Below, piece after piece: positions 1 to 64,000 of a stretch of 64,000 nucleotides of DNA (positions within the stretch are counted from its first letter, which is position 1; every line of letters starts with the position of its first letter). A model generated the notes under the pieces. That model did not search any database. It was given only the letters and a program-made list of their open reading frames with translations, and was not told where the DNA came from. The stretch comes from a virus. Lineage: Duplodnaviria; Caudoviricetes. Location: the IMG/VR virus record IMGVR_UViG_3300020465_000014, positions 1,450-65,449 of that record; one strand, 5' to 3'. Made by a program: the position numbers and the translations under genes.

Positions 1-205
1 TCATCCAGGCATTATTGCTTCTAACCCTGTGGGCTGTGGGAAGATTGCCATTTGTTTGAATTGAAAATCCTCTTTCTCCGTAGCCCTTGTCTCGGTGCTG
101 AAATCGAATCGTTGAATTGCCGTTTACATCAAAACCCATTCCAACAGCTACAAGGTTTGTGCCTTGAATTGGCATCGGCTTTCGGAACTTCCTGTAATTT
201 GCCAT
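1..205 (-). CDS. Hypothetical protein, runs off the window edge (MANYRKFRKPMPIQGTNLVAVG...)
   Basis: Manual translation from ATG 205, open to position 1; AT-rich box about 25 bp upstream. Confidence 0.6.
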   Translation of the reverse strand, partial: MANYRKFRKPMPIQGTNLVAVGMGFDVNGNSTIRFQHRDKGYGERGFSIQTNGNLPTAHRVRSNNAWM

Positions 206-230
206 GAATAACGCTCTCATCGACTCTATT

Positions 231-446
231 TTATCTTACTGCCCTTTTCACACTACACAACACGCTTCTGCGTTTAGTCCTTAACGAAAAAACATCTTTT
301 CTGATGATGGCTTGCTTTGCCTTTTGACCGCATATCGAACATCGGTCTATTCCTTCTGAATCTGGAATCCAACCTTCAGGATAGTCAGTAAATACATGGA
401 TAGTTTTGAAATCATCTCGGTTGGTAAAATAGATCGTCATATTCAT
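231..446 (-). CDS. Small CxxC-containing hypothetical protein
   Basis: ORF track; ATGA overlap with upstream 443-616 ORF. Confidence 0.55.
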   Translation of the reverse strand: MNMTIYFTNRDDFKTIHVFTDYPEGWIPDSEGIDRCSICGQKAKQAIIRKDVFSLRTKRRSVLCSVKRAVR

Positions 447-616
447 CGACCCCTTACAGGGCCAACCAAAACTCTGTAATTCCCATTCTTTTTCGATACC
501 CTGACCTTTCGATTAGTCCTTCTAATGACTTGTGCATGACGGTCAGCCAACCTCTTGTCTGCAGTAGTAATACGTAGGAAATATCTCTCGCCGTTTATGG
601 TGAAGACATCTGCCAT
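443..616 (-). CDS. Stand-alone basic SPOR-like tag protein, 57 aa (absent from ORF track)
   Basis: MADVFTINGERYFLRITTADKRLADRHAQVIRRTNRKVRVSKKNGNYRVLVGPVRGR; ATTAAAGG TATA-like box upstream; stop overlaps next ATG. Confidence 0.8.
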   Translation of the reverse strand: MADVFTINGERYFLRITTADKRLADRHAQVIRRTNRKVRVSKKNGNYRVLVGPVRGR

Positions 617-665
617 GAAAAGACGATTCAGGAACTTGCCTTTAATCTCTTACCCTTCTACCCCC

Positions 666-1052
666 TCAAAATGGGATATTCGGGATTCCACGTTTGTAAA
701 TTAACTGCATCAAATGAATGGTGAATATCGCAGAACCAATGAACCCAATTATTCCCTCATCCAAAGAATAACCTCGAAGGATAATCCATCCCGCACCGAT
801 GAATGCGATAACATCAGTCAGAATGTTTGCTGTGTAAGAACGGTTATCGTCTGCATTCTTCAATTCACTAAGCATAAAATATCCGAGACCCAGGAAGATT
901 CCAGCAAATAAAAAAGTCACAAAGTTTCCTTCTTGTAATTCTAAAAGTGAATCCTCTGGAATATATTGAAAGGCGAAAATCAGTAATGCAATAGGGAGTA
1001 GCAAAAATACGGTGCTAAATTGTTGTAAAAAACTCTCTTCTTCAGCCATCAC
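666..1052 (-). CDS. Small membrane protein (~4 TM)
   Basis: Four hydrophobic segments; coupled to upstream gene. Confidence 0.75.
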   Translation of the reverse strand: MMAEEESFLQQFSTVFLLLPIALLIFAFQYIPEDSLLELQEGNFVTFLFAGIFLGLGYFMLSELKNADDNRSYTANILTDVIAFIGAGWIILRGYSLDEGIIGFIGSAIFTIHLMQLIYKRGIPNIPF

Positions 1053-3022
1053 ATACCGCCTCCATCTTCTCGAACTGCGTTGAATAGATCCATGCCAGCG
1101 CCAGTATTGTCTGTAATCATCATTTCATCTCCCCATCGTTGAGAAGAAGCGCCTAAAGCATCAATCAAAGCCAACCTGTCGTCATTGTCCATCGTGCCTA
1201 AAGCCTGAATAGTTCCGTCTTGGGCGCTCATCTGCAAAGCAATGAATGTATTACCTAACGAGGAACGGTCAGGAGGGGATGCAATGATTCGACCATTTCT
1301 CAAATCAATTAACCCCATCCTGGTATCTGATTGGATTCTGATAATGTGATTTTCTAAGCCGTCATTCTGGTTCTTTGGATATACAATAAAATCCTGTGGC
1401 TTACGCATTGAACCTGCTTTCAAATCAAATGAGATTGTCCCCATTATGTTTCGCCTAAATGAACCAAACTCAGGCATCTTCTTGCGGTCATATCGGTTGT
1501 CCACTACAAGCACGTATTCTTCATCAGGCAAACCGCCTTCTTCAACTGCTTGTAATGCTTCAACCGCACTCATGCCTTTTTTTCCAACCTTTACTGTATC
1601 AAGGTAATCGCCAGTTTGTTTAGAATAGACCTCAATTAACCAATTACGGCGCTTTCCACCCACTTTACCAGGCATTTTTTTGTCTCTCCTTCTCCTTCTC
1701 TCTTCGATTGCACGTATTCTATCAATATCAGTCATAATATTTTCAAAATTAGGTTCAAAACCTTCATCATACACTTCCTTGTAATACGTCACATCAGAAC
1801 CAATGGTTATTCCTGGCATCTCTTTGTTTGTATCATCGTCCCTGCCGTCTTTGTTAAGATCTATTGGTTGAATAGTTGAAGATGATGGGCTGATTGCATA
1901 GAAGTATGTTTTTCTGAACTTAGCTCTATCATCTAATTCCGCATAGATTTTTTCTGCATCCTCGACTGAACTACGTTCAATGTCTTTCAGAAGTATTGCG
2001 GTTTCCTCATCGAACTTGAGTATATCATTGAACTTAGCAATTTGTTTTGGAGTCATTAAATCCAGCACGTCAGAAAGGTCGAAATCATCAGAGTTTATGT
2101 TGATGTCTTCATCAACAATCTTCCTCATCTGCTTATCAGTCAGAAGTCGGAATGCGATATTCATTGGTGCATATTCTCTCTCTTCAAAACCTACTGGCAT
2201 TGCCATACTACCGCCCATCAAAGTTCCAATGTTTGCTTTGTCTGGAAATCGACCAGGTTCTTCGAGTTCATCTCTGACTCGGCTGGCTGGCGTAGTTTCC
2301 CAAATTACATTCCCATCTCCTTCAAGATCGTATTCCTGGATAAAAATTCCAAAGTCAGGGTCATTTAGTTTCGACAAAGCCTCGCCCATATCCAGGACTT
2401 CGCCTTTGTTTCCACTTGGAATTACCAATTCAGGGTCTTGCCAACCGTTATCATCATCTAAATGCAATTGCAGTTCGTATTCTGGATTTTCCAGTAAAAC
2501 CTTAGCCAGTTGTCTTTCAGCACTTGCCGCCGTATTAGCATATCCGAATGCCCTGGAATTGTTTAGGGTGTCGTATAGCGACCACAATTCACTATTTGTA
2601 GCACCATTCCTCCTCAAACGCAAGAACTCTTTTCCCCATACGCCTAATTTCTGATTTTTTGGTATTTTGTCTGTATCGATTCTTAGGACTTCTTTGCCAT
2701 CGTATGTCTTACGCATAATTTTTGCATTGTATCTTCGCTTGCTCTTGGTTGTCGATTGGAATATACCGTATCTTCCTCCACGTAAAGGAATCACTCTTGC
2801 ATTATATCCGTTTGAACGGACAATCCTTGCCATAGAATCTGCAGTTGTTTTGTTGCCGACTCCAGCGATCTGAAATCTTTGGCCGTCAAATCTTCGAGAC
2901 CCTCCATTTCTGAATCTGTAATTGTATCTGTTGTTGTAGCTCTTTCTGCGCTTGGCCTGGCAGTTGGCACAATTGCATGGTCGACCATCTTTCATCATGT
3001 TTTTACAGCCACAAGAACCCAT
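1049..3022 (-). CDS. Tagged protein: Cys-rich N-terminus, basic tag, acidic multi-domain body
   Basis: CGC...CNCANC then RRFDGQRF...ADSMARIVRSNGYNARVIPLRGGRYGIF. Confidence 0.85.
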   Translation of the reverse strand: MGSCGCKNMMKDGRPCNCANCQAKRRKSYNNRYNYRFRNGGSRRFDGQRFQIAGVGNKTTADSMARIVRSNGYNARVIPLRGGRYGIFQSTTKSKRRYNAKIMRKTYDGKEVLRIDTDKIPKNQKLGVWGKEFLRLRRNGATNSELWSLYDTLNNSRAFGYANTAASAERQLAKVLLENPEYELQLHLDDDNGWQDPELVIPSGNKGEVLDMGEALSKLNDPDFGIFIQEYDLEGDGNVIWETTPASRVRDELEEPGRFPDKANIGTLMGGSMAMPVGFEEREYAPMNIAFRLLTDKQMRKIVDEDININSDDFDLSDVLDLMTPKQIAKFNDILKFDEETAILLKDIERSSVEDAEKIYAELDDRAKFRKTYFYAISPSSSTIQPIDLNKDGRDDDTNKEMPGITIGSDVTYYKEVYDEGFEPNFENIMTDIDRIRAIEERRRRRDKKMPGKVGGKRRNWLIEVYSKQTGDYLDTVKVGKKGMSAVEALQAVEEGGLPDEEYVLVVDNRYDRKKMPEFGSFRRNIMGTISFDLKAGSMRKPQDFIVYPKNQNDGLENHIIRIQSDTRMGLIDLRNGRIIASPPDRSSLGNTFIALQMSAQDGTIQALGTMDNDDRLALIDALGASSQRWGDEMMITDNTGAGMDLFNAVREDGGGM

Positions 3023-3023
3023 T

Positions 3024-4535
3024 TTATCGCCCCCGCCTCATCATCTTTTGTCCGAGTTGCGTTTGAAATTGCTTTTTTGTAATGTTGACCTTTTTTGGCT
3101 TTTCATACACAACATATCTGCCGTTAGAAAATGGGCCAACAACTCTTGCCTGGTGGACTCCTCCTCCCGCCTTCTTTGTTCGAATATTATTGGCTACTGA
3201 TTGAGCCTTTGATTTACTCATCCAGGCTTCGCTTTTTCCACCAGCGACTCTGCCCGAATTGGATGAGCCAGGATATTGATTCCAGATTCTCCAAAGGTTA
3301 TTGTCGATGAAGCGAATGTCTGATGCGCCCCTGTGCATTCCGACTCTCTTATTGAAACGCTTTGCCATACCTTGATGTGGTTTTATTTCACCTTTGAGCC
3401 TTTTCCGTAGTTCAAACAAAGATGCACTCTTTTTCCTATCATCTTCTCGCCTGAACCTTCTGTCCATTGGATCGTTTTCTCCACTTCCTCGATAACCTCC
3501 TTCGTCTTCTTCGAGATACGTTGGCATTACTTCGCCCGTCTTTTTGTTTGTGCCATAATGCGACTTTAACCAACCTGGCGCATCCCACATGAAGACATCA
3601 CTTATCGGCGTATCAACAGTATCGCACCAAACGCAATACCCCTCGCAATCGAGAGGCGGTGCTGATTGCTGGATTTGTGGGTCACAAAACCTTCCGCCAA
3701 TATATCGACTTCCGCCCCTGCTTATTGCATACGCACCCTCGCCGTCATATTCGAAGGTATCTTTGTAATCTTCGAGAACGTCAAAAACTGGCCTTTCACT
3801 ATCCCTTGTCCTGGCTGTATTTCTGCCAATTTCTCTTTTTCTAAGACCTCCTGAACGTGACTTTTGCCTTGCCTTCTTGAATAGTTCAATCTCCATCCAA
3901 ATATCCTTTGAAATAACGTCTGTGTCCTCCTCGCTTACAAACCAGGTGTCGCCATCTTTCCAGCGCACCATCATATCTATGCCACCCATGTTCAAAACTC
4001 TCGGAAGATCTGTTGTAATCAAAAACGGCGGGTCAGGAAGATTATTCCATTCCTTCATCATCATTCTGTAATCGCCATAGCGTTCAGCAAAATATTCTGT
4101 CCTGTTTGGGTTCTTGCGTTGAACATTAAGTTTCCATCGGTCTGTAAGAAGACCGAGTTCTTCTGCTACTTCGAGCATTTTGTCGTCCCAGGATTGAACC
4201 TGTTGCTTTAGTTCGTATCGCAAGTGATGTGGAGTTGAGATCGGAGAAAAATACTCGTTGAAATCAGATTTTAGGTATCTGTCCACGCTTAACCCATTTT
4301 GCTCAAGTTCCGATTTGAAAGAGCTATCATTTTCTAAAGCGGAATAGATTTGAGCCAATCCTTCAGGTGTGAATATTAGTTCAGCATTCTCTCGAATGTG
4401 CCTTTGCCCCTTCCCTGTTTCTAATCCATAAGGAGGAAATACCGAATGATAGTTGCCTTCATAGTTGTAAATTGCTTCTTCAACCATGCTGTTAGCCATT
4501 CTGACTTCGGAATCATTGATGTCTGGAAACTCCAT
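3024..4535 (-). CDS. Tagged protein (C-terminal tag), acidic body with Cys cluster
   Basis: IRFIDNNLW...SKSKAQSVANNIRTKKAGGGVHQARVVGPFSNGRYVVY; ATG 4535 follows GGTG SD. Confidence 0.85.
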   Translation of the reverse strand: MEFPDINDSEVRMANSMVEEAIYNYEGNYHSVFPPYGLETGKGQRHIRENAELIFTPEGLAQIYSALENDSSFKSELEQNGLSVDRYLKSDFNEYFSPISTPHHLRYELKQQVQSWDDKMLEVAEELGLLTDRWKLNVQRKNPNRTEYFAERYGDYRMMMKEWNNLPDPPFLITTDLPRVLNMGGIDMMVRWKDGDTWFVSEEDTDVISKDIWMEIELFKKARQKSRSGGLRKREIGRNTARTRDSERPVFDVLEDYKDTFEYDGEGAYAISRGGSRYIGGRFCDPQIQQSAPPLDCEGYCVWCDTVDTPISDVFMWDAPGWLKSHYGTNKKTGEVMPTYLEEDEGGYRGSGENDPMDRRFRREDDRKKSASLFELRKRLKGEIKPHQGMAKRFNKRVGMHRGASDIRFIDNNLWRIWNQYPGSSNSGRVAGGKSEAWMSKSKAQSVANNIRTKKAGGGVHQARVVGPFSNGRYVVYEKPKKVNITKKQFQTQLGQKMMRRGR

Positions 4536-4544
4536 AGAATGCAC

Positions 4545-6740
4545 CTACTGGCGCTTTCTGTTTGGGCCAACATAAACTCCGAATTTGCCACTTCCGAGTC
4601 GCTTTACTCTCGCCGTTTTACCAGAACGTCTTGCTAAACGAGCAAGTGCATCAGCACTTCTTCGGTTGAATCTGTATCTGTCCTTCGAGCCAATAATTGA
4701 AAATCTCCGCCCGTTAATGTTCCTGGCATAGTCAGAAATATTCCTGGCAAAAGTTGTAGTCGCCATCTTCTTTTTCAAACCACCAATTGTCGATGCTTTA
4801 GGAGTTGCTAATGGAGATGCGACAACGGATGCTCGACCAACCCATGAAGGACGGCCACCAGGGAAAACAGGAGTTCTTCCTAATCCGTATTTTGGAGGAA
4901 TAGCGCCAACCCCGATTAGATCTTCTCTATTCCATCTTTCATCTCTTGTAATATCTGGAAATAGACCTCTTTCAATGGCGAAATCTTCTCTCCAGGTGAC
5001 GATTAGTTCATGTGGCGCTGGCCCTCCTTCTCTGCCATCAATTCTTGAAACATATTTGAAATTCTCAATGGCTTCGCTTGGAATCAAACCTCCAGCGCCC
5101 GATCTAATCCACTTTTCGACCCATTCCTTATCATTCTGGTATCGAATATCATCAACTAATTCATCGGGTATTTCAGTCCCTAATTTGGCCTGTGCTGTTT
5201 CCAAAAATAACTTCTGTTGCTGTTCCTTTTTCATTTTGGCTTCTTGTCTCGCCTTCTCTGCTCTTTCAGCACGTTCCTTTGCTTCAGCATCTCTTTTTGC
5301 TTGAAGTTCAGCCATCTTCTTGATACGCTCTTTTTCAACTTCAGGGTCAACCTTCTTTGTTGCCGCAACAGCACCAGTCAAAACCCTTAGTTTGCGTTCT
5401 TCTTCTTCAAGCTCTCTTTTCAAAGCCTCAATTTCATCATTTGTTTCAGGGTCAGTTACCGAAGTTAACTCAACAATTCCAGATTGTCTCTGCTTTGCTG
5501 TTATGTCCAGGGTAGGTATGATTTGATTCGGCTTCATTGGATAGAGTTCGACTATTTTCCCGTCTAATCCAACGGCTCTAAACCCATTTACCATATTTCC
5601 TGTGCCATCATCAATCTTGGTTTTCTCCTGGCGAGCATAATCGCCTTTCGAGTTTTTCATTTTGAACTCTTCATCGGTATAGATCCTGTCGTTTTTTGCA
5701 TCATACCAATATTTCTGAATGACCTTCTTTGGCCTTACGAATCCAGCACCGTAATAATCCGAATCTCTCTTTTTGCTTCGAGGGTCGGCAACGAAATTAG
5801 CGGCATTGTATTCAATACCAAAAGGCAACCAACCAGTCCGCCCAGGATTCAAAGTCAAATCTGATTTTTGGTAAGCCCTGAATAGTGGGCCATTACGTGC
5901 AAAATCTCTTCGAAGCAAATCCTTCTGCACTTCTTTATCCTCTGCAGACATAGAACCAAATTGTGATTCATATTGATACCAAACCGTATCGGCAAGTTCC
6001 ATTGAAGCATTGAATATACGTCCGACTAAACTCTTTTCCTTTTTCCTGACTCCATCGACTGCGAGAGCTGTTCCAGCAACAATGCCGCCAACAACTCCGC
6101 CTTCAAGAAGGCCAAACTCTCCATCTTCGTTTAGATCCCACCACTCATAACTCTCTTCAGTCGAAGAATCAGTAGTAGTAGTCGGCTCTCTTATTTCTCC
6201 GCCGTATCGGTCTGGATTGGTTAGTGAAGGCGGCGCTTCGGGTTGAAAAGAAGGGGGCAAAGGAGTATTTGGTGGATTAGGGACAATAGGTGGGCCAGTA
6301 ACAGTCCCGCCTCCGCCTGGCTGTGGGCCAGCAGGGGGATTTGGCGTGATAGGGTCAGGCGTGATTGGAGGAACAGTATCTCCGCCTCCTCCGCCTGGTG
6401 GAAGCGGTTTCAAACCATCAGTTCCTCCGCCACCAATTACACCGCCACCAAAGCCGCCTCCAGGGTTAAGTGTTGAAATTGTATTACCAATTGTTGAACC
6501 TCCTCCAGAAGCAAAGGGATCGAAAATGAGGGGTGCTGTATCAACACCGATAATCTCGTTTCCTATTGATTGGTATTCTCTAATGTTGGATTTTTTACGT
6601 TCTTTGATTTCATGGTTATCTGGTTGTCTCAAACCGTTGAGATATTTCCTGGCATCTCTCTTCGAAGTAAAGCGTTTCATAATCTTGCCAGTTGATTTAT
6701 TCCTGACTTCAAATCGAAACCTTGTCTGCCCCTTAGCCAT
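4545..6740 (-). CDS. Tagged protein with Pro/Gly-rich linker, DxNxDG loop, hydrophobic segment, coiled coil and C-terminal tag
   Basis: PG-rich tract; DLNEDGE; RNINGRRF...ADALARLARRSGKTARVKRLGSGKFGVYVGP. Confidence 0.85.
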   Translation of the reverse strand: MAKGQTRFRFEVRNKSTGKIMKRFTSKRDARKYLNGLRQPDNHEIKERKKSNIREYQSIGNEIIGVDTAPLIFDPFASGGGSTIGNTISTLNPGGGFGGGVIGGGGTDGLKPLPPGGGGGDTVPPITPDPITPNPPAGPQPGGGGTVTGPPIVPNPPNTPLPPSFQPEAPPSLTNPDRYGGEIREPTTTTDSSTEESYEWWDLNEDGEFGLLEGGVVGGIVAGTALAVDGVRKKEKSLVGRIFNASMELADTVWYQYESQFGSMSAEDKEVQKDLLRRDFARNGPLFRAYQKSDLTLNPGRTGWLPFGIEYNAANFVADPRSKKRDSDYYGAGFVRPKKVIQKYWYDAKNDRIYTDEEFKMKNSKGDYARQEKTKIDDGTGNMVNGFRAVGLDGKIVELYPMKPNQIIPTLDITAKQRQSGIVELTSVTDPETNDEIEALKRELEEEERKLRVLTGAVAATKKVDPEVEKERIKKMAELQAKRDAEAKERAERAEKARQEAKMKKEQQQKLFLETAQAKLGTEIPDELVDDIRYQNDKEWVEKWIRSGAGGLIPSEAIENFKYVSRIDGREGGPAPHELIVTWREDFAIERGLFPDITRDERWNREDLIGVGAIPPKYGLGRTPVFPGGRPSWVGRASVVASPLATPKASTIGGLKKKMATTTFARNISDYARNINGRRFSIIGSKDRYRFNRRSADALARLARRSGKTARVKRLGSGKFGVYVGPNRKRQ

Positions 6741-6744
6741 TCAT

Positions 6745-7386
6745 TCACCACCCCGTAGTAGGGTCGCCATCGAAGTCGGCACTTGAAATTCCATATCCAG
6801 CCGCCCCTCCAGCCAAAGCACCTGCGGCACAACCAGCACCAACTGCCGTCCAACCCACAACGGGAATCCACGAAACCAATGCAAACGTAGCCGCACCGCC
6901 AGCACAACCTACCGCCGCACCCGCTAATGCACCTTCACCATCAGTCAAATATCCGTCTGCAGGTGGGCCATAATTGCCGTAGCCGTATGGTTGCACCTCC
7001 TCATAAAGAACGTAATTTTCTGGAACTTGTAGGCTACCGTAATATCTAATTTCATCAGGGTCTTGCACCAATCCGAATACATTTGTTTGTAATGCAATGA
7101 CTCCTAAAATTAGTGCGACAACGGTTAGAGGAAATCCATATCCGCCCTCGAATACATCATCATCTCCGACATCATCAGAACCCCAATAGATCGCCAATGC
7201 TACCGCACCTACGATTAGCACTACAAGTAAAACCGATGTCCATTCTAATATCCCCCAATCGGGAATCGAGAACGATATATCAAACTGAGAGAAAATCAAA
7301 ACTCCAAAAATTATAGCTAATGCTGAAAGACCAATGATGCCTACAGTAATTGCTTCACCATCTGTAAACTCGTTATCATCTACCAC
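6745..7386 (-). CDS. Membrane protein with three TM segments and C-terminal glycine-zipper hairpin
   Basis: GALAGAAVGCAGGAA...WIPVVGW...GALAGGAAGYG. Confidence 0.8.
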   Translation of the reverse strand: MVDDNEFTDGEAITVGIIGLSALAIIFGVLIFSQFDISFSIPDWGILEWTSVLLVVLIVGAVALAIYWGSDDVGDDDVFEGGYGFPLTVVALILGVIALQTNVFGLVQDPDEIRYYGSLQVPENYVLYEEVQPYGYGNYGPPADGYLTDGEGALAGAAVGCAGGAATFALVSWIPVVGWTAVGAGCAAGALAGGAAGYGISSADFDGDPTTGW

Positions 7387-7691
7387 TTTTCACCATCTCC
7401 TATTATGCCTAATTCGACTCCCCAAAAATAGAAAATTGCACCACCTTGAGCAATAATTAGCCAAAACCATACCCATTCATCATTTTCACCTGCACGTTGC
7501 ACACTAACAGCAACGACAATCAGTTGTGCTACAATCAACGGGATAAGGAAGCCGACTACAATTAGAAAACTAAGTGCGCCTTCAATATCTCCGACTTCTT
7601 CACCGTCAAACTGCAACACAAAAATTACTATCGATACGAGGGAGATGGCATACAATACCAGAACTGAACGTGCCGTATTAGAAAGAGCCAT
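7380..7691 (-). CDS. Small 3-TM membrane protein
   Basis: Hydrophobic segments; first gene after a boxed promoter. Confidence 0.75.
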   Translation of the reverse strand: MALSNTARSVLVLYAISLVSIVIFVLQFDGEEVGDIEGALSFLIVVGFLIPLIVAQLIVVAVSVQRAGENDEWVWFWLIIAQGGAIFYFWGVELGIIGDGEKW

Positions 7692-7743
7692 GTTGGTTAA
7701 GACATCTCCTTCTGCTTTTCATGGTTGCCATTGAATTGACGTT

Positions 7744-7755
7744 AGTTGCACCCTT
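7744..7755 (-). promoter_or_regulatory. Upstream box, 10/12 match (AGTTGCACCCTT on + strand), 53 bp before ATG 7691
   Basis: Same distance to the start codon as the exact copies. Confidence 0.6.
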
Positions 7756-7763
7756 TTACAGCC

Positions 7764-9602
7764 CTATTTTTTACGCCCACCAACATAAACGCCATGACCC
7801 CTTTTGACTGGAATGACTCTTGCATTGAATCCTTTACTCCTTACGATCTGTGCAAATCTCTTTGCTTGATTTTTATTTTGAGACAATCCTCTAAGCAAAA
7901 AATCCTGGTGCGAGATTCTCCTACGATATACCCTTCTCCCGCTTTCCCTGGTTTGAATCATAGGATTCGAAAGCATCCTCTCTTTCCATAGGTTGCGCCT
8001 GATTGGGTCATTACGGCTTCGCTTAACTCCGATATTGGATCTCCTTGCTTTCATTTTTTTGTCCTTTACCACTTCATCAGAAACCGAGTCCAATACGCTA
8101 TTGATAATATTCTCCTCGTAATAGCCTGTTGCGAAACCTAATTTTCGAAGACGGTCTAAATCTTGGTCTTCAACTGCAGATTCGACCTCCTCCATTGCCG
8201 AGTTTACATCTTCTGTAATCTCCCCAAAGTCAAAGTCAAGAATTTGCTCTCCAAAGTCAGATAGTGCGCCTTCCATTTCAGCGACTATGATATTGTTTAG
8301 CATTGTGGGGTTATTCACCACCCATTGTAGTAAATCAGGTTCAGAATAAATCTGTTTCATTAGGGCATCAGCACCCTCCCAATCTGAAAAAGTCCTTTCC
8401 AACCAGCCCAAAGCACCAGGTTGCGTTGATTCAAGAATTGCATCGACTCTTTGCTGTTCAAAACCGCTTCTTTCTGCGGTTTGCATCGGTATCGGGTCAA
8501 GTATTCTGAAAGCACGTCCTGACGACAACAAATCTTTTTGATTCTGACCCCCTTTATGCCAATTAGAAAATATGTCCATGTTAGCTACAATTAGTTGTTC
8601 ATTTGTCGTCATTAGGTTTCTTGAAAAATTAGCGATCTTATCCGCCAATCCAGAATCAAAAGCATCAGGGTCAGGTGTTCCAAACTCGTTATTGATTTCG
8701 ACTTTGTGTTGCTCTATACCGTCTGATGTGTTGACGAATAATGAACCCGCTTCTCTGTTTGAGCCTACCTCCTGGAACAGTATCATAACCCCTTTTGCAC
8801 TTCTTGCTGAACCTAATCGACTCGACCCTTCCATCTCAACATTCCAATCATCACCCTTTATTGCGAAAACGTCCCAATCTGAATTATCGAGATTTACTGT
8901 ATCTCTCCAAAGCACAATCTGTCCACTCTTGAGATTTACATTTCGATCTTGATTGAACCTGCGTAAAAATTCCATATCATCCATAGTCGCAATCATTTCT
9001 CCTTCGTCTGTTGATTCCAGAGTTACTCCTCGAAATGGGTCGTTGCTACTGAAATCACTCCAACGGGAATCGTATTCTCTTCGAGAAGTCACATCATCTT
9101 GTAGCTCTCTCTCCAATCGTTCCTTTTCCTCATTCGCCTCCCGAAGCAATCTGCGTTTTTCAGCAATCACTTCATCAAGTGCCGTTCTTACTGCTTGCGT
9201 GGTTCTTCTTCTTTGCATTTCTGACCTGCCATTATTCCAATGCGGGTCAGCAGTTCTCCATACGGGAATAGGTGCGGCGTTCCTCCTTACGCTCGGAACG
9301 GTTCGATTCGTTTTTGCTATTGTCCCACGTCTTGCCGCCCTGGATAAGATCGGGCCGAGAACTCTTCTATTTTCAACAGGTTCAAGCAAACCGTTCTCAA
9401 TGTTGTTATCCAGGACGTTCCATACATCGTCTGCAGTAAACTCTCTTCGAGTAGCGGCCAAAATGTCGATGAGATAATCAACTCGGCCTCCTTCTTGCCA
9501 TTCCACGTCTAAATCCTGGCGTTGCTCTGCACGTTCCTCTCCCAAACGGCCTCTTTCTCTTGCTTGGCGTTCTTCATCATCGTTTGGTGGGCGATTTATC
9601 AT
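7764..9602 (-). CDS. Tagged protein: N-terminal winged-helix-like domain, acidic body, C-terminal tag
   Basis: FTADDVW...RVLGPILSRAARRG...PVW; NKNQAKRFAQIVRSKGFNARVIPVKRGHGVYVGG. Confidence 0.85.
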   Translation of the reverse strand: MINRPPNDDEERQARERGRLGEERAEQRQDLDVEWQEGGRVDYLIDILAATRREFTADDVWNVLDNNIENGLLEPVENRRVLGPILSRAARRGTIAKTNRTVPSVRRNAAPIPVWRTADPHWNNGRSEMQRRRTTQAVRTALDEVIAEKRRLLREANEEKERLERELQDDVTSRREYDSRWSDFSSNDPFRGVTLESTDEGEMIATMDDMEFLRRFNQDRNVNLKSGQIVLWRDTVNLDNSDWDVFAIKGDDWNVEMEGSSRLGSARSAKGVMILFQEVGSNREAGSLFVNTSDGIEQHKVEINNEFGTPDPDAFDSGLADKIANFSRNLMTTNEQLIVANMDIFSNWHKGGQNQKDLLSSGRAFRILDPIPMQTAERSGFEQQRVDAILESTQPGALGWLERTFSDWEGADALMKQIYSEPDLLQWVVNNPTMLNNIIVAEMEGALSDFGEQILDFDFGEITEDVNSAMEEVESAVEDQDLDRLRKLGFATGYYEENIINSVLDSVSDEVVKDKKMKARRSNIGVKRSRNDPIRRNLWKERMLSNPMIQTRESGRRVYRRRISHQDFLLRGLSQNKNQAKRFAQIVRSKGFNARVIPVKRGHGVYVGGRKK

Positions 9603-9694
9603 TTCATTCACCCTCCTCGAAAATGCTACTTGCAGATTTTGGCAAATATACCCCTTCTACCCCTACCTTTGCGTGGACGGTTTTTTTCGAAATA

Positions 9695-12547
9695 TCATTC
9701 ACCCCTGAACTTTCCATCAATCCAATTCTTCGGATTATCAAATCCAGGCATCATTGGGACATTTTCTCCCTGAGAGCCTTCTGGTGGAGTCAAAGTCCAT
9801 TTCTGAACTTCATAACTTCCTGAAATCATGGATGCAGTTCTCTCCCAACCTACCATTTTGAATCTCTTGTCTTTCGAAAGAATATTTCCTAATGCTTGCA
9901 TTGTTGCGCCATGCCTCAAATTATCGTTTACGTAGTCAAATATTTGTTTGGTGTTTGGCGCTCGCCCCATCATGTTCATATCATAAACAAAATCAGCCGC
10001 ATTCCGCTTTATGTTTTGATTCTTCTTTGCCCCAACAACAGTTCTTGGCGATACCCATTCTTTTTTCCTCGACCATGCCCTGATTTTTTCCTGTTCTCTG
10101 ATTCTTTCTGCAGGTGTGGATCTTGGCAATCCTCTGCCAGTATTCATGTTGGGCGGGTCAGGCGTGACGTTCAGGACTCCATCAAGCGAACCATCTTCAG
10201 GAAGTCGAGGATTCATTTTTCTGTAAACATTAGGCTGACCGTCTCGATGTGGCAATCTGCCAAAATCTCGATATGGCAACAAGCCTCTATCGACAAGCTC
10301 TTTCCTGGTAAATCTTTGACCTTCAGAATCAACATAGAAGAATCCGCCTGTATTCGGGTCTTCAGTCAAGAAGTAATCATCAGAAAGCCGATTGGCTTCA
10401 GCACTACCTGAAACCGCCTTGCCTAATTCTTCGAGATCCTTTTCCCTTCTCCACGATTGATGTTCAACTCCTACAAGTTCTGTTAAAGAAGTCAAATCCA
10501 TTATCGAATCTTTGATTGATTCTTTGAAGAATGTGTCTGTTAAATCATTTATTTCATGTGAATTGAAGCGTATCAAATTGGCTTCAATTATTGGTGTAGC
10601 CTGGTCGATTCTCTCTCCGATTGAATCCAGCCAGGGGTCTCTAATATATGCGCCTGGCAATCCACCTGTTGAGCCAATCTCTCCTATCAATGGCGAAGCC
10701 ATCTGCGCTCTTGGAGGAACTATTCCAGTCATAGACATATACTTGAGCAATTCAACTTCAGTCATTGCATCGATAAGGTCTGAAAACGCTACTCCTCCGT
10801 TTGGTTGTGTTATGCCTTCTAAATCAACGGCCAATCTTTCAGCGCCTCTGCTTTCAGCCATTACTTCCATAGCAACGTCTGGACGATCTAAAGCGGCTTG
10901 TGGTCTCGGCGTAAAACCAAACTGCATCAATGAAGCGCCTAAACCTCCTTCTGGTGGCGCTTGGCCTTCTAAAGCGGCATCATCTTCTGCCATTTCAACT
11001 AAGAGTTTCGCTGGCAAATCTCCTGTTGGAGTATCGGCCAATTCCTTTCTCGCTGGATGGTCTGCAGGTAATGCTGATGCTCGCAACATGGCGTTGGCAA
11101 TTATGATGTCCAATTTCTTTTTCGTGGCCTCAATTTGGCCTGTTGCGAAATTAAAATCTGCTCTTTCCTGGTTCTCATCATCGACAACCACTATTCCTCG
11201 CCAACGGTTAGGATCGTCTCTGTAATTGTCGAACCAATCTTCCCAGGCATCAGTTAATGTCCTGGCATAAACAGGTAATTTTCGATAGTGTTCTTTAACA
11301 ATCGTATAACCATCTCTCGGAACTAATCCGAGTTCTGTCTCTTCTTGACTTAGAGCTACGCCAGTCGCACTTGAGAATTGAGTTGATGAAGTAGTGGATT
11401 TATCAGAACCGACCTGAACTCTATCAAACCCTGTCGCCTGTAAAAACGCTCGAACTTCTTGTATGTTTAATGGTGAATCAAGAGATGCACTTGCCGCATT
11501 CGAGATAGATGCTGTTAACTTCATTCCATCTTCTATGTCGTTTTGATTGTCTTGCAGATTAACTGATTCCTCAATAGAATCTTCAACCAAATCAGCAAGG
11601 TCGACCATTGATGGCAATTCCACATCAGGCGGCGCTGAACCGTCCCAACCCGCCCATTGATTCCACTTCAAACTCTCTTTCATAGATTCGATTTCAGCCT
11701 CTTTATCCATGTTGTAAATGTAAGCGAACAGTTGATGCTCGGACATTCCCATTTGCCTACTATTCAAGATGATTCTTTCCTTCAATTCCATGTCCAGCAT
11801 ATCTTGAGCCTTTGATTCCATCTCTCCATAGATCGCATCTGAAAATGTCCACAATAACTGTCCTCTTTCATCAAATACACCTTTGAATCCGCCTGAAGTT
11901 TCCCTTACTGAAAATGTATCTTCTGGATTTGCGATTTGTCCTGGACTATTGATGATGGCATAATGCCCCATTGCCTGTGCGACTAATTTCTCCTTCTTTG
12001 ATTCTAATTTTTCGTCAAGGCTTTCGCCCAATCTTCCTTGCACCTGGGAAAATATTGTGTTCCATTGAAACGGCGTAAGGTTTGTTGAAATATCTCCGTT
12101 TAGCATTTCAGCGTTTGCGATTGACTGTTTCAAAATAGCATCGTTATTCGACTCTATTTCATCATCTAATTGTTTGATTTCTGAAACGTAGGATTTTATT
12201 TCGCCAACCTGTTCATCAAGCAAGGATTTGTATTGTTTTACTGTCCTGGTATCGTCTGAATTTAGCGGTTGATTACGTGCGATTTTCATAGCGGTTGGAA
12301 AGGTCTGTATTCTCAAAGTATCTGTTTCTGGAATTGGGAAATTGTAAGTTCGAGGATAGACATAAATCGAAGTATTGGTTCTGTTTTTGACTACCCTGGC
12401 ATTCCAACCATTGTTTCGAGCAATTGCCGCTATTGATTCCATCCTTCGATGAGTATTTTTGTTGGCTAATGAAGATGAAAGCAATCTTGAGTATCTTCTT
12501 CCTTCAAATATCCTTGAAGTGGAGGGGGGATAAAAGCGTCTTGGCAT
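9695..12547 (-). CDS. Tagged protein (N-terminal tag) with C-terminal DUF3860-like winged-helix domain
   Basis: RIFEGRRY...IARNNGWNARVV...IYVYP; C-term NTKQIFDYVNDNLRHGATMQALGNILSKDKRF...GSYEVQKW. Confidence 0.85.
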   Translation of the reverse strand: MPRRFYPPSTSRIFEGRRYSRLLSSSLANKNTHRRMESIAAIARNNGWNARVVKNRTNTSIYVYPRTYNFPIPETDTLRIQTFPTAMKIARNQPLNSDDTRTVKQYKSLLDEQVGEIKSYVSEIKQLDDEIESNNDAILKQSIANAEMLNGDISTNLTPFQWNTIFSQVQGRLGESLDEKLESKKEKLVAQAMGHYAIINSPGQIANPEDTFSVRETSGGFKGVFDERGQLLWTFSDAIYGEMESKAQDMLDMELKERIILNSRQMGMSEHQLFAYIYNMDKEAEIESMKESLKWNQWAGWDGSAPPDVELPSMVDLADLVEDSIEESVNLQDNQNDIEDGMKLTASISNAASASLDSPLNIQEVRAFLQATGFDRVQVGSDKSTTSSTQFSSATGVALSQEETELGLVPRDGYTIVKEHYRKLPVYARTLTDAWEDWFDNYRDDPNRWRGIVVVDDENQERADFNFATGQIEATKKKLDIIIANAMLRASALPADHPARKELADTPTGDLPAKLLVEMAEDDAALEGQAPPEGGLGASLMQFGFTPRPQAALDRPDVAMEVMAESRGAERLAVDLEGITQPNGGVAFSDLIDAMTEVELLKYMSMTGIVPPRAQMASPLIGEIGSTGGLPGAYIRDPWLDSIGERIDQATPIIEANLIRFNSHEINDLTDTFFKESIKDSIMDLTSLTELVGVEHQSWRREKDLEELGKAVSGSAEANRLSDDYFLTEDPNTGGFFYVDSEGQRFTRKELVDRGLLPYRDFGRLPHRDGQPNVYRKMNPRLPEDGSLDGVLNVTPDPPNMNTGRGLPRSTPAERIREQEKIRAWSRKKEWVSPRTVVGAKKNQNIKRNAADFVYDMNMMGRAPNTKQIFDYVNDNLRHGATMQALGNILSKDKRFKMVGWERTASMISGSYEVQKWTLTPPEGSQGENVPMMPGFDNPKNWIDGKFRGE

Positions 12548-12560
12548 AATTTATGCCTCC

Positions 12561-13838
12561 TCACTTTTTACGCTTCTTTTTTCGCTTATCTCGCTTCTTC
12601 TGAATCTTCTCGATCTCCACGTCAACAGTAGTATTTCGTTTAATTGCGAGTTTTTCTGCCTTGCGTAAATCGGCTCTGTCTTGCTTCCGTTGTAATTTCT
12701 CTTTCTGTTCCTGAACTCTTACTGCAGAAGGCTTGATTGGTTTGACTCTCTTTGGTTCTCGAAGAAGTCCCAAACTCCAAATTGCAGGTTGTCCTTTATC
12801 CTTTGAAACAATCAATGAGTCGATAACTTCAGGGTTTTTGACCGATTCTAAACCTGCGTTGACTGTGCGCTTTAGTTGCGGCACGTTTCGAATAACTTTG
12901 GCCGATGCGAGACCTAACAGCATTGCGAGAGGAATGAAACCTGCTGATGCTACACTTGTGGCGGCAAGTGCGCCACCTGCGAGAAGTCCTGTTGAAGTGG
13001 TTGCGATCTCCAGCGAATTGTATTTCACAAGTGTATCAAGAGGAACTCCAGCGTCATAATTTGCTTTGGCCTGTTGATATTCCTTCGCTTCGAGTTTTGT
13101 TTTCAATTCGGACTGTCTTTTTTGTGCCGCCTCGATTCGCTTATCTCTTAATTCTGATTCGGCACGTAATGCACGATTCGCTTGAGCCTCTTTCATGGCT
13201 TTGGCGACTACTTCTGGACTATCATAACCTGCCCTTCCGCCGTATTTAATCACCAAATCGTTGAAATCTTGAGCCTCTATTGCATCTTCTTGCTCTTTTT
13301 TCGTCAGCAATCCCGCATTGGGTTTCTTAGCTCTCCTAAGTGTAAATCTCTTCTTCTTTTTTGTTGGAGTAGGATTCCTCGCCATTTCTGCTCTCTGCAG
13401 TAAGGTCATGCTTGCCATTTCTGAATTGAATATTCTTCGAAACTTCTTGGATTCGCCTTCCAGAATCACCCAATCTCCCTTGCCTTTCCGTTCAATGACT
13501 CTTGCGTTCCGCCCATTCTCTCTTGCTCTTTGGGCGATTCTTTTTGCCGTTTGCTGACTCTTTACGGGCGAATGCCTTTGAATCATCAATTTGCCATCAA
13601 TGGTTCTCATTACTGGCGCTTCAGAATCTCTCCTGGAAGGATCTAACCCTGCTAATCTTGTTGCCTCGTTTGCGCCAAATCCAACCTGAAGGTAAATCAT
13701 ACGTTCTCGTTGTCGGTCTCTTGGCTGACCTTCCATTCTTTCTGAATCTATGAGTTTTTCAGCCAGGTCTCTTCGAGTCCTGTATTCATTTCGAAGGCGG
13801 GTCGTTTGGCGGGATGGGCCAGTTCTTCGCTTCGCCAT
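12561..13838 (-). CDS. Basic tagged protein with hydrophobic Gly/Ala segment and coiled coils
   Basis: RTIDGK...AKRIAQRARENGRNARVIERKG; start moved to ATG 13838 from promoter spacing. Confidence 0.85.
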   Translation of the reverse strand: MAKRRTGPSRQTTRLRNEYRTRRDLAEKLIDSERMEGQPRDRQRERMIYLQVGFGANEATRLAGLDPSRRDSEAPVMRTIDGKLMIQRHSPVKSQQTAKRIAQRARENGRNARVIERKGKGDWVILEGESKKFRRIFNSEMASMTLLQRAEMARNPTPTKKKKRFTLRRAKKPNAGLLTKKEQEDAIEAQDFNDLVIKYGGRAGYDSPEVVAKAMKEAQANRALRAESELRDKRIEAAQKRQSELKTKLEAKEYQQAKANYDAGVPLDTLVKYNSLEIATTSTGLLAGGALAATSVASAGFIPLAMLLGLASAKVIRNVPQLKRTVNAGLESVKNPEVIDSLIVSKDKGQPAIWSLGLLREPKRVKPIKPSAVRVQEQKEKLQRKQDRADLRKAEKLAIKRNTTVDVEIEKIQKKRDKRKKKRKK

Positions 13839-13860
13839 ACTATGCAACCCTATTCAACTA

Positions 13861-13901
13861 CTTATGAAAAGAACGGGTAAACTTCACCAACAAACACACT
13901 T
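13861..13901 (-). promoter_or_regulatory. Promoter: TATA-like TTCATAAG plus degenerate upstream box (13890-13901)
   Basis: TATGAA-nn-GAACGGGT shared with the 39675 promoter; CACACTT core in a box starting 52 bp from ATG. Confidence 0.6.
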
Positions 13902-13914
13902 TACAAGGGTCATT

Positions 13915-16347
13915 TCAACTTCTAATATCGTTTGCCTCAATCCATTCGGTAAATGCTTGAGTCCAGATTTGGTCGTCTCCGCCTATTTGTTCTAATTCAT
14001 CTTTGATGTCTTGACCCTCATTATTCAGATACCTGTTCCACTTGGCGATTGTGATAGGATCTGAAATGCTTACTTGCGGGTATTCTTCAATAAGTAGTCG
14101 TTGACGGGTTGGAGACCAGGTTGCCAGGTTTTCGAAATCACCAGCGAAATATTGCCTCCAATCTGGAAAACTTACTACGTCCAAAGTGGTTATTCTTGCA
14201 GGGTCTTTTGAATCTCCTGAAAATCCTGTTATTTCAACAAAATCATTCTCATTATATTCTGATTCTCCTTCGTCTTCTGGAAATGAATCTGATGCGGTGA
14301 TAATTCCGATTTCACCGCTTGGTAATCTAATATATTTCTCGTAAGCCATATCTCGCTCAAATAGCCTTTGAACGTCTGTTATGTCTAAGCCTCCTTCTAA
14401 TCTTTGTAATGCTAATGCGGCACTTGCACCTTCAACCATTGAGATTCCTATGTTCCTTTGGTCTCTCAATGTCTGCTTGTCTATTTTGTTTACAAAACTC
14501 GGATTATTGTCCAATGGTCTCGAAAGCCCTTTCGAAAGGCTCTTTGGCGGACTAATTATCTCGCTATTCCAATACAAAGGGCTATCCTTTGGCGGAGGCA
14601 TTATTGTTCGAAGAAGGGGATTATCAAGAGTTTCAAAATCAGCACTCTCCATGAAGTTCAAAGGGCCAAATTTCCTTATCATTTCGATTTCTCTTTGAGT
14701 AGGTTCTTCGGGATTTCCGACAATCATAGAATCGAAATCCTCTGAATCCTCAAACAATGATGTCGGTTGGAAAGCATCGATTAGATCCTTTTCAGTTATG
14801 CCTTGTGTTTCTATCATGTCGATTACTTCATCACCGTCTAAACCATATTCGTTAATCAAAGCAAATACGAATGCCTGGTATGCCCTTGCAGTTCTTTCTG
14901 GATTCGTTAGCTCTTTCGGTTCTAACATTGTCCCTAAGTTTTCGTTTTGTAGCGCATCAGAAATGTCGACTCCTATTGCTTCGAGGAATGTCTCGGCATC
15001 AATAGTAATGTCGTCAACGTCTATCAATGAATACAATTTTTCACTTCTTGGTGAAGGGTTTGAAGCCTCCCTGGTTAATCGTTCTGCATCTCGAAGATTT
15101 GCTTTACCAAAATATCCTTTTTCCAACTGCTTCAGTCGCCTTTGGTCTTCTCTGAACTTCTCATCAAATCTCGAAGTGTGCGGATATATTCCAATGTTGA
15201 ATAGGACTTCTGCGGCTTCGGTTCTGGTTAAGAATCCGTAATTCTGAATAGTGCCGTCCATATCGTGAATGAGAAGCATTTTTCTCTCTTTGTTGGCATT
15301 TGTCCTATCAAACCTCTTTGCTCGGTTATCTTCGATTTTTTCCCTGCGATCTGTTAGGTTTCGTTCTTCGAATAAATTAGCATCGGCTTTCAGAGCATCT
15401 TCCCAATCATCAAATATTTTTTTGTCGTAGGTTCTTGGCTCTCCCTTCTTAATTTTGAAGGTGTATTGTCCCTCTAATCCCTTTTCTCCTTTAGTGGCAT
15501 AAACCAATTCATGCCCGTCTCTATTGACGAAAAGTGGTATGTCGTGCCAGGATTCCCAATCCGTAGTCACAAGAGTTATCTCTTCGCCTGGTTCTATCTC
15601 TTTCATTGCTTGCCTTGCCCTTAGAACAGGATAAGGACAATTTAGACCTCTGCAATCAACCATTCGATTGTAAATTACTGGATATTGCCATTGATTCGCA
15701 ATTGTTGGCTCAAGCGGTATTGTTTGCCATTGCCTGTCTCTCAAACTTGGAGTATCTGTCCCCGTCTGGTATAATGAGTCAATAGGAATGCTTCTTGGAT
15801 AAACTTCGGTATAGACATCGGCCTCATCCATAGTGGTATCATTGGGCCTATATCGAGGGAATATTTGGACTCCACCCATTCTTTGAACTTGATTTTCATT
15901 TGGATTCCAATTTATTCTCGGATCTCTTCGCCAATTTAGATTATCTCGCACGTATAGTCCAATCTCGTCTCGCCATTGAACCACCCTTACGTTGCTACCA
16001 TAGGAACGAATCAAATCCGCTAATTGTTTTGTCCTGGCTAATTGATTAACGCTTGGTTTTCCGTCAGCGCCGTTTTGTGCGACTCCGAATAGTTGGTATG
16101 CTTTGTTGTTAAAAAAGCGATATTGGGGTCGTTTGCGTTTAGTTCTGACTCCTGTTACCTCGAAAGTCCGCTTTGTTGGCACTTCTCTTGCCATTTGTGC
16201 TTGCCTAAATAGAACAGTCGCAATTCTCTCGTCAGAATAATTCCTTGATTGTAGCTCTTTCACAAGCGCAGTTATGTTGCGAATGCTTGAACCTGTTGGA
16301 TTTGAAAACTTCTTCCACTCTTCAAGTGTCCTTCGTCTCTTTGGCAT
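13915..16347 (-). CDS. Tagged protein with embedded TusA/SirA-like domain
   Basis: VDCRGLNCPYPVLRARQAMKEIEPGEEITLVTTD...FKIKK (CPxP motif); tag RFFNNKAY...LIRSYGSNVRVVQWRDEIGLYV. Confidence 0.85.
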   Translation of the reverse strand: MPKRRRTLEEWKKFSNPTGSSIRNITALVKELQSRNYSDERIATVLFRQAQMAREVPTKRTFEVTGVRTKRKRPQYRFFNNKAYQLFGVAQNGADGKPSVNQLARTKQLADLIRSYGSNVRVVQWRDEIGLYVRDNLNWRRDPRINWNPNENQVQRMGGVQIFPRYRPNDTTMDEADVYTEVYPRSIPIDSLYQTGTDTPSLRDRQWQTIPLEPTIANQWQYPVIYNRMVDCRGLNCPYPVLRARQAMKEIEPGEEITLVTTDWESWHDIPLFVNRDGHELVYATKGEKGLEGQYTFKIKKGEPRTYDKKIFDDWEDALKADANLFEERNLTDRREKIEDNRAKRFDRTNANKERKMLLIHDMDGTIQNYGFLTRTEAAEVLFNIGIYPHTSRFDEKFREDQRRLKQLEKGYFGKANLRDAERLTREASNPSPRSEKLYSLIDVDDITIDAETFLEAIGVDISDALQNENLGTMLEPKELTNPERTARAYQAFVFALINEYGLDGDEVIDMIETQGITEKDLIDAFQPTSLFEDSEDFDSMIVGNPEEPTQREIEMIRKFGPLNFMESADFETLDNPLLRTIMPPPKDSPLYWNSEIISPPKSLSKGLSRPLDNNPSFVNKIDKQTLRDQRNIGISMVEGASAALALQRLEGGLDITDVQRLFERDMAYEKYIRLPSGEIGIITASDSFPEDEGESEYNENDFVEITGFSGDSKDPARITTLDVVSFPDWRQYFAGDFENLATWSPTRQRLLIEEYPQVSISDPITIAKWNRYLNNEGQDIKDELEQIGGDDQIWTQAFTEWIEANDIRS

Positions 16348-16348
16348 A

Positions 16349-17224
16349 CTATCCCCTCAATTCTCTTTGAGGGAAATAGATGAAGTTTCGATAGCGGCCA
16401 TTCTTCATTCTAACTGACCTGACTCCTAAACCATGCCTCCTACGCAACATTGCCGCCCTCATTCGTGCTGTGTTTCTGTCTAAAGATTCGTAGTTGAAAT
16501 TAACGTAATATTTCCCATCGAAGTTTCTGTATTGGTAGGCATAGCCTCTGCGCCGTCTCTGTGTTGTTCCTTCGGGTCTCATTATTGGCGGGGTTCTTGT
16601 AGCGCCCCCTCTAAACTTCTTCTTCTTCTTCTTTGGATAGATCGGGTCATGTTCATGCTCATGTCCTGGTTGACTCTTCCATTCTTGCTTTGAGTCGAAA
16701 TGAGAATGAACGTGGCTATGCTTTACCCAATCTCCGCCCAAATGCCCTGTTAAATGTCGATTGTATCTTTTTTGTAGGTCTCCTGGTTCAACGGCTACTG
16801 GAGTTTCTGTCCTTTCATCGAACTCTTGTAATTTTGCGGCAGTAATTGCTTCTGTGACGGCTTCTTCAACCAAAATGTCTGTTGATACGTCTTCAGGTTT
16901 GTTTGAAAATGATTCCTTGCGGAGATATACGCCTGGATTGTTGGATTCTCTAATTCTGTTTTGTGCATGAGTCAATTCGTGAACTACCACATCTTCGGTG
17001 ACTCCATCGGCTCTCCTCAATGTATCAGGGTCAAGGTAAACTTCGTTTTCAACAGATTGTCCAGCAATGTCTTCAGGCAATTCTTTGATGTCGATGTTAA
17101 CGTCTGCTTTGTTTAGCTCTTTCAATTCATTCTTCGAGAAATTGTCTTTGATGATTCCTCTAACGATCTTCTTCGATTGTTTGAGTTCCTCTGCACCCAT
17201 TCCTGACTCGTCAGTTATTTTCAT
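16349..17224 (-). CDS. Zincin-like metallopeptidase domain protein with C-terminal tag
   Basis: VVVHELTHA plus downstream EEAVTE; His-rich linker; RNFDGKYY...ARMRAAMLRRRHGLGVRSV. Confidence 0.75.
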   Translation of the reverse strand: MKITDESGMGAEELKQSKKIVRGIIKDNFSKNELKELNKADVNIDIKELPEDIAGQSVENEVYLDPDTLRRADGVTEDVVVHELTHAQNRIRESNNPGVYLRKESFSNKPEDVSTDILVEEAVTEAITAAKLQEFDERTETPVAVEPGDLQKRYNRHLTGHLGGDWVKHSHVHSHFDSKQEWKSQPGHEHEHDPIYPKKKKKKFRGGATRTPPIMRPEGTTQRRRRGYAYQYRNFDGKYYVNFNYESLDRNTARMRAAMLRRRHGLGVRSVRMKNGRYRNFIYFPQRELRG

Positions 17225-19239
17225 ACTGGATAGCCTCCTCCATATTTGTAATTCGCATAACGGCCTCCAGGTTGATACTGCGGGTTAGAATCCATTTCGC
17301 CTACTGGCACATAGACGGGTTTTGGGTCGTTTTTGTCGGACATTGCATCGACTCCCAAAAGCACTCCTCTATTTATTGGAGGATTTATCCAGGCGGCAAT
17401 TTTGTATTCTTCATTTTTTGTTCCTCTTTTGACTATTTGGCTATTTAGTGGTGGCGGTCTATTCTTCTTATTCAACCCCATCCAGGCGTTCTCTTTGTTG
17501 GATGGTTCAGTTGTTGCAGTAATCTTTGGCTTCTTTGTCTTCTTATCACCAGTCACCCTGAGTTGATTAGACAAAGTATTGAAGTAAAGTGTCGGATAGT
17601 TTAGATCCACATAGTAAATGTTGTTTGGATTGTCTTTTGCTTCTTGAAGAGTCATTCCCCTTTCTGATTCCTTTTTGTAGTTGCCTCCAACAAGAGAATA
17701 TCTGCGCCCTAAATCTCCCATTCCTCTCGATTCATTTGTGTTTAGCAATCTATCAGGTTCGAGGATTTCATCACTTCCTCCTCTGAGGAACTTGCGAACT
17801 TGCATACTCGCTGGATGGCCGTCATAAGCTACATCATCATCAGACCAAAAATCGCCTTCGATTCGAAGGATTTTTCCGTCTTTTGAATATCTTGCTTCCT
17901 TCTCCATAAAACCTGAAGCCAATCTATCTCTGATTTCCTCTCTGGTCTCTTTGTTGTTCCTTACAACTTCGCCCGACCTGGAATTATTCTGTATTTCAAT
18001 GGCTCTTGTGATTAACTTGTTTTGGGCTTCCTTGCTTAATTGGTCGAATCGTTTGAGAACTCCTTTAACGTCCCCTCCATAATCATTAACAAGACGATCT
18101 ATCATTGGCCTTTCCTCCCATCTTTCATCTCCTTTACGTGGATTAGCAGAATGCAATGGATTCCTGGGCGTTTCTGGACTAAATGGTGCAACAAAAATCG
18201 AGAACTCTTCGCCAGCAATCACCAATGGCAACATTACATCTCCATTCGTATTTTCAAAAGATGGCTTTGAACTTACTGCAGAGTCAGGTCTGTTTCTCCA
18301 GTTTGCATGATGTCGGTTTCGTCTTTGCCATTCTTCAGAATCGGTATCATCGGCCTGAAGCGTATTGAAGGTAACATATTCTTGAGTTCCAAATACCTTC
18401 AGAGCCTCGTTTAATCGACTTCTTGAAAACAAGGAGTTTCCTATTCGTATCACTTCTGCGTATTTTCCAGTAGTATAGCCAGGATATTTTGGCCCTTCAT
18501 CAGTCCATGTTGTTTCCTTGCTATCTGCGAAATCTCTGCGATCTAAACCAAACTCTCGTTTTGGTGCGATTGCTTTTCTAATGTCTCCAACTTTAGCGAA
18601 TCCGACTTCAAGTGCGCCTGGATAATTTGAACGGATATTCATTACAGCATCGGGCAAATCACCTGTCCTCCATCCAAACATGACTGATGAAATGTCCCTT
18701 ACGTAATCGTCTTTTTTACCTCCTCCTGGTATTGGTTCAGCCCAACCTTTCCAATCCCAATGTCGGCCTTCTGGTTTACCTTCTAATTCGACTCCCATGC
18801 TCATAAATCCAGGAGGGTAATTTTTGCCTTTAGCAAAAACTTCTCGCTTTTGCTCTGCAGTCAGCGCAGGGCGCTTGAGATTTCTGCTGGATAATTTGCG
18901 AAATGCTGGTGGCGTTTTTTTTCCGCTACCTTGCTTCCATATTTCCCTTCGAAGTTTTTGTGGTGCAGAATTGACGGACATTCGCTTTGGCATGGTTTTG
19001 CCTTCGCCTACGAATACAGCATAACCTCCGCCTGTCTTTTGAGAGAATGATACTTTCCTGGCTGGCTCGCCATTTGCTCGATGATATTTCAATAAACGAT
19101 CTGCAACTTTTTCGGTTGTTTTTTCCGCACCGTATCTCAGCATAAGAGGAGATTTACGATACGTTTTGTTTCCAAACTGTCGTTCTTCGACTAATTTGCG
19201 ATAATACAGATTCGCTACAATAGGGATTCTTCGCCTCAT
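17221..19239 (-). CDS. Tagged hypothetical protein (divergent N-terminal tag)
   Basis: RQFGNKTY...HRANGEPARKV...GGGYAVFVG. Confidence 0.8.
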   Translation of the reverse strand: MRRRIPIVANLYYRKLVEERQFGNKTYRKSPLMLRYGAEKTTEKVADRLLKYHRANGEPARKVSFSQKTGGGYAVFVGEGKTMPKRMSVNSAPQKLRREIWKQGSGKKTPPAFRKLSSRNLKRPALTAEQKREVFAKGKNYPPGFMSMGVELEGKPEGRHWDWKGWAEPIPGGGKKDDYVRDISSVMFGWRTGDLPDAVMNIRSNYPGALEVGFAKVGDIRKAIAPKREFGLDRRDFADSKETTWTDEGPKYPGYTTGKYAEVIRIGNSLFSRSRLNEALKVFGTQEYVTFNTLQADDTDSEEWQRRNRHHANWRNRPDSAVSSKPSFENTNGDVMLPLVIAGEEFSIFVAPFSPETPRNPLHSANPRKGDERWEERPMIDRLVNDYGGDVKGVLKRFDQLSKEAQNKLITRAIEIQNNSRSGEVVRNNKETREEIRDRLASGFMEKEARYSKDGKILRIEGDFWSDDDVAYDGHPASMQVRKFLRGGSDEILEPDRLLNTNESRGMGDLGRRYSLVGGNYKKESERGMTLQEAKDNPNNIYYVDLNYPTLYFNTLSNQLRVTGDKKTKKPKITATTEPSNKENAWMGLNKKNRPPPLNSQIVKRGTKNEEYKIAAWINPPINRGVLLGVDAMSDKNDPKPVYVPVGEMDSNPQYQPGGRYANYKYGGGYPV

Positions 19240-19826
19240 ATTACAGTCACTTCTCCTCTAACTGATATGAAAACAATGTTAGAGACGATCAATCCTATGA
19301 CTGTGAAAACCAGGAATAATCCTCCACCGCCTAACAATGGAATGATGAAGCCAAACATAAGCAAAGACAAGATTGCATCTGCATACAAAAAGCCGCCAAA
19401 GTTTCTGCCTCCAGCATCAACTCCCAGGGCATTCGTTGAAAGAATGAACCCTCCCAATGCTTTCAAGACAAACAATTCGAGAGCTACTGTGAACTCCCAG
19501 GTATCAAAATATGGTGAATCGACTAAAGAACCGTCATAATCTCCTACATCAAAAATTGCTAACAAAGTAGTTCCTTCTGTAAATTGAGTAATAGAGCCTT
19601 CTCCATACAAAATATGCCACAAGTGAGACAAAACAGGTGTAAGCAATACTGTAACTAAAATTAGATTTTGAAAGATATTGTCGAAATTCAACCGCAAGCG
19701 ATTATCTCTTGTATCATAATCTCTGCTAAATCCCAATACTGCAAGTAAAAAAACGAAACTAAAAATCGCCCATTCAAAAAATCCTACTTCGCTACCTAAG
19801 CAACCTTCGAGATAATTACAACTCAT
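19236..19826 (-). CDS. Multi-pass membrane protein (~5 TM)
   Basis: Hydrophobic segments; ATG 19826 overlaps the stop of the 19823-19972 ORF. Confidence 0.75.
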   Translation of the reverse strand: MSCNYLEGCLGSEVGFFEWAIFSFVFLLAVLGFSRDYDTRDNRLRLNFDNIFQNLILVTVLLTPVLSHLWHILYGEGSITQFTEGTTLLAIFDVGDYDGSLVDSPYFDTWEFTVALELFVLKALGGFILSTNALGVDAGGRNFGGFLYADAILSLLMFGFIIPLLGGGGLFLVFTVIGLIVSNIVFISVRGEVTVI

Positions 19827-19972
19827 GTCTTTCGCCTCTCTATTTCCTCTTGTAAATCCCACGCTTCCAATTCGTAAACCTGTTTCCAATCAGCGTCTTT
19901 CTCTGTATCACAAAGATGTTCAGTATAGGAGAGCAGATCCTTGAGTTCCTGGAATGTTAAATCCTCATACAT
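19823..19972 (-). CDS. Small acidic protein, 49 aa (absent from ORF track)
   Basis: MYEDLTFQELKDLLSYTEHLCDTEKDADWKQVYELEAWDLQEEIERRKT; TAATG and ATGA overlaps at both ends. Confidence 0.65.
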   Translation of the reverse strand: MYEDLTFQELKDLLSYTEHLCDTEKDADWKQVYELEAWDLQEEIERRKT

Positions 19973-20421
19973 TAGGGCATCACCACGCAATCATCTATCA
20001 TTATCGGCGCTCTCGTCACGCCGTATGCGGTAGCCCCGCATGATAGCGGGTTGTCTGGAGAATACTCAAAACTTGATTCTCCCAATATTTCGACTTTGTT
20101 TGCATTTATCGGGCCTTTTGATGTCTGAATCGTCATTGGCGGTTGCCGTTCTTGCATTGGCAGGTTGCGATTTGCACTAATCATAAATCGGTTAACGTGG
20201 ATTCTCTTCAGGTTCGCTCTCTTCCTTTGAGCCATTGGGTTCTTCGAGCAAGCCCTGTAAACTGAATATGTGGTTTTGCCGTTTGTCTTACCTTTGATTA
20301 TTTTCGCATTCATTCCAAGCATTCTATGTCGATTGGCAATTTTTTCTGCACGATCTCTGGAAATACCATGTATTCCCAAAGTATGTCTTTTTTTGCCTAT
20401 CATCCGAACTTGTGCTGGCAT
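19972..20421 (-). CDS. Tag fused to a small phage-type domain (IHVN...YSPDxPLSCGA)
   Basis: RMIGKKRH...AEKIANRHRMLGMNAKII...YSVY; C-terminal domain resembles a small uncharacterised phage family I recall. Confidence 0.8.
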   Translation of the reverse strand: MPAQVRMIGKKRHTLGIHGISRDRAEKIANRHRMLGMNAKIIKGKTNGKTTYSVYRACSKNPMAQRKRANLKRIHVNRFMISANRNLPMQERQPPMTIQTSKGPINANKVEILGESSFEYSPDNPLSCGATAYGVTRAPIMIDDCVVMP

Positions 20422-22517
20422 TACAAATCCTCCAAGAATTGTAGCTCTCCTGAAGGTTGTTGGAAAATCTGTCCAACCCTCTTAGCAAGCGTAGGATTTG
20501 GAGTCACGCCATCTGGAGAGGGCGCTCTCCATACCTCGATTGTGAAATCTTCGAACTTCAATTCCTTGCCGCTTTGCATGGCTGGAATCAAAGAATCGTA
20601 AGAAGAATATTTCTCAAAGAGTTCGTCATAACTGACTCCAGGCTGTAGCATATTTTTCGCTTCTCGAAGTGCATTTGCCTTTGACCTTTGATACCAAAGA
20701 GATGTTGTATTTCCGCTTAGATCGGTTAGCCTAAGTTGATATTTTGCACCTTCAGTTGCGTCAAGTTGCGCTTGAGCATCTCCGCCCTGGTTAGCAACTC
20801 TTTCAGCCGCAACAAGTCGCCTGTGATTTTCCGCTTGCTCTGCAACTGAACCATCGATGTCTAAGAACTCGAACTGCTCTCGGTTGCGGTCTCTTCCCGA
20901 TACCCATTGAGGCAACATAAATCTCCTAACATAAGGCAATATATCGTTGGCGTAATTCCTATCTTCAGGTTCTCTTTTCGTTCCGTTAAGGAAGAACTTG
21001 AAATCTCCATCTTCCAATCTTGCATCTCCACCTAAACCTTTGATTTGGAATCCAAGATATGTGCCGCTTGACTTATCCATTTCTGCCAAAACTCCGACTA
21101 CTGCGATACCTGGCGCTGGTTTGTTGTTTTGAGAAAATCCTTCCTCTGAATATATTGGATTTTCAGAAAGATAAATTGCATCATCGTAAGCGGTTAGAAT
21201 TGAATCCCATTTATCCGTAGGGTCGTCAGGGTCATACGGAATAATCGAATGCGCTTGACCTGCAGAATCGAGAACAGCCCATCCTTCTTCGACTTCGGTT
21301 TCAAATCCTTCTGCATCATTTACTGGCCTCCATGTCCAAATCCCTCTTTGGTTTGGTCGAGTTCTTACGGGCGCTGATGCGCCTAAACCACCGCCATAAC
21401 CGTCAGGTGGCGCTAAGATCGTTCCATCTGGTGCGGTTAGCATATCTGAACTAAATGAATCATAGAATGCGCTTCCAATTAAGGAATCACCTTCTGAAAA
21501 ATCAATACTATCAAGCAAATCCTCTAAATCAGTTGGTTGTGCAGTTTTTCCTATTCTTGCTTCTTCTCTAAATCTTTCCTGAGATGAAATGATAATTTCC
21601 TTTGTCTCTTCGGGATTGTCGCCCCAAGTTTCGAATCCTTTTTGCCACATTTCATCGATTTTATCATCGAATATCTCATCATAGGTTTCGTCTTTGCTTT
21701 CTATGTCTCCAAGCAACTCATCTAAGTCAAAATCTAAATCAAAATCAGTTTCAACTTTGATTCTTGCATCCTGGGCGCTTTGTCGGTTCATCTCATTGAA
21801 CTCCTCAATAGAGCCGACTGTTGCCGTTCCTTCCTCGATACGAGCATTGATGAAATCCGACATAGCCTCATTCATTCCCATAAACAGGTCTTCTTGAGAA
21901 TCGATTTTTGCCAATTGTGCTTCTTTTTGTTGTAATTGAAATAGATCTCCGCCCTGAAGTCGCTGAAGGGTTGTTATTGCATCAGCGCCACCGATGTTCG
22001 ACAAGTTTTCTCCAAATGAAAGGTTTGGATTATACCCTTGCTGTTGAGATAACCACGTCTGCAGTTTCAAAGTATCAAGTCCAATTAACGGGTCTTGAAA
22101 ATCTCTCCAGGGTATTCTGATGTAGTTGTATGTTGTTGGTCGTTTGAAAGCACTCCAAAGGGCAGGGTTTTCTGGAGAGAAAACTTGCCTTGCTCGTTGC
22201 CATGCTTGATTGTCTTGAGAAAGTTCGACTGCACTTCTAAATCCAAGAGACCTTGCGTAAGCGTTGAAAAGATTGAGGCGATCCACAAACTTAGGATTTC
22301 TAAATCGTGGCAGACCATAGGAACTCATTGCTGGAGTAGCACCAACGAATAATCCAATGTCTCCATCTGCATATCTTACTGCCCTTGCATTGTAGCCACG
22401 TTGTCTTACATTACGTGCGACTTTGGCAATAGTGGTATTGTATTTTGGAGACAATTCCAAAACCTTTCTAAATTTCTTTCCTCTGAATCTCCTTTCATTA
22501 GCTCTCTTTCTCGGCAT
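20421..22517 (-). CDS. Tagged acidic protein
   Basis: RRFRGKKF...AKVARNVRQRGYNARAVRYADGDIGLFVG. Confidence 0.85.
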   Translation of the reverse strand: MPRKRANERRFRGKKFRKVLELSPKYNTTIAKVARNVRQRGYNARAVRYADGDIGLFVGATPAMSSYGLPRFRNPKFVDRLNLFNAYARSLGFRSAVELSQDNQAWQRARQVFSPENPALWSAFKRPTTYNYIRIPWRDFQDPLIGLDTLKLQTWLSQQQGYNPNLSFGENLSNIGGADAITTLQRLQGGDLFQLQQKEAQLAKIDSQEDLFMGMNEAMSDFINARIEEGTATVGSIEEFNEMNRQSAQDARIKVETDFDLDFDLDELLGDIESKDETYDEIFDDKIDEMWQKGFETWGDNPEETKEIIISSQERFREEARIGKTAQPTDLEDLLDSIDFSEGDSLIGSAFYDSFSSDMLTAPDGTILAPPDGYGGGLGASAPVRTRPNQRGIWTWRPVNDAEGFETEVEEGWAVLDSAGQAHSIIPYDPDDPTDKWDSILTAYDDAIYLSENPIYSEEGFSQNNKPAPGIAVVGVLAEMDKSSGTYLGFQIKGLGGDARLEDGDFKFFLNGTKREPEDRNYANDILPYVRRFMLPQWVSGRDRNREQFEFLDIDGSVAEQAENHRRLVAAERVANQGGDAQAQLDATEGAKYQLRLTDLSGNTTSLWYQRSKANALREAKNMLQPGVSYDELFEKYSSYDSLIPAMQSGKELKFEDFTIEVWRAPSPDGVTPNPTLAKRVGQIFQQPSGELQFLEDL

Positions 22518-22527
22518 TGATTTCCAC

Positions 22528-23625
22528 CTAACCCAAAACGGCTGTGTTAGCCCATATCGACCATGCCAGTAATGATTTAGAAATCAACGATAGCCAAATG
22601 TATATTCTTTCACCAAACAGGTAGTTTGGATAAACGCCTTCTGCATACTGAAGTGCATGGTTGAAAGCGAATGATTGGAAAAGCAAAAATTGTGTTACTA
22701 TGATGAACCAAACAAAGTCAGGAACTTCGGAAAGGTCTGCGCCAATCTGTGAAAGGTTGAGGAAAATTGAGCCATAAACTGCAATCCAGGGGAAAGCACC
22801 AACAATGCAACCCATGATGAAGGGTGTCCAATCCGTCCTATCTCGGTCTGGTGGATTTTGAACTTCAGATAGCCACCCAAATAGAATCATGCCAATATTA
22901 GCACCAGCAACTCCAATCAATGCTGAAAGATTGGTAAGTCCTGAAAGTAGCATGATAATCAAAATCATAATTGTTGATGATAAAGCATACTCGACCCATC
23001 TGAAGATATTTATTCCACGATCTAATTGTCCTTTGTAAACTTCAAACACACCTGGCAATACAGTCAGATAATGGAAAACTGCAGATAACAGGGAGAATGA
23101 TGCAACCCAATATGCGATTATTGCCTCGTAGTTTGATACAATTACTGGAGAGCATTCTCCATTTTCATAGCAACCAGGAGGGCCAGGTGCAAATGTGCTT
23201 AGAACTGTGATTACGAAATCCTGATTCGCCCATAGAATCATTGCCAATCCAGAAAGCAGGTGAACAGTTCCTACCAAAAATGAAAATCTCCGAATAGAAT
23301 CGTAATCCTCCTCCGTCACATCATCTGCAACCTGCGCTCTCCTTGAAGCCACAATCGCCTCTTGATTGTAAATTGAAGAAGATCGCTTGCTGATTCTCGG
23401 TTTAGGCATCTGCGGATTTACCATATCGCTCAAAATCTCTTCTTGCTTTGTTAATCGATTAGGATTCGTTACTACTTGCCATCCCTTCTTCTTCGGCAAT
23501 ACTCTCGCTAATTTTCCTTGATTTCTCATTTTTTCAGCGACTTTTTCAGCACTTTGTTTCGAGGAAAGGTTTGCTTCGTTTACGAAAGGCTGTTTTGAGC
23601 CTCTTACGTCAAATCGCCTTGCCAT
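22528..23625 (-). CDS. heR: Heliorhodopsin with ~110-aa N-terminal extension carrying the basic tag
   Basis: 7 TM; HeR motifs NIFRWVEYALSS, MILFG, GERIYIWLSLISKSLLAW (Schiff-base Lys). Confidence 0.92.
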   Translation of the reverse strand: MARRFDVRGSKQPFVNEANLSSKQSAEKVAEKMRNQGKLARVLPKKKGWQVVTNPNRLTKQEEILSDMVNPQMPKPRISKRSSSIYNQEAIVASRRAQVADDVTEEDYDSIRRFSFLVGTVHLLSGLAMILWANQDFVITVLSTFAPGPPGCYENGECSPVIVSNYEAIIAYWVASFSLLSAVFHYLTVLPGVFEVYKGQLDRGINIFRWVEYALSSTIMILIIMLLSGLTNLSALIGVAGANIGMILFGWLSEVQNPPDRDRTDWTPFIMGCIVGAFPWIAVYGSIFLNLSQIGADLSEVPDFVWFIIVTQFLLFQSFAFNHALQYAEGVYPNYLFGERIYIWLSLISKSLLAWSIWANTAVLG

Positions 23626-23675
23626 GTCTCCACCTCCCTAAATGGCATAATAACGGCTTTGGCGTAAGTTGGTTT

Positions 23676-23687
23676 AGATGCACACTT
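23676..23687 (-). promoter_or_regulatory. Upstream box AGATGCACACTT (exact), 51 bp before heliorhodopsin ATG
   Basis: Exact intergenic 12-mer; TTATTATG TATA-like element between box and start. Confidence 0.75.
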
Positions 23688-23698
23688 TATCAGCGTAG

Positions 23699-25663
23699 TC
23701 AATCGTCCCCAAGTATGCTTTTCCAGGCTCTCCTTATTTCACCAACTTTTTCTGTTCCGCCATCCCACGAACTGCCTCCTATTGGTTTGGCAAGTATTGC
23801 GGCAGGTAAGTTGGAGAAATCACTTTTCTTGTCGATGAAGTCCTCAATTGCATTAGCGGACATTCTTCCTTGATTATCTGAATACTTGTAATCTTTAGCC
23901 AACTGCTTGTCCCATTTTTTGTTTAGAGCTACCGAATCGTTGTCGAGCATATATTTATCCTCCCAACCATGAATCCAATCGGGCATATCTTTGTCGAAGG
24001 CGAACCTCTGATAATTCCAAAGCCGTTTATCGTATGGTATTTTTCCAAAATTGCTTCCATAACCCTGATACGAAGGAACGGCTGTCTGAAGACCTACGTT
24101 CCGCTTGATGTCTTTCGTATCTTTGTTGGGATCTAAATGCAAATTGCCGTTTTCATCAGGGACAAACTTCGAGCCATCTGGAGGGTATGCTTCTTTTCGA
24201 GCAACCCATTCAACGAATGCCATATTTCCTGTTTCTGTATCTGACTTTCCAGGGTCTCCTTCTACGCCAAAATATCGCTTGTTGAAATCTGTCCTCATTC
24301 TCTTTGCAGATGGAGAAAAGTCATTCCATATCGCTAATTGTAATGCAAAATCGACTTGTGAAATGTTCCACATCTTGCCTCCATAGAAAAGTGCTACGTT
24401 ATTTTGGTCTCCATCGTCTTCATCATAATCAGTTCCGTCTTGCCAACCAAGCGGTGTTCCTTCTTTATCGAAGAATACTTGATGGTCTCCTATGGCATAA
24501 AGTGCATCTGGATTTTGTGTCGACAATTTGTGGGCTTCTTTCATTGTCTGCCATAATCGATAATGCCAGGAGTCGTTAGGTAGGAATCCTCCCCGTTCTT
24601 CACCAAGAGATGCAGACATACGAAGAATCCATCTTCTTACAGGCAACTGTTCCCAGTAATCATTAGTGTATTCTTTTCCTATTCCTAAAGCATGGGATTC
24701 TGATTCGGTAGTTGATACTCCGTAAATGATGGCGGGATAACTCAAGTGTTCCGCCCAAGCGTCTTCTGAAATTGGCGCATCCTCTAAGAGATTGTAATAA
24801 CCGCCTCTCGGATCTTCATTGTTGCCTGTAATGTTGTAGTGGTCTTCTAAAGAACCGCCGCCAATTGTGTAATCAGAAGCGCCATAATCGCCATACTTCT
24901 TAATCAGAAAGTGCTTAATCGGGGTCAATGGTCGAATAAAATATTCTGGACTTTTTTCTGCACCTTCAGTAAAAATCGCTGAATCAAAGTTAATCTCATT
25001 TTCCAAAAGTGCCTCTGAAGTGTCCTCATTTAATTCTCTATCCAGAAATTCAGAACCCATCATTCCTGATGATTCTAAGCGTTCCATTGGTCGGTTTTCA
25101 CCGCCTCGAAATAAAGTAAAAATTGAACCGCTACCCGCAACATTTGGCGGTGTGCTTTCAATTGGCAGATTGCCCCATGTTCCACGTCTTACGAATATAT
25201 TTTCTCCAAGAAGTGTATTTACTCCGCTATTCCTCCACGCTGTTTTCGATTCGACTTTGCCTGGCCCACGTCTTCGAATATTCACATCAAGTCCTTTCCT
25301 TCGGCCTTTTTGTCTCTCTGTAACCATCCTATTTTTCCTATCCATAGTCATAGATTTGGGGACTTTAGGCGCATCACCGCCATATTCTGATTCCCATTGC
25401 ATATCCCACCATTCGCTGAAATCTTTAGGATCGTCTGAAGGAGGAAGCATATCTGAGTTGTAGCTCTTTCGTGAATATATCCCCATCTCTCCATTAGCCC
25501 ATTTTACGGTTCTTACATTGATGCCTTTACGTCTTGCAGTAGCAATCGCCTTCGCTAAAGCCAGCCTTCTTTTGTAGGGCATATTCGAAACCTGCATAAC
25601 ACTCGCTTTCTGGTAAGGTTTTTTGTTGAACCTTCTAATTAGTGGTCGTCTTTTTCGATTGAT
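23699..25663 (-). CDS. Tagged acidic protein, probable ATC start
   Basis: In-frame INRKRRPLIRRFNKKPYQKASV upstream of the track ATG matches the N-terminus of the adjacent paralog; ATC follows GGGGTGA SD. Confidence 0.75.
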   Translation of the reverse strand: MNRKRRPLIRRFNKKPYQKASVMQVSNMPYKRRLALAKAIATARRKGINVRTVKWANGEMGIYSRKSYNSDMLPPSDDPKDFSEWWDMQWESEYGGDAPKVPKSMTMDRKNRMVTERQKGRRKGLDVNIRRRGPGKVESKTAWRNSGVNTLLGENIFVRRGTWGNLPIESTPPNVAGSGSIFTLFRGGENRPMERLESSGMMGSEFLDRELNEDTSEALLENEINFDSAIFTEGAEKSPEYFIRPLTPIKHFLIKKYGDYGASDYTIGGGSLEDHYNITGNNEDPRGGYYNLLEDAPISEDAWAEHLSYPAIIYGVSTTESESHALGIGKEYTNDYWEQLPVRRWILRMSASLGEERGGFLPNDSWHYRLWQTMKEAHKLSTQNPDALYAIGDHQVFFDKEGTPLGWQDGTDYDEDDGDQNNVALFYGGKMWNISQVDFALQLAIWNDFSPSAKRMRTDFNKRYFGVEGDPGKSDTETGNMAFVEWVARKEAYPPDGSKFVPDENGNLHLDPNKDTKDIKRNVGLQTAVPSYQGYGSNFGKIPYDKRLWNYQRFAFDKDMPDWIHGWEDKYMLDNDSVALNKKWDKQLAKDYKYSDNQGRMSANAIEDFIDKKSDFSNLPAAILAKPIGGSSWDGGTEKVGEIRRAWKSILGDD

Positions 25664-25667
25664 TCAA

Positions 25668-27482
25668 TCACCCCCTCATTTGCCATTTTCGCCTTTCGAT
25701 TTCTAATGATATGTCCTCATCGGGGACATCATCCCAATTAACCCAACTTCCTCTCAAGAATCCCTTGATTGAGTCGCCGTCTCTGTCGAGCATATTCTCG
25801 AATCGTTCTTTTGCTTCTGCAGGGGTTTCAATAGATCCATCCATTCTGTATCTTCGCCCTGCCTCTGTGAAATTGATTCCACGTTCTGTAAGTTCTTCAA
25901 CTACTTCACTTTGCCATATTCCATGATAGCCAGGATTCCATTCATCTTCTAATTCAACTTCTGTTAACAGATGAGGCGAGCCGCCATAGACCTCAAGCCA
26001 ATTTGCGATTCCTGATTCTCCCCATTCTGTAATTGCGAAATTAAATTGATTAGCGAAGTTAGGGTCGTCATAATCTCCTGGGTCTTTTTCTCTCAACTTA
26101 ACTCCTCTGAACCACAATTGAGCCAGCCCGTCTTTCCATTCCCTTCTATCGCCCCAACCTCTATCTTCAGCGATTTGATTTGTAAGTTGGTCTGCAAAAT
26201 TAGTTCCGTATTTTTCGAGATAACTTCCGTCTGCTTCTATTTCGTCTCTCTCGACCCATTCTCCATCGATGTAATATCCATCGTCTCCATCAAACTCAAG
26301 TTCATTATCTGGAGTAATTCTGATTCCCTCAAAATCACCACGTCTTCCAGAGAAAACGGCGGTATCGATAGCGACAACGGTTATCTCGTTGTCCCTGTAT
26401 AGTGAAAGGCGCTCTGCTTCTTCTTCTATGTCTGCATCATTTGCATTCAAGCGTTCTCTTCCCTGGCCTTGCTTTGCTACGTCTATGGCGTATGGTGCTT
26501 TAGCCGCAATTGCATTTAGGAAAGCTACTTCTCCTGGATATTTGGTTTGTGAGTAATCTGCTTGTCCTGTTGCGAATACATCATCGAGTTCTTTTGTTGC
26601 AGTCAAAAGGGTATCATCCAGCCTGTATGCGGCCTTCATATTCCACGCATCGGGATTATCACTCCAGGGTGAACCTGACGATCTAACAGTAACTACTGGC
26701 AAAGCCACGTATTCAGGAATTGAAAGCATTGTAATCGTATTTGCGTCTGGAAGTTCTGCACCTACAATTCCCTGTTGAGATGGGTTATATCGAGGCGCTT
26801 CTGGTGTTGAAAAGTCCAATCTTTCGAACTCTTCTTCGGTCATTATTAGTTTGGCATTGCCAAGTTGATTCGAAGGATTCATCCCTGTCTCAATTATGTT
26901 CTCTCCAACAGCCCAACGGACTATTTCCTCAAATCCTTTACCTCCAGACCTAAGACCAAATAAGGCTCTTGACTCTGAATCCTTTTCGTTCTTCTTAATT
27001 GCCATATCAACAGAATAATATTCGCTGTCCAAATCAGCCATGAACTCCTCCCAATCAGCCATCATATCTTCATTGTCTATATCGAAATCCATTCCCCCAT
27101 AACCGTAATCTTCCATGAATAATTCTAAGTCCGTCAACTCTCTATCCATTGTGCCGCTTTGAATCATCTCGTTTAGATTTCTGGTTCGAGCAAGTTTTCT
27201 AATTGAGTCAGGTTGCCTTTTCAACGGAGATCCTTTCCGTCTCGGTTTCCTGGTTTCTCTTTTGTTGTAAACAAGGGGCGATTTCCTGGTCGCTTTCCTT
27301 GCATATACGCCAATTTCACCATTAGCCCAACCTACCGTTCTAATATTGATGCCGTTTGCTCTCAATTTCTGAACTCGTTGCGATAAAATACGCCGTTGAT
27401 TGAAATTAAGATTTGGCAAAACTCGAACCTTTGAATACGGTTTCCTGTTAAATTGCCTGATATTTGGCCTTCGTCTCATCAA
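25668..27482 (-). CDS. Tagged acidic protein, paralog of 23699-25663
   Basis: RQFNRKPY...LRANGINIRTVGWANGEIGVYARK versus ARRKGINVRTVKWANGEMGIYSRK. Confidence 0.85.
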   Translation of the reverse strand: MMRRRPNIRQFNRKPYSKVRVLPNLNFNQRRILSQRVQKLRANGINIRTVGWANGEIGVYARKATRKSPLVYNKRETRKPRRKGSPLKRQPDSIRKLARTRNLNEMIQSGTMDRELTDLELFMEDYGYGGMDFDIDNEDMMADWEEFMADLDSEYYSVDMAIKKNEKDSESRALFGLRSGGKGFEEIVRWAVGENIIETGMNPSNQLGNAKLIMTEEEFERLDFSTPEAPRYNPSQQGIVGAELPDANTITMLSIPEYVALPVVTVRSSGSPWSDNPDAWNMKAAYRLDDTLLTATKELDDVFATGQADYSQTKYPGEVAFLNAIAAKAPYAIDVAKQGQGRERLNANDADIEEEAERLSLYRDNEITVVAIDTAVFSGRRGDFEGIRITPDNELEFDGDDGYYIDGEWVERDEIEADGSYLEKYGTNFADQLTNQIAEDRGWGDRREWKDGLAQLWFRGVKLREKDPGDYDDPNFANQFNFAITEWGESGIANWLEVYGGSPHLLTEVELEDEWNPGYHGIWQSEVVEELTERGINFTEAGRRYRMDGSIETPAEAKERFENMLDRDGDSIKGFLRGSWVNWDDVPDEDISLEIERRKWQMRG

Positions 27483-28546
27483 AAGCCCTCCCTGTCTCTG
27501 AGAATCTTCTCGTCTTCATCAGTCCATTGGTCGATAACTCGTCCTCTCTTTCCGCCCCTCATGGGTCTCCTGTCTCTATTACGTTTGATGGATTCGTCAG
27601 TCCTGGATGCTTTCATGTTTGGCGCTCGATTTACCTTTTTGATTTCGAGATCTATTTCATCTGAATGAATTGCGCCTCCTTTGTTATCATAGTAGTAGCC
27701 GATTTCTTCAATTCTATCTGCAAGTTTTTGCCTGAACTCCTTAGCCTCATCCAATGTGCCAAATGCGTATGTTGGTTGATTTTGTTTGGTGGGTAAATTC
27801 TCCATGCCTTCACCAACAAACCGTTCAAAGGCTGGTCGATTCCAATTTATTACAACCCAAAACCTCGCAGGTTTGGAAACTTTAGGAATATTCCCTCCTG
27901 AAGTTATCAGTTCTCCTCCAAAACCAGCAATTCCTGAATCACTTTCACCTGCTATGTTGATGTTGTTAAGATGGCGAACATTCATTGCGACTGCATTTTC
28001 AGGGTGTATCTCTTCTGCAAGAGATGTTCTTTTCGTTTCGAAAGAGCTTGCTGGCAAAGTCGGCAAATCTTTTTCTCCAATTTCGTTAATTCGGTTCAAT
28101 GAGTTTTGAAATCGGCTTTGAGTATTTTGCGCCACGCCTGGTATTGAATCTCCCAAAAAGAAGTAAGCCTGATCGTCTGTGGAATCTCCGAATTGGTAAT
28201 CGCCGTTTCGTAAATTCAGGTTTGCCGACTCTCTTTGGTCTGGAGTTTTTTTGTCCATTGAATCTTGAACCCTTCTCGCAGACATTAAGCCGCTTTCAGA
28301 TATTTTGATGTTGACCGTATCAGTAAATGTGACGTTGTATTTTTTGGGCGAGGCATAAACTCCACTACCTCCTCTCCAACTTACTACCCTGGCATTATAC
28401 CCTCTTTGACGCAGAAGTTCTGCTTGTCTTTCTGCAATTGACTTACTTTCTATTGGGTGTCTCGGCCTACCGTCTCTTGTGTAATTGTATGTCCTGGAGA
28501 CAAGTCGGTATGGGTTTCCATCAAACCTACGGACTAATTTCACCAT
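27479..28546 (-). CDS. Tagged hypothetical protein
   Basis: RRFDGNPY...SKSIAERQAELLRQRGYNARVVSWRGGSGVYASP. Confidence 0.85.
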   Translation of the reverse strand: MVKLVRRFDGNPYRLVSRTYNYTRDGRPRHPIESKSIAERQAELLRQRGYNARVVSWRGGSGVYASPKKYNVTFTDTVNIKISESGLMSARRVQDSMDKKTPDQRESANLNLRNGDYQFGDSTDDQAYFFLGDSIPGVAQNTQSRFQNSLNRINEIGEKDLPTLPASSFETKRTSLAEEIHPENAVAMNVRHLNNINIAGESDSGIAGFGGELITSGGNIPKVSKPARFWVVINWNRPAFERFVGEGMENLPTKQNQPTYAFGTLDEAKEFRQKLADRIEEIGYYYDNKGGAIHSDEIDLEIKKVNRAPNMKASRTDESIKRNRDRRPMRGGKRGRVIDQWTDEDEKILRDREGF

Positions 28547-29673
28547 CAGAAATCACCTTCACGAACCCTTATTTTTGAAACAGGAATAGTATCTCGAATG
28601 CAGAGGGTGTGAGTCGTTTTGTAGCCTGATTCCCAATCTGTATCTGATTCAGGCCAAAGCAAATATCTCGGATCTCTTTGCTTATTCATCTTAGCAAGTG
28701 TTTCCATCCAGGATGAATCCGTTTTCCATAACGGTTCTGACTCTCCTGTTTCGTCATTGTAATATTCATCTTCTAAAACTCCCATGCTCATATCATACAT
28801 CTCGTAATCAGGTTGGAAGTATCTCTTCATTTCTGCGGGACTATCAATCACAACTTCGAGAAAAATATCTTCTGCATAAGCAGATGGATAGGCATTGTCT
28901 GAAGCAATGTCTGCAAAGGTGTCTGGAATGTTCAATTCATCTGTTCCAAATGGAGTAGCAAAACAGCCAGCAGTCATTTTTCCTTCTGCTTGTATATCAA
29001 TCCAATTTTTGAGAGAAGTTCCATGAGTCATTATTATTGGGAATCTGATTTGCTCATAATTCGGCGGCAGTAATCTTTTGGCATGGAGTTCGAGCAATCT
29101 CTTCTCCTCTCCAGTAATGAATGCAACTGGCTTTACGCACATACTGCAGGTTTCTCCAAAGTTCGCATCTGAATCATTGCCACAAATCGGACAAGGCCAG
29201 CAACCATAACTTCTGTCGTCATGGTCTTCTTCTATACCTTCACAACCACAATCTCCGCCTTTTCTGCATACTGCAGGTGGCTTATCTGGTGCTACCAATT
29301 CACCCCATGCCTCCAGAGGGTCTTCTATTTCATCGACATTGAATCCTTTTTCGTATTCGTCAATTGGCCCATCTCCATACCAGGCGAACTTCGGGTCGTC
29401 TGCTTCGGGCATTTCTCCAAAGTCCTTTTCTCGGCCTACTGAATCTGAATACCAATCTCCAGTATTAGCAACGGGCAGATCGCTTGGAAATTTAGTTGCA
29501 TATTTCCTTCGATTGCCAATGTATATCCCATGTCCGCCTGTTTTGGTGTGAATGACCCTGGCGTTGTAGCCCCTTCTTCGTATTGCTTCTGCAACATTTT
29601 GAGCATGGCCTTTGTTTGTAGCTCTCCCTAACCTTCTGAATGAGACATTATCGATTCTTCTAACTGTTCGCAT
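28546..29673 (-). CDS. Tagged protein with Cys-rich Zn module and ADP-ribosyltransferase-like domain
   Basis: RRIDNVSF...AEAIRRRGYNARVIHTKTGGHGIYIG; CPIC/CSMC; THGTS...I...G, LEV, IPxxxI pattern of Tpt1/ART folds. Confidence 0.7.
   Translation of the reverse strand: MRTVRRIDNVSFRRLGRATNKGHAQNVAEAIRRRGYNARVIHTKTGGHGIYIGNRRKYATKFPSDLPVANTGDWYSDSVGREKDFGEMPEADDPKFAWYGDGPIDEYEKGFNVDEIEDPLEAWGELVAPDKPPAVCRKGGDCGCEGIEEDHDDRSYGCWPCPICGNDSDANFGETCSMCVKPVAFITGEEKRLLELHAKRLLPPNYEQIRFPIIMTHGTSLKNWIDIQAEGKMTAGCFATPFGTDELNIPDTFADIASDNAYPSAYAEDIFLEVVIDSPAEMKRYFQPDYEMYDMSMGVLEDEYYNDETGESEPLWKTDSSWMETLAKMNKQRDPRYLLWPESDTDWESGYKTTHTLCIRDTIPVSKIRVREGDF
29516..29580. repeat. 65-bp dispersed repeat (tag-coding), copy 1
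   Basis: 61/65 identical to 61887-61951, including a 33-bp perfect run. Confidence 0.9.
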
Positions 29674-29674
29674 T

Positions 29675-30676
29675 TCACGCCCCTTCCCTTTCCTTTTTCC
29701 TTTTGGCAAGGGCGGCTTGACCTTCTGGACTGTTAATCATTTCATCAAAATCTGCCATAGTGCCTTTTTTCTGCTTCACCCCACTTTTGGCATCGTCTTT
29801 GCGGAATAAGCGGTGGACTTCTTCAGCATATACTGAGTTGGCTGGAGAAAAGAATGCGGGTTTATCATCAACCTCAATCACAAAGAGTCCTTTTGCTTTT
29901 TTGGCCTTCTCGAATGTCCTTCTTCCAGTAAGGATTTCAAACAATTCTTTGGTTTCCTCATATCTTTCTCCTTCTTTTGTCCATTCCGCCTCTCTATTTC
30001 CTCCAGCATGAACTACCCAGGTTTTGAAAGCCGCTTCTCCTTCTTCTAACGTCATTGTTTTGATTAGTGAATCTGATTCTTTAGGATCTAATACTCCAAA
30101 TCCTGTGACTTTGGATTTGGGATTTATTTTCACTTGGGGGAAAACATATCCCATTCCGTTCTTCTCAAAGTATTTCTCTTTGTCTTGCATCATTCTTGAA
30201 AGCCCGATTTGCATTTTTGCTATCGTGGTTTTTGTCTTATCGTTAGGAACGTCCTTTGGTTTTGGTTTTGGCAATCCCAAAATATCAGCAAATGAGAACT
30301 TTGTCTTGAGCCATTCTAAATCATCTGCTGGTTCATCGGGTTTCAAAGGAGGCAATGATGTTTTGATTTTGTTTAGATCGGTTGGGGATTCTATCTTTGG
30401 AATCATTGGAGGAGGAGGCATGGTCTCTTTTGGTTTCCTTCTTGGAGGCAATGGCCGCATTAGTTGTGGCTTTTGGGTGTAAAGTGCTGTCCAACCTGCA
30501 CCATTGACTACTCGAACATTAAATCCAGCATTCCTTAGCATCTTAGCTCTAAATGATGCTTCCTGGTTTCTCTGCTCATAAGTCATTACTCCTTCAGTAG
30601 CACCTTGAGTAAATGCTTCTGTTAAACCATAAGTCAGACCATTAAATCTCCTGGTCGCACCTGGCCCTCTCCCCAT
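29675..30676 (-). CDS. Tagged protein with Pro-rich linker
   Basis: RRFNGLTY...ASFRAKMLRNAGFNVRVVNGAGWTALY. Confidence 0.85.
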   Translation of the reverse strand: MGRGPGATRRFNGLTYGLTEAFTQGATEGVMTYEQRNQEASFRAKMLRNAGFNVRVVNGAGWTALYTQKPQLMRPLPPRRKPKETMPPPPMIPKIESPTDLNKIKTSLPPLKPDEPADDLEWLKTKFSFADILGLPKPKPKDVPNDKTKTTIAKMQIGLSRMMQDKEKYFEKNGMGYVFPQVKINPKSKVTGFGVLDPKESDSLIKTMTLEEGEAAFKTWVVHAGGNREAEWTKEGERYEETKELFEILTGRRTFEKAKKAKGLFVIEVDDKPAFFSPANSVYAEEVHRLFRKDDAKSGVKQKKGTMADFDEMINSPEGQAALAKRKKEREGA

Positions 30677-30677
30677 T

Positions 30678-30995
30678 TCATTTCCTCCTCTTAATCATCA
30701 TCCATTCTCTCGGAGATTCGCCAACCCAAACTCCAGGCTCGATTACTGTTTGAACGTCATAATCAGCCTTTGCTAATTTCGTTTCAAACTTTCGCCATTC
30801 TGAATCGGTCATGTGGTTAGCGGGTTTGCTAACGGCTTTACGATAACCAGAATTAGTCAACTTACGAATCCGTTTGTTTGCAGATCGCCTGGCAGATTCT
30901 TCACTACGGTTTCTCTTCTTCCCTCTACGTGGAGGAAGACCTGTGAACCTTCTTGTAGGTTTATTCTTGGATTTATTCTTGCGAAAACGGAACAT
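30678..30995 (-). CDS. Small highly basic protein (candidate nucleoprotein; possible degenerate tag)
   Basis: R/K-rich; RRFTG...; GGAGG SD. Confidence 0.7.
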   Translation of the reverse strand: MFRFRKNKSKNKPTRRFTGLPPRRGKKRNRSEESARRSANKRIRKLTNSGYRKAVSKPANHMTDSEWRKFETKLAKADYDVQTVIEPGVWVGESPREWMMIKRRK

Positions 30996-31015
30996 TATTC
31001 ATCATCTCCGCCTCC

Positions 31016-34000
31016 TCAATCATCAAGAATGCCTGTTGGGTCGTCAACCACATTCAATGCAACAAGTGTTGAAAAGAAGAAGGCTAAACCTGCAACAACT
31101 GTGATAGCCCATGCCGCACCAGGTAGTGCTGGAATTAGGCTATCAGACAATTCTCCAATGATTTCTAATCCGCCATCTAAAGTTCCGTCCAAAGCATGAA
31201 CGAGACCCCAAAGGAAAATTATTCCCAATGCTAATGATAGTAAGGCTGGATTTGTTTCTCCGTCAAGATTGTATGCGTATAAGAAGATCGCACCAGCAAT
31301 TGCGAGATGTGCTATTGTCCCGATTGCTTCTGCAGTTCCTACCTCGACATCAACTTCCTGAGTAAAGAATGCAAGTGCAACTCCCAATCCTAAGATTGCT
31401 GTTGCTACTGCGGATTTCTTCATATCTATGAACCAGAAGATAGCCGCACCCGCAAGAATCAAAATCAAGATTCCGAGAGCAAGTAGGCTTCCTGTAAGAG
31501 CCTCCCAAAAGTCGCTAAGACCTTCAGACAATGCGCTGTCTCCACCGCCGCCAGTTGTGCAAACTCCTTCAGGTGTTGCTGGAACTGGTAGCTCTCCATT
31601 CGAACAAAGTTCAACTGCAGTAATTTCGACAACTTGGCTTGCTTGTGCTGTTACCTGTTCTCCAGTTGCAGTCACTTGCGATACTGAACCCTGGCATACG
31701 ATTGCGTAATACCCTTCACCCAAATGCAAATCTTTCCTTACATCATCTCGAACTCCGAGTCCAGCGCCGTAATTCGTTGAGGATTGCGGTTTATCGCTCG
31801 ATGAAGGGTTGGATTCTGTATTCCATCCAGAATGCAAAGTAGCACCGTTAAGGTCGAAATTAACAGGGCCATAATCAACCCACATTCCGAGATATGGTGC
31901 GAGGGAATGTTCGACCTGCAAATTAGGATCGTCTGTTGGGACGAATACTTGCACGTTAATTCGAACATAGACGTTCTGATGATTATTCATTAGTCCCTGG
32001 CAGTTAACTGAAGGTGTTGCATAATCATCATGGAGAATCAAATATTGGTTTCGAGCCTCGTTTACACTTGAAGAGTTCATAGCGCCTGTAATCGAAGACC
32101 ATTGTTGCTTCGAAGCATTGTGAACCTTGTTTGGGTTTCCACTTGCCCTGCCTGATTCATTCTCTGCAGTCACCATAGGCGAGCCAGTTACTACATTTCT
32201 CTCGCCTTCGCTGTTCTCTTGATAGAATACTAAATCAACTGAGCCAGGGAATGTCTTGTCGAAAATTACGTCAAGTCCGTCATTCGGGCAATCATCCCAG
32301 GGGTCTTCGTCAATCAAACCGTCATTATCATCGTCTTTGTCGTTTCGAGGGTCTTCGTCAATCCTACCGTCTCCATCGTTGTCTTCGTAAAGATGCGTTC
32401 CATCATCAGGAGTTTCAGGGTTTTGGCAGTTCTCTTCTTTTGGATAGCCTGGGAAATCATCATCTCCGCTTTCGCTATCTCCATCATTGTCTGCATCGTC
32501 TCCTTCGCCATCGTTGTCGTCAGGATTTCCTCCTTGTGTTGGAGGGCAACCTGAGTCATACGGCCACCAGATAGTAGGGCAATCATCGAAGTCGTCAAAG
32601 ATTCCGTCCCTATCCTGGTCGTTGTGAGTTGGCGGTTGTGGTTGAGGCGGAGGCGTTGGTGGATCGTTAGTCATAAACTTGAACTTCACGTTCTCGTCAA
32701 CCGACCATGCGGTGTCCATTACGAAAGCACATACCATTCCACCGTCAGGGTTTGGAATTGCGGCATTTACTGATGTTGCATCTGGAATAGAATTAACGCA
32801 TGGCACGTTAGGGGTAAAGTAGGTGTTGAAATGTGCAGTTGGCTGTCCAGTAACGTCACCTTCTGTATTGGCGTTTTGGTGTTCATCATGGGCTTGCCAT
32901 GCACAAGTGTTGGCATCTCTGCCAACTCCATTTGAGTTTCCAATTTCTTCAAGGAACTCATGGTCTGTATTGTAGCCCTGGTCGTCATCGATGTGGTTAT
33001 CGTCATTTTCTGCGCTACCATCTCCCTCGTTTGTTTCTGGACTTACCCAACAAAACTCCTTTTGTGGAACTCCGCCAAATCCAACAGGGTCAAGCATAAG
33101 AACGAACTCAACGTCTTTCGAATCTGTTTGGTCTGCAAACCCTGCAGATACAACTTCAGTCAAGGACATATCATCCAATTGATTTAGAACTGAACCTGAT
33201 AGATCGATAGTCAAAATTGCTTCTCCGTCATTATCCATGTTGTCGTTAATGCACCAATCAGAGAATTGAGTTCCGAGACGTTGTGAAGTCATAAAGTAAG
33301 GTGAACTTTGGTCGAGACCTTCAATATCCCAATAGTCGTTAATTTGATTGAAAGTAGTTCCATCTAATTCATCTGGTCTGTCCTCGAATCCAGCAGAGTT
33401 TCGAAGCCCTGGGTCGAATGTGTCCCAATCTGTCTGTCCAACGTGCGGGTTGATTGCCAACAGCATTTCCGAATCTGTTTGAAGTGGGCCAACTTGCGAC
33501 CAATATTCAAGCTCTTTCGAAGAAGGATTCGCTGGTGGCTCATAGAAGTAAGCATTCATAGATGGGTTATATCCTGAAACCGAGTATTGAGTTCCCATTT
33601 CGTAATAATCTCCCAGGTATGAATTAACCAAATAACCATCACCATTACCTGCGGCATTGATAGTATCTGTGTAATCATGGGTTCTGGATTCTGAGGCTTC
33701 ATGCCAATCTTCTGCACGATCATTGGCTTCATCGTTGATTGCATTCCAATGCGCCATAGGAACGATATAAACGTCAAGATAGCCGTTAAAGCAAGTATCA
33801 TACCAACCTCGAATGCTTCCAGCATTAGCCCAACCCTGGCCTCCAGCGCCCGAATATGGCATTGCTTGCATTTGAATGTCGATTGTATGGGTGTCCCAAC
33901 CGCCTGTATGTTGTTGAGACATGAAAGTTTGCATATCTAATCCGACTGTAATTACTGCGCCATCAAAGCCAGGAGTTGAGTCGATTAGAGGCATTGCCGC

Positions 34001-35590
34001 TTTTACATCATTGTATGCTTGAGCATTCCAATGGTCTGAAGCGCCAGTCACCGATGATACCTTGCACCCTGCGTTGTATGCTTGAGTCCAAAAGAAGAAT
34101 CCCAAATCTGAATCATCACACCAACCGTCACCGATTACGTATTCCATCCAATCATCGTCTTGATTGTAGCCTGACGTTCCGCCAAACTCGTTCTTTGATG
34201 CTTCGTTTGAATATCTGCATGGGTAGTCATAGACGTAGCAACCGTCACGATCTACTCCAAAATCCCAATCGCCATCAGTCATTCCGTCATGGTTCTGGTT
34301 AGAACCGTAGTAGTGCATAGGGTCGAAAGTAATGTGGTTAACGTCACCTGGCAAAGTATAGTCGGTATCGACTCTTGATTCGATAATCAATTTGCCATTT
34401 GCGTCAAGTGAAAGGCGGTTTGTTGTTGGAACGAATCGGTTGAAATCTTCGATTTCGTCTGGATAAAGTGTTTTATCACAAGCAGTCAATACTCCAGTTT
34501 CCACGTTGTAAGCCGAGCCTGTGTCTTCACAAGATTTGTTGGCTACTGTGTATGTGCCTCCATCTGCATAAATTAGAGGCAAATGAGTCACCATAGGAGT
34601 AGCAGATGTTGAAGTATTGTCTGTGATTTTCAAGATGATTCCAACTCCTACTGTGTTTTCTAAAGTTGCACCTTCTGCATCTTCTCCTTTTGTATCAGTA
34701 GTTCTTGCGGAATAGTAATCGAAAGTTCGAGTTTCTCCTTTGCTTAGCTCTGTCCAGCAATCTTCACCTTCACAAGTTCCATCTCTATACTCGATGATTG
34801 AGTCGGTGTGAGGAACTCCTTGAGAGTTCGTTGATGAAAGTTGGTATCTGAATACCTGGTCGACTGCATCTGTTTGAATAGCCCAACCTGCATTATCAAG
34901 ATTCATCAATCCATTTTGAATCAAAAGGCGATTAGTTTGTGGCCCACCGTTGCAGTCGTTGTCTGGACAAAGGGCAGTCCCCATAGCCCAACCTGACTGA
35001 AAGTGGTCGTTGTTACCTGCTGAACCTGCAATAACGAATGGTTGTGCTTGCACATTTCCTCCTTCTTGAATCATAAAATTGCCATACATTCCCATCAGAG
35101 TCAATTGCTGATGTGAACCCTGGTAATCATACGAGCCAGGATTAAATCGGTATGCGTTGTAAGAGAAGTTAATTTGTGGGTTTGATTGTTGACCCATTGC
35201 TATATCAATGTCGATAATTCGCTTTCCATCTTTGGTAGGATCGCTACTGAAAGAGTTTGAAGCGAATGAGTTGTCTGCAACAACTGGCACTCCTGTTGAG
35301 TTCTGGAACGAGTATCGCCCTTGAGACCAGGAGTAATCGATTGAACCGTCTGCGTTGACTCCACCTGCAGTAAGCGCAGAGATTCCTCGCTTATCATATC
35401 CAGTTCTTGTGTAATTGGCATTCGAATATTCATCGTCTTGTCCGTTATCACTATCGAAACTGAAATCGCCCGATGATGGATTTGTCCAGGACATAGCCGC
35501 TACTGTAGTTGAAGTAACGAATAGTAGGATAATGGCTATTGCAGTTTTCGAATAATTTGCTGTGGCACTATTTGCAGAGGGTAGGCTCAT
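31016..35590 (-). CDS. Large surface/spike-like protein: signal peptide, Cys-rich ectodomain, TSP3-like D-rich repeats, ~5-TM C-terminal anchor
   Basis: N-terminal hydrophobic segment; DQDRDG/DNDGDG/DNDG repeats (~32280-32625); several NxS/T sequons; paralog of 36598-39648. Confidence 0.85.
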   Translation of the reverse strand: MSLPSANSATANYSKTAIAIILLFVTSTTVAAMSWTNPSSGDFSFDSDNGQDDEYSNANYTRTGYDKRGISALTAGGVNADGSIDYSWSQGRYSFQNSTGVPVVADNSFASNSFSSDPTKDGKRIIDIDIAMGQQSNPQINFSYNAYRFNPGSYDYQGSHQQLTLMGMYGNFMIQEGGNVQAQPFVIAGSAGNNDHFQSGWAMGTALCPDNDCNGGPQTNRLLIQNGLMNLDNAGWAIQTDAVDQVFRYQLSSTNSQGVPHTDSIIEYRDGTCEGEDCWTELSKGETRTFDYYSARTTDTKGEDAEGATLENTVGVGIILKITDNTSTSATPMVTHLPLIYADGGTYTVANKSCEDTGSAYNVETGVLTACDKTLYPDEIEDFNRFVPTTNRLSLDANGKLIIESRVDTDYTLPGDVNHITFDPMHYYGSNQNHDGMTDGDWDFGVDRDGCYVYDYPCRYSNEASKNEFGGTSGYNQDDDWMEYVIGDGWCDDSDLGFFFWTQAYNAGCKVSSVTGASDHWNAQAYNDVKAAMPLIDSTPGFDGAVITVGLDMQTFMSQQHTGGWDTHTIDIQMQAMPYSGAGGQGWANAGSIRGWYDTCFNGYLDVYIVPMAHWNAINDEANDRAEDWHEASESRTHDYTDTINAAGNGDGYLVNSYLGDYYEMGTQYSVSGYNPSMNAYFYEPPANPSSKELEYWSQVGPLQTDSEMLLAINPHVGQTDWDTFDPGLRNSAGFEDRPDELDGTTFNQINDYWDIEGLDQSSPYFMTSQRLGTQFSDWCINDNMDNDGEAILTIDLSGSVLNQLDDMSLTEVVSAGFADQTDSKDVEFVLMLDPVGFGGVPQKEFCWVSPETNEGDGSAENDDNHIDDDQGYNTDHEFLEEIGNSNGVGRDANTCAWQAHDEHQNANTEGDVTGQPTAHFNTYFTPNVPCVNSIPDATSVNAAIPNPDGGMVCAFVMDTAWSVDENVKFKFMTNDPPTPPPQPQPPTHNDQDRDGIFDDFDDCPTIWWPYDSGCPPTQGGNPDDNDGEGDDADNDGDSESGDDDFPGYPKEENCQNPETPDDGTHLYEDNDGDGRIDEDPRNDKDDDNDGLIDEDPWDDCPNDGLDVIFDKTFPGSVDLVFYQENSEGERNVVTGSPMVTAENESGRASGNPNKVHNASKQQWSSITGAMNSSSVNEARNQYLILHDDYATPSVNCQGLMNNHQNVYVRINVQVFVPTDDPNLQVEHSLAPYLGMWVDYGPVNFDLNGATLHSGWNTESNPSSSDKPQSSTNYGAGLGVRDDVRKDLHLGEGYYAIVCQGSVSQVTATGEQVTAQASQVVEITAVELCSNGELPVPATPEGVCTTGGGGDSALSEGLSDFWEALTGSLLALGILILILAGAAIFWFIDMKKSAVATAILGLGVALAFFTQEVDVEVGTAEAIGTIAHLAIAGAIFLYAYNLDGETNPALLSLALGIIFLWGLVHALDGTLDGGLEIIGELSDSLIPALPGAAWAITVVAGLAFFFSTLVALNVVDDPTGILDD

Positions 35591-35642
35591 GCGCCGTCAA
35601 CCTTCTTCAATTGCTTATCAATACAACCCTTGATTTTAGACA

Positions 35643-35654
35643 AGATGCACACTT
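35643..35654 (-). promoter_or_regulatory. Upstream box AGATGCACACTT (exact), 53 bp before ATG 35590
   Basis: Exact 12-mer; TTGATAAG TATA-like element at 35614-35621. Confidence 0.75.
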
Positions 35655-35674
35655 TGTAATTGCATATTTCTGCT

Positions 35675-36025
35675 TCAAGCATAGTAATACAATAGCAAAT
35701 ATACGGATGAACCAACGATGATGTCTGATAACAAATTCCCGTAAGAATCTCCTGTGTATTCTGATTGGCTTGAAAGCAACCAACCAACAATCGGAATAGA
35801 TCCTATCAATTTGTTATTTCCTAACCAATTGAATACTGCATATCCAATTCCAGAGTTCTCAACTATCTCGAAACCAACAATCAATGCGAGAGCTACATTT
35901 GGTTCTATGCCAAGCCACCAAAGTAACGTAGCAGAACCAATGTGAATTAACGTCCATACATCGAACAATGCCTGGTCGACTAATCCTGAACCCCTACGTC
36001 CTATGACTGGCCCAAAGCCCGTCAT
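35675..36025 (-). CDS. DUF2585-like small membrane protein
   Basis: D-x-W-T-x-x-H, FEIVEN and Y-x-GDS-x-x-N-x-x-SD motifs. Confidence 0.6.
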   Translation of the reverse strand: MTGFGPVIGRRGSGLVDQALFDVWTLIHIGSATLLWWLGIEPNVALALIVGFEIVENSGIGYAVFNWLGNNKLIGSIPIVGWLLSSQSEYTGDSYGNLLSDIIVGSSVYLLLYYYA

Positions 36026-36034
36026 TTAATCATC

Positions 36035-36601
36035 TCATTGAGTAGTGGATCGCACGTCACCTACGAGAGCCTTCAATGCGCCTCCAGCGAGACCCAATAG
36101 AACAGCCGCCCAAATGGTAGCAATGTAAGCATCCATTGGGAATAGTGGCATAGTCAAGAATAGGAACTCGCCCTCGAAACTTGTGTTGTAAAGTGTAGTG
36201 ACCGAGATTGTAAGTGCCGATGCAAACAATAGTCCGAATGCAAGCACTCCAAACAATGCTTTGCCCCAATCAGGAACAGGCCCGTCTTCAGAGAATTGAG
36301 ATGCCGCCAATAGAGCTACTGTTAATGTGACTCCAGCAACAACTCCAATGATGTTCATAACTTCTGTCGAAAGGTCTTCCCATAGGTAGCCATCTTCGAT
36401 GTTAACTGCCATCCAAGCAAAAGAGATTCCAATTCCTGTAAAGATCGCAAATGTTCCAAAGGCATTCCAACTCCAGATGTTTAGACCAAGTGGGCCTCCT
36501 CTGTTGCCTCGACCCAGGACGAAAACTCCCAGGACGAATAGCGCAAAGGATGCGCCAAGCAGAATCCAATCTGACTGAACGAATCCGTCAGCATCCATCA
36601 C
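36035..36601 (-). CDS. Stand-alone 5-TM protein homologous to the C-terminal anchors of the two surface proteins
   Basis: Shared SW...GxG...AWxA...DLS...IG...MxxFP pattern with the 36598-39648 C-terminus. Confidence 0.8.
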   Translation of the reverse strand: MMDADGFVQSDWILLGASFALFVLGVFVLGRGNRGGPLGLNIWSWNAFGTFAIFTGIGISFAWMAVNIEDGYLWEDLSTEVMNIIGVVAGVTLTVALLAASQFSEDGPVPDWGKALFGVLAFGLLFASALTISVTTLYNTSFEGEFLFLTMPLFPMDAYIATIWAAVLLGLAGGALKALVGDVRSTTQ

Positions 36602-39600
36602 TCATCACCTCCTGATGTGAAGATTCCAACCGCCGAACTAATCAGCAAAGCCACACCTACTGCAGAAGCAAATGTTTGAATCACAATGTATGCGGGGAAC
36701 TCCCACATAACGTCCATGAATACATCATCGTCTGCACCAAACACTTCAACAAGTGTTTCAGGCAGAGCAAGGAGAATTAGCACAAGTCCGCTAAGAGCAT
36801 ATCGAATTGCCCTGTCGCCCATGTTGCTTCCTGAGTTAGCCCAAATCCAAAGTCCCGCAGTCATAACCAGGAGACCAGCAGTTCCGATTCCTTGCGCCCA
36901 ATCGTCTGAAAGGTCGCCAGTTCCAAGAGAGCCGTATTGTGCGGCTACCCATGCGTGAAGCATACCTACGCCAAAGAGAATCATGCCGACTCGCATATCC
37001 ATCCAGGAGTTAATCGGTGAACCCATCGACCACATATAGATCGCCAGGATAATTAGGAGTAGTGCAATACCAATGATTAGCAAATCTCCCCATGAAAGGT
37101 CTTCGAAGATTCCGTCATCATCATCTGTTGAAGTGTCTGAACCTCCTCCTGTTTCGTATTGTGCGTCTGCAGAAGCGTCAAAGTCAAACTCGTAAACAAC
37201 TGTTGTAGTAGTCACGTTCTCTTGTGAGATTCCCACGTCAAAGGATTCGTAAGTGAAAGTGCATTTTGCTCGGTATGAGTCGCCATTGACGAAAACTCCT
37301 GTGTAAGATACAGCGTTGTTGTCTCCTGTGTTTGTAACTGAGTTGTCGACTGGATTCAATCCTTGATCTCCGCCCCAATTACCAGTAGTAGTTCCTGAAC
37401 CCCACTTGCTGTCGTTGTTAACGTCTGTTCCGTATGGCATCCAACCGTTGTAGCTACCTGAAGCACCAGTTTGTGCTACGATTCCGCTACCGTTGACTCC
37501 GCCTCCCAAACGGTCATCGAAGTTTGTCTTCGAGAAGATTTCAATTTTAGCGGACTTCATTCCACCGTTGATTGCGGCAAGACCGCATTCGATTGTGGAG
37601 AATGGGTCGTTAGCACCTGCAACATACATTACAGGGATTCTTGCTGTTTGCTCGCCCTGGACACCCATGTATGGTGCGCCAAATTGAGAACCATTTACCC
37701 CTGCGATTGGGTTGCTTGTTGGGTTAGTTCCATAATAGAACATAGAGTAAGCAGATGCAAATGCAGGGTTTGTTTGGTTTGTGGAGTTTGTGCTACGAGT
37801 TACCATTGAAGAAGATGCGAGAGGATCTCTTGCATTATCGTGAGACAATCGGATGCTGACTGCACCTTCGCTTGACTCGCCTGTGTTTACTCCGAAGCCC
37901 TTGTTTACAGCACCAGAGTTCCAATCGCTTGATTCGGTGAAGGCAACAATCATAGTAAACTCAAACATTTGGTTTTCCACGTTGTAATATCCAGCATTGT
38001 AAGAGTCGAGCAAACTAACCCTGGTTAGATCTTCCAAGATGTTTCCTGTGGTTAGTTCGATTTCGCTTGACTTGACTCCGTTTTGACCCATACAGTAGTC
38101 AGCGTTTGCAGAGCCGAGTTGTGTAGAGCCAGCAAGGTATGCGTTTGCTGGAGTAGTGACTGTGTATTTGTCGCCCTTCAAAGCATAGGTAATCAGGCTA
38201 TTCTTTGTCTGATAGTTTCCTACTGCAGAGTTTGGCATAATGTATGTCTTGACTTCACCGTTGAAACAGTATTCCATTCCGTTTCCATGAGAGAAAATAA
38301 GGGTTGATAGATCGTAGCCTCCCCAATTCGACTGAGAATAAATTGCGTCAATTGGAATCTTTACGTCCAAAATCATTCCGTCAACTCCATCTGATGTTTT
38401 ACCATCGAAGGCAAGGGTTGAACGGCACTTTGCTAAGAACCAACCTGAGTCACACCAGGAAGAACCGCCATCGTTGATTTGTCCAATCTTGATTCCTGGT
38501 TCTGAATCATCTCCGAATGTAATCGAAGGGTCGTAAATGATACAAGGTGAAGCATCAGTAGTGTGGCATGAAGCCTGGTCTTCGGATTTCAAACCGAATG
38601 TGATTGAGATAACAACTCCGTCTCCAGAGGCAGGTGAAGTTGCGAGCATACGAATGCTTGTGTTGTAAACTTCACTTGTGTTGGAGTAGTTGTATGCTTG
38701 AGGAAGCGTCATGCTAATTGTATGCTGTTTACAATTTGCATCCTTACAAGTAGCTGTAACGATTTGGTTTGCATCAACCAAATAACCGTCTCCGATTGTC
38801 TTCGAGATACCATCAACTGCAATAGTTACATTGTGAGGAATGTATAGATCGTAGCCAAAGTATTCTGCTTGAGTTGATTGGTTGCTTGTGATAGCAAAAC
38901 CAACGGTGTTTGTCTTCATTGGAACAGACATTCCAGGCATCATCATCAGCATTTCTGTGCTTGCGGCGTTTTCGATTCCGCCGTCTCCGTTTAGAGAACA
39001 GCCAACTGCGTTTGCGAATTGTCCAGCAACAACAACGTCACAATTAGCAAGTTTTGCATTCTTTGCGTTGGTAGTTACTACACTACCTGAAGAACGAGCA
39101 TTGTCCGCATACCAGGTCTTAGGAGTAATGGTAACAGAAGTGTCTGCTTCCCATGTAGCCGAATCTGGTGTTGGTGCGTTGTCTTTGAATCCGATTACGA
39201 ATGTGCTTGCATCGTCAACAGCGTTGCCCAAATAATCTGTTCCGACATCTGCTTGCACGTCCATGTTTCCATCTTTTAATGCCGCACCATTTGCAGTATA
39301 TTCCCATCCTTCCTGGTCGCCATCAACTGCTGGTTCTGTTTGATAACCGCCGTTGAAGTCAGGTGTCGGTTGTCCAGAAATTAGGTCATAGAAATTAGCG
39401 CCATCATCAACATAACCGTTCTGTAAAAAGACGGATTCCTTTGAATTAGTCGATTGACTATCATACTGTTGGCTTACCGCTACAGTATCATGTTCAGGTT
39501 CAGATGGGTTGCGATCTATTCCATTCGTGGACGTAGCATCAGGCACACCTGCAACTGCTGGTGCGGCGAGTAATGATACAACCATAATCATAGTCAGCAA

Positions 39601-39648
39601 AAGTGCTGAATTTTTTGTCTTGCTATTTGCGAGGCTTGAGGGCTTCAT
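36598..39648 (-). CDS. Large surface/spike-like protein: signal peptide, Cys-rich ectodomain, 5-TM anchor
   Basis: Signal ending ...APAVA; many NxS/T sequons; CFNG block shared with 31016-35590. Confidence 0.85.
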   Translation of the reverse strand: MKPSSLANSKTKNSALLLTMIMVVSLLAAPAVAGVPDATSTNGIDRNPSEPEHDTVAVSQQYDSQSTNSKESVFLQNGYVDDGANFYDLISGQPTPDFNGGYQTEPAVDGDQEGWEYTANGAALKDGNMDVQADVGTDYLGNAVDDASTFVIGFKDNAPTPDSATWEADTSVTITPKTWYADNARSSGSVVTTNAKNAKLANCDVVVAGQFANAVGCSLNGDGGIENAASTEMLMMMPGMSVPMKTNTVGFAITSNQSTQAEYFGYDLYIPHNVTIAVDGISKTIGDGYLVDANQIVTATCKDANCKQHTISMTLPQAYNYSNTSEVYNTSIRMLATSPASGDGVVISITFGLKSEDQASCHTTDASPCIIYDPSITFGDDSEPGIKIGQINDGGSSWCDSGWFLAKCRSTLAFDGKTSDGVDGMILDVKIPIDAIYSQSNWGGYDLSTLIFSHGNGMEYCFNGEVKTYIMPNSAVGNYQTKNSLITYALKGDKYTVTTPANAYLAGSTQLGSANADYCMGQNGVKSSEIELTTGNILEDLTRVSLLDSYNAGYYNVENQMFEFTMIVAFTESSDWNSGAVNKGFGVNTGESSEGAVSIRLSHDNARDPLASSSMVTRSTNSTNQTNPAFASAYSMFYYGTNPTSNPIAGVNGSQFGAPYMGVQGEQTARIPVMYVAGANDPFSTIECGLAAINGGMKSAKIEIFSKTNFDDRLGGGVNGSGIVAQTGASGSYNGWMPYGTDVNNDSKWGSGTTTGNWGGDQGLNPVDNSVTNTGDNNAVSYTGVFVNGDSYRAKCTFTYESFDVGISQENVTTTTVVYEFDFDASADAQYETGGGSDTSTDDDDGIFEDLSWGDLLIIGIALLLIILAIYMWSMGSPINSWMDMRVGMILFGVGMLHAWVAAQYGSLGTGDLSDDWAQGIGTAGLLVMTAGLWIWANSGSNMGDRAIRYALSGLVLILLALPETLVEVFGADDDVFMDVMWEFPAYIVIQTFASAVGVALLISSAVGIFTSGGDE

Positions 39649-39672
39649 ATTACAAGTTGGATTTGCACACCG

Positions 39673-39713
39673 TATATGAACGGAACGGGTGTTTTAACCT
39701 AAGATGCACACTT
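39673..39713 (-). promoter_or_regulatory. Promoter: TTCATATA TATA-like box plus exact upstream box at 39702-39713 (54 bp before ATG 39648)
   Basis: Divergent intergenic region; exact 12-mer. Confidence 0.75.
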
Positions 39714-39832
39714 CAACAAGTGTAATTTACAACAGCAAGAATACTAAAGAATGCAATTTATTCTTTAGTTTCCTTTGTTATTGCACCCAATCGCAATGAT
39801 TAAAGGAGAAAAAGCGCAAGGCTTGTATCGTC

Positions 39833-40045
39833 ATGCCAGCAAATGCAGTTCACATACCTGAAGTGTTGATGGATAGAGTCAGAAAAGCAATGGATGCGAA
39901 AGGCGGTTATGCGACTGTTGCCGAGTTTATTCGAGAAGCAGTTAGAGCTTATTGCGACAAAACAGAAAATGAAGCAAATGGAGACAACAATAAGCCTCCT
40001 GAAACTCCGAGCAAACGTGCAAAGAAGAAGAAGGGGTGGCCTTGA
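39833..40045 (+). CDS. Ribbon-helix-helix (CopG-like) DNA-binding protein
   Basis: AVHIPEVLMDRVRKAM...GYATVAEFIREAVR. Confidence 0.8.
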   Translation: MPANAVHIPEVLMDRVRKAMDAKGGYATVAEFIREAVRAYCDKTENEANGDNNKPPETPSKRAKKKKGWP

Positions 40046-40327
40046 ATGACTATCCCTAAGAGATTGGCAAAAATATACACCGCTTCTAAACCAAGAGAAA
40101 GAATATACGAGATACTTTCTGCTCATGGAACATTGAATACACATTTGATTTTAGATCGCTACAATTGCACCTGGCATGATTCAATCACAATGAAACAATT
40201 AGGTCGAATCTTATCTGGTGATAGTCGATTTGAAAAAGTTGGAACAGTCGATACTCGAACTATTACTGGTAAAAAATACCAAATCGCAACCTGGAAGGTA
40301 GGAGTTGTTGTTAATGGAACAGCCTGA
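40046..40327 (+). CDS. DUF3860-like winged-helix protein
   Basis: NTHLILDRYN...ITMKQLGRILSGDSRFEKVG...YQIATW; homologous to the C-terminus of 9695-12547. Confidence 0.75.
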   Translation: MTIPKRLAKIYTASKPRERIYEILSAHGTLNTHLILDRYNCTWHDSITMKQLGRILSGDSRFEKVGTVDTRTITGKKYQIATWKVGVVVNGTA

Positions 40328-40769
40328 AGTCGAAACAACTATTCCCGATAATGCACCCAAAACGTGCATTACAGATGCAACCAGTTTACATGAAGTGGGC
40401 TATCGAAAAGAAGCATCACTTCTGAAAAAGGAAAACAGATCGTTGCGAGAAAGAATAGAATATCTCGAAGCGGAGAACCAGGACATTAGAGATTCCCTGG
40501 TGGCAAGATTCAACAGGGTTCATTTTGATAGGGAAAATCCTTTGAGACGTGAATTATTGATTACGCTTCATAATTGCTTAGAGCATTGTCGAGCATTTGG
40601 CGAAGTTGTGCCTCATTATGATTTTGTAAATCTCGGTTTCAAAGACCATCGAACTCTGCAAAGGTCGTGCAACAAGTTCGCAGAAATTGGTTTTTTGATT
40701 AAGATACGATCTAATCCAACTTCTTTCAAATTAAATCCAGAGCAAATAACGAAAGTCGGCAAGCGGTGA
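40314..40769 (+). CDS. Coiled-coil plus winged-helix-like protein
   Basis: LKKENRSLRERIEYLE; RTLQRSCNKFAEIGFLIK...FKLNP. Confidence 0.65.
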   Translation: MEQPEVETTIPDNAPKTCITDATSLHEVGYRKEASLLKKENRSLRERIEYLEAENQDIRDSLVARFNRVHFDRENPLRRELLITLHNCLEHCRAFGEVVPHYDFVNLGFKDHRTLQRSCNKFAEIGFLIKIRSNPTSFKLNPEQITKVGKR

Positions 40770-40775
40770 GATTGT

Positions 40776-41030
40776 GTGTCGTTTGCTTGCATGGACTGTG
40801 GAGAAGTCGTAAAGACCATCTATCGAACTCATAATCATGCTCGTTGCCTCAGTTGTGACGCAAGTTACCACCGCAGAAGATTCTTTGCCAGGCTTCCAAA
40901 AAAAGACAAACTTGCAGGTGGAGGGCCATGTTCTGAATGCGATTCACCAGCGCCTTCAGGAGTTTGGATTAAGAAGAAGTGGGTTTGTTGGCCTTGTAAA
41001 AATAAACAAACAACCCTGGAGGATTGGTAA
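40776..41030 (+). CDS. Small Zn-finger protein
   Basis: Four CxxC pairs; GGTGA SD. Confidence 0.7.
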   Translation: MSFACMDCGEVVKTIYRTHNHARCLSCDASYHRRRFFARLPKKDKLAGGGPCSECDSPAPSGVWIKKKWVCWPCKNKQTTLEDW

Positions 41031-41254
41031 TGAAATGCAATAGTTGCGGCTACTACATCAAAAAACCAAGTGGCGAAGATCCTAAACTCCCAAATTGGAA
41101 ATTTTACAAATGTTCGAAGTGCGGATATTTTTTCTGGAAAGAAGCGTGAAAGAGCTATACGCATAAACGCCAAAATTACCCTCTCTTATCTGTGCGATAA
41201 TCAAGATTTTTACGAGTCGTAAATTTCCTCGCAGTTCCTTTTTTTGGATTCCCC

Positions 41255-41324
41255 TACTACTACTACTACTACTACTACTTATACAATACATTATACATAC
41301 TACTACTACTACTACTACTACTAC
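41255..41324 (+). repeat. Bipartite microsatellite (TAC)8 - 19 nt spacer - (TAC)9
   Basis: Read directly: 41255-41278 and 41298-41324, inside a ~525-bp AT-rich non-coding gap. Confidence 0.95.
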
Positions 41325-41556
41325 TCCAGGAATCGAAATCGACTTCCAATGGAAACGAAGGTTGGATTCTGTTCATTTTACCAGAAAAAGGATGCTTTCC
41401 GATGCAATATTTCCGAAATACATTAAAATTATTGTGCATTCGTTCATTTTTACGCAAAAAAACCGATTACCGTTTAGCAACCAGCGCAATTATCACATCT
41501 TTAGCGATACCTTGAAGTGCTGTTTGAACTTCGAACCAACTCTACGGTGAGGAGAA

Positions 41557-42816
41557 ATGGGAAGGAAACCACAAATCGGAATGAAAAAAACAGGAAGGCC
41601 AGTCACACTATACTTGAATGGAGAAACAGCACATCTCTATGACCTGGCTAAATTGAATCCAAATATTACAGTCAGCCACCTTCTGAATCAAGCATTACAG
41701 GCGGCATTGGGTGACGCTTCTGAAAGGCATCCGATGGAAGTTATGGTTGAGGATCTCAAAGCGGACTTAGATGAAATCGAAAAGCAAAGAGAAGTCATAA
41801 AACAAAGATTGGAAGTTGCTCAAGACCGACTACCTGAAGAATTAGCACGTTCAGAATGGCTGAAAAATATACTCGGCAAAGACGGTGAAATCCGTTTGAT
41901 GAATCTTAGGACATGGCTATTCTTCGATGCGAGGCATACTGCACGTTCCTTCATTCCACCTAAGAACGGCAGAGAGGCTTTAGAAGAATACAAGCAACTC
42001 CTTTCAAAGTATGAATCGACCAAACGTGGGCCAACTGTTGACGGCAATTTTGAGATTGGCGACAATCTGCATCCTGAAGGTAAAGAAGGATTTTGTTGCG
42101 AGGAAAATTGCATCGGGGAACACAACGGCAGAATCTCTGACGATTTGAAGTTCCGTTGTGTATTACATCATCGAGAAAGGTTTGCGAAGCATTGGCAAAA
42201 TGGAGTAAACAAACTCAAACCACATTGGATTGAAGAATCTCTTACCCATGAACAGATCGTCTTAATCCAGGCGGCTACGAAAGGTGGATTCAAACTGCAG
42301 AAAGGAATGGGCTATCTGGTTCAAGAGGAAAACGCATTACAGTCATTGAGAACCTCTTTGATTATCGAGAGGGCGACTAAATCTTGGGAAATTCAAAACC
42401 CTGGAAAGAACGAACAGCTCTCTCATCTTATTGAAACCAAAGACAAGGTTTGCGAAAGAGATTCGAATGCCAATCCTACAAAGACATGGGAGGGCTTGCC
42501 AGGTGCTTCAAACACAAGGCTAAGAACCCAAATGATACAATCAATGAATCAAGAAGAGAGAGATGCCTACAAAGCGAAGTCAGACCTTTACATGGAATTG
42601 ATACGTAATCGTGGAGAATCAATCAGAACCAAAGTTGAGGCGTGGAGAACCGCAGGTCAACCCTGGCCTTATGTCGAATTAGAAGATTGGTGCGATTCAC
42701 TACTTGAAGCCAAACCTCCATCTAATCAAATGGAAAGATACCCCTATTCTCTGCCATTAAATGCTTGTAAATCAAGAATTGAATTGGACATTTCAATCAT
42801 TGATTCTACGGCTTGA
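41557..42816 (+). CDS. Hypothetical protein with N-terminal RHH-like domain, coiled coil and Cys/His cluster
   Basis: PVTLYL...VSHLLNQALQ; CCEENC...CVLH. Confidence 0.75.
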   Translation: MGRKPQIGMKKTGRPVTLYLNGETAHLYDLAKLNPNITVSHLLNQALQAALGDASERHPMEVMVEDLKADLDEIEKQREVIKQRLEVAQDRLPEELARSEWLKNILGKDGEIRLMNLRTWLFFDARHTARSFIPPKNGREALEEYKQLLSKYESTKRGPTVDGNFEIGDNLHPEGKEGFCCEENCIGEHNGRISDDLKFRCVLHHRERFAKHWQNGVNKLKPHWIEESLTHEQIVLIQAATKGGFKLQKGMGYLVQEENALQSLRTSLIIERATKSWEIQNPGKNEQLSHLIETKDKVCERDSNANPTKTWEGLPGASNTRLRTQMIQSMNQEERDAYKAKSDLYMELIRNRGESIRTKVEAWRTAGQPWPYVELEDWCDSLLEAKPPSNQMERYPYSLPLNACKSRIELDISIIDSTA

Positions 42817-42876
42817 AAGTAGGCAGATCGCTTTCAATTTAGAAAAAACATCATAAATAGACGAAGCGGGATTCGA

Positions 42877-42962
42877 TTTGGGCCAATCCTTCGAGAGCAA
42901 ACTCATTTCATTTTTCACAAACGAAACTTTCTCCTTCCGCACTTTCATTGGTGCGGCCCAAA
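42877..42962 (+). ncRNA. Candidate small structured RNA
   Basis: TTTGGGCC/GGCCCAAA terminal stem; CCGCAC/GTGCGG hairpin; CATAAATA box and degenerate upstream box at promoter spacing. Confidence 0.3.
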
Positions 42963-43024
42963 CAATACCGATTCTCCAGGTTTACCGTATCAATTCAAAG
43001 GTCAAGAGGCAATTCGCCTGAAAC

Positions 43025-43486
43025 ATGGAAAGCCCAAACAAAATACCAATGGATATTTTGGTTGCTGACGCATTGGCGGTTGGATATGAAGTAATTGTCT
43101 TGATTTTAGACGATGATGAAGATGCCTATTGGTGTGCTAATTCACAAACTTACATTCCAAAAAACATTGACCCGAATCATGGTTATGATTTGGACTTCAT
43201 AGCTCTAATGGAAGAAGAGATGCGATTAGATGATGAGGCTTGGCAGAAAGCAATGGAAAAAGAGCATGGAGGAAAAATAACTCCAGAATGTGAAATAGAT
43301 CTCGAAGAACACAATAGAAAAGTTCTCGAAGAATCTCCAGAACATGATACCTGGTATGACCCTTCAAAACCATTTGATGTAGTCGATGCCGACTCTGCTT
43401 GTTATTGCGGTTGGCTTGGCATAGATTCGCCACCAAAAGAATTTGCACCTCCTGGATGCGATTGCTACGTGGAGGGTTCTGAGTAA
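43025..43486 (+). CDS. Acidic hypothetical protein with C-terminal Cys motifs
   Basis: ORF track; TTCAAAGG box upstream. Confidence 0.7.
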   Translation: MESPNKIPMDILVADALAVGYEVIVLILDDDEDAYWCANSQTYIPKNIDPNHGYDLDFIALMEEEMRLDDEAWQKAMEKEHGGKITPECEIDLEEHNRKVLEESPEHDTWYDPSKPFDVVDADSACYCGWLGIDSPPKEFAPPGCDCYVEGSE

Positions 43487-43896
43487 TGGGTTCAATTTCT
43501 GATATGGTGGGATATACTCCTACTGGTGCTGTAATAGCAATTTGTATTACAATTTCAATCATAGCGGCGGCTACCTGGAGGAATGCCAAAGGCGAAGGTT
43601 GGGATTTAGTCGTATTCCTGGGTGCTTTGGTTTTAGGATTCAATCTATCAATCACATTTGCGTCTTGGACATTAGAATCATTGGCCGCAGTTTTTGGTAG
43701 CATGGGTAGTTGGATAGGAGATGCGGCATCAATTGATACTGAGTTAGGATCTATCACCTTGATATTGGGTCTGGTTGTTGTGACCTATTTAATGACGAAA
43801 ATAGAGTTCGACCTGGTTAGGATTGCGGCACTTGGAACACTATTCGGGATTATCTTACGTTTGCTAACTGATTTCCTTTGGTTCTGGTTCGCATAG
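43486..43896 (+). CDS. Small 4-TM membrane protein (candidate matrix/envelope protein)
   Basis: Hydrophobic helices; TAATG coupling. Confidence 0.75.
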   Translation: MGSISDMVGYTPTGAVIAICITISIIAAATWRNAKGEGWDLVVFLGALVLGFNLSITFASWTLESLAAVFGSMGSWIGDAASIDTELGSITLILGLVVVTYLMTKIEFDLVRIAALGTLFGIILRLLTDFLWFWFA

Positions 43897-43906
43897 GTGA
43901 TTACAA

Positions 43907-44848
43907 ATGAGATTGAAACTTACCATAATATTGACGATTTTTATTTTACAGCTAATACCAACGGTTTCTGCTCAAAACATTGAAGCCGTTGAATTACGCT
44001 TAGACACTTCAATTCAATACCCAAACGACAGAGATATTGGAATTGTTGTCGAAGCAATGGGATTTGCAGATAACAAACCTTCTCGAAGCAAAATTGACGT
44101 TCAAGCAGAATTACGTTGGCCTAACGGAACTTCAGCACAAACGATCTCAACAACAGTCGACCCAGGAATAAGGACTTCAATAATTTTCGACAAGCAAGAT
44201 GTCGTAGGGACATACTTCGTATTCGCTACTGCTTCAATTGATAACGTAGTTTCAAATCCAGAAAGTCAGAGAACCAGGGTAACTTACGCACCACAAGAAT
44301 ATACTGCAGGTTTCCTCGATAGTGGCAGATTCTTAGTCACACCACTTGGGCCAGCAAGCGACCAAATAACAGTTCAAGAATATCTTGATTCAGGAACAGG
44401 AATCACAGAAGGTAGGCAATGGGTCATTTCTGGTAACGAATCCTTAGACATAGAAGTTCCAAAAGGCTACATGGCAATTCGATATAACGTAGTGGATGAA
44501 AACGGATGGATGAACTATGAAAGAGCTAACTCTGGATTAACTGTTCATGGAACGCCTTACGTTTGGTTGTATGGCGATCTAACCAGAATTGAGCCAGTAT
44601 CTTCATTCGTTGCTACGGGAAGTATTGTCTTTGGTATTGTAGGAGGCTGTATGGTGCTTGCTGGAGTATCGAGATATGTCGGACTATTCATTGACGAAAG
44701 AGCAAAAAGGCGGAAAGAACTTGGTCTCGATAAAGCGCCATCATGGAGGGAACGTAGTCGTCAAAAACAATACCGTAAGGAAATAGACAGACAATACGAA
44801 ATGGATAGGCGAAGGCGAATGGAAATGGACAGATATAGGAGATGGTAA
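43907..44848 (+). CDS. Type I membrane protein: signal peptide, beta-rich ectodomain, TM, basic tail
   Basis: ...PTVSA cleavage site; TM; R/K-rich C-terminus. Confidence 0.8.
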   Translation: MRLKLTIILTIFILQLIPTVSAQNIEAVELRLDTSIQYPNDRDIGIVVEAMGFADNKPSRSKIDVQAELRWPNGTSAQTISTTVDPGIRTSIIFDKQDVVGTYFVFATASIDNVVSNPESQRTRVTYAPQEYTAGFLDSGRFLVTPLGPASDQITVQEYLDSGTGITEGRQWVISGNESLDIEVPKGYMAIRYNVVDENGWMNYERANSGLTVHGTPYVWLYGDLTRIEPVSSFVATGSIVFGIVGGCMVLAGVSRYVGLFIDERAKRRKELGLDKAPSWRERSRQKQYRKEIDRQYEMDRRRRMEMDRYRRW

Positions 44849-45555
44849 TTATGCAACCAGGAGAATTTGACGATTTAATTTTTGACGATCCTATGCTTAT
44901 GCAACAGTTAGGTCTCGGCCCTGCATTTCAACAACAACCAGAACCTCAACCGACTTCAGATAGAGACCCGCCGCCTCAGCAAACCTGGAGTATCGGGTTG
45001 ATTCTAACTGGCTGTTTAATGATGCTAACATGGGTCGCAGTTCCTATCGGTGGATTAGGTGCGTGGTTTTACGGCCCAATAGAAGGCTTCTTCGCTGAAC
45101 CTGTTTATTCAAGGTTCGAATCTTTCATGTGCGGCGGAATGTTCGTCACAATTGGAATATCAATTGCATTCTTCATTCATACGGGCATTCCTAAAGTCCA
45201 TTGGGTTGAAAATGACCCTGGAGTTCCGAGAACCACATTTCTGAAAAAAATCGAAGATACGGGAGGAAATCTCATCTTGACTCGAAGGGACAGAAAAAAA
45301 ATACGAGTCCGTAAGGACATTTGCTCAAAGTATCGTAAGACGGTTCACGTTTGCGCCCACGTTTTAGAAATCGATGCAAGACCTGGTAGCAATTGGGACA
45401 TCGAGTTCAGGACAACTCAAGGCAGTATGTCGAGAGGGCAAATTGAATCTGAAGAAGATTTGGCAATGCGTCAAGGATTCCGAGAGCAACAACTCGAAGA
45501 GATCAGTCAGCAATACGTTCAAGGTCAAATGGAACAGATTGAAGGAGTTGGTTGA
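44842..45555 (+). CDS. 2-TM membrane protein
   Basis: Two hydrophobic segments followed by a soluble C-terminal domain. Confidence 0.75.
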   Translation: MVIMQPGEFDDLIFDDPMLMQQLGLGPAFQQQPEPQPTSDRDPPPQQTWSIGLILTGCLMMLTWVAVPIGGLGAWFYGPIEGFFAEPVYSRFESFMCGGMFVTIGISIAFFIHTGIPKVHWVENDPGVPRTTFLKKIEDTGGNLILTRRDRKKIRVRKDICSKYRKTVHVCAHVLEIDARPGSNWDIEFRTTQGSMSRGQIESEEDLAMRQGFREQQLEEISQQYVQGQMEQIEGVG

Positions 45556-45935
45556 AGATGTCTTTTGATTCAGAATACAAACCGCCACTACAACCTCCTG
45601 ATTGGGTATTTGGGCCAGTATGGACATTTCTCTATGCCACTTTAGCAATTAGCATATTTTGGACTTGGAGAGATCGAGCAGAAATTGAAAACTCAAACCT
45701 TCTGATAGGTGCTTTTGCATTACAAATGCTTCTCAATTTGACTTGGACTTACGCTTTTAATTCAGAAAGATACGTCTTATCAACGCTTATGCTCTTTGGA
45801 ATGGTAGCTCTAACCAGTTATTACGCATACGGACTTTATTCGTTTAACCAACTTGCTTCAGTTATTGTTTGGCCTTACATTGCATGGGTAACATTTGCCA
45901 GCATTCTCAACATCTTCTATCTGGTGGAGGCTTGA
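45552..45935 (+). CDS. tspO: TspO/MBR family protein lacking TM1
   Basis: KPPLQPPDWVFGPVWTFLY, QMLLNLTW, PYIAWVTFASILN. Confidence 0.85.
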   Translation: MKMSFDSEYKPPLQPPDWVFGPVWTFLYATLAISIFWTWRDRAEIENSNLLIGAFALQMLLNLTWTYAFNSERYVLSTLMLFGMVALTSYYAYGLYSFNQLASVIVWPYIAWVTFASILNIFYLVEA

Positions 45936-45937
45936 AT

Positions 45938-46840
45938 ATGGCAAATGATAATTACAATCCAAAAATCGTGCCAGGGCATTTTACAATGCTAATGATGGAA
46001 ATTGGCTATCATCGGACAAGCGGCAGTCCAACCAAACCAGAGGATTCAATAGAATACAAACGTGCCAAAAGAGACGTTAACAAAGCAATGAGAACTTCAA
46101 AAAAATATGGCGAAGCAAGAAGGAAATTACTCGCTGAAGGTTATGAATGGAAAGAACCAGAGAGGCGAAGGAAAAACCGAAAAAGAGTAAATCTTAGCAA
46201 CAGGACTTCACTTTGGCCTTCTTCAAAGGCACTACGTAAAAGCGGAATCAAAATGATTTGGAATCCTGTTACACATAGATACATTCAGAATACTGCGAGA
46301 AATCGCCGTTCAATTCTCAAACAGATCTATGATGAGGAAACAAACTCTCTCGTTTTGGTATCTTGTAGCAAAAACAAGGTTTGGGATTTAGACATGGAAA
46401 ATCCGAGACGTGCATTACAAGGAACTGCTATACCTGCAGAGAGGGCTTACTGCTCTCCTCTATTCGAGAAGTCAAAGGATTGGGCGAATCGAAGGAAGAT
46501 GGATTGGAGAGTAATTTCAGCAAAGCATGGAATTGTAAAACCAGGAGAACGAATATCCGAATACGATGTGACGTTAAGCGACCTAAACAGAAAGCAAAAG
46601 GAATCCTGGGCGGATATGACCGCAGACGAGTTGTTGAAGGAAATCGACAAGAAGGATTACGACAGAGTAATTTTTCTAACTGGCCGAGCATATATGCCGA
46701 AGCGTTTAATCAACAAATTGCCTAAATCTATCGAAGTCAAAACTCCACTTGAAGGAAAACAAATCGGAGAACGCTTACAATGGTTCAACGAAGATAATGA
46801 AGGATTCAGGAAAACAAAGTTTAGTGGGTGGGGTCGATGA
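45938..46840 (+). CDS. Basic N-terminal region plus DUF6884-like domain
   Basis: LVSCSKNK...PAERAYCSPLF...VISAKHG...YDVTL...GxxIGERLQW. Confidence 0.7.
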   Translation: MANDNYNPKIVPGHFTMLMMEIGYHRTSGSPTKPEDSIEYKRAKRDVNKAMRTSKKYGEARRKLLAEGYEWKEPERRRKNRKRVNLSNRTSLWPSSKALRKSGIKMIWNPVTHRYIQNTARNRRSILKQIYDEETNSLVLVSCSKNKVWDLDMENPRRALQGTAIPAERAYCSPLFEKSKDWANRRKMDWRVISAKHGIVKPGERISEYDVTLSDLNRKQKESWADMTADELLKEIDKKDYDRVIFLTGRAYMPKRLINKLPKSIEVKTPLEGKQIGERLQWFNEDNEGFRKTKFSGWGR

Positions 46841-47769
46841 GCAACCCACCTATACCCAATAACAGGCCACGTTCAGGCAGAGACCTGTTTATGATTCCTC
46901 AAAACGACAGGCTCAACGATCAGTTCAGATTCATTGATACAATGGTTCTCTCAATGACGGATTCCTGGGCGTATTTACCGCCGAGAGCAAAACACATTCT
47001 TTGGTTAAAACTATCAGCATCAGACCCAAACTTGTTAGAAAAAAGCGGTATGCCAATAGAAAACGGAATGCTACTTCATTGGTCTATGTGGCCTGATGAT
47101 TTAGGAGATTACGCACAAGCAATTGCTCTAAGAATGAGTTATGTTCAATTAGAGAACCTCGAACCCAAAAACGTAGCAATGGCCTCTGCATTGAAACAGG
47201 CTCAAAAAGCAGAAGATACGGCAAGGTTACAAATCCAACTTGCTCAACATTTGATTCAATTACAGCAGATGGGTGCAGACACAAAAGAGCTTGCGAAACT
47301 ATTTGCTAAAAATGCCAACGAAAGAGAATCGCTTGAGACAGTTCTCGAAGCGGCTGAAAACCAAATGCTTCAAAGAATGCAATCTGCAGAGAGGGAAAGA
47401 GAATCTTTCAGAAACCCTCCCCCCGCACCCCCCTCCGAATATCCATTCGATGAAGAAGAAGAAGGAGAAATACCAGTAGCGCCATTGAGAGGAATTGACT
47501 TCCCTGCAGATGAAGGAATGCCTTTCGATGAAGAAGATCTCGAAGGAGATTTCCGAGAATATTTGGGTGCATCGATACCTGCAGATGAAGAAGAAGATTA
47601 CGAAATCTATGATGAGGAAATAATCGAAGCAGAATTAGTCGATGGACAAGATATTGATTCCATGATAGAAGACGCAACAAACAACGTCATAATGTCTGAA
47701 GAAGAGATGCAAGCCTTCGCTGATGCAGAATATGATGAAGAAGGAGACCAGGTGGAGGATGATTCCTGA
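46837..47769 (+). CDS. Coiled-coil protein with very acidic C-terminus
   Basis: ORF track; coupled to the ATPase gene. Confidence 0.8.
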   Translation: MSNPPIPNNRPRSGRDLFMIPQNDRLNDQFRFIDTMVLSMTDSWAYLPPRAKHILWLKLSASDPNLLEKSGMPIENGMLLHWSMWPDDLGDYAQAIALRMSYVQLENLEPKNVAMASALKQAQKAEDTARLQIQLAQHLIQLQQMGADTKELAKLFAKNANERESLETVLEAAENQMLQRMQSAERERESFRNPPPAPPSEYPFDEEEEGEIPVAPLRGIDFPADEGMPFDEEDLEGDFREYLGASIPADEEEDYEIYDEEIIEAELVDGQDIDSMIEDATNNVIMSEEEMQAFADAEYDEEGDQVEDDS

Positions 47770-49148
47770 TGAGAGGAAGATACACCAACTGGAAAGATTT
47801 TGGAAGGGTAGCAATCGACAAAGGAATGCCTCCCGCAATCATGGGTCAATTAAGACGTATTTACACAACATATTGCGAAGGTGGATGCGATCTAACAACA
47901 TTGAAATGGTTTTTCACAAAATATGCGCCCTGGTCGAGAATCATAACTGTTCGAAAAGACAGCCTACTCGATGAAGACGTTGATACTGCAGATGGAAGGA
48001 AAAAAACGCCACCTTTGATTTTGTATGAATCCAATTTGTTAGAGCAAGGTTTCATTTGTGAATGGAAGCCCGACATATTATTTGCATACGGAGATCGTGG
48101 ACAAGGGAAATCGGTTTTTAGTTATGGGATGGCCGAAAGATGGCTTGAAGAAGCGAGAACCTGGAGACGTGCAGAAAACAATGGTTCACCGAGAGTTTAC
48201 GTTTATGGAGATGTTAACGGCCTCGTCCCATCTGAACCAGGATGGTTTCGATGTCCAGATTGGTTTGTTGTAGATCGCCAGCAAGAGGATTTCCCACTTC
48301 TCGAAGTTTATGATGAAGTTCCACTTGCACTTCGAAGTGGCGCAGTATCAAAGGCATCAAAGCAATGGGCTGAAAAACTGACCCGTTCAAGACATTGTGC
48401 AGTTTGGACAATAATGAACATGGTTCAAGCAAAGATGGCCGTTAAACGAGGAAGAGAAATGGATGCGCTGACTCTTGATAGATTTTCAGGGCTAAGGCAA
48501 TTAAGAGAGAGAATCGAAGACATACCAGTTCAGACATTCAAAGACGCATACAGAAAACTCGTTCCAGAAATACGAAGGAAAGACCCTGGAATATCAATGA
48601 CTCAATTGAATGAAGACCAGGGAGAAGTAGGAACATGGCTTACGTTGTATCAAACCAAACCCCCTTCATGGCTTGAATGGCGAGAACATGAGAGAAAAGA
48701 AGGCAATCTATCAACCACAGCCGCACCCTGGCCTCCAGAATGCGTTTTAGAACGTGCAAGGCATTATGCTAAAGAGACCTTCGACTTGATAATGAAAGAT
48801 TGCGAGAAGGATAATGAGGATAAAATAGAGGAATGGAGAGATATGTTGGGAATAACTCCAACAGCCGATAAGCAAGCACAGGTGCTTGACCGCCTCGTTA
48901 GACACATTTGCAGAGGCGCTGGCATGGAATGGGCGGCAATTGGAGAAGTAATCGATGGCGAGAAAGGTGCGGCTAAGGAAAAAATGGGCGGTGGAGGCAA
49001 TTTGCAGAGATGGGGACATCGAAACAAGTTCGAAGATACATCAGAGATGATTCAGATTGCGGCGGCGAATCTCAAACAAGAATTGCCATACCGCAACAAA
49101 TCGCCCGTATGTTGGGGGTTGAGCCTTCACTTGGCTGAACATATTTAG
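47769..49148 (+). CDS. FtsK/HerA-superfamily (Zot/A32-like) ATPase, candidate packaging/extrusion motor
   Basis: Walker A GDRGQGKS; Walker B LEVYDE; SRH arginine-finger motif followed by a strand ending in Q. Confidence 0.7.
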   Translation: MRGRYTNWKDFGRVAIDKGMPPAIMGQLRRIYTTYCEGGCDLTTLKWFFTKYAPWSRIITVRKDSLLDEDVDTADGRKKTPPLILYESNLLEQGFICEWKPDILFAYGDRGQGKSVFSYGMAERWLEEARTWRRAENNGSPRVYVYGDVNGLVPSEPGWFRCPDWFVVDRQQEDFPLLEVYDEVPLALRSGAVSKASKQWAEKLTRSRHCAVWTIMNMVQAKMAVKRGREMDALTLDRFSGLRQLRERIEDIPVQTFKDAYRKLVPEIRRKDPGISMTQLNEDQGEVGTWLTLYQTKPPSWLEWREHERKEGNLSTTAAPWPPECVLERARHYAKETFDLIMKDCEKDNEDKIEEWRDMLGITPTADKQAQVLDRLVRHICRGAGMEWAAIGEVIDGEKGAAKEKMGGGGNLQRWGHRNKFEDTSEMIQIAAANLKQELPYRNKSPVCWGLSLHLAEHI

Positions 49149-49515
49149 AAAAAAAATTGTAGTTTGGTGATATTGTGATTTCTCATGCAGTTGTTATAGT
49201 CATTACATACGTGCGAGATGAACGGTTCGACAAGACATTACAGAAATATATCAGTTCAAAAATTACTGATAGTAACACAATATCAGCAGAAAATAATGAG
49301 AATATACCTGGAGATAAGGAGAATATATCTCAGTATTCTATTCCTGTTAAGCTACAATCAAAAAACAAATTAGATCAGCACTTGCTGATGAGAAATAATC
49401 ATCTTGAACAGCTAATCAATTCAAACAAACAAAAAAACAATCATCAGACAATCAGCACCGATGGACTGAAACGATGTGCCGATCAAATGATAATCTAAGC
49501 CAGGAGGAATAAGCA

Positions 49516-49899
49516 ATGAAATCTAAATCAAACAATTTAGCATCGAAAGAACTCGACAGAATAACAAGAGGAATGAAACATTATCGAGGAATCATAATCG
49601 GTGCTTGGGGAATGGCTGGATTATACACTTGTCTGGTATGGGGAATATTCGATGTATCATCTAAGATTGGTGAGAAAGTAGGAGAGCCTGAAGCATTCCC
49701 TCTTGCTTGGGACTTGGCAATCATACTTTCTAATGTGCTTGTAATCATGGTAGCCTGGGCGATAACAAAACTGACGCTACAAATGATACCCAGGAAATTC
49801 AGGAAAAAGGAACAGCAGAAAAAAAGTGTATGGGATAAACAACCAGGGCCTCCAGCAACAATACCTGAGAATGTGCGAGTTGCCTTCAAAAGTGAGTAG
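49516..49899 (+). CDS. 2-TM membrane protein
   Basis: GGAGG SD; two hydrophobic segments. Confidence 0.7.
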   Translation: MKSKSNNLASKELDRITRGMKHYRGIIIGAWGMAGLYTCLVWGIFDVSSKIGEKVGEPEAFPLAWDLAIILSNVLVIMVAWAITKLTLQMIPRKFRKKEQQKKSVWDKQPGPPATIPENVRVAFKSE

Positions 49900-49901
49900 C
49901 T
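49890..49901 (+). promoter_or_regulatory. Degenerate upstream box AAGTGAGTAGCT (9/12), ending 51 bp before ATG 49952
   Basis: Same spacing as other copies; TTAATTAG TATA-like element downstream. Confidence 0.45.
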
Positions 49902-49951
49902 TTGTTTCATCCTTACATCATCGTTAATTAGATCCTCGCTTTGTTAGGCTC

Positions 49952-51028
49952 ATGGTGGAAAAACCGAAGAAGTTGCTAACCACTTCTAATCCAAAAACAA
50001 TGAAGGGTCAGAAGAAGGGATATGAGACATACATTTTACATCTCGCACCTTCCAATCTTTCAGGCACAAACACTTGTCCTTCTGCATCGAAAGGTTGCGC
50101 TACCGCTTGCCTAAATGAAGCGGGAATGGGTTGTTTTGATTCAGTTCAAAATGCCAGGATTACCAGGACAAAATATTTCTTCGAGAAAAGAGATGCCTTT
50201 ATGGAAATGCTGGACAAGGAAATCAAATCAGCAATTGCTACTGCAGAAAGGAAAGGTCTTACCCCTGCCTTCAGATTAAATGGCACATCAGATATTCGTT
50301 GGGAAGAAGTCAGATATGGAGACGATAACAAAACTGTATTCGAGTATTTCCCACAGATCCAATTTTATGATTATACCAAAATACCCAATCGAGGGAGGAA
50401 AAAAGGATTACCTGATAATTACACAATTGTATTTTCACGTTCAGAAGATAATGATAGATTCGTGAACCAGGCAATGAGGAAAGGGCAAAACGTAGCAGTT
50501 GTCTTCGGAGACCCGCCAGGATTGCCTGATGTCTGGAGAGGATGGAGGGTCTTAGACGGAGATGAAACAGATTTGAGATTCCTTGACCCGCCTCAAAGAG
50601 TAGTAGGTCTGAAAGCAAAAGGAACTAAGGGCAAAAACGACACAACAGGTTTCGTAGTTTACGGAGAAGGAATGATTGATATTGATGCCCTGAAAAGAAG
50701 GTCGAAAAAAGATTTCAAAAGTGCAAGAGGAGATCGTAGCATCGGGCCTCGAAAAATCGACAATGAATCTTTCATACCAGTTCAAAGCAAGGTATCGAAG
50801 CAAATGGCAGAGAGAACCGCCAATATTATTCGAGGCACAGGGAGAAAAGCAAGAGTAGTTACCCACAAGCCTAAGATTGGTGGAAAAACAGTCGAAGCCT
50901 ATGCTGTTTATGTTCCTGGAGTTTACAAAAGGAATACAAGCGGTGCAATCAACGGTCTTCGAATTAGAGCGCCTAATCGAGTCGATTATCTCAGGCAACG
51001 TAGATCGCTTACAAAATCTCATCAGTAA
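49952..51028 (+). CDS. GP88 family protein with C-terminal basic tag
   Basis: TCPSASKGCATACL, RLNGTSD, QFYDYTK, DGDETDLRFLD, GLKAKG; RKIDNESF...AERTANIIRGTGRKARVV...YAVYVP. Confidence 0.85.
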   Translation: MVEKPKKLLTTSNPKTMKGQKKGYETYILHLAPSNLSGTNTCPSASKGCATACLNEAGMGCFDSVQNARITRTKYFFEKRDAFMEMLDKEIKSAIATAERKGLTPAFRLNGTSDIRWEEVRYGDDNKTVFEYFPQIQFYDYTKIPNRGRKKGLPDNYTIVFSRSEDNDRFVNQAMRKGQNVAVVFGDPPGLPDVWRGWRVLDGDETDLRFLDPPQRVVGLKAKGTKGKNDTTGFVVYGEGMIDIDALKRRSKKDFKSARGDRSIGPRKIDNESFIPVQSKVSKQMAERTANIIRGTGRKARVVTHKPKIGGKTVEAYAVYVPGVYKRNTSGAINGLRIRAPNRVDYLRQRRSLTKSHQ

Positions 51029-51452
51029 TTTGTATTGAATCAATTACAATCGCAGAATCAGGCGGTTGCATTCCCAGGTAAGTAATTTCCTCGATTTCCT
51101 CATCTCTTAGATGGCTTCTTGGAACGAGTAAAAACAACATTTGGTCGAACTCATCCGTCCATACCTGGATTCTTGAAAAGTCCTGGATATTATTCTGCAG
51201 TAGTTCCGTTGCATGACTAATCAAATATTCTTGTCGACCTCTTGGCAGATTTGAGAAAAAACCATTCAAAGGTCGCTTCTCAAAACCGTTAGCGTAAGAA
51301 GTGCCAGGAACGAACTCAATTGATACTTCAAAGAGCATATCGTCTAAGACAAGCTCTGAATTGAAAATTATTCCATTTTCTCCAGACATCAATGATTCAA
51401 TTGAATCATCGAACTCCGCCAAATCATCTTCGGTATTATTCATGTAAACCAC
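51009..51452 (-). CDS. Acidic hypothetical protein
   Basis: ORF track; converges on the GP88 gene. Confidence 0.65.
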   Translation of the reverse strand: MVYMNNTEDDLAEFDDSIESLMSGENGIIFNSELVLDDMLFEVSIEFVPGTSYANGFEKRPLNGFFSNLPRGRQEYLISHATELLQNNIQDFSRIQVWTDEFDQMLFLLVPRSHLRDEEIEEITYLGMQPPDSAIVIDSIQITDEIL

Positions 51453-51711
51453 CTTCTAATCCCGATGATACTTCATCATTTTGCCAATCTTTGTCTAACG
51501 TGGACTGATTTGTATTCTTGATTGGATCTTCAGGCAACATCAGAATTATTTTTTCGAGGAATACTGCAGAGTCGATAATTTGCTTCTGGAGATTCTTTAT
51601 CCATTCTTTCAAAGACAAATCTCCACGTTCAACAGAAAAACCGTATCTCCTCTCTCCGTATTCAGCCCTCTCCTGGATTTTTTCACAAACCCTATCTTCA
51701 ATCATGCTCAT
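51436..51711 (-). CDS. Small phage all-alpha (MazG-like) family protein, possibly degenerate
   Basis: IEDRVCEKIQERAEYGERRYG...DLSLKEW...LQKQIIDSAVFLEK. Confidence 0.55.
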   Translation of the reverse strand: MSMIEDRVCEKIQERAEYGERRYGFSVERGDLSLKEWIKNLQKQIIDSAVFLEKIILMLPEDPIKNTNQSTLDKDWQNDEVSSGLEGGLHE

Positions 51712-52051
51712 GCGATTCCTCCCTATCAAAAATGACTCCTCCATCTATGGCAATTTGTAGCTGTCTGAAAGACCAATTTGAGAGTCGAGTCCTAACGAAT
51801 GGTGCGGCATAATTTACTCTATCCCGAATGAAATTAGCGGCAACTTCTGCTTCTTTACCACATGAAATAATTTCATCAATCATTTCCATAGCAATATGAA
51901 AAGCCTCTGCTCGAAGCGTAGTCAAAAACCATCTATCAAGAGATTCCTGGCAAATCAAAGAATCCAAACGATTCAATTTTTCAGCAATCATCTTATCGAC
52001 TCCTTTGTGGTCGATTTCTCTTTTCCCATCAACGATCTCAATTATTGGCAT
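51698..52051 (-). CDS. Hypothetical protein
   Basis: ORF track; SD present. Confidence 0.65.
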   Translation of the reverse strand: MPIIEIVDGKREIDHKGVDKMIAEKLNRLDSLICQESLDRWFLTTLRAEAFHIAMEMIDEIISCGKEAEVAANFIRDRVNYAAPFVRTRLSNWSFRQLQIAIDGGVIFDREESHEHD

Positions 52052-52746
52052 GATTCATCCTCCTCCTCCTCCTTGACTGGAGTATAGAGCATATCGATTT
52101 CTTCTTTGTCGTCTTCTTCAATCCCCCATTCAGTCCAATATATTACGTCATTTTTGTAATCCACGTCCAGGTCTTCTTTTGTGTAGCCGTCAACGAATAG
52201 GCATTCTTCAGAGCAAGCATATCCAGCACCCTCTCCCCAAACCCAACCTTCGGCCATTCCGCAACCGCAATTAGTGCATTGTCTCGGCCACTTCAAAGGA
52301 TATTTTTTTCTGTTCCAATCTTGTAAGTTCGACATATCGATTTTATCTTTGACTTTAGCGAATTGGGTTAGTTCTTCAAGTGATTGATTATGTTTTGAAG
52401 CGTCAGGTTCAAGCGATTTTTGAAAGGTAAATTTGTCTGCAGAATCCTTAATCGATGCAGACAAAGAACGAGAAGCAATACCAGATTCAACAAGATCTAA
52501 TCTTACGCCAGGCAATACTTCACGTTCCCAACGAACTTCAAAATCATGCCAATGAGCAAAACCTCTCTCCCACGTCTCTTCAGGATTTTTGTTATCGTAA
52601 TCCAATCCATTTTTGCATTCTCCATTCTGGAAATCTATCCAACTTGTTTTCGCTTCTTCTTCAGTTAGGAATAATTCGACTTGAGGAATCAATTGATAAC
52701 TCGAAATGATGCAGTAAATCTCAATCAATGAAGCCACCTTCCCCAT
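52042..52746 (-). CDS. Hypothetical protein with C-terminal Zn finger
   Basis: CTNCG...CSEEC; start uncertain. Confidence 0.65.
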   Translation of the reverse strand: MGKVASLIEIYCIISSYQLIPQVELFLTEEEAKTSWIDFQNGECKNGLDYDNKNPEETWERGFAHWHDFEVRWEREVLPGVRLDLVESGIASRSLSASIKDSADKFTFQKSLEPDASKHNQSLEELTQFAKVKDKIDMSNLQDWNRKKYPLKWPRQCTNCGCGMAEGWVWGEGAGYACSEECLFVDGYTKEDLDVDYKNDVIYWTEWGIEEDDKEEIDMLYTPVKEEEEDESCQ

Positions 52747-53090
52747 GCAGATTTAGCCACCCCTGCGGCACGTAGAATCCTCTCTCTTGTGTAAATCAAA
52801 TCGTTATCATTACCTGGAGAGAAATGAACTATTGCAGTAATCAATTCAACATCGAAATGTTCTGCGATCTCTGAGGGCAACTCAAACCTATGGATGGTTT
52901 TCAACAATTCTTCAATTGCTAAGTTCACCTGGACTCGCAATTTTATGTGGTCTTCTTCATTCCAATTAGGAACATCAGGGCATTCGCATAATCCGTTTTC
53001 TGGAACAGACGTAAACAATTTGTGCGTATGCTCAATTTGGCCTCCGCATTTTTCACAAGTGGGCGCATCTTCAGGTTTAATCGAATCCAT
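52725..53090 (-). CDS. Hypothetical protein with N-terminal Zn ribbon
   Basis: CEKC...CEC. Confidence 0.65.
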   Translation of the reverse strand: MDSIKPEDAPTCEKCGGQIEHTHKLFTSVPENGLCECPDVPNWNEEDHIKLRVQVNLAIEELLKTIHRFELPSEIAEHFDVELITAIVHFSPGNDNDLIYTRERILRAAGVAKSAWGRWLH

Positions 53091-53092
53091 TT

Positions 53093-53518
53093 TTACTCAT
53101 CCTTAATTTGAAAATATCTTACGCCAATGTTTGCGAACACATAGAAATCTCCATTCAACTCAATGATATTTCCATCTTGCTCTCCATCTTGAATGAATCT
53201 AACAAAATCTCGAACTCCTTTAGCAATTTTGGAAGTATTGCATTCACAAGTCAATATACAACCGCATGGCAACTGGCACTTTTCCAAACCGAAGCCAATA
53301 GGCAATCTGCCAAATCTTTCAACTTGTAGCTCTTTCACTTCGTCAAGGAACATTTGCATATTCAATTGGATCGGTTCAGACCAATGCAATTCTAATTCTT
53401 CTGCAGTAATCTCCCATTCCTGACCCCATGCAAGTAATCTCGACATCGAAGGATGCCTGGCACTCCCTCTCGCCTTTGCTATTCGAAGAGAACATTTCAT
53501 GCTATCATCTCCAGCCAT
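53093..53518 (-). CDS. Hypothetical protein
   Basis: ORF track; operon context. Confidence 0.6.
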   Translation of the reverse strand: MAGDDSMKCSLRIAKARGSARHPSMSRLLAWGQEWEITAEELELHWSEPIQLNMQMFLDEVKELQVERFGRLPIGFGLEKCQLPCGCILTCECNTSKIAKGVRDFVRFIQDGEQDGNIIELNGDFYVFANIGVRYFQIKDE

Positions 53519-53802
53519 CCAGATATTGAATTAGGAATGGTGGGCGATGCAGGTTTTGGGGGATGGGATTTGGCGCTACCTGCACCGCCCTTGAGGGTCT
53601 TCTTCTTCTTCTTCTTGCCCTTTGTATTCAACATTCCATCTTTGCATACAACACAAACAACGCTGGCAATATCTGAACCTGATAATACGGAATTGGGTTT
53701 TGGTTTACCACATATTCTGCACCTGGTATTTTTTGGTGCATTTGGAAATAACTGTAATCTCCTTTGTAGGATTCTTTTTCGAGCCTCCTCTGGAATTTCC
53801 AT
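53497..53802 (-). CDS. Basic Zn-finger protein
   Basis: CRIC...CVVC; poly-Lys stretch. Confidence 0.65.
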   Translation of the reverse strand: MEIPEEARKRILQRRLQLFPNAPKNTRCRICGKPKPNSVLSGSDIASVVCVVCKDGMLNTKGKKKKKKTLKGGAGSAKSHPPKPASPTIPNSISGWLEMIA

Positions 53803-53929
53803 CAGATCGCCTCCTCAAAAATCCAAAAACCAAATGAAATCATAAATGCAATAAAACCCATCAAAGGTATAGCCTGGACAAAATCATCGATGAACTTGAA
53901 AACCTTGTTATCCCATTCGTCCTGACTCA

Positions 53930-54202
53930 TTATTTCGACCTCCTTAATGTCGAACACATCTTCGAGATTGGTTGGGCGCTGTTGGTGCAAGAGCAATTCT
54001 CAGGGCATGGGCCATGAACCCACTCTTCAGCAACGGGCTGACTCGCAGACATTTTCCATAATTTCCTTGCGTGGAATATTAGTCCGCAAGTTTGGCAAGC
54101 CCTCCAAATAAAGCCAGGCTTAATTGGCATTTCAACTCCACAACATCTCAACGTCTGAGGAGAGCCACCAGTAAACACTCCCTCATCACTCATCTTGAAC
54201 AC
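53930..54202 (-). CDS. Cys-rich small protein
   Basis: CCG, CQTC and HGPCPENCSC. Confidence 0.5.
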   Translation of the reverse strand: MFKMSDEGVFTGGSPQTLRCCGVEMPIKPGFIWRACQTCGLIFHARKLWKMSASQPVAEEWVHGPCPENCSCTNSAQPISKMCSTLRRSK

Positions 54203-54431
54203 CTAATTTTTTCATTCGTTGCTCAAGCAACCTGTTCAATTGAACACTTACTCTCTCAACCGCAGTATTGAATCTTCTATGCGATACAGGATCTATTGGC
54301 TTACCTGCAGAATCAAGTCCAGCATTGTATTTTTCAGCCAAAGAAGATAAATCGCCCATAGAGCTACCGTTGCCATGAATAAGATAACGTAGGATTTGAT
54401 ATTCAACCTCAGTCGCATTTTTTGGTTTCAT
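54186..54431 (-). CDS. Hypothetical protein
   Basis: ATGA-coupled ORF. Confidence 0.6.
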   Translation of the reverse strand: MKPKNATEVEYQILRYLIHGNGSSMGDLSSLAEKYNAGLDSAGKPIDPVSHRRFNTAVERVSVQLNRLLEQRMKKLGVQDE

Positions 54432-54670
54432 AGCGGTGGCCTCCTCTCGACAACAGCTACATTCATCACAGCCCGAAAAGGAAGAGAACCCCAGGGCGAA
54501 TTATCAATCAAATCCTGATTGCCACCTTCTAACGTCTCATAGTAGTAATAGAACGTCCTCATTTGGGATAATGGAATCTGATAACGCATATCCCAATCTA
54601 AATCAGAGATGATTTTGAATCTCCATAATTCATCTGCAGGTTTGTTTATTCCAGTATCTCTTGCTTTCAT
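54428..54670 (-). CDS. Hypothetical protein
   Basis: ATGA-coupled ORF. Confidence 0.55.
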   Translation of the reverse strand: MKARDTGINKPADELWRFKIISDLDWDMRYQIPLSQMRTFYYYYETLEGGNQDLIDNSPWGSLPFRAVMNVAVVERRPPL

Positions 54671-54906
54671 GCTGAATCCTCCTGATGTGGCGCATAAGCG
54701 TCAGGATGAAGTTGTATTGGAGGCAAACCCTGGTCGATACGTTGAATCTGATTCCATCTGTCGAAGCATGGCTTGCAGATAGGTTCACGATCTCCTTCAG
54801 GATGATACTTGCCATCTTTGATTCTTATTGATGGGACTTTGTGAGGATTGTAGGAAATCATGTTTCCACATACACAACAATTACTCCAGACCAAAATAAA
54901 ATCCAT
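54667..54906 (-). CDS. Small Zn-finger protein
   Basis: CCVC...CKPC. Confidence 0.65.
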   Translation of the reverse strand: MDFILVWSNCCVCGNMISYNPHKVPSIRIKDGKYHPEGDREPICKPCFDRWNQIQRIDQGLPPIQLHPDAYAPHQEDSA

Positions 54907-55377
54907 TTAAGCAACCTCCTCCATTCTTTCGAGATCTAATTCGAGAACACCTATGTTCATGTGCAATGCTGTTTGAACACAAGCAACGCATACATCGACA
55001 CATCGAAGTTCAGTAGCGACTGGATTAACACCGCAGAAAGTGCATTTTTTTTCTGATAGAGCTATTGATTCGAGTTGACTTGTTAGAACTCTGGTTTTAT
55101 CTTCGAAGAAGTAGCCCTGGTCTTCTGCAGGTTTAGAAGCCTCTTTGAATCCAGGCTGATATTCTGCATCCCAACACCGATGATGCCACCAATCGCCACC
55201 TTCGATGTCGTTTGCACGACCTGTAATCTTGCCATAGCCGTCATAAGTTCCGATTGTAATATTGCCGTCTGCTTCAAGGCAAACAGCCTTGCTTTGCCAC
55301 TTCAGGTAATTCTCTAATCCGAAGTGTGCTTTGATTGATTCTCCGCAACCTCTGCAGTTGAATGAAAATAACCCCAT
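54907..55377 (-). CDS. Phage-type Zn-binding hypothetical protein
   Basis: MGLFSFNCRGC...GTYDGYG...HxxCW...DQG. Confidence 0.7.
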   Translation of the reverse strand: MGLFSFNCRGCGESIKAHFGLENYLKWQSKAVCLEADGNITIGTYDGYGKITGRANDIEGGDWWHHRCWDAEYQPGFKEASKPAEDQGYFFEDKTRVLTSQLESIALSEKKCTFCGVNPVATELRCVDVCVACVQTALHMNIGVLELDLERMEEVA

Positions 55378-55694
55378 TAGTTCACCAACCTTGAATCACA
55401 AATAACAACATTTCCAACCGCATAATCTTGAAATCCGTTTGCTCGAAGAATAATAGTTCCAGCCATGTTAGGTTGTAAATTACGTAGTTTGCCTTCTTCA
55501 TTAACAAGCATAATTAGATCCTTTGCGTCAATGTTGATTTCACCATAGGCCATATTTAGTCGAGGAATAGTCACTATTTCGACATATCCTCCTACAAGGG
55601 ATTGCATTTCCTCCAGGGTGAAAGGTTCATCTCTTTCGATTGAAACCACTTCTCTCTGCTCTGCATCATCAATTGGAAACAAATATGCCAGCAT
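55377..55694 (-). CDS. DUF3846-like protein
   Basis: TLEEMQSLVGGYVEIV...VNEEGKLRNLQPN...GNVVI. Confidence 0.75.
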   Translation of the reverse strand: MLAYLFPIDDAEQREVVSIERDEPFTLEEMQSLVGGYVEIVTIPRLNMAYGEINIDAKDLIMLVNEEGKLRNLQPNMAGTIILRANGFQDYAVGNVVICDSRLVN

Positions 55695-55696
55695 CT

Positions 55697-56230
55697 TCAG
55701 ACCCCCAACATTGCCATAACCTTCACAAGAATGACCCTTTTTTGTTGCTGATTCATTCCGAGCATAAGTGAACGGATTTCTTGAACAGTCATGTCTGCAA
55801 TTTTGTTTGCATTTTCTCTATCGATCTTATTCATTGCCGCCTTGTCGGATTTTGCGCCTCTTGCTGAAATATCTTCGAGATTCCACTTGTTTAATGATAG
55901 GCGAGAGCCTGTAAACATCAAATGCTCTCCACGTTCTTTTGCTTCTTCGATTTCGTTAGTTTGACGTGCAAGTATCATTTCTGCGCCTTCTTCAACGCCT
56001 TCTTCGGTGATACTGCCAACATATTTCAGATTGAACGGAAGATAAGCTGTTTTGAAAGAACCATCTTCGTCTCTTTCAACATTGACTTCATATTGAGTCC
56101 CAACAGCGCCACCCTTTGTTTTAGCAGATGCTTTGAACACCAACGCTTCGAACTTTTCATCATACCAAACAACGCTTTTTCCTTCCTGGCGCTGACCTGC
56201 ATAAGTCCACAATTCAACACCTTCACTCAT
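55697..56230 (-). CDS. Hypothetical protein
   Basis: ORF track. Confidence 0.7.
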   Translation of the reverse strand: MSEGVELWTYAGQRQEGKSVVWYDEKFEALVFKASAKTKGGAVGTQYEVNVERDEDGSFKTAYLPFNLKYVGSITEEGVEEGAEMILARQTNEIEEAKERGEHLMFTGSRLSLNKWNLEDISARGAKSDKAAMNKIDRENANKIADMTVQEIRSLMLGMNQQQKRVILVKVMAMLGV

Positions 56231-56781
56231 TCTTGCTCGCCTCCGTCTTCAGGTGCTTTGCCAAAACGAATTACATCGAATCCGCCATTTTGGTTTGCAT
56301 CAGGATAAGGATAACCATTGATTCCTTCAGGACTCCACATTACAACGTAAAGGTAGTCCTTTGGGGGATAATACAATTTTGCATTTTGGTTATTTTCACC
56401 AAGATACAAGCGATCTATTTTGCTACCTCGACCCAACTGAGGATGACCGCCATAATCTGCGGCGATTGTAATGCAACTTGCCCTCCAGCCTTCTTCTTCG
56501 CTGGAATCTTGAACTTCACCTTCAATAAAAGATTCAGTCGACATGATAGTGACCTTGCCACCATTTCCAAAAACTCCATCGTATTCATCAGACAAAATCA
56601 TTACATTATCATAAGATCTAACAACCATCCCTGGCTTTAGGTCTTCACCCTTTACCAAAAGAGGCAAAATGTCCTCCTCTTTCACACCAGGTCGAGTTTT
56701 CCACTCAACCAGAGCATTACGTTCAAACTTCTTTTCTCCATCGTTCCAAAAAGGAACACCACCATTCGCTATTTGCGCCAT
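56227..56781 (-). CDS. Hypothetical protein, first gene of the leftward small-gene operon
   Basis: AAAGGTTATAGG BRE/TATA-like element upstream. Confidence 0.7.
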   Translation of the reverse strand: MAQIANGGVPFWNDGEKKFERNALVEWKTRPGVKEEDILPLLVKGEDLKPGMVVRSYDNVMILSDEYDGVFGNGGKVTIMSTESFIEGEVQDSSEEEGWRASCITIAADYGGHPQLGRGSKIDRLYLGENNQNAKLYYPPKDYLYVVMWSPEGINGYPYPDANQNGGFDVIRFGKAPEDGGEQE

Positions 56782-56963
56782 ATTTGCATCGGTAGCGTCT
56801 CCCGCCTATAACCTTTGGTATTGTTTAGCTTTCTTTACGCAAAATCTCCAATTTGCCTTGCGTCATGCGAAAAGAGCAAAATTATCTGACGTTAAAGAAT
56901 CAATTATCAAATCGGCAGGTAGCAAACGAAGCGTTTATGGTCTCGGTTCGTTTGGGTTGCACT
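56782..56963. promoter_or_regulatory. Divergent archaeal promoter region
   Basis: GTTATAGG (- strand) and TTTATGG (+ strand), each ~25-30 bp from an ATG; no AAGTGTGCATCT box seen. Confidence 0.55.
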
Positions 56964-57749
56964 ATGACCGAGAACCGAAGTGCGAGCATGATGTGCGGTG
57001 CAAAAGATGCAACTTATGACCTGGTGGCAAGATACCAGCCACCAAAAGCAACAACAACTTATGCGCCTGTAAGCCATACAGATTTGATAGATCTAATCCG
57101 AGACCAAAGCGAAATAAAATTGCCTGATTACAATTTTAGAGATGAGAACTTTGGTTTGACTCCTTTGAATGGAGAGAACTCAGGTGCGAAATTGTTTGGT
57201 GTAATGACCTGGGAAAACGAAACAAGTCCAGAAATGGGTCTTTCAATTGGATTTAGAAACTCATACGACCAATCTCTCGCAGTAGGTTTGGTCGCTGGAT
57301 CTAAAGTGTTTGTATGTTCTAACCTAATGTTCAATGGAGACATCATGGTTACTCGAAAACATACAGGTGACGTTCTCGGTGATATTGAGGAAATGATTAG
57401 CTCGACACTCGAACTTGCACCTATGAAGCACCGAGACATTATTGCCGACTCAACCTTGATGAAAGAGCATGATATGTCTTCAGACCAGGCATTCTCAATC
57501 TTTGGCATGGCATACGGCAGAGGGATTCTTCGACCAAGACAACTACTACGTGCAAAAAATGCGTGGGAAAAACCTCCACAAGAGGAGTTCGAAGATAGAA
57601 ACCTATGGTCTGTTTACAATGCAATTACAGAGGCTTTGAAATCCTCCTCTCCAAGAGACGTGATGGAAAACCACACCAGAAGCCACCATTTGATGATGAA
57701 CGAAGGAATCCAAATTGCAGAAGGATTGAATCCTCGGCAGGTGGCATGA
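56964..57749 (+). CDS. DUF932 family protein
   Basis: TYAPVSH, GFRNSYD, VFVCSNLMF, RKHT and LWSVYNAITE motifs; start placed at ATG 56964 from promoter spacing. Confidence 0.8.
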   Translation: MTENRSASMMCGAKDATYDLVARYQPPKATTTYAPVSHTDLIDLIRDQSEIKLPDYNFRDENFGLTPLNGENSGAKLFGVMTWENETSPEMGLSIGFRNSYDQSLAVGLVAGSKVFVCSNLMFNGDIMVTRKHTGDVLGDIEEMISSTLELAPMKHRDIIADSTLMKEHDMSSDQAFSIFGMAYGRGILRPRQLLRAKNAWEKPPQEEFEDRNLWSVYNAITEALKSSSPRDVMENHTRSHHLMMNEGIQIAEGLNPRQVA

Positions 57750-57893
57750 ATGGATAGATTCGCATTGCCAAAAGAAGGCCGAATCAGAAAGCGAGATGAT
57801 GAAATGTGCTGTGGCTTCCTTTGGGGTCAATTCATGGATGCCAACATCGATGAATTAGTCAACTTCTGTCCTTCATGTGGTGAAGCAGTATGA
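57750..57893 (+). CDS. Small Zn-ribbon protein, 47 aa (absent from ORF track)
   Basis: MDRFALPKEG...CCG...FCPSCGEAV; stop overlaps next ATG. Confidence 0.6.
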   Translation: MDRFALPKEGRIRKRDDEMCCGFLWGQFMDANIDELVNFCPSCGEAV

Positions 57894-58291
57894 GTATAGA
57901 TCGCAGATACAAAGTCGATAGAGACATGATTGCCAGTATGAGGGAAATGCGCCTCCTGGGTAATTCATATCAAAAGATTGCTGACGAGCATGGAGTATCT
58001 TACTACACCGCCTATTATTGGATAAATGATGAAGCGAGGGCGGCAAAACGTGCAAAGAATGCAAAGAGAAGATACTCTCCAGGCGACAAAGCAAGAGTTC
58101 AACGAGACATGGCAAAGCGCAGAGAAAATTGGAATGCAAATCCAGATTCTAAATTGAGACATACAATTCAATCCGCTAAAGGAGAAAAAAGAGCCAAGAG
58201 AAAAACGGTGAAAGGAATGAGTATGGCAGATGCAGAAAAATTGCTACGCTCAGGCAAACTCGATATTCCAAATAACAAGATGGGTGAGTAA
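57890..58291 (+). CDS. Helix-turn-helix protein
   Basis: GNSYQKIADEHGVSYYTAYYW. Confidence 0.75.
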   Translation: MSIDRRYKVDRDMIASMREMRLLGNSYQKIADEHGVSYYTAYYWINDEARAAKRAKNAKRRYSPGDKARVQRDMAKRRENWNANPDSKLRHTIQSAKGEKRAKRKTVKGMSMADAEKLLRSGKLDIPNNKMGE

Positions 58292-58774
58292 ATGACTTCA
58301 GGAGAATATACAAAATTGGTTAATGGCCTGGGTGCAATAATTGACGAGGCAGAGAGAGGCTTCCTTTCGATTGACGATCTAAGAGAATTACATTCAGACA
58401 TGGAAGATTTGTCTTGTGTAATAGTCACCACACCTGCTCGAAACAAAGTAGTTAACGAATTGATACATTTAGCAAAGGCAATTGCTGAAGGTGCAGAAGA
58501 TCCAACCATTTTAGACAACATCGAAAAAATAGGTTTGGAAATCACATCGATAGATGAAGGAGGCATATACGTTGATTCAACAGATGGGCCAGTATTCGTC
58601 CCACACTTTGAAGGCAAGGGAAGATGCACTACTTCAGGCTGTCTTGAACCAGCCATGCCGACTCCATTTACTGATGAAGACGGCAATAACATTCCTCATC
58701 CGTCAGGTTTGTGCATGGATTGCTACCAATCGCATAAACAAGACCTAAGAGATGGCAAGGAGTTGATAGAATGA
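58292..58774 (+). CDS. Hypothetical protein with C-terminal Zn finger
   Basis: CTTSGC...CMDC. Confidence 0.7.
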   Translation: MTSGEYTKLVNGLGAIIDEAERGFLSIDDLRELHSDMEDLSCVIVTTPARNKVVNELIHLAKAIAEGAEDPTILDNIEKIGLEITSIDEGGIYVDSTDGPVFVPHFEGKGRCTTSGCLEPAMPTPFTDEDGNNIPHPSGLCMDCYQSHKQDLRDGKELIE

Positions 58775-59061
58775 GCAAAAAAGCAAGCGCAAAGAGATTA
58801 TCAGAATTATTAGGAATACCAGAACATAAGCCGATTGTAGGAGGAACACTATCGAGAGATTGGCTGTTTACTTTGTATGAAGCAATCGTCAAACAATGTG
58901 AAAACCATCCAGGAGAGCTACAAGACAAAAAGTTGGGAAAACACAAGTTGGTTATTGCCATGTTTGACGTTTTAGAATTGCCAGGCGCAGAGAATCATAT
59001 TTCTGCAGGTGGAACAGTCAAAGGATCTGCTTTGGTTGAAATAATCCAGGCTTTAGAATAA
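58771..59061 (+). CDS. Hypothetical protein
   Basis: ATGA-coupled ORF. Confidence 0.65.
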   Translation: MSKKASAKRLSELLGIPEHKPIVGGTLSRDWLFTLYEAIVKQCENHPGELQDKKLGKHKLVIAMFDVLELPGAENHISAGGTVKGSALVEIIQALE

Positions 59062-61443
59062 TCATTGAATGTTAAAACGCTTTTTGTAATCAGCAATCGA
59101 TGCAGATTTAGTGGACTTATTCCAAAGTATGAACCTGGATAAAGCACCTGCTGAAGTAGGGTCATTCCAGTTCTCATTTACTTGATGTCGCTTGAGATAA
59201 TTGCGCTTTCTAATCGGGTCATTGTGCAGGGTATAGTCAGAATATCCTCTGCCACCAAAATGTGTTGTCTTCTTCGAACCATCATCAAAGGTAAAAACTG
59301 CCTTCATTTTTTTCGAATCCAAATTGGAAGTTGAAAATTGAACGTCTGCGATCTCTTTCCTTTTCATGTATATTGGGAAAATCTTTGGCTTCTTCTTCTT
59401 GCCATCCAAAATCCTACGCCTCCGTCCTTTGGACATATCGCTGATAGGCCATTTTATTTTGCCAGCCTTTGTGAATCCTGGTGAACGCCAAGATGTCGAA
59501 AGGCGAATTGGCCTTGTTAATGGCGATTCCATATCCAAATTATTTTCCTTCGATTTGTAGTTCGAATCTAATTCTGTCTTAGGCCAGCCAAAGTTCAAAT
59601 TATCGACATCGAATCCAGCATTCCATGCTTTATTCCAGATTGGGTCTTTACCTCGTCTTCCGTAAATAACACGGGTTCGCAAATTTTCGTCTTTGGCTTT
59701 GCTGAAATCAAAGGAAACATAGACGGCCTCGTAATCTTTGAAACTTAGAACTCTTGCACGAAGTTTGACTCCATCAGCGTCAGAACCTTTTGGGAATCGA
59801 ATAGCTCTAATTTGTTCAGCATAGTCCTTTGCGGCCTTTCTCCTATCAATTAAGCCCAAATTAGGGTCAGTAATCGCATTGATTGTGTAAGGCGTATATG
59901 TCTTCTTTCCCTTAGTTTGGGTTTCAAATAAACGAGTTCTCAAAGGACTTCTTCCAGGTCGCAATAGATCCTTTGCTCTTTTCTCATTTTCTCGAACCAT
60001 GTCTTCAAACGTCTTTGAATTGTTGGAGTCCTTGTCTGAAATCCAGCGCCCTTTTTTGTTGTCCCACTTTAGCAATTTAGCCTGTTCAGCACCCTTCCGT
60101 TTGAGAAAAAATGCTGGTGGCGGTAGCACCAGGTTTCTATCGAAAAATTGTTCAGCATTGAAATCTTCACCAACATAAACAGCGTCTTCATTTACTCCAT
60201 TGTTTTCAAGTATTTCCTGTCTCCTTTTCAGAGATTCTTCTAATCTTGTAATCAAGGCAATGTGCATCGGAGATCCTAATTCAAACGATTTTTCATCCCA
60301 ATCCTTGTAATCTTGCCACCACCACTTGCCGTCAATATCCTTAGATGGCAAGTATTTGCGAGTATCGAAATCTCCCTCATAACTCTGCAGTTTCATTGCT
60401 TCCAACAAAACAGGAATCTCTTTTTGTAATTCATCAAGTTCTTGTTTTCTGGAGTTTATTTCATACCAATCTGCAGAAGCCCTTGAAGTATCAATCAATT
60501 CATTGGTATTATCAGTAATTTTTCTGCGTGAAAATCCCTTTCCGCCACGTCCAGAAGTAGGCGAATCCAAAGAACCCGTATAATCGTCATTGAGAGCCTC
60601 TTGTATTCTCATTCGTAAAGGCTCGTCAACATCGACTGGATTACCCATGCGATCTGTAAAAATTAGATTATCCCCTCGATATAGGCTTCTTCTTTTGCCA
60701 TTGGGTTCTCCTTTGGTCTTTCCCGATTCAATCCCATTTCTGTATCTTACTCCGATTTCCAGTCCTTCATCATCCAACCAGACATCTTCCATCTCAACTC
60801 GAATATCGGCATTTGCCAATATCTCAAATCCTTCTTTTGCGATTTTTTGTTTTTCGAATCGACTTCCACCTTTTTGAGTTTGATTTTCAATCCATTCATT
60901 GAGTTCAGTATCAGACAACTTGCGAAGATATGGTTGCCTTCTAAGTCCTTCGTTAGCCAAAGCATCTGCGGCTTCGGCAAGCAATCTTGCATTTTCTGCC
61001 TTTTTCCGTAAATCTTCAATATCGTATGCAGATGCAATTTGCTGTTCTAAACTTAGGTTTCCTTCGACATCGACATTTCTAACCCATTTGACTCGAACAC
61101 TTTGCTGAACACTACCCCTCAAAGGAACATCAAGGTATCTTGAGCCTTTTTTACGGACTGGATATTTTATTTTACGTTCTAATTGTTGTGCAACGTATCG
61201 AGGGTCGAATCTATCTCTAAACTCAGGTTTAATTCTGACCGCTATGAAGTTTCTCGGCAGATCGTCAAGTTCCATAGAAGAATCATATTGGAATACTCTG
61301 CCACCAATACGGACAATTATTGCATCTCCATCTTGTAGCTCTTTCTTCGGTTTAGTTGCCGCCCTCTCTCTGGAAGTTCTTGCCGCCGCACCTGTCCAAA
61401 TGACTTCATCTTGCCAAACTTCGGCAATATCGTTCAACTTCAT
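59062..61443 (-). CDS. Chimeric protein: HsdS-TRD-like N-terminus, internal divergent tag, C-terminal DUF5754-like domain
   Basis: MKLNDIAEV...GDAIIVRIG...DPRYV...GSVQQSV...LSLEQQ; AAKDYAEQIR...RARVL...AVYV; THFGGRGYSDYT...YLKRH...SAGALSRFILW. Confidence 0.7.
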   Translation of the reverse strand: MKLNDIAEVWQDEVIWTGAAARTSRERAATKPKKELQDGDAIIVRIGGRVFQYDSSMELDDLPRNFIAVRIKPEFRDRFDPRYVAQQLERKIKYPVRKKGSRYLDVPLRGSVQQSVRVKWVRNVDVEGNLSLEQQIASAYDIEDLRKKAENARLLAEAADALANEGLRRQPYLRKLSDTELNEWIENQTQKGGSRFEKQKIAKEGFEILANADIRVEMEDVWLDDEGLEIGVRYRNGIESGKTKGEPNGKRRSLYRGDNLIFTDRMGNPVDVDEPLRMRIQEALNDDYTGSLDSPTSGRGGKGFSRRKITDNTNELIDTSRASADWYEINSRKQELDELQKEIPVLLEAMKLQSYEGDFDTRKYLPSKDIDGKWWWQDYKDWDEKSFELGSPMHIALITRLEESLKRRQEILENNGVNEDAVYVGEDFNAEQFFDRNLVLPPPAFFLKRKGAEQAKLLKWDNKKGRWISDKDSNNSKTFEDMVRENEKRAKDLLRPGRSPLRTRLFETQTKGKKTYTPYTINAITDPNLGLIDRRKAAKDYAEQIRAIRFPKGSDADGVKLRARVLSFKDYEAVYVSFDFSKAKDENLRTRVIYGRRGKDPIWNKAWNAGFDVDNLNFGWPKTELDSNYKSKENNLDMESPLTRPIRLSTSWRSPGFTKAGKIKWPISDMSKGRRRRILDGKKKKPKIFPIYMKRKEIADVQFSTSNLDSKKMKAVFTFDDGSKKTTHFGGRGYSDYTLHNDPIRKRNYLKRHQVNENWNDPTSAGALSRFILWNKSTKSASIADYKKRFNIQ

Positions 61444-61868
61444 ACATAGTCACCAAATGAAATGTAGTCCAGGACAACCCAATATGCCAAAGAGAAAAAC
61501 AACGGTATCGAGCCGAGTATGATGTAGGGTTCAATGCTTTCCTCCAGGTCGGAGAAATCTATTCCAGCGAAAAGGCCAAACAAAGGTAATGCCGAAGTAA
61601 GAAGACAAACAGTAATCCAACCAATGCCTGAAGCAATTGTATTGTAATCCACGTTAAACAATTCTTGAATTGTAGTAATGGTAGCGAAACCGATCAAAGC
61701 GACAATAATTGGTATGACTATGAAAACAACAATTGCCTCTCCACCAGATAACGCATTGTCGTTATTTGTAAAAATAGAGATGGCAAGGAACATAACTGCA
61801 GTCAGAAAAGTTCCAGACAAAAACGCTCTAAGCAAATTACGATACATTCTTTCGAAAATTGTCGTCAT
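61440..61868 (-). CDS. 4-TM membrane protein
   Basis: Hydrophobic segments; ATGA coupling on both sides. Confidence 0.75.
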   Translation of the reverse strand: MTTIFERMYRNLLRAFLSGTFLTAVMFLAISIFTNNDNALSGGEAIVVFIVIPIIVALIGFATITTIQELFNVDYNTIASGIGWITVCLLTSALPLFGLFAGIDFSDLEESIEPYIILGSIPLFFSLAYWVVLDYISFGDYV

Positions 61869-63988
61869 AATCTCATTCTCCTGTTTCCAATGTATATTCC
61901 ATGACCGCCTGTTTTGGTGTGAATGACCCTGGCGTTGAATCCCCTTCTTCGAATAGCATTAGCAAAGGCTCTTGCCTGGTTCTTTGAATGAGAAGCGGCT
62001 AAACGCCTGTAATACGTCTTGTCGATTCTTCTTGACTGAAGCGCACGTTGTAATCTCCTGGTGTATGGAGGGTTTCCATCTTTGTCTAACAAGTCAGGTC
62101 TCGGCCTCAAATAAGCGGCATGACGAGGCTTTCCAGAGTTTGTCCTTCCCAGGTATGAGTATTCGACCATCGTATTCTTTGCTGGAGGCTTTTCTCTATC
62201 TGCATCAGTCAATCCAGCACCGAGTTTGAAGGTTTGACCGTCTCTCATTTTGATAATCAAAGAGCCAACTTTACCCTCATTTCGATTCAATCCCTCCTCA
62301 TATCCGACAACCAAACCATCTTCGTCTTTGGCCTTTTTCAATTTCTTCAGAGAACTTGTGCGAGTAGCTTGATATTGTGAATCTGGATCTCTAATCATAG
62401 CACCTTCGCCATCCAAAGTATCGATAATGAAATCTCTAAACTCTGTGAAAAAGGCTTGAGTATAGTCGCCATCCTCTCCATCTTTTGTTTTTTCAGGCGC
62501 AGTTCCAAACTCATAGATGCCACCGTTATATTCAATTGAATCGTATATTGGTATGTCCACGTTCTTGTAAGTTGGAAAATTAGAGAATACAGGTGAATAT
62601 TGTTTAGCAAGAGTAATTATTGGTCGGTCTTGAGTTTCATAATCATCTCCAAACGTAATTCCATTTTCAGCATCTCTCGCCCAAACATCAGCATCAAAAT
62701 CAGTCATGCTGATTTTCCAATTAACCCCATCATCCGATACCTGCCAACCAATCTTCTTCGCCATCGAAGCCTTCTGCCTCCAATTCTTCTTCTTCCAATA
62801 AGATTTAGCGTATTTTTCGTAATCTTCAAGCAATTTCCAAACTGGCGGAACTTTGTTGCTTCCGTAGGTTTGCTTGATGAATTGAGGATGAAGACGTAGC
62901 ATTTCATCAATGGTCTGCGCTCTCGTTAGGGATTTTGCCTTCTTTCCATCTTTGGTAGTCCTATCCAATGTTGCATACGGATATGCAAGGATTAGTTCAT
63001 GTCCAGGATAAGTCAAATCATTGCCGCCAATCATAGCGGCGAGTTTGTAGTAAACATCTTCGAATGTTCCAGCGCCGTATGATTCATCGTATAGATCTGG
63101 AGAATCAAAAACAACGTAGGTTATTTTCTCCCATCGGTCAGCGTCATAATTTTTTGATTCCTTCCTGGTTCTTACTATGCTGTTTGCTTCTTCGAGTTTG
63201 TTGCGACCTACAAACAACTCGCCGTCAAGAGCTATCTTTGGTAATTCTCTTGTGAACCATTCTGGTGCATCAACATCTTCTCCGTTTTTTGTGACGAACT
63301 TTTTACCATCCCATACTGCTCTAAGACCATCAAATTTTTCTGAAATCCACCAGTCACCTTCTTTGAATTTGCCTTCTGCCTTAATCTGTTCTAAGAACTT
63401 GGGTGCGGTGGCCTTGCCTTTCATAATTCTCGGCTGTTCTGGAGTAGTTTCTCGCAATTTTTTCTGACGATCTGCTTTGGATTTACTTCTTTTCGAATCG
63501 AACATACTGCCCTCTGCAGTATATCCCTTGTTGTTTTTCTCAAGCCATTTTTTACGAGCAAATGCTACTGCTTCAGCCTTTGATTTGAACATCTTGTCTT
63601 GCTCTCTCAAGTTTGAACCTGTTTTGCCATAATTGATTCTAACCATCCAGGGAATACCCAAAGACGGTGCAGATGCAATCAACCTTATTCTGTATTCTTT
63701 GTCGGATTTTGCGTCTTTGTAAGTCAACCTGGGTAGATCGTGACTGTCGCCTCTCTTCATTCCAGTAGGGACATCGAGCAAGCCATCATTAAATGCCTTA
63801 GCGACCGCAGGAACTTCTCTCGCATCATTCCATTTTTGAACCGCATCAAGAAGCCAGGCTTTGTTTTTATTTGTGTTTTTCAGAATAGGTTTGTTAGCCA
63901 TTGGGCCTCGATTTCCATAAGTGATTTTGTTTTCAACAACGTAATCAATCAACTGCTTTCTCGTCATTTTTTCGAAGTTATCACTCAT
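61865..63988 (-). CDS. lig: ATP-dependent DNA ligase with WGR-like domain, large internal insertion and C-terminal tag
   Basis: EKFDG (motif I), LDGEL, VFD, EGAMIR, KLK and OB domain; YGKTG...KNNKGY WGR-like pattern. Confidence 0.9.
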   Translation of the reverse strand: MSDNFEKMTRKQLIDYVVENKITYGNRGPMANKPILKNTNKNKAWLLDAVQKWNDAREVPAVAKAFNDGLLDVPTGMKRGDSHDLPRLTYKDAKSDKEYRIRLIASAPSLGIPWMVRINYGKTGSNLREQDKMFKSKAEAVAFARKKWLEKNNKGYTAEGSMFDSKRSKSKADRQKKLRETTPEQPRIMKGKATAPKFLEQIKAEGKFKEGDWWISEKFDGLRAVWDGKKFVTKNGEDVDAPEWFTRELPKIALDGELFVGRNKLEEANSIVRTRKESKNYDADRWEKITYVVFDSPDLYDESYGAGTFEDVYYKLAAMIGGNDLTYPGHELILAYPYATLDRTTKDGKKAKSLTRAQTIDEMLRLHPQFIKQTYGSNKVPPVWKLLEDYEKYAKSYWKKKNWRQKASMAKKIGWQVSDDGVNWKISMTDFDADVWARDAENGITFGDDYETQDRPIITLAKQYSPVFSNFPTYKNVDIPIYDSIEYNGGIYEFGTAPEKTKDGEDGDYTQAFFTEFRDFIIDTLDGEGAMIRDPDSQYQATRTSSLKKLKKAKDEDGLVVGYEEGLNRNEGKVGSLIIKMRDGQTFKLGAGLTDADREKPPAKNTMVEYSYLGRTNSGKPRHAAYLRPRPDLLDKDGNPPYTRRLQRALQSRRIDKTYYRRLAASHSKNQARAFANAIRRRGFNARVIHTKTGGHGIYIGNRRMRL
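61887..61951. repeat. 65-bp dispersed repeat (tag-coding), copy 2
   Basis: 61/65 identical to 29516-29580. Confidence 0.9.
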
Positions 63989-64000
63989 CGACCTCTCCCC

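What the first reader, a model, noticed from the sequence alone, without database searches (positions are those of the whole stretch)
443..63988. A portable basic SPOR-like address tag grafted onto about 20 unrelated proteins: candidate particle cargo-loading system
Seen: a ~50-60 aa module, R-x-[FI]-[DN]-G-x-x-[YF]-x(8-25)-K-x-x-A-x-x-x-A-x-x-h-R-x-x-G-x-N-A-R-V-h-x(3-8)-h-Y-V-G, recurs across the window. It is N-terminal in the ORFs with low coordinate 1049, 9695, 12561, 13915, 17221, 19972, 20421, 22528, 23699, 25668, 27479, 28546 and 29675; C-terminal in 3024, 4545, 7764, 16349, 49952 and 61865; internal in 59062; and alone at 443-616. The carriers are unrelated, and several (heliorhodopsin, ligase, GP88, TusA) are normally stand-alone proteins. 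I see no tag in the small regulatory and Zn-finger genes at 39.8-42.8 kb and 51-59 kb. Known: the helix-G-x-x-A-x-V...Y-R-V-x-V-G-P pattern resembles half of a SPOR domain, but the inferred archaeal host would lack peptidoglycan. Inference: the tag is a position-independent sorting signal that binds the genome or a scaffold, so that diverse effectors are co-packaged and delivered at entry. This parallels T4 internal-protein capsid targeting or polyvalent proteins, but uses a folded shared domain. I do not know of a described system like this.
Basis: partly seen in the sequence, partly recalled or inferred. Interest (0 to 1): 0.95.

Follow-up and report, generated by a model that had tools for sequence, protein, structure and literature searches.

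The report
Shared basic tag on viral proteins
About a third of the proteins of an uncultured 65-kb marine virus carry the same small, positively charged, independently folding domain, a distant and shortened relative of the bacterial SPOR cell-wall-binding domain; it looks like a common internal docking tag, but its binding partner is untested.

Summary
The window is 64.0 of 65.4 kb of a complete virus record with 77-bp terminal repeats.

- **Copies.** A profile finds the ~55-aa module in 22 ORFs of the genome (E <= 2.6e-4). Twenty are in the window, all at the listed places, and two lie just outside it. The "internal" copy in 59062 is sub-threshold (E 0.12). Shuffled controls give 0 hits.
- **Carriers.** They share no similarity outside the tag.
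- **Fold.** The tag is predicted with confidence as beta-beta-alpha-beta-beta (pLDDT 92.5).
- **Spread.** It occurs in 1,250 representative metagenome proteins, mostly 50-100-aa stand-alone forms. No Pfam or PHROGs family covers it except weak, sub-threshold SPOR matches.
- **Portability.** One orthologue pair carries the tag at opposite ends. Two tags 32 kb apart share a ~93% identical 70-nt stretch.
- **Location.** The tag faces the cytoplasm, as shown by its position on the heliorhodopsin N-terminus and the absence of signal peptides. Canonical SPOR wall binding is therefore unlikely.

Best reading: a common intracellular docking domain, probably binding viral DNA or the particle core. Packaging and delivery are untested. 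The archaeal host is not established. Earlier notes of this scan describe the same family on other DNA.

The parts
449..616 (-). Stand-alone 57-aa tag protein (ORF 443-616)
   Evidence: Profile E 1.2e-20. AF2 pLDDT 92.5, beta-beta-alpha-beta-beta. Pfam SPOR E 0.0021, 18.8 bits, below the cut-off of 21. A 91%-identical 57-aa orthologue, P0021, lies on a 63.9-kb contig.
2741..2911 (-). N-terminal tag of ORF 1049-3022 (657 aa, no Pfam family)
   Evidence: E 6.7e-21. The G001 orthologue carries its tag at the C-terminus.
3087..3365 (-). C-terminal, insertion-bearing tag of ORF 3024-4544
   Evidence: Weak with the window profile (E 0.014-0.024). E 1e-5 with the broad profile.
4554..4739 (-). C-terminal tag of ORF 4545-6740
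   Evidence: E 1.6e-17. The G001 orthologue is C-tagged. The G002 orthologue is negative with the profile.
7767..7937 (-). C-terminal tag of ORF 7764-9611
   Evidence: E 1.2e-20. Pfam SPOR 14.9 bits in the own-genome scan.
12344..12523 (-). N-terminal tag of ORF 9695-12547 (DUF3860 near its C-terminus)
   Evidence: E 1.2e-18. DUF3860 E 3.8e-9.
13443..13622 (-). Near-N-terminal tag (aa 76-135) of ORF 12561-13847, which has one hydrophobic segment
   Evidence: E 2.7e-19. Hydrophobic segment at aa 292-314. Orthologues in G001 and G002 are N-tagged.
15934..16134 (-). Near-N-terminal tag (aa 72-138) of the TusA-domain protein, ORF 13915-16347
   Evidence: E 1.3e-19. TusA E 2.7e-19.
16367..16543 (-). 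C-terminal tag of ORF 16349-17224
   Evidence: Non-seed hit, E 4.3e-4. E 3.7e-15 after iteration. Orthologues are C-tagged.
18994..19191 (-). Divergent N-terminal tag of ORF 17221-19239
   Evidence: E 0.79, 0.0024 and 2.6e-4 with the broad profile. This is the weakest accepted copy.
20239..20418 (-). N-terminal tag of ORF 19972-20421 (149 aa)
   Evidence: Non-seed hit, E 5.5e-5. The orthologous tags are the best matches in both relatives.
22335..22508 (-). N-terminal tag of ORF 20421-22517
   Evidence: Non-seed hit, E 5.2e-7.
23452..23625 (-). N-terminal tag of the heliorhodopsin, ORF 22528-23625
   Evidence: E 5.5e-18. Heliorhodopsin E 2.5e-70 at aa 111-361. The HeR N-terminus is cytoplasmic (PMC8612252 passage).
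25457..25651 (-). N-terminal tag of ORF 23699-25597; the tag begins upstream of the first ATG/GTG/TTG
   Evidence: Non-seed hit, E 6.4e-12. Open frame 23702-25663; the first strand lies before the called ATG.
27285..27473 (-). N-terminal tag of ORF 25668-27482
   Evidence: E 5.2e-19.
28337..28540 (-). N-terminal tag of ORF 27479-28546 (long beta2-alpha loop)
   Evidence: E 6.1e-20.
29503..29676 (-). N-terminal tag of ORF 28546-29709
   Evidence: E 1.4e-21. Its 3' ~70 nt are ~93% identical to the ligase tag.
30461..30661 (-). N-terminal tag of ORF 29675-30676
   Evidence: E 1.3e-16.
50735..50926 (+). C-terminal tag of the GP88-family protein, ORF 49952-51028
   Evidence: E 1e-17. GP88 E 1.6e-47. 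It is C-tagged in all three genomes, and the orthologous tags are the best matches at 59% identity.
61874..62047 (-). C-terminal tag of the WGR + ATP-dependent DNA ligase, ORF 61865-63988
   Evidence: E 1e-22. Ligase domains. Best Pfam SPOR score in the genome, 18.4 bits.
59710..59913 (-). Possible diverged internal tag of ORF 59062-61443, upstream of its DUF5754 domain
   Evidence: Only E 0.12. The G001 DUF5754 protein (163 aa) has a clear N-terminal tag before DUF5754.
666..1052 (-). Untagged polytopic membrane protein inside the tagged block (likewise 6745-7386, 7380-7691 and 19236-19889)
   Evidence: 2-4 hydrophobic segments each by a Kyte-Doolittle scan. These are the only 4 untagged genes of my 22 ORFs at 443-30676.

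Best explanation
**What it is.** The window is almost the whole genome of an uncultured marine virus of a prokaryote. Twenty-two of its roughly 65 proteins carry one copy of an autonomous domain of about 55 residues. The domain is strongly basic and is predicted to fold as beta-beta-alpha-beta-beta. It appears to be a remote, shortened derivative of the SPOR fold: it matches SPOR positions ~3-52, lacks SPOR's second helix and last strand, and has an extra N-terminal strand.

**How it most likely works (inferred).** The domain stays inside the cell, or inside the particle, and acts as a common docking module. It tethers otherwise unrelated, mostly acidic soluble proteins, plus two membrane proteins, to one shared polyanionic partner. 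That partner is most likely the viral DNA or nucleoprotein core at the assembly site. Tagged proteins would thus be gathered with the genome and probably enclosed in the particle.

**Shown here.** The domain family, its predicted fold, its end-independence and evolutionary mobility, its cytoplasmic orientation, and its confinement to one gene module.

**Inferred, not shown.** The ligand, packaging into particles, and delivery into the next cell.
For: **Real, non-compositional family.** 22 of 492 ORFs hit the profile, and shuffles give 0 hits.

**Autonomous fold.**
- The 57-aa gene is the domain alone, with pLDDT 92.5 and pTM 0.74.
- A distant two-copy protein, P0008, gives the same topology twice. 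Its pTM of 0.51 means no fixed packing between the two copies.
- 84 of the best 150 metagenome relatives are <= 100 aa, and 14 carry 2-3 copies.

**Charge.** The tag's net charge is +4 to +17 in 20 copies. In 13 of the 19 fused copies the rest of the protein has net negative charge, down to -49.

**Portability.**
- The tag is N-terminal in ORF 1049 and C-terminal in its syntenic reciprocal-best orthologue. The carriers align at E 9e-9.
- The ligase tag and the tag of ORF 28546 share ~93% identity over 70 nt, against ~55% upstream.
- The orthologous tag is the best match in only 7 of 22 orthologue pairs.

**Clade-wide.** Relatives carry 23-24 tags (G001) and 15-16 tags (G002).

**Intracellular side.**
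- The tag sits on the heliorhodopsin N-terminus, which is cytoplasmic.
- 13 tags start within ~20-76 residues of the N-terminus, which leaves no room for a signal peptide. The C-tagged proteins have hydrophilic N-termini.

**Module rule.**
- At 443-30676, 18 of my 22 ORFs are tagged, and the 4 untagged ones are polytopic membrane proteins.
- 0 of 18 ORFs at 51-59 kb are tagged.

**Carrier that works on DNA.** One tagged carrier is a DNA ligase.

**Invariant basic residues.** Arginines at profile positions 33 and 40 are each kept in 98% of 165 domains.
Against: - No call tests binding to DNA, RNA, protein or lipid.
- No structural match points to a known nucleic-acid binder above background. 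The best VIA Z scores are 6.1 and 5.8, to designed mini-proteins. The homing-endonuclease and SPOR rows score 4.7-5.8, and the tool warns that Z under 8 may reflect only a common arrangement. Foldseek found nothing at E <= 1e-3 in PDB or BFVD.
- Most carriers are strongly acidic, which would oppose DNA binding by the whole protein.
- Whether the tagged block encodes particle proteins is itself only inferred, from its position next to the two giant membrane-anchored proteins. No capsid, portal or terminase family was recognised.
- Two tagged proteins are already membrane-bound, so a membrane or matrix partner is equally compatible.
Confidence: 0.42

Rival explanations
1. The tag is a generic nucleic-acid-binding domain that acts in the infected cell rather than as a packaging signal. 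It holds enzymes and other factors on viral or host DNA or RNA during replication or takeover, and tagged proteins are not necessarily in the particle.
For: - The tag is basic, with two near-invariant arginines.
- It is fused to a DNA ligase that also carries a WGR domain.
- Stand-alone and tandem forms joined by Lys-rich linkers dominate the wider family.
- Contigs from a metatranscriptomic library cover 28 of 30 bins of window 1-20000 at >= 99% identity. DNA carry-over is not excluded.
Against: - Tagging follows a gene-module rule instead of tracking DNA-related function. 18 of 22 ORFs in one block are tagged, including a heliorhodopsin, while 0 of 18 small proteins at 51-59 kb are tagged, among them HTH and Zn-finger candidates.
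- Most carriers have no recognisable nucleic-acid enzyme domain.
Confidence: 0.2
2. The tag is a protein-protein or membrane-proximal assembly module. Tags would bind a viral scaffold or matrix, perhaps built with the 57-aa stand-alone protein. Alternatively they would bind the anionic inner leaflet of the membrane, forming a layer under the envelope.
For: - A stand-alone copy is encoded at the end of the tagged block.
- Inside the block, the untagged genes are all polytopic membrane proteins, which would not need such an anchor.
- Two membrane proteins, the heliorhodopsin and ORF 12561, carry the tag on the cytoplasmic side.
- Conserved aromatic residues lie on the strands.
Against: - The natural two-copy protein is predicted as two independent beads, with pTM 0.51 despite pLDDT 86.9. 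This gives no hint of tag-tag packing.
- No partner protein is identified.
- The strong and variable positive charge (+4 to +17) fits a polyanion better than a specific protein interface.
Confidence: 0.17
3. The tag is a functional SPOR-type cell-wall or glycan binder. It would anchor released or exported viral proteins to the host envelope, which is possible if the host is a walled monoderm bacterium such as a marine actinobacterium.
For: - SPOR is the only Pfam family matched by more than one copy: 4 of 18 tags, 14 of 83 stand-alone relatives with best E 3.5e-6, and 5 sites in the genome.
- SPOR structures appear among the structural rows: RlpA 6i0n Z 4.9, CwlC 1x60 Z 4.7.
- The nearest named cellular heliorhodopsins are from Actinomycetota.
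Against: - The tag on heliorhodopsin is on the cytoplasmic N-terminus.
- No tagged protein has a signal peptide, and 13 tags are themselves at the N-terminus.
- All SPOR matches in the genome are below the gathering score and cover only positions ~3-52 of 76.
- The tag profile found SPOR proteins in only 1 of 41 Bacteroidales genomes, the one from which a pattern-chosen SPOR protein came.
- hhalign against three independently chosen SPOR domains gave a probability of 1-5%.
Confidence: 0.04
4. There is no portable module. The copies are either a compositional artefact of Arg/Lys-rich ends or the conserved end of one diverged paralogous gene family.
For: - The tags are rich in Arg and Lys.
- Adjacent genes 23699 and 25668 have very similar tags.
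Against: - Shuffles that keep composition give 0 hits in 20 + 20 trials.
- Carriers share no BLASTP similarity with tags masked.
- Carriers contain unrelated known domains: heliorhodopsin, GP88, TusA, ligase, DUF3860.
- The tag sits at either end and has moved between ends in orthologues.
Confidence: 0.02

Closest known systems
SPOR domain (Pfam PF05036; e.g. RlpA 6i0n and CwlC 1x60; FtsN and DamX recalled)
   Same: - It has the same helix-then-hairpin core pattern (K..A...A..hR..G.NARVh ... YxVY against SPOR's A..l...L...Gy.a.v...yrV.vG).
- SPOR is the only Pfam family matched repeatedly.
- Structural Z scores are 4.7-4.9 over 48 residues.
- 2 of the 3 genome hits to the pattern RxxGYNARVVK are true SPOR domains, with the motif at the same helix-strand junction.
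   Different: - The tag is ~55 aa rather than ~76 aa and has one helix rather than two.
- It has an extra N-terminal strand and lacks SPOR's alpha2-beta4.
- All matches in this genome are below the gathering score.
- Detection is not reciprocal.
- The tag is strongly basic with invariant arginines, sits on the cytoplasmic side, and occurs in up to 24 copies per 65-kb virus genome.
Capsid-targeting sequence of phage T4 internal proteins (recalled, not from a call)
   Same: One shared signal on unrelated proteins is proposed to bring them into the particle.
   Different: As recalled, the T4 signal is a short N-terminal peptide removed by the prohead protease. Here the signal would be a folded ~55-aa domain at either end. 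No protease was recognised in the Pfam scans, and packaging is untested.
Folded sorting or anchoring domains shared by many unrelated proteins, such as the type IX secretion C-terminal domain and LysM, SLH or choline-binding wall anchors (recalled)
   Same: A folded, portable domain is reused on dozens of unrelated cargo proteins as an address.
   Different: Those domains act outside the cytoplasmic membrane of bacteria and have other folds. This tag is viral, intracellular and basic, and it works at either terminus.
LAGLIDADG homing-endonuclease half-domain (I-DmoI, I-Tsp061I)
   Same: It gives the best Foldseek rows (E 0.028, TM 0.57-0.62) and a VIA Z of 5.8 over 56 residues. Its beta-beta-alpha-beta-beta sheet is a DNA-binding saddle (that function is recalled).
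   Different: There is no LAGLIDADG helix or catalytic residues. The scores are within the background range stated by the tool. The similarity is in topology only.

Membership tests
SPOR domain (PF05036) | Sequence match to the family model above its gathering score (21 bits) | tested here: not met
   Own-genome scan: 5 sites at 12.6-18.4 bits, 0 over the cut-off. The 57-aa protein scores 18.8 bits. Among 83 stand-alone relatives, 14 match at E <= 0.01, best 3.5e-6.
SPOR domain (PF05036) | Full ~76-residue fold with two beta-alpha-beta units (four strands, two helices) | tested here: not met
   The AF2 model has strands 4-7, 10-18, 36-43 and 46-54 and one helix at 21-32. Pfam matches cover only model positions ~3-52 of 76. 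A distant relative shows the same topology.
SPOR domain (PF05036) | Structural similarity to solved SPOR domains clearly above background | tested here: inconclusive
   RlpA 6i0n: Z 4.9, rmsd 2.8, 48 aligned. CwlC 1x60: Z 4.7. Both rank among unrelated rows of similar Z. Foldseek gives 1x60 at E 0.13, TM 0.64.
SPOR domain (PF05036) | Reciprocal detection: the tag profile recognises bona fide SPOR domains | tested here: not met
   1 of 41 Bacteroidales genomes hit at E <= 1e-3, and that is the pattern-chosen protein. hhalign against 3 independent SPOR domains gave probability 1-5%. The 85% obtained with 5 domains depends on 2 pattern-chosen rows.
SPOR domain (PF05036) | Extracytoplasmic location next to peptidoglycan | tested here: not met
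   The tag sits on the cytoplasmic N-terminus of heliorhodopsin. No signal peptides are seen on tagged proteins.
SPOR domain (PF05036) | Binds denuded glycan strands | not testable with these tools
   Needs a binding assay.
T4-type capsid-targeting signal | Short N-terminal peptide, N-terminal only | tested here: not met
   The tag is a folded ~55-aa domain. It is N-terminal in 13 copies, C-terminal in 6, stand-alone in 1, and possibly internal in 1.
T4-type capsid-targeting signal | Cargo present in particles; signal removed by a head protease | not testable with these tools
   No proteomics is available. No protease family was seen in the Pfam scans of 60 window ORFs.
Heliorhodopsin (carrier at 22528-23625) | Match to PF18761 over the full model | tested here: met
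   E 2.5e-70, model positions 1-241 of 242. There are 255 relatives at E <= 1e-20.

The most novel reading that the evidence does not exclude
The tag is the loading principle of a capsid-poor, membrane-bounded virus. One folded DNA-binding mini-domain, borrowed from the SPOR fold and turned inwards, would tether a third of the proteome to the genome. That third includes a light sensor, a ligase and many orphan proteins. Genome and cargo would then be enclosed and delivered together. New cargo would be recruited simply by recombining the tag onto either end of a gene.
Probability: 0.22. Interest if true: 0.85.

Novelty: new variant of a known kind. Interest (0 to 1): 0.64.

Why it matters
If the tag is an address, it would be a simple, evolvable rule for which proteins travel with a viral genome. 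It could be read directly from sequence in a whole clade of abundant but uncharacterised marine viruses.

It would also show a wall-binding fold reused inside the cell.

The family is large: 1,250 representative clusters at E <= 1e-3. It has no name in Pfam or PHROGs. A single binding experiment on a 57-residue protein would therefore annotate thousands of dark viral genes.

The tag could also serve as a handle to predict particle content and to fish for the unknown host.

Tried and rejected
**Tests that gave nothing usable**
- Homodimer test of the tag (complex prediction, 2 copies with alignment A1): no verdict, score 0.00. This is not evidence either way.
- Sequence search of PDB with the tag profile: nothing meaningful. 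The best hit is a designed Rossmann protein, E 0.0036, over a 26-residue helix-strand stretch.
- PDB sequence searches for the ATPase-like protein and ORF 41557: nothing.
- Foldseek against BFVD viral models: no match at E <= 1e-3.
- PHROGs on 18 tags: one member at E 0.0041 to phrog_930, otherwise nothing.
- The search for homologous proteins with A1: only 3 proteins, a limit of its word index.
- tblastn of the ATPase-like protein and of a typical stand-alone tag (P0022) against 50,697 GenBank phage records: no match.

**Host inference**
- TspO relatives carry no informative names.
- Two cluster look-ups named one protein from a 'Methanosarcinales archaeon' MAG, on a 2.7-kb contig. Apart from that and a few 'hypothetical protein' labels, none of the 20 clusters was named.
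- Sigma-70-like promoters (37 against 42.4 +/- 7.3) and intrinsic terminators (13 against 17.5 +/- 4.3) are not enriched at 39-59 kb.
- No tRNA gene was found.

**Wider family**
- Pfam on the 10 long tagged proteins that are not kin of this clade gave no informative partner domain.

**RNA libraries**
- Only assembled contigs were available, so no expression level, strand or transcript ends could be read. Two of the 30 bins had no cover in X1, which proves nothing.

**Papers**
- No paper describes this tag or this virus clade for the terms searched.
- PMC11706807 has none of my six terms.
- PMC8612252 (passages read) lists ten unnamed N-terminal extensions of heliorhodopsins in its Table S8. 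I could not see that table, and it may include this one.

- In one search the three ORFs outside the window were translated in the wrong frame. I ignore those rows and the printed counter, and I count window ORFs only. The ORF list is my own choice of longest frames, not a gene caller's.

Full report
**What the window is.** The window is bases 1450-65449 of a 65,449-bp IMG/VR virus record classed as complete, with direct terminal repeats. I measured the repeat at 77 bp. GC content is 41-45% throughout, and most genes lie on the minus strand. Many starts are preceded by GGAGG-type Shine-Dalgarno motifs, and genes overlap by a few bases. The host is therefore a prokaryote. Very little is recognisable by Pfam or PHROGs. 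The hits are heliorhodopsin, TusA, GP88, DUF3860, DUF5754, an ATP-dependent DNA ligase with a WGR domain, DUF6884, DUF932 and a short TspO/MBR-like protein. No capsid, portal, terminase or polymerase family was found in the 60 ORFs scanned.

**Is the repeat real?** A loose regular expression for the helix-strand core found 14 copies, all in the long coding frames.
- A profile built from these 14 found further, non-seed copies in ORFs 23699, 20421, 19972 and 16349 at E 6e-12 to 4e-4. It found 3024 and 17221 only weakly.
- After one iteration, 18 copies scored E <= 4e-14.
- A second profile, built from 165 domains of 150 metagenome proteins, finds 22 of 492 six-frame ORFs of the whole genome at E <= 2.6e-4. 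That set includes 3024 (1e-5) and 17221 (2.6e-4). The source proteins are mostly external, but a few are this genome's own.
- Two of the 22 lie in the 1.4 kb of the genome that the window does not cover.
- Twenty shuffles of all ORFs and twenty shuffles of the tags alone gave no hit at E < 0.01. The signal is therefore not Arg/Lys composition.

**Carriers.** With tags masked, all-against-all BLASTP of 30 proteins gave no pair at E <= 1e-3. The known domains in the carriers are unrelated to each other. Cellular heliorhodopsins found with the carrier domain are about 250-280 aa, without the ~105-residue extension. About twenty clusters of 358-394 aa on 59-71-kb contigs do have the extension. The tags carry net charge +4 to +17. 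In 13 of the 19 fused copies the rest of the protein has net negative charge, down to -49.

**Fold.**
- AlphaFold2 on the 57-aa stand-alone protein, using the 18 window copies as alignment, gives pLDDT 92.5 and pTM 0.74. The model has strands 4-7, 10-18, 36-43 and 46-54 and one helix at 21-32.
- A distant natural two-copy protein (P0008, about 25-30% identical to its alignment partners) gives the same topology twice, with pLDDT 86.9 and pTM 0.51. The two copies are thus predicted as independent beads.
- Structure searches are not decisive. Foldseek found nothing at E <= 1e-3 in PDB or BFVD. The best rows are LAGLIDADG half-domains (E 0.03), and CwlC SPOR is at E 0.13 with TM 0.64.
- VIA-align gives designed mini-proteins Z 6.1 and 5.8, I-Tsp061I 5.8, RlpA SPOR 4.9 and CwlC SPOR 4.7. 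All are within what the tool calls background.

**Relation to SPOR.** SPOR is the only Pfam family hit by more than one copy.
- Evidence for a link:
  - 4 of 18 window tags match at E <= 1.
  - 14 of 83 stand-alone relatives match at E <= 0.01, best 3.5e-6.
  - 5 sites in this genome match at E 1.5e-4 to 9e-3 per genome. All are below the 21-bit cut-off, and all map to SPOR positions ~3-52 of 76.
  - A DNA pattern for RxxGYNARVVK found three places in 185,579 species genomes. Two of them are true SPOR domains of Bacteroidales proteins, with the motif at the same helix-strand junction.
- Evidence against membership:
  - hhalign of the tags against five SPOR domains gave 85% probability, but two rows had been chosen by that pattern. 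Against the three independently found SPOR domains the probability is only 1-5%.
  - The tag profile found a SPOR protein in only 1 of 41 Bacteroidales genomes, and that is the pattern-chosen one.
- I conclude that the tag is a remote, shortened SPOR-like domain, not a member of the family. It keeps SPOR's strand-helix-hairpin core and lacks the second helix and last strand. Its extra N-terminal strand plausibly takes the lost strand's place in the sheet; this last point is inferred from topology only.

**Spread.**
- The profile of the 18 copies hits 1,250 of 1.84 billion representative proteins at E <= 1e-3.
- Of the best 150, 84 are <= 100 aa, 25 are 100-250 aa and 41 are longer. Fourteen carry two or three copies, often joined by Lys-rich linkers.
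- Of the 52 proteins longer than 150 aa, 42 are kin of this clade's carriers. Long tagged proteins are thus mainly a trait of this marine clade, while small stand-alone forms are widespread.
- Conserved positions are R-x-[FI]-[DNG]-G-x-x-[YF], K-x-x-A-x-x-x-A-x-x-h-R-x-x-G-x-[NK]-[AV]-R-[VI]-[VI] and G-[YW]-x-[VI]-[YF]. Two arginines are each kept in 98% of domains.
- Earlier notes of this scan report the same family multiplied in another marine virus, in a Methanoculleus-associated element and in methanogen viruses. I did not test those notes.

**Portability.** Two complete relatives have 23-24 and 15-16 tags; their ATPase-like protein is 64% identical to this genome's.
- Most orthologues keep the tag at the same end. 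GP88 and the ligase are C-terminal in all three genomes. The TusA protein is N-terminal in both genomes that have it.
- There are clear exceptions:
  - ORF 1049 has the tag at residues 7-88. Its syntenic reciprocal-best orthologue in G001 has it at 508-576, while the carriers align at E 9e-9.
  - The G002 orthologue of ORF 4545 is profile-negative.
  - DUF5754 occurs as tag + DUF5754 (163 aa) in G001, untagged in G002, and at the end of a 793-aa protein here.
  - The G001 heliorhodopsin scores no tag, but by eye it keeps a degenerate, acidic version.
- The ligase tag and the tag of ORF 28546, 32 kb apart, are ~93% identical over the last ~70 nt and ~55% before that. This indicates recent gene conversion.
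- Across 22 orthologue pairs the orthologous tag is the best match in 7. That is far above chance, yet it shows that many tags do not simply co-diverge with their carriers.

**Where the tag sits.**
- Heliorhodopsins have a cytoplasmic N-terminus and occur only in monoderms (passages of PMC8612252). The tag is on that N-terminus.
- Thirteen tags are themselves at the N-terminus, and the C-tagged proteins start with hydrophilic sequences. None can have a signal peptide.
- In my ORF list for 443-30676, 18 of 22 genes are tagged. The four untagged ones each have 2-4 hydrophobic segments.
- None of 18 ORFs at 51-59 kb is tagged.
- The two giant proteins next to the block, which have a signal sequence and multi-pass anchors, are untagged.

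**Mechanism.** These facts argue against wall binding. They favour an intracellular docking role shared by the soluble products of one module.
- The charge, the invariant arginines, the ligase fusion and the histone-like tandem forms point to nucleic acid as the partner. That is inference.
- A matrix or membrane partner remains possible.
- Packaging and delivery are untested.

**Host.** The archaeal host is not shown.
- The nearest named cellular heliorhodopsins are from Acidimicrobiia and other Actinomycetota, at 45-47% identity.
- The ATPase-like core protein's nearest ESM-Atlas clusters are mostly from Thermoplasmatota, and some carry the Zot family (score 0.94-0.95, a lead only).
- One stand-alone relative is named from a Methanosarcinales MAG.
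- I rate an archaeal (Thermoplasmatota) host as more likely than not, but open.

**Verdict.** The domain is an unnamed, remote SPOR derivative used in a new way.

Noticed in passing
window 25598-25663 (minus strand): The tag of ORF 23699 begins upstream of its first ATG/GTG/TTG. The open frame starts right after a TGA, 4 nt beyond the stop of ORF 25668, and is in a different frame from that gene. A non-canonical start (ATT or ATC), a frameshift or an assembly error would be needed to make the first strand.
   Followed up: partly
window 41255-41324: (TAC)8 and (TAC)9 runs flank a 19-bp AT-rich spacer in the largest non-coding stretch, near several tiny Cys-x-x-Cys ORFs. This may be a replication or regulatory site.
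   Followed up: no
window 39708, 35649, 23682 (minus strand); also 617-665 and 9612-9694: An AAGTGTGCATCT box lies ~55-60 nt upstream of the two giant membrane proteins and of the heliorhodopsin. A GGGGTAGAAGGG box precedes ORFs 443 and 7764. Neither looks like a sigma-70 consensus, and sigma-70-like sites are not enriched.
   Followed up: partly
genome bases 65-802 and 756-1301 (outside the window): Two more tagged ORFs lie between the terminal repeat and the window start. The tagged block therefore runs to the genome end.
   Followed up: yes
window 45552-45935: A short (125-127 aa) TspO/MBR-like membrane protein (Pfam E 7.5e-26) is conserved across the clade inside the best-conserved gene module. 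Cellular relatives are 150-180 aa and only 35-41% identical.
   Followed up: partly
window 30678-30995: A 105-aa protein of net charge +22, conserved in both relatives at 41-50% identity, lies between the tagged block and the giant protein. It is not recognised by the tag profile.
   Followed up: no
window 22528-23625 and 47769-49148: Host signals conflict. The nearest named heliorhodopsins are from Actinomycetota, while the nearest Atlas clusters of the ATPase-like protein are mostly from Thermoplasmatota.
   Followed up: partly
window 1-20000: Contigs of two marine metatranscriptomic libraries from one sample cover 28 of 30 bins at >= 99% identity. DNA carry-over is not excluded. One contig shows an extra T or TT after position 3090.
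   Followed up: partly
L011 (G001) bases 2-1009: The heliorhodopsin of relative G001 keeps a degenerate, acidic remnant of the tag that the profile no longer detects.
   Followed up: partly

What the first reader, a model, noticed from the sequence alone, without database searches (positions are those of the whole stretch)
22528..23625. Heliorhodopsin fused to the tag on its cytoplasmic end
Seen: intact HeR motifs (RWVEY counterion, SLISK retinal Lys) after a ~110-aa extension that begins with the tag (RRFDVRG...SKQSAEKVAEKMRNQGKLARVLP). Known: heliorhodopsins have inverted topology with the N-terminus in the cytoplasm. Inference: the tag therefore faces the cytoplasm or particle lumen, as needed to tether a membrane protein to a nucleoprotein core during budding. 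This suggests a light sensor built into the envelope of an archaeal virus. It heads an operon with an exact promoter box.
Basis: partly seen in the sequence, partly recalled or inferred. Interest (0 to 1): 0.78.

Follow-up and report, generated by a model that had tools for sequence, protein, structure and literature searches.

The report
Virus heliorhodopsin carrying shared basic tag
A 65-kb uncultured marine virus encodes an intact light-sensing heliorhodopsin whose inward-facing end carries the same small, very basic module that the virus puts on about twenty other proteins, which suggests that the light sensor is docked to a common viral structure.

Summary
Observation confirmed. Window 22528-23625(-) encodes a 365-aa protein. 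Residues 111-361 are a full heliorhodopsin (Pfam PF18761, E 2.5e-70) with the counterion Glu (RWVEY) and retinal Lys (SLISK) in place. Residues 1-56 are one copy of a basic (pI 11.1) beta-beta-alpha-beta-beta module found once in 19 ORFs of this window.

The window is 64,000 of the 65,449 bases of a virus record with direct terminal repeats. Two complete relatives carry 15 and 22 tag matches, and each has a tagged heliorhodopsin. The tagged heliorhodopsins form one clade (23 rows, support 100). No tag was found in 99 untagged homologues or 80 cellular heliorhodopsin loci. Among 401 genomes of the phylum of an Acidimicrobiaceae MAG there were only 3 marginal partial matches.

Not shown: what the tag binds, whether the protein sits in a virion, and the host. 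Host leads are mixed. DUF3860, the ATPase neighbours and the promoter geometry point to Thermoplasmatota archaea. The nearest cellular heliorhodopsins are actinobacterial.

My reading is that the tag is a shared docking module, probably for DNA or nucleoprotein, and that heliorhodopsin is its only polytopic membrane bearer.

This scan found the same fusion earlier on other DNA (e1-5358567, e1-6258887). I found no paper describing it.

The parts
22528..23625 (-). Tagged heliorhodopsin gene, 365 aa plus TAG stop
23458..23625 (-). Tag module, residues 1-56, basic (pI 11.1), predicted strand-strand-helix-strand-strand
   Evidence: Leave-heliorhodopsin-out tag profile E 5.5e-7. Full-length model has pLDDT 89-97 over residue blocks 11-50. 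Charge.
23296..23457 (-). Linker, residues 57-110, low-confidence helices, holds the clade-conserved PNR..K and KPRI motifs
   Evidence: pLDDT 55-69 over blocks 61-100. Alignment.
22531..23295 (-). Heliorhodopsin core, residues 111-365, seven helices
22990..22992 (-). Codon of E212, aligned with counterion E107 of 48C12 (RWVEY)
   Evidence: invariant in 106 sequences
22576..22578 (-). Codon of K350, aligned with the retinal Schiff-base Lys of 48C12 (SLISK)
   Evidence: invariant in 106 sequences
23676..23687 (-). 12-nt box AAGTGTGCATCT, 50 nt before the ATG
23646..23653 (-). AT-rich TATA-like element TTATTATG, 20 nt before the ATG. Similar elements lie at the same place behind every box copy examined.
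   Evidence: its role is inferred
23631..23637 (-). Shine-Dalgarno-like GGAGGTG, 5 nt before the ATG
446..616 (-). Free-standing 57-aa tag-only gene
   Evidence: A 91% identical 57-aa protein lies on contigs of 63,937 and 65,499 bases.
2744..2908 (-). Tag module near the N-terminus (residues 47-93 of the open frame) of the 657-aa protein
4557..4736 (-). Tag module, C-terminal in 731-aa protein
7770..7934 (-). Tag module, C-terminal in 615-aa protein
12347..12526 (-). Tag module, N-terminal in 950-aa protein (DUF3860 at its C-end)
13452..13619 (-). Tag module, internal in 428-aa protein
15937..16131 (-). Tag module, internal in 810-aa protein (TusA domain)
16376..16540 (-). Tag module, C-terminal in 291-aa protein
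18997..19194 (-). Tag module, N-terminal in 672-aa protein
20251..20418 (-). Tag module, N-terminal in 149-aa protein
22332..22505 (-). Tag module, N-terminal in 698-aa protein (gene just after the heliorhodopsin)
25460..25648 (-). Tag module of the 632-aa protein; its first strand lies before the first canonical start codon
27288..27470 (-). Tag module, N-terminal in 604-aa protein
28340..28543 (-). Tag module, N-terminal in 355-aa protein
29506..29673 (-). Tag module, N-terminal in 387-aa protein
30464..30664 (-). Tag module, N-terminal in 333-aa protein
50738..50911 (+). Tag module, C-terminal in GP88-family protein
61877..62044 (-). Tag module, C-terminal in ATP-dependent DNA ligase

Best explanation
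The gene encodes a working-type heliorhodopsin: a retinal-binding, slow-cycling light sensor with its N-terminus on the inner side of the membrane. It belongs to a family of uncultured marine viruses of roughly 59-73 kb (contig lengths). Fused to that inner N-terminus by a roughly 55-residue flexible linker is one copy of a 55-residue, strongly basic beta-beta-alpha-beta-beta module. The virus family places this module on the N- or C-end of 15-22 otherwise unrelated, mostly soluble proteins, including a DNA ligase, a GP88-family protein and a TusA-domain protein. It also encodes the module as a free 57-aa protein.

I read the module as a portable docking domain that brings all its bearers to one common partner inside the cell or particle. 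The most likely partner is the viral DNA, bare or coated by the free module protein. Heliorhodopsin is the only polytopic membrane protein that bears the module, so it would link that core and its cargo to a membrane, either at the assembly site or in a membrane-bearing particle. Light-driven changes on the inner face of the rhodopsin could then modulate the link.

Shown: family membership and key residues; homology of the module; conservation and single origin of the fusion; restriction to the virus family.

Inferred: the orientation, the partner, the location in a particle, and any effect of light.
For: Heliorhodopsin identity:
- Identity and key residues.
- E212, K350, H122 and H185 are invariant in 106 aligned homologues.

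The module:
- One copy in 19 ORFs of the window by an iterated profile, E 4.5e-18 to 8.6e-11.
- 20 matches in the whole 65,449-base record.
- A profile without the heliorhodopsin copy still finds it, E 5.5e-7.
- It folds with high confidence on its own (pLDDT 90.6) and within the full protein.
- All 19 copies are basic: net +4 to +16, pI 10.0-12.0.

Bearers:
- 15 of the 19 have no hydrophobic stretch.
- 3 have one hydrophobic stretch.
- Only the heliorhodopsin is polytopic.
- The bearers include cytoplasmic enzymes, among them the DNA ligase and the GP88-family protein.

Free form:
- 86 of the best 150 representatives of 1018 tag-bearing clusters are 100 aa or shorter.

The fusion is conserved:
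- P0002-P0021 are 358-381 aa and 44-88% identical, and all have the extension.
- 16 of these 20 are hit by the leave-out profile, against 0 of 99 untagged homologues.
- The 23 tagged rows form one side of a branch, SH-like support 100.
- Within the tag, R34 and L39 are invariant, and R3, R8, F14, A26, A30 and R41 are nearly so.

Virus context:
- The own record has direct terminal repeats and CheckV 100%.
- Relatives G001 and G002 carry 15 and 22 tag matches.
- A tagged heliorhodopsin is present in all 3 complete records, and in a fourth contig of 69,127 bases.

Inner orientation:
- 23 K+R before helix 1.
- 0 K/R and two invariant Cys in the first outer loop.
Against: - No test here shows what the module binds.
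- Its fold is a common small alpha/beta arrangement without a telling match. Foldseek PDB gave 0 matches at E<=0.001, best 0.32. VIA gave best Z 5.6, to a designed mini-protein. BFVD gave 0 at E<=0.001.
- The only family it touches by sequence is SPOR, a cell-wall binding domain: 5 of 19 copies at E<=1, best 4.6e-4.
- No capsid, portal or terminase family was found in the 38 proteins scanned with Pfam or the 20 scanned with PHROGs. The particle type is therefore unknown, and a membrane in it is inferred only from the many membrane-protein genes.
- The heliorhodopsin gene sits at different places in the three genomes. That suits an accessory gene as well as a structural one.
- Heliorhodopsins with known roles act on cellular enzymes or transporters (recalled; abstract start of PMC11109279 seen). 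A host-directed role without any structural role is therefore possible.
Confidence: 0.45

Rival explanations
1. The heliorhodopsin is an accessory photoreceptor made in the host membrane during infection and is not part of the particle. Its tag recruits viral DNA or the tagged soluble enzymes to the membrane, or lets light regulate them there, in the way cellular heliorhodopsins regulate partner enzymes.
For: The gene's position varies between genomes. It lies next to the DUF5754-like gene in G001 and G002, and inside the tagged-gene block here. It has its own box and TATA-like element. A truncated TspO/MBR gene, another membrane protein of a sensory-protein family, is conserved in the same viruses. 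Known heliorhodopsin roles are regulatory (abstract start of PMC11109279; others recalled).
Against: Present in all 3 complete genomes examined and monophyletic on a long stem of 0.83, so it is an old core gene and not a sporadic pick-up. This reading does not explain why the same module sits on about twenty proteins unless they all meet at one place, which brings it close to the best explanation.
Confidence: 0.3
2. The tag is a protein-protein address label that loads cargo into a capsid or onto a scaffold, like the capsid targeting sequence of phage T4 internal proteins. It does not bind nucleic acid. The heliorhodopsin would then sit in an internal membrane.
For: The tag occurs at either end of unrelated proteins, and these evolve fast between genomes (24-37% identity for most tagged proteins, against 45-73% for untagged core genes). 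Tagged enzymes such as a ligase would be useful if delivered with the genome. The most conserved gene is a P-loop ATPase whose Atlas neighbours carry Zot, AAA or FtsK families (Walker A GDRGQGKS in the consensus).
Against: It is a folded 55-residue domain with pI 10-12, not a short cleavable peptide. No protease or capsid protein was recognised. The free-standing form is the commonest form among the best 150 representatives (86 of 150), which suits an abundant coating protein better than a label.
Confidence: 0.15
3. The tag is a true SPOR domain that binds the cell wall outside the membrane, and the virus infects a bacterium with peptidoglycan.
For: Weak Pfam SPOR matches: 5 of 19 window tags (best E 4.6e-4) and 2 of 49 long tagged proteins (best 3.5e-5). 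SPOR domains of CwlC and RlpA are among the fold matches (Z 4.7 and 4.6). The nearest cellular heliorhodopsins are from Actinomycetota.
Against: The module sits on the end of the heliorhodopsin that faces inward, and on a DNA ligase. It carries +4 to +16 net charge with no signal peptide before it. 15 of 19 bearers have no hydrophobic segment at all. The model has one helix and four strands, whereas SPOR has two helix-bearing repeats (recalled). The Z values are in the range the tool calls a common arrangement.
Confidence: 0.03
4. The extension is a gene-calling artefact or a neutral accident without function.
For: One database cluster (P0001, 333 aa) starts at an internal Met and lacks the first 32 residues.
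Against: The extension is kept in 20 further clusters down to 44% identity, with invariant and near-invariant tag residues. A Shine-Dalgarno-like GGAGGTG lies 5 nt before the upstream ATG. The tag folds with high confidence.
Confidence: 0.02

Closest known systems
Heliorhodopsin 48C12 and related actinobacterial heliorhodopsins (PDB 6SU3, 6UH3, 9LJJ)
   Same: Same family. Residues 105-363 align with chain residues 6-254 at E about 6e-49. Counterion Glu, Schiff-base Lys and both His are conserved. About 45% identity to the best cellular homologues.
   Different: These proteins are 250-290 aa without the N-terminal module. The viral clade sits on a long stem (0.83) and has a Cys pair in the first outer loop that is invariant within the clade.
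MORN-heliorhodopsins and Zn-ribbon heliorhodopsins (Bulzu et al. 2021, bioRxiv 10.1101/2021.02.01.429150; passages read)
   Same: Cytoplasmic N-terminal domain fusions to heliorhodopsin. In that paper the fused domain is shared with other proteins of the same genomes and is read as a docking or transducer module.
   Different: Different domains and different owners: cellular Firmicutes and Thermoplasmatales there, a virus family here. Pfam finds no MORN or Zn-ribbon here. That paper lists ten N-terminal extension variants in a supplementary table that I could not open, so this extension may have been listed there without a name.
Heliorhodopsins of giant viruses (for example V2HeR3 of Emiliania huxleyi virus 202; PMC9448325, listing and abstract start only)
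   Same: A heliorhodopsin encoded by a virus of the sunlit ocean.
   Different: Those viruses are Nucleocytoviricota of algae. The one giant-virus locus found (L004) is only 26% identical by tblastn. No tag was found in it. No heliorhodopsin was found in 50,697 phage records.
SPOR domain (PF05036; CwlC 1X60, RlpA 6I0N)
   Same: Small alpha/beta module of similar size. Weak sequence matches and fold matches at Z 4.6-4.7.
   Different: SPOR works outside the membrane on peptidoglycan. This module is on inner-facing ends and cytoplasmic enzymes, is far more basic, and has a single helix in the model.
Capsid targeting sequence of phage T4 internal proteins, and matrix-binding inner tails of envelope proteins of enveloped viruses (both recalled, not checked here)
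   Same: One shared element on many unrelated viral proteins, or an inner tail that ties a membrane protein to the core. This is a likeness in how it may work.
   Different: Here the element is a folded 55-residue domain that also exists free. Neither cleavage nor packaging has been shown.

Membership tests
Heliorhodopsin (PF18761) | Match to the family profile above the curated cut-off over the whole domain | tested here: met
   237 bits against 26.7, profile positions 1-241 of 242; 238.2 bits in the genome search
Heliorhodopsin (PF18761) | Schiff-base Lys in helix 7 and counterion Glu in helix 3 | tested here: met
   K350 in SLISK and E212 in RWVEY align with the same motifs of 48C12. Invariant in 106 sequences. 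Codons checked. The residue numbers of 48C12 are recalled.
Heliorhodopsin (PF18761) | Two conserved His of helices 1 and 2 | tested here: met
   H122 and H185 invariant
Heliorhodopsin (PF18761) | Inverted topology, N-terminus inside | not testable with these tools
   In keeping with it: 23 K+R before helix 1, 0 K/R in the first outer loop. The family's topology is recalled from the literature.
Heliorhodopsin (PF18761) | Binds all-trans retinal and has a slow photocycle | not testable with these tools
   Needs expression. No retinal-forming BCD gene was found in the three virus records, but that search had no positive control.
Giant-virus heliorhodopsins | Close sequence kinship with heliorhodopsins of Nucleocytoviricota | tested here: not met
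   The one giant-virus locus found is 26% identical (E 2e-15), against 44-62% for the three tagged viral loci
MORN- or Zn-ribbon-heliorhodopsin fusions | MORN repeats or a Cys4 Zn-ribbon in the N-terminal extension | tested here: not met
   Pfam finds only PF18761 in the protein. Residues 1-110 hold no Cys.
SPOR domain (PF05036) | Match to the family profile | tested here: inconclusive
   5 of 19 tags match at E<=1, best 4.6e-4; 14 do not. 2 of 49 long tagged proteins match at E<=0.001. Bit scores against the cut-off were not printed for these members.
SPOR domain (PF05036) | SPOR fold | tested here: inconclusive
   CwlC Z 4.7 (rmsd 2.2, 45 aligned); RlpA Z 4.6 (rmsd 1.9, 46 aligned). These sit among many unrelated rows of like Z.
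SPOR domain (PF05036) | Acts outside the cytoplasmic membrane on peptidoglycan | not testable with these tools
   Context argues against it: inner end of the heliorhodopsin, DNA ligase, no signal peptides
Cleavable capsid targeting peptides (T4 type) | Short N-terminal peptide removed by a head protease | not tested
   No protease was recognised in the proteins scanned. The tag is a folded domain and also occurs at C-ends.

The most novel reading that the evidence does not exclude
The tagged heliorhodopsin is a structural membrane protein of the particle of a new lineage of membrane-bearing, non-tailed viruses of marine Thermoplasmatota archaea. Its inner tag ties the membrane to a DNA core coated by the free tag protein, so the particle itself carries a light sensor that gates assembly, stability or genome release.
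Probability: 0.2. Interest if true: 0.9.

Novelty: new variant of a known kind. Interest (0 to 1): 0.62.

Why it matters
The biological role of heliorhodopsins is still largely open, and viral ones are known only from giant viruses of algae. Here a heliorhodopsin is a conserved gene of a family of roughly 59-73 kb viruses with prokaryote-style gene organisation. It is wired, through a module shared with about twenty other viral proteins, into what looks like a common docking network.

That gives a concrete, testable partner hypothesis for a heliorhodopsin: what does the tag bind, and does light change it? It also gives a handle on an uncharacterised virus lineage that shows none of the usual capsid or terminase genes.

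If the protein is in the particle, it would be the first light sensor built into a virion.

Tried and rejected
Complex prediction. The free tag protein (alignment A7) was folded with heliorhodopsin residues 1-60 (alignment A3). Score 0.08 against a mark of 0.32, no verdict. This counts neither for nor against binding.

Sequence and profile searches that gave nothing useful:
- PDB profile search with the tag alignment: best E 0.0096, to a designed protein.
- PDB profile search with the ATPase alignment: best E 0.16.
- Single-protein scan of viral contigs: no relative found. The alignment-based scan then found 4 loci.
- TspO homologue search as a host clue: only a virus-family clade of 121-137 aa (46-100% identity), then cellular proteins at 42% identity or less, with no telling names.
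- Names of cluster members: none give a host.

Host test in Thermoplasmatota genomes. I could not run it, because no locus of mine lies in such a genome and the one scan of genome contigs was already spent.

Promoter scan. The sigma-70-type scan of 19800-25800 listed no site in the 23626-23698 spacer. It found 15 sites against 11.9 expected overall. This is a weak point only.

Retinal enzyme. PF15461 (BCD) gave 0 of 3 virus records, but the search rang nowhere, so it shows nothing.

Sequencing runs:
- Contigs of a library labelled metatranscriptomic (X2, same sample as the likely source) cover 22493-22839, 22938-23245 and 23454-23626 with no differences.
- DNA can be present in such a library and I laid no silent stretch, so this does not show transcription.
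- Parts without cover, and the other 12 runs listed that I did not lay (11 with a small share of the words, 0.05-0.08, and X16 with next to none), are not used as evidence.

Literature:
- Searches found no paper on a heliorhodopsin in a virus of prokaryotes or on this module.
- Passages of PMC7771536 describe tailed phages of Actinomarinales without heliorhodopsin.
- Supplementary tables were closed. Table S8 of Bulzu et al. may list this extension.

Rejected readings: SPOR as cell-wall anchor, gene-call artefact (see the rivals), and a giant-virus origin of the gene.

Sequences left out:
- From alignment A4 and the tree, 15 of the 120 listed homologues: P0001, 58, 60, 66, 70, 76, 81, 86, 88, 92, 96, 98, 100, 103, 110. 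These are short or low-coverage.
- The tree is FastTree with local support only, no bootstrap.
Full report
**The observation.** The minus-strand ORF 22528-23625 encodes 365 residues.
- Pfam places a complete heliorhodopsin domain at residues 111-361 (E 2.5e-70, 237 bits against a cut-off of 26.7).
- Against the sequences of solved structures, all six matches are heliorhodopsins. The best are 9LJJ and the 48C12 protein (E about 6e-49), and the Thermoplasmatales protein 6IS6 is weaker (E 1.4e-33).
- In the printed alignment RWVEY and SLISK pair with the counterion and retinal-lysine motifs of 48C12.
- E212, K350 and the two histidines H122 and H185 are invariant in an alignment of 106 homologues, and I checked their codons.
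- An AlphaFold model built on that alignment has mean pLDDT 90.1. It shows a confident small domain over roughly residues 11-55, a low-confidence stretch over roughly residues 61-100, and a confident helical core.

**The tag.** Neighbouring ORFs begin with similar basic sequences.
- An iterated profile search over all open frames of the window finds one copy in 19 ORFs, E 4.5e-18 to 8.6e-11.
- By position, 11 copies are at or near the N-terminus, 5 are C-terminal (including the DNA ligase and the GP88-family protein), 2 are internal, and 1 is a free 57-aa protein.
- A profile built without the heliorhodopsin copy still finds the heliorhodopsin N-terminus at E 5.5e-7.
- The module folds with pLDDT 90.6 as strand-strand-helix-strand-strand.
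- All 19 copies are strongly basic: net +4 to +16, pI 10.0-12.0.
- Its fold has no telling match. Foldseek against PDB gave nothing at E<=0.001, and so did Foldseek against viral models. The exhaustive aligner gave best Z 5.6 to a designed mini-protein, with SPOR domains at Z 4.6-4.7 among many unrelated rows.
- By sequence, 5 of 19 copies touch Pfam SPOR weakly, best E 4.6e-4.
- I treat SPOR as a possible distant relative, not as the family of this module.

**Whose genome.** The window is bases 1450-65449 of a 65,449-base virus record with direct terminal repeats, rated complete. I found a 77-base repeat.
- With an alignment of tagged heliorhodopsins I found three further viral contigs of 63,413, 69,127 and 66,372 bases that encode a tagged heliorhodopsin (62, 45 and 44% identity). 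I also found one giant-virus contig at 26%.
- The two relatives held whole carry 15 and 22 tag matches and share most genes with this record.
- The most conserved gene (47769-49148, 64% identity to both) has a Walker A motif.
- That gene has only 21 database clusters, on contigs up to 72,912 bases.
- Its Atlas neighbours carry Zot, AAA or FtsK families (a lead only).
- I found no capsid, portal or terminase family in the 38 proteins scanned with Pfam or the 20 scanned with PHROGs. The kind of particle is therefore unknown.

**Is the fusion special to the virus?**
- Of the 120 best homologues, P0002-P0021 (358-381 aa, 44-88% identity) carry the extension. A further cluster, P0001, is this window's own protein called from an internal Met. 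The rest are shorter and cover 52-78% of the query.
- The leave-out tag profile hits the window protein and 16 of those 20, and none of the 99 untagged proteins.
- The 80 best cellular heliorhodopsin loci, out of 502 found in one genome per species, hold no tag in 494,722 bases. The few with longer N-termini have no tag either.
- In 401 genomes of the phylum of an Acidimicrobiaceae genome, the tag profile gave 3 marginal partial matches (E 3.5e-4 to 8.4e-4) and nothing like the viral scores.
- In 1.84 billion cluster representatives, 1018 proteins carry the tag at E<=0.001. Of the best 150, 86 are 100 aa or shorter, so the free form is common.
- Of 49 long tagged representatives, only 4 have any Pfam family at E<=0.001.
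- In a FastTree of 188 heliorhodopsin cores, the 23 tagged rows form one side of a branch with support 100. They sit on a stem of 0.83 and are about equally far from all others.
- The fusion therefore arose once, is old, and is kept under selection. Tag residues R34 and L39 are invariant, and six more are nearly so.

**Orientation.**
- The stretch before helix 1 holds 23 Lys+Arg. The first outer loop holds none, and has two Cys that are invariant in the clade.
- Together with the inverted topology known for the family (recalled), the tag should face the cytoplasm or the inside of a particle.
- Of the 19 tag bearers, 15 have no hydrophobic segment, 3 have one, and only the heliorhodopsin is polytopic.
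- This fits an intracellular module. It also makes the heliorhodopsin its one clear membrane anchor.

**Promoter box.**
- AAGTGTGCATCT occurs exactly three times in the window. The copies lie 50-53 nt before the ATGs of the heliorhodopsin and the two giant surface-protein genes.
- One-mismatch copies lie at the same distance before genes in both relatives. One is before the heliorhodopsin of G002. Another is before the G001 homologue of the gene that follows the heliorhodopsin here.
- In all nine cases printed, an AT-rich element lies roughly 20-35 nt before the ATG.
- That geometry suits an archaeal TATA box with a start at or near the ATG.
- The heliorhodopsin also has a GGAGGTG 5 nt before its ATG, and 40 of 55 genes have some Shine-Dalgarno-like 4- or 5-mer in the last 22 nt (no control). 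Read-through translation from a longer transcript is therefore also possible.
- That the box is a promoter element is inferred.

**Host.**
- For archaea of the phylum Thermoplasmatota: the DUF3860 domain (Pfam E 3.8e-9 in the 950-aa tagged protein, and a free copy at 40046-40327) falls among Atlas clusters that are 75-100% archaeal with Thermoplasmatota commonest. Three neighbour clusters of the ATPase are likewise. The promoter geometry agrees.
- For Actinomycetota: of 82 locus rows in the tree, 77 are labelled Actinomycetota, 2 Verrucomicrobiota and 3 carry no phylum label. 48C12 also scores above the Thermoplasmatales protein.
- My odds are about 0.6 Thermoplasmatota, 0.25 Actinomycetota and 0.15 other.

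**Mechanism.**
- The data fit a portable docking module that brings many viral proteins to one partner.
- Its charge, its free-standing form and its presence on a ligase make DNA, or DNA coated by the free protein, the most likely partner.
- On that reading the heliorhodopsin links this assembly to a membrane.
- No step beyond sequence and predicted structure was tested.

**Comparison and novelty.**
- Known N-terminal fusions of heliorhodopsins are MORN repeats and Zn-ribbons in cellular organisms (Bulzu et al. 2021, passages read).
- Known viral heliorhodopsins are from giant viruses and mirusviruses (listings).
- No heliorhodopsin was found in 50,697 phage records, and seven literature searches found no description of this fusion.
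- The same fusion was noted earlier in this scan on two other genomes. One of these had a follow-up that reached much the same verdict.
- I rate this a new variant of a known kind, of good but not top interest, because the key functional claims remain untested.

Noticed in passing
window 45552-45935 (+): A shortened TspO/MBR protein (127 aa, Pfam E 7.5e-26) is conserved in the virus family as a clade of 121-137 aa proteins on contigs up to 67,825 bases. Cellular homologues are 42% identical or less. It is a second membrane protein from a sensory-protein family, beside the heliorhodopsin.
   Followed up: partly
window 47769-49148 (+): This is the most conserved gene of the family (64% identity to both relatives). 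It is a P-loop ATPase (consensus GDRGQGKS) with no Pfam, PHROG or PDB sequence match. Its Atlas neighbours carry Zot, AAA or FtsK families. It follows a run of conserved membrane-protein genes.
   Followed up: partly
window 23676, 35643, 39702; G001 18842 and 32845; G002 1047, 38895 and 59852: The box AAGTGTGCAT(C/A)T is followed after about 20-25 nt by an AT-rich element and after 50-53 nt by the ATG, in three genomes that share only 25-70% protein identity. This looks like a family-wide promoter architecture.
   Followed up: partly
window 22528-23625 compared with G001 61090-62172 and G002 2-985: The heliorhodopsin gene sits at different places. In G001 and G002 it lies next to the DUF5754-like gene. 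Here it lies between the box and the homologue of the gene that the box heads in G001. The gene seems to have moved within the genome.
   Followed up: partly
window 25597-25670 (-): The first strand of the tag of the 632-aa protein is encoded before its first ATG, GTG or TTG. The open frame starts with ATC at 25663, right after a GAGGGGGTGA that overlaps the stop of the gene before. This suggests a non-canonical start codon or a decayed tag.
   Followed up: partly
window 29506-29673 (-) and 61877-62044 (-): The tags of the 387-aa protein and of the DNA ligase are 64% identical overall and share the last 27 residues except one Tyr/Phe. They are far closer than other tag pairs (14-42% identity to the same reference tag), which suggests recent exchange of tag DNA between genes.
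   Followed up: partly
window 23454-23626: A contig of a library labelled metatranscriptomic ends one base before the heliorhodopsin ATG. A contig end proves nothing, and DNA may be present in the library. It is only a reason to map 5' ends with raw reads.
   Followed up: no
window 13915-16347 (-) and 9695-12547 (-): Tagged proteins carry a TusA sulfur-carrier domain (E 2.7e-19) and a DUF3860 domain (E 3.8e-9). A free DUF3860 copy lies at 40046-40327.
   Followed up: partly
window 31016-35590 (-) and 36598-39648 (-): Two giant proteins (1524 and 1016 aa) with no Pfam family are each headed by an exact box copy. Both are conserved in the two relatives (25-36% identity).
   Followed up: no

What the first reader, a model, noticed from the sequence alone, without database searches (positions are those of the whole stretch)
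43486..49148. Membrane-protein plus Zot/A32-like ATPase block points to a large non-tailed virus of a Thermoplasmatota host
Seen: a 4-TM protein, a type I membrane protein with basic tail, a 2-TM protein, an acidic coiled-coil protein, then an ATPase with GDRGQGKS, EVYDE and SRH...Q. No terminase, portal, HK97 capsid or tail genes are recognisable in 64 kb. Known: the RH...Q signature marks FtsK/HerA ATPases of the Zot/A32 type; pleolipoviruses carry a membrane-protein plus NTPase block but have far smaller genomes; the MGII viruses I know of are tailed. Inference: a possibly new lineage of large enveloped archaeal viruses or vesicle-packaged elements.
Basis: partly seen in the sequence, partly recalled or inferred. 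Interest (0 to 1): 0.7.

Follow-up and report, generated by a model that had tools for sequence, protein, structure and literature searches.

The report
Membrane-linked DNA-pump module, novel marine virus
A complete 65-kb marine virus-like genome, probably of Marine Group II archaea, keeps a conserved operon of small membrane proteins plus a new DNA-pump ATPase and shows no head-tail genes, so it may be an undescribed kind of membrane-containing archaeal virus.

Summary
Observation confirmed; interpretation partly supported. The window is almost all of one 65,449-bp contig with a 77-bp terminal repeat, so the element is complete. Genes 43025-51028 form one tightly coupled plus-strand operon: acidic Cys-rich protein, 4-TM protein, type-I membrane protein with basic tail, 2-TM protein, TspO, DUF6884, acidic helical protein, ATPase, 2-TM protein, GP88. 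The ATPase belongs to a rare new family: 14 hits among 1.84 billion representatives. Its model matches FtsK/HerA ATPases, best the STIV2 packaging ATPase B204 (Z 14.0), tied with HerA. It is the only large Walker-A protein in the genome. No terminase-large, portal, capsid, tail or conjugation family was hit (Pfam 50 proteins, PHROGs 40). The one exception is a weak small-terminase-like HTH. The operon is the best-conserved part of relatives of 59-71 kb. Host evidence for Poseidoniales is moderate. Whether the particle is enveloped, icosahedral with an inner membrane, or a transfer vesicle is untested. The scan met this module before on other DNA (e1-5358574, e1-6212589, e1-6258895).

The parts
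43025..43486 (+). 153-aa acidic (pI 4.05) protein with a Cys-rich C-terminus; first gene of the conserved block
   Evidence: ORF; pI; no Pfam/PHROG hit; present upstream of the 4-TM gene in 9 of 11 related loci. The other two loci start downstream of it.
43486..43896 (+). 136-aa protein with about 4 TM segments; candidate particle or assembly-site membrane protein
   Evidence: 47-58% identical in G001/G002; no BLASTP similarity to HRPV-1 VP3 (E 0.10).
43907..44848 (+). 313-aa type-I membrane protein: signal-like N-terminus, beta-rich ectodomain, one TM, 51-aa basic tail; candidate surface or spike protein
   Evidence: The Atlas nearest cluster is a CARDB-domain archaeal surface protein (score 0.87, 197 shared features, a lead only). 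46-55% identical in G001/G002. No BLASTP similarity to HRPV-1 VP4 (E 9).
44842..45555 (+). 237-aa 2-TM protein with a soluble C-terminal domain
   Evidence: 61-68% identical in G001/G002; no Pfam/PHROG hit.
45552..45935 (+).
   Evidence: Pfam PF03073 E 7.5e-26. Inside the block in 10 of 11 loci; the 11th starts downstream. 40-49% identical to chromosomal TspO of 50 of 201 Poseidoniales genomes, whose frames are of similar short length.
45869..46840 (+). The listed TTG start overlaps TspO; an ATG at 45938, 3 nt after the TspO stop, is the likelier start.
   Evidence: Pfam PF21818 E 1.4e-29; phrog_5935 E 1e-9. Absent from the block in 3 of 11 loci, and elsewhere in G001. The start is inferred from the translation.
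46828..47769 (+). 313-aa acidic protein: conserved N-terminal about 190 aa (small helical domain plus long helices) and a disordered D/E-rich tail. Its stop overlaps the ATPase start by 1 nt.
   Evidence: The N-terminal 170-175 aa are 73% identical in G001/G002, the highest value in the genome. AF2 pLDDT is 59.4, with residues 40-110 at 70-87. No significant fold match: Foldseek 0 hits at E<=1e-3, VIA best Z 5.5. Atlas lead to small-terminase clusters at 0.87-0.88. Directly upstream of the ATPase in 11 of 11 loci.
47769..49148 (+). 459-aa FtsK/HerA-superfamily ATPase of a new rare family: N-terminal 3-helix domain, ASCE core (about 85-310), C-terminal helical HTH/Myb-like region
   Evidence: It is the only large ORF with a Walker A motif in the genome.
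48090..48113 (+). Walker A, GDRGQGKS (residues 108-115)
   Evidence: G108, G113 and K114 invariant in 9 of 9.
48303..48317 (+). Walker B, EVYDE (residues 179-183)
   Evidence: E183 invariant in 9 of 9.
48387..48428 (+). SRH ... MNMVQ (residues 207-220): invariant R208-H209 (candidate arginine finger) and a sensor-like N/Q
   Evidence: same pattern NRH..(9)..Q in STIV B164/B204. The role of the residues is inferred.
49516..49899 (+). 127-aa basic 2-TM protein downstream of the ATPase
   Evidence: found in 3 of 11 loci; not scanned against Pfam or PHROGs.
49952..51028 (+). GP88-family protein with a C-terminal SPOR-like basic tag (residues about 259-326)
   Evidence: Pfam PF17338 E 1.6e-47; phrog_1617 E 7.9e-72; tag HMM E 3.6e-20, though this copy was one of the seeds. 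Downstream of the ATPase in 10 of 11 loci; the 11th ends inside the ATPase.
57890..58291 (+). 133-aa HTH protein, possibly a DNA-recognition partner of the module
   Evidence: Pfam HTH_23 E 3.2e-4; phrog_4102 small terminase subunit E 0.0061; 65-66% identical in G001/G002. It lies immediately upstream of the acidic protein in 4 of 11 loci: L001, L034, L036, L038.

Best explanation
The block is the conserved core operon of an undescribed family of complete, 59-71-kb marine dsDNA virus-like elements, probably associated with Poseidoniales (MGII) archaea. It couples the genome's only large P-loop ATPase to four or five small membrane proteins (4-TM, type-I Ig-like with basic tail, 2-TM, TspO, 2-TM) and to one or two small helical or HTH proteins. 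The ATPase is a new FtsK/HerA family, closest in fold to the A32/B204 packaging ATPases. It has extra N- and C-terminal helical, probably DNA-binding, domains. Most likely the ATPase forms a ring that docks on a membrane through these partners and pumps the genome into a membrane-containing, non-tailed particle. The HTH domains and partner proteins would choose the DNA. Shown: the fold class, the conservation and gene order, the absence of recognisable head-tail genes, and the completeness of the genome. Inferred: ring formation, membrane docking, DNA translocation, the existence of a particle and its architecture.
For: Fold. AF2 model pLDDT 70.9, pTM 0.72. VIA-align: B204 Z 14.0 (rmsd 2.9, 177 of 200), HerA 13.8, FtsK 13.2, TcpA 12.6, EssC 12.4, VirB4 12.1; RecA-type chains at most 10.4. 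Foldseek PDB top hits are HerA 3e-4, B204 5e-4 and FtsK 1e-3. BFVD has 22 hits at E<=1e-3, led by NCLDV and virophage packaging ATPases. Motifs. Walker A, Walker B and R208-H209 are invariant in 9 of 9, and STIV B204 has the same RH...Q layout. Only motor candidate. Of 4 Walker-A-like strings in ORFs of 90 aa or more, one is this ATPase, one sits in a 177-aa protein and two lie in tag regions. Conservation. The block is collinear in 11 of 11 loci and is the best-conserved part of three complete genomes: ATPase 64%, acidic N-domain 73%, 2-TM 61-68%. The large minus-strand genes reach only 25-40% or give no hit. DNA-binding parts. The profile gives a weak Myb/HTH match at the C-terminus (E 0.004). 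One other family member carries HTH_7 (E 4.2e-5) and one HTH_23 (E 7.1e-4). The HTH133 gene sits next to the module in 4 of 11 loci. Complete element. 77-bp terminal repeat. G002 is DTR-classed and G001 is circularly permuted, both rated 100% by CheckV. Homologues of the acidic protein lie on contigs of up to 58.8-71.2 kb. Membrane-rich genome. 20 of 51 proteins have at least one hydrophobic segment. No head-tail or conjugation family in 50 (Pfam) or 40 (PHROGs) proteins. RNA-library contigs at 99% identity or more lie on parts of the block, and one (47506-47913) bridges the junction of the acidic gene and the ATPase.
Against: No capsid, spike or other particle protein was identified by homology, so a particle is inferred and not shown. 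All characterised viruses with A32/B204/P9-type ATPases that I know of (recalled) have jelly-roll capsids, and none was found here. hhalign of 51 proteins against STIV B345 and PRD1 P3 gave at best 2.1% probability in 102 comparisons, a test of low sensitivity. The B204 match is tied within 1 Z with HerA and FtsK, and close to the conjugation ATPases TcpA and VirB4, so packaging cannot be told from other DNA or substrate translocation by fold. The ATPase has no TM segment, and no contact with the membrane proteins was tested. A terminal repeat and a narrow size range also fit circular plasmids. No replication protein other than a ligase was recognised. RNA-library contigs can contain DNA, and contigs give neither strand nor level. 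The IMG/VR 'virus' label is automatic. One weak small-terminase-like hit exists (E 0.0061).
Confidence: 0.55

Rival explanations
1. Capsid-less enveloped (pleolipovirus-plan) virion. The 4-TM protein is the internal membrane protein, the type-I protein the spike, and the ATPase loads or condenses DNA into a budding vesicle.
For: The gene order parallels HRPV-1 VP3 (132 aa, membrane), VP4 (signal peptide, spike), ORF5-7 and VP8 ATPase. The profile-profile match of the ATPase family to 8 pleolipovirus VP8s has probability 88-90%, E about 2e-6, over 103-108 columns from Walker A to the post-Walker-B motif. The His2 record notes HTH plus ATPase in its homologue. No capsid gene was found, and membrane proteins are the best-conserved genes. 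The basic tail of the type-I protein could face the DNA (inference).
Against: The genome is 65.4 kb, against 7-17 kb for pleolipoviruses (passage of PMC10919331). There is no BLASTP similarity to VP4 (E 9) or VP3 (E 0.10). The type-I protein looks CARDB/Ig-like, not like the V-shaped fusogen (lead only). The hhalign match covers only the generic P-loop core, and the controls were single sequences, so they are not comparable. No pleolipovirus appears by name in the BFVD top 50, where several rows are unnamed.
Confidence: 0.25
2. Icosahedral, internal-membrane virus of the PRD1/STIV kind (Varidnaviria-like). Its jelly-roll capsid protein is too diverged to be seen by sequence. The small membrane proteins would build the packaging vertex and the inner membrane.
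For: The best structural match is B204 of STIV2, and BFVD hits are A32-type ATPases. In PRD1 the packaging ATPase P9 lies among genes annotated 'DNA packaging' (P20, P22) and the capsid gene. That P20 and P22 are membrane proteins is recalled.
Against: No capsid hit in 50 Pfam or 40 PHROGs scans. hhalign against B345 and P3 reached at most 2.1%. Capsid proteins are usually among the best-conserved genes. Here the best-conserved soluble proteins are helical or enzymes, and the large proteins are poorly conserved and mostly carry the tag.
Confidence: 0.2
3. Not a virus: a plasmid-like element whose FtsK/TraB-like ATPase and membrane proteins move the DNA between cells, by a conjugation-like route or in vesicles, or segregate it.
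For: TcpA (Z 12.6), VirB4 (12.1) and FtsK (13.2) are nearly as close as B204. DUF932 at 56853-57749 is a family I recall from conjugative elements (Pfam E 1.8e-5). No capsid was found. A repeat at the contig ends fits any circular molecule.
Against: No relaxase, VirB/Trb or coupling-protein family in 50 Pfam scans. The ATPase lacks the N-terminal TM anchor of FtsK and VirD4-type proteins (the anchor is recalled). Phage-associated families are present: GP88/phrog_1617 E 7.9e-72 and phrog_5935. The element is found in only 1 of 401 Poseidoniales genomes, which is unlike a resident plasmid.
Confidence: 0.12
4. A tailed virus (Caudoviricetes, like the known MGII magroviruses) whose capsid, portal and terminase genes are too diverged to detect.
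For: Weak small-terminase-like signals: phrog_4102 E 0.0061 for 57890-58291, and Atlas leads at 0.87-0.88 for the acidic protein. Published Poseidoniales viruses in my searches are tailed (abstracts). Many large proteins remain dark.
Against: The only large Walker-A protein has an FtsK/HerA fold and no nuclease-sized C-terminal domain. No Pfam or PHROG hit to large terminase, portal, HK97 capsid, tail tube, sheath or tape measure. tblastn of the ATPase against 50,697 phage records found no match.
Confidence: 0.05

Closest known systems
STIV/STIV2 B204, PRD1 P9 and poxvirus A32-type genome-packaging ATPases (FtsK/HerA superfamily)
   Same: ASCE core fold: B204 Z 14.0, rmsd 2.9, 177 of 200 residues. 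Walker A with a basic residue (GRKRSGKS against GDRGQGKS), hhhhDE Walker B and the RH...Q motif. Encoded next to small membrane-protein genes, as P9 is next to P20 and P22 in PRD1.
   Different: 459 aa against 204-227 aa, with added N-terminal 3-helix and C-terminal helical HTH-like domains. No detectable sequence relationship: hhalign 13-20% against single sequences; no Pfam, PHROG or PDB sequence hit. No jelly-roll capsid gene recognised beside it.
Pleolipoviridae morphogenetic module (VP3, VP4, ORF6/7, VP8 NTPase)
   Same: Same order of a small multi-TM protein, a type-I protein with signal peptide, further small membrane proteins, then a P-loop NTPase. Profile-profile match of the NTPases at 88-90% probability over the P-loop core. 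An archaeal host is likely.
   Different: The genome is 4-9 times larger (65.4 kb against 7-17 kb). No sequence similarity of the membrane proteins. The type-I protein is shorter (313 against 518 aa) and looks Ig/CARDB-like. TspO, DUF6884 and an acidic protein are inserted in the block.
HerA, FtsK and conjugative coupling or secretion ATPases (TcpA, VirB4, EssC/EccC)
   Same: Fold scores within 1-2 Z of the best hit. FtsK also joins a motor to a sequence-reading DNA-binding domain (recalled).
   Different: No TM anchor. No Sir2, nuclease or NurA partner and no T4SS or T7SS genes recognised in the genome.
Magrovirales, Adrikavirales and Aoguangviridae (published viruses of Poseidoniales and marine archaea)
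   Same: Marine, probably the same host order, and a comparable genome size class.
   Different: Those are classed as tailed viruses with an HK97-type capsid phylogeny (abstracts). Nothing of that kind was recognised here. In PMC11706807 the words rhodopsin, FtsK, TspO, tailless and non-tailed occur 0 times.

Membership tests
FtsK/HerA superfamily of P-loop ATPases | Walker A and Walker B motifs in an ASCE core | tested here: met
   GDRGQGKS at 108-115 and EVYDE at 179-183; G108, G113, K114 and E183 invariant in 9 of 9.
FtsK/HerA superfamily of P-loop ATPases | Core fold superposes on solved members better than on other ASCE classes | tested here: met
   B204 Z 14.0, HerA 13.8, FtsK 13.2, TcpA 12.6, EssC 12.4 and VirB4 12.1, against RecA/Rad51-type chains at most 10.4. 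Only Foldseek's top 1000 chains were re-aligned.
FtsK/HerA superfamily of P-loop ATPases | Conserved arginine after Walker B (arginine finger) and a polar sensor residue on the next strand | tested here: met
   R208-H209 invariant in 9 of 9. The Q of MNMVQ is present in 3 of 9 only, and N217 in 6 of 9. The roles are inferred.
FtsK/HerA superfamily of P-loop ATPases | Hexameric ring that translocates DNA or another substrate | not tested
   No oligomer prediction or assay was run.
A32/B204/P9-type viral packaging ATPases | Closest structural relatives are packaging ATPases of membrane-containing viruses | tested here: inconclusive
   B204 ranks first (Z 14.0), but HerA (13.8) and FtsK (13.2) are tied within 1 Z. 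BFVD hits are mostly A32-type at E about 1e-4.
A32/B204/P9-type viral packaging ATPases | Detectable sequence or profile relationship to the family | tested here: inconclusive
   hhalign of A1 against single STIV B164 gave 19.6% and against PRD1 P9 13.2%. No Pfam, PHROG or PDB sequence hit.
A32/B204/P9-type viral packaging ATPases | Compact single-domain protein of about 200-260 aa (lengths and the chains) | tested here: not met
   459 aa with an N-terminal helical domain (8-52) and a C-terminal helical region (323-405).
A32/B204/P9-type viral packaging ATPases | Encoded together with a vertical jelly-roll major capsid protein | tested here: inconclusive
   No capsid family in 50 Pfam or 40 PHROGs scans. 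hhalign against B345 and P3 reached at most 2.1% in 102 comparisons. Sequence methods are weak for this fold, and the other proteins were not folded.
Zot family (PF05707) | Match to the Zot profile and a C-terminal membrane domain | tested here: not met
   No Pfam Zot hit for any of the 9 family members at E<=1. No hydrophobic segment in the ATPase. The fold similarity to the Zot N-domain 2r2a is weak (Foldseek E 6.4e-3).
Pleolipoviridae | Genome of 7-17 kb (passage of PMC10919331) | tested here: not met
   65,449-bp contig with a 77-bp repeat, a unit of about 65,372 bp.
Pleolipoviridae | VP4-like spike with the family-specific V-shaped fold | tested here: inconclusive
   BLASTP against HRPV-1 VP4 gave E 9. 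The Atlas lead points to a CARDB/Ig-like protein. The fold of the window protein was not predicted here.
Pleolipoviridae | VP8-type NTPase | tested here: inconclusive
   hhalign of A1 against an alignment of 8 VP8 homologues gave 88-90% probability and E 1.4e-6 to 2.8e-6, but only over the P-loop core of 103-108 columns. tblastn against the phage collection found no match.
Caudoviricetes (including Magrovirales) | Large terminase (ATPase plus nuclease), portal and HK97-fold capsid protein | tested here: inconclusive
   No Pfam or PHROG hit in 50 and 40 proteins. The only large Walker-A ORF is FtsK/HerA-like. One weak small-terminase hit at E 0.0061. The dark proteins were not folded.
Conjugative or TraB-type DNA-transfer systems | Membrane-anchored coupling or translocase ATPase together with relaxase or T4SS genes | tested here: inconclusive
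   The fold is compatible (TcpA Z 12.6, VirB4 12.1), but the ATPase has no TM and no relaxase or T4SS family was hit in 50 Pfam scans.

The most novel reading that the evidence does not exclude
A capsid-less, enveloped archaeal virus with a 65-kb dsDNA genome, four to nine times larger than any pleolipovirus. Its genome would be pumped into a budding, rhodopsin- and TspO-bearing membrane vesicle by a membrane-docked FtsK/HerA ATPase. About 16 proteins carrying a shared SPOR-like basic tag would be loaded as cargo. This would be a new virion-building principle for large DNA genomes in one of the most abundant ocean archaea.
Probability: 0.2. Interest if true: 0.85.

Novelty: new variant of a known kind. 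Interest (0 to 1): 0.66.

Why it matters
The Poseidoniales (MGII) viruses described in the papers my searches returned are tailed, or are tiny 4-5-kb elements. This family of complete 59-71-kb genomes recurs in many marine metagenomes. It has no recognisable head-tail genes. Its most conserved part is a membrane-protein operon built around a new FtsK/HerA ATPase. If it forms particles, it extends membrane-based DNA packaging (A32/B204/P9 type, or the pleolipovirus plan) to a new archaeal lineage and genome size. It also offers a tractable motor (ATPase plus HTH partners plus membrane proteins) for studying how DNA is loaded through or into a lipid membrane. If it does not form particles, it is a new kind of large mobile element of marine archaea. 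Either way the 65-kb genome is almost entirely 'dark' and carries a heliorhodopsin and TspO, which are unusual auxiliary genes.

Tried and rejected
Sequence searches that gave nothing for the ATPase: Pfam, PHROGs, phmmer against PDB and tblastn against 50,697 phage records.

P0003, P0009 and P0010 have no relative in IMG/VR. The metagenome scan returned only close relatives of 61-99% identity.

The acidic protein model found no fold match. Foldseek gave 0 hits at E<=1e-3 and VIA-wide a best Z of 5.5 (HNF-1A DNA-binding domain). MerR chains scored Z 4.2-4.4, all within noise. The small-terminase/MerR-like idea therefore stays a lead.

Complex prediction of the ATPase (1-410) with the acidic protein (10-200) gave no verdict (score 0.01). 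This is neither for nor against binding.

hhalign of 51 window proteins against the STIV B345 and PRD1 P3 capsid proteins reached at best 2.1%, a test of low sensitivity.

A eukaryotic host was considered and rejected. GGAGG- or GGTGA-type motifs lie 5-12 nt upstream of most starts (by eye, not counted), and the genes are tightly packed and overlapping.

A heliorhodopsin of host origin was rejected for Poseidoniales: 1 of 201 genomes matched, and that match is the viral fragment itself.

The integrase reading of 4545-6740 (phrog_95, E 0.0036) was judged too weak.

In the RNA libraries some bins of the block have no contig. This is not evidence of silence.

Supplementary files of papers were not opened. 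Supplementary tables of PMC11706807 and of other Poseidoniales virome papers might list related contigs that I could not see. Literature searches that found no description of this lineage.

Full report
WHAT IS THERE.
- 43486-43896 encodes a 136-aa protein with about four hydrophobic segments.
- 43907-44848 encodes a 313-aa protein with a signal-like N-terminus, one C-terminal TM and a 51-aa tail of 20 K/R and 11 D/E.
- 44842-45555 encodes a 237-aa protein with two TM segments.
- 46828-47769 encodes a 313-aa acidic protein (70 D/E, pI 4.08).
- 47769-49148 encodes a 459-aa ATPase with GDRGQGKS (108-115), EVYDE (179-183) and SRH (207-209).

One is a TspO/MBR protein (45552-45935, Pfam E 7.5e-26). 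The other is a DUF6884 protein (45869-46840, E 1.4e-29; probably starting at the ATG at 45938). The block also extends on both sides. Upstream lies a 153-aa acidic Cys-rich protein (43025-43486). Downstream lie a basic 2-TM protein (49516-49899) and a GP88-family protein (49952-51028, E 1.6e-47). Neighbouring genes overlap by 1-13 nt or are separated by a few bases, as in an operon.

THE GENOME AROUND IT. The window is bases 1450-65449 of a single 65,449-bp contig. The first and last 77 bases of the contig are identical. The element is therefore complete, either circular or terminally redundant. There is no unseen 'rest of the contig' beyond 1,449 bases.
- GC is about 0.42 throughout, and there is no tRNA.
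- About 40 kb of the minus strand is filled with very large genes of up to 1,524 aa.
- Pfam was run on 50 of my 51 listed ORFs and PHROGs on 40.
- The hits were TspO, DUF6884, GP88, heliorhodopsin (22528-23625, E 2.5e-70), a TusA domain, DUF3860, DUF5754, a WGR-ligase-OB DNA ligase (61865-63988), DUF932 and an HTH_23 protein.
- No capsid, portal, large terminase, tail, polymerase, relaxase or T4SS family was hit.
- The only 'head and packaging' hit is weak: phrog_4102, small terminase subunit, E 0.0061, for the 133-aa HTH protein 57890-58291.
- In ORFs of 90 aa or more there are four Walker-A-like strings. One is in the ATPase, one in a 177-aa protein and two in tag regions. The ATPase is thus the only plausible DNA motor.
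- By a crude hydropathy scan, 20 of 51 proteins have at least one hydrophobic segment.

THE ATPase. It belongs to a rare family. There are 14 proteins at E<=1e-3 among 1.84 billion cluster representatives, and only 8 at E<=1e-10. An alignment with 8 near-full-length members keeps G108, G113, K114, G147, D148, E183, R208, H209, W213 and R229 invariant.

The AF2 model built on that alignment has pLDDT 70.9 and pTM 0.72. It shows an N-terminal three-helix domain, an alpha/beta core (about 85-310) and a helical C-terminal region. The last 55 residues are disordered.

Foldseek against the PDB puts SIR2/HerA (3e-4), STIV2 B204 (5e-4) and FtsK (1e-3) first, and the Zot N-domain at 6.4e-3. Against BFVD the list is led by NCLDV and virophage A32-type packaging ATPases at E about 1e-4.

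VIA-align gives these scores:
- B204: Z 14.0 (rmsd 2.9, 177 of 200 residues)
- HerA: 13.8
- FtsK: 13.2
- TcpA: 12.6
- EssC: 12.4
- VirB4: 12.1
- RecA/Rad51-type proteins: at most 10.4

The FtsK/HerA assignment is therefore well supported. The narrower A32/B204 assignment is the best guess but is statistically tied. Within the new family, however, the Q is kept in only 3 of 9.

The family profile weakly matches Myb-type HTH repeats at the C-terminus (E 0.004). One distant member carries HTH_7 (E 4.2e-5) and one HTH_23 (E 7.1e-4). The motor thus seems to be joined to DNA-binding domains.

CONSERVATION. Relatives of 61-99% identity were found as follows:
- 7 loci in IMG/VR, on contigs of up to 63.4, 66.4 and 69.1 kb
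- 11 loci in metagenome contigs
- 1 locus in the GTDB genome set

Two relatives were read whole. G002 (63,413 bp) is classed as DTR. G001 (66,372 bp) is circularly permuted, with its heliorhodopsin gene wrapping the ends. Both are rated 100% complete by CheckV.

Against these two, the block is the most conserved part of the genome:
- acidic protein N-domain 73%
- ATPase 64%
- 2-TM 61-68%
- GP88 53-61%
- type-I protein 46-55%
- 4-TM 47-58%
- TspO 43-60%

Most large minus-strand genes reach only 25-40% or give no hit.

In 11 loci examined, the acidic gene directly precedes the ATPase in 11 of 11. The 4-TM, type-I and 2-TM trio lies upstream in 9 of 11; the other two contigs start further downstream. 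GP88 follows the ATPase in 10 of 11. Some of these loci are the same virus filed twice, so they are not all independent. Homologues of the acidic protein form 34 clusters, all at 56% identity or more. They sit on contigs of up to 58.8-71.2 kb, which is a narrow size class.

THE PARTNERS. The acidic protein's model has pLDDT 59.4. It shows a small helical domain with a beta-hairpin (residues about 40-110, pLDDT 70-87), long helices (116-195) and a disordered acidic tail. It has no significant fold match. Language-model features place it nearest to unnamed viral clusters, with small-terminase clusters at 0.87-0.88. One homologue was named 'MerR regulator' by its source. These are leads only.

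The 133-aa HTH protein (57890-58291) is 65-66% conserved. In 4 of 11 loci it lies immediately upstream of the acidic gene. That is a neighbourhood hint that it works with the module.

The type-I protein is nearest to archaeal CARDB/MG2-type Ig-like surface proteins, commonest in Thermoplasmatota (0.87, 197 shared features).

HOST. GGAGG- and GGTGA-type motifs precede most starts, so the host is a prokaryote (by eye, not counted).

One relative (71% identity over residues 4-335) lies on a 5.6-kb contig of a MAG titled Candidatus Poseidoniaceae archaeon. The same MAG holds a second fragment, carrying the tag plus the heliorhodopsin N-terminus. That is the only one of 401 Poseidoniales genomes with the ATPase. 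This is co-binning of a free element, not a common provirus.

TspO is 40-49% identical over its full length to chromosomal TspO genes in 50 of 201 Poseidoniales genomes, whose frames are similarly short. The best bacterial plasmid TspO is 37% identical and the best phage one 33%. The heliorhodopsin has no Poseidoniales counterpart. I put the Poseidoniales host at about 0.6.

EXPRESSION. An RNA-Seq library from the sample that may be the source of this DNA contains contigs of 99% identity or more on parts of the region. They cover the giant surface-protein gene (38000-39654) and several pieces of the block (45825-46120, 46957-47268, 47506-47913, 48355-48692, 50063-50472). One of these bridges the junction between the acidic gene and the ATPase. 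Contigs give no strand or level, and DNA carry-over is possible. This is a hint of transcription only.

COMPARISON WITH KNOWN SYSTEMS. (i) A32/B204/P9 ATPases share the core and the motifs. The new protein is twice as long, has added domains and shows no profile-level relationship (13-20%). No jelly-roll capsid gene was seen (low sensitivity).

(ii) Pleolipoviruses. HRPV-1 has the order VP3 (132-aa membrane protein), VP4 (spike with signal peptide), ORF5-7 and VP8 ATPase. This matches the order found here. The ATPase family aligns with 8 VP8 homologues at 88-90% probability over 103-108 P-loop-core columns. However, pleolipovirus genomes are 7-17 kb and are defined by a V-shaped VP4 fusogen (passages of PMC10919331). 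The membrane proteins here show no similarity to VP4 or VP3. The element works to a similar plan but is not a member.

(iii) Conjugative and secretion ATPases are nearly as close in fold. The ATPase has no TM anchor, and no T4SS or relaxase gene was recognised.

(iv) The published Poseidoniales viruses that my searches returned are tailed (abstracts) or are 4-5-kb elements (passage in a bioRxiv preprint).

MECHANISM AND ODDS. My best reading (0.55) is a membrane-docked, ring-forming dsDNA pump. It would load the 65-kb genome into a membrane-containing, non-tailed particle. DNA choice would fall to the ATPase's own helical domains and to the acidic and HTH partners. The small membrane proteins would act as dock, conduit or particle membrane components.

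For the particle type I split the odds roughly as follows, as separate estimates rather than shares of the 0.55:
- capsid-less enveloped: 0.25
- inner-membrane icosahedral with an unseen jelly-roll capsid: 0.2
- plasmid-like transfer or segregation device: 0.12
- cryptic tailed virus: 0.05

Shown so far are the fold class, the motifs, the conservation, the synteny, the completeness and the absence of recognisable hallmark genes. Everything about assembly and function is inferred.

NOVELTY. Seven full-text searches found no paper describing this lineage. In PMC11706807 the words rhodopsin, FtsK, TspO, tailless and non-tailed occur 0 times. Supplements were closed and might list related contigs.

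The scan itself has met the same module on other DNA. A follow-up on another genome (e1-5358574) reached much the same reading, and there are two first-reader notes (e1-6212589, e1-6258895). I rate this as a new variant of a known kind: a new FtsK/HerA family in a new, probably archaeal, non-tailed element family.

Noticed in passing
window 443-63988 (e.g. 29488-29682, 2726-2917, 61871-62053, 50726-50929): A basic module of about 60 aa (R-x-[FI]-x-G ... K..A...A..hR..G-x-N-A-R-V ... G-h-Y-V-G) sits at the N- or C-terminus of many otherwise unrelated proteins, including the ligase, the heliorhodopsin, GP88 and most giant minus-strand proteins. An HMM built from 13 regex-picked seeds (2 of them false) hits 18 of 51 proteins at E<0.01, or about 16 without the false seeds. 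Pfam SPOR matches 3 of 14 copies, best E 5.7e-4. The PDB profile's best SPOR hit is CwlC 1x60 at E 0.72. None of the tagged proteins I looked at has a signal peptide, so the tag probably acts in the cytoplasm or the particle lumen.
   Followed up: partly
window 22528-23625 (-): A heliorhodopsin (Pfam E 2.5e-70) with a 110-aa N-terminal extension carrying the tag. It is conserved in both complete relatives at 44-62%. It was not found in 200 other Poseidoniales genomes.
   Followed up: partly
window 31016-35590, 36035-36601, 36598-39648 (-): Two giant proteins (1,524 and 1,016 aa) with a signal-like N-terminus and 3-5 C-terminal TM segments, with a 188-aa 5-TM protein between them. RNA-library contigs with the highest depth figures in the laid region lie on 38000-39654. 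They are candidate surface or adhesion proteins of the particle or of the infected cell.
   Followed up: partly
window 16349-17224 (-): A 291-aa protein with an HELTH (HExxH-like) motif in its conserved N-terminal 159 aa (54% identical in G002) and a His-rich, basic C-terminus with a weak tag hit. It is possibly a metallopeptidase. No Pfam hit.
   Followed up: no
window 55697-56230 (-): A 177-aa protein with an N-terminal Walker-A-like GQRQEGKS after a hydrophobic strand, and no Pfam or PHROG hit. It is the only other candidate P-loop protein in the genome.
   Followed up: no
window 41557-42816 (+): A 419-aa protein whose N-terminus looks like a ribbon-helix-helix DNA-binding motif followed by a coiled coil (by eye; no Pfam hit above noise). 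It lies just upstream of the block in relatives, and on the opposite strand in L003 and L034.
   Followed up: no
It is a candidate shared promoter box. It was not analysed further.
   Followed up: no
window 61865-63988 (-): An ATP-dependent DNA ligase with a WGR domain (E 5.7e-5), an OB domain (E 1.6e-19) and a C-terminal tag. It is the only recognisable DNA-metabolism enzyme in the genome.
   Followed up: no
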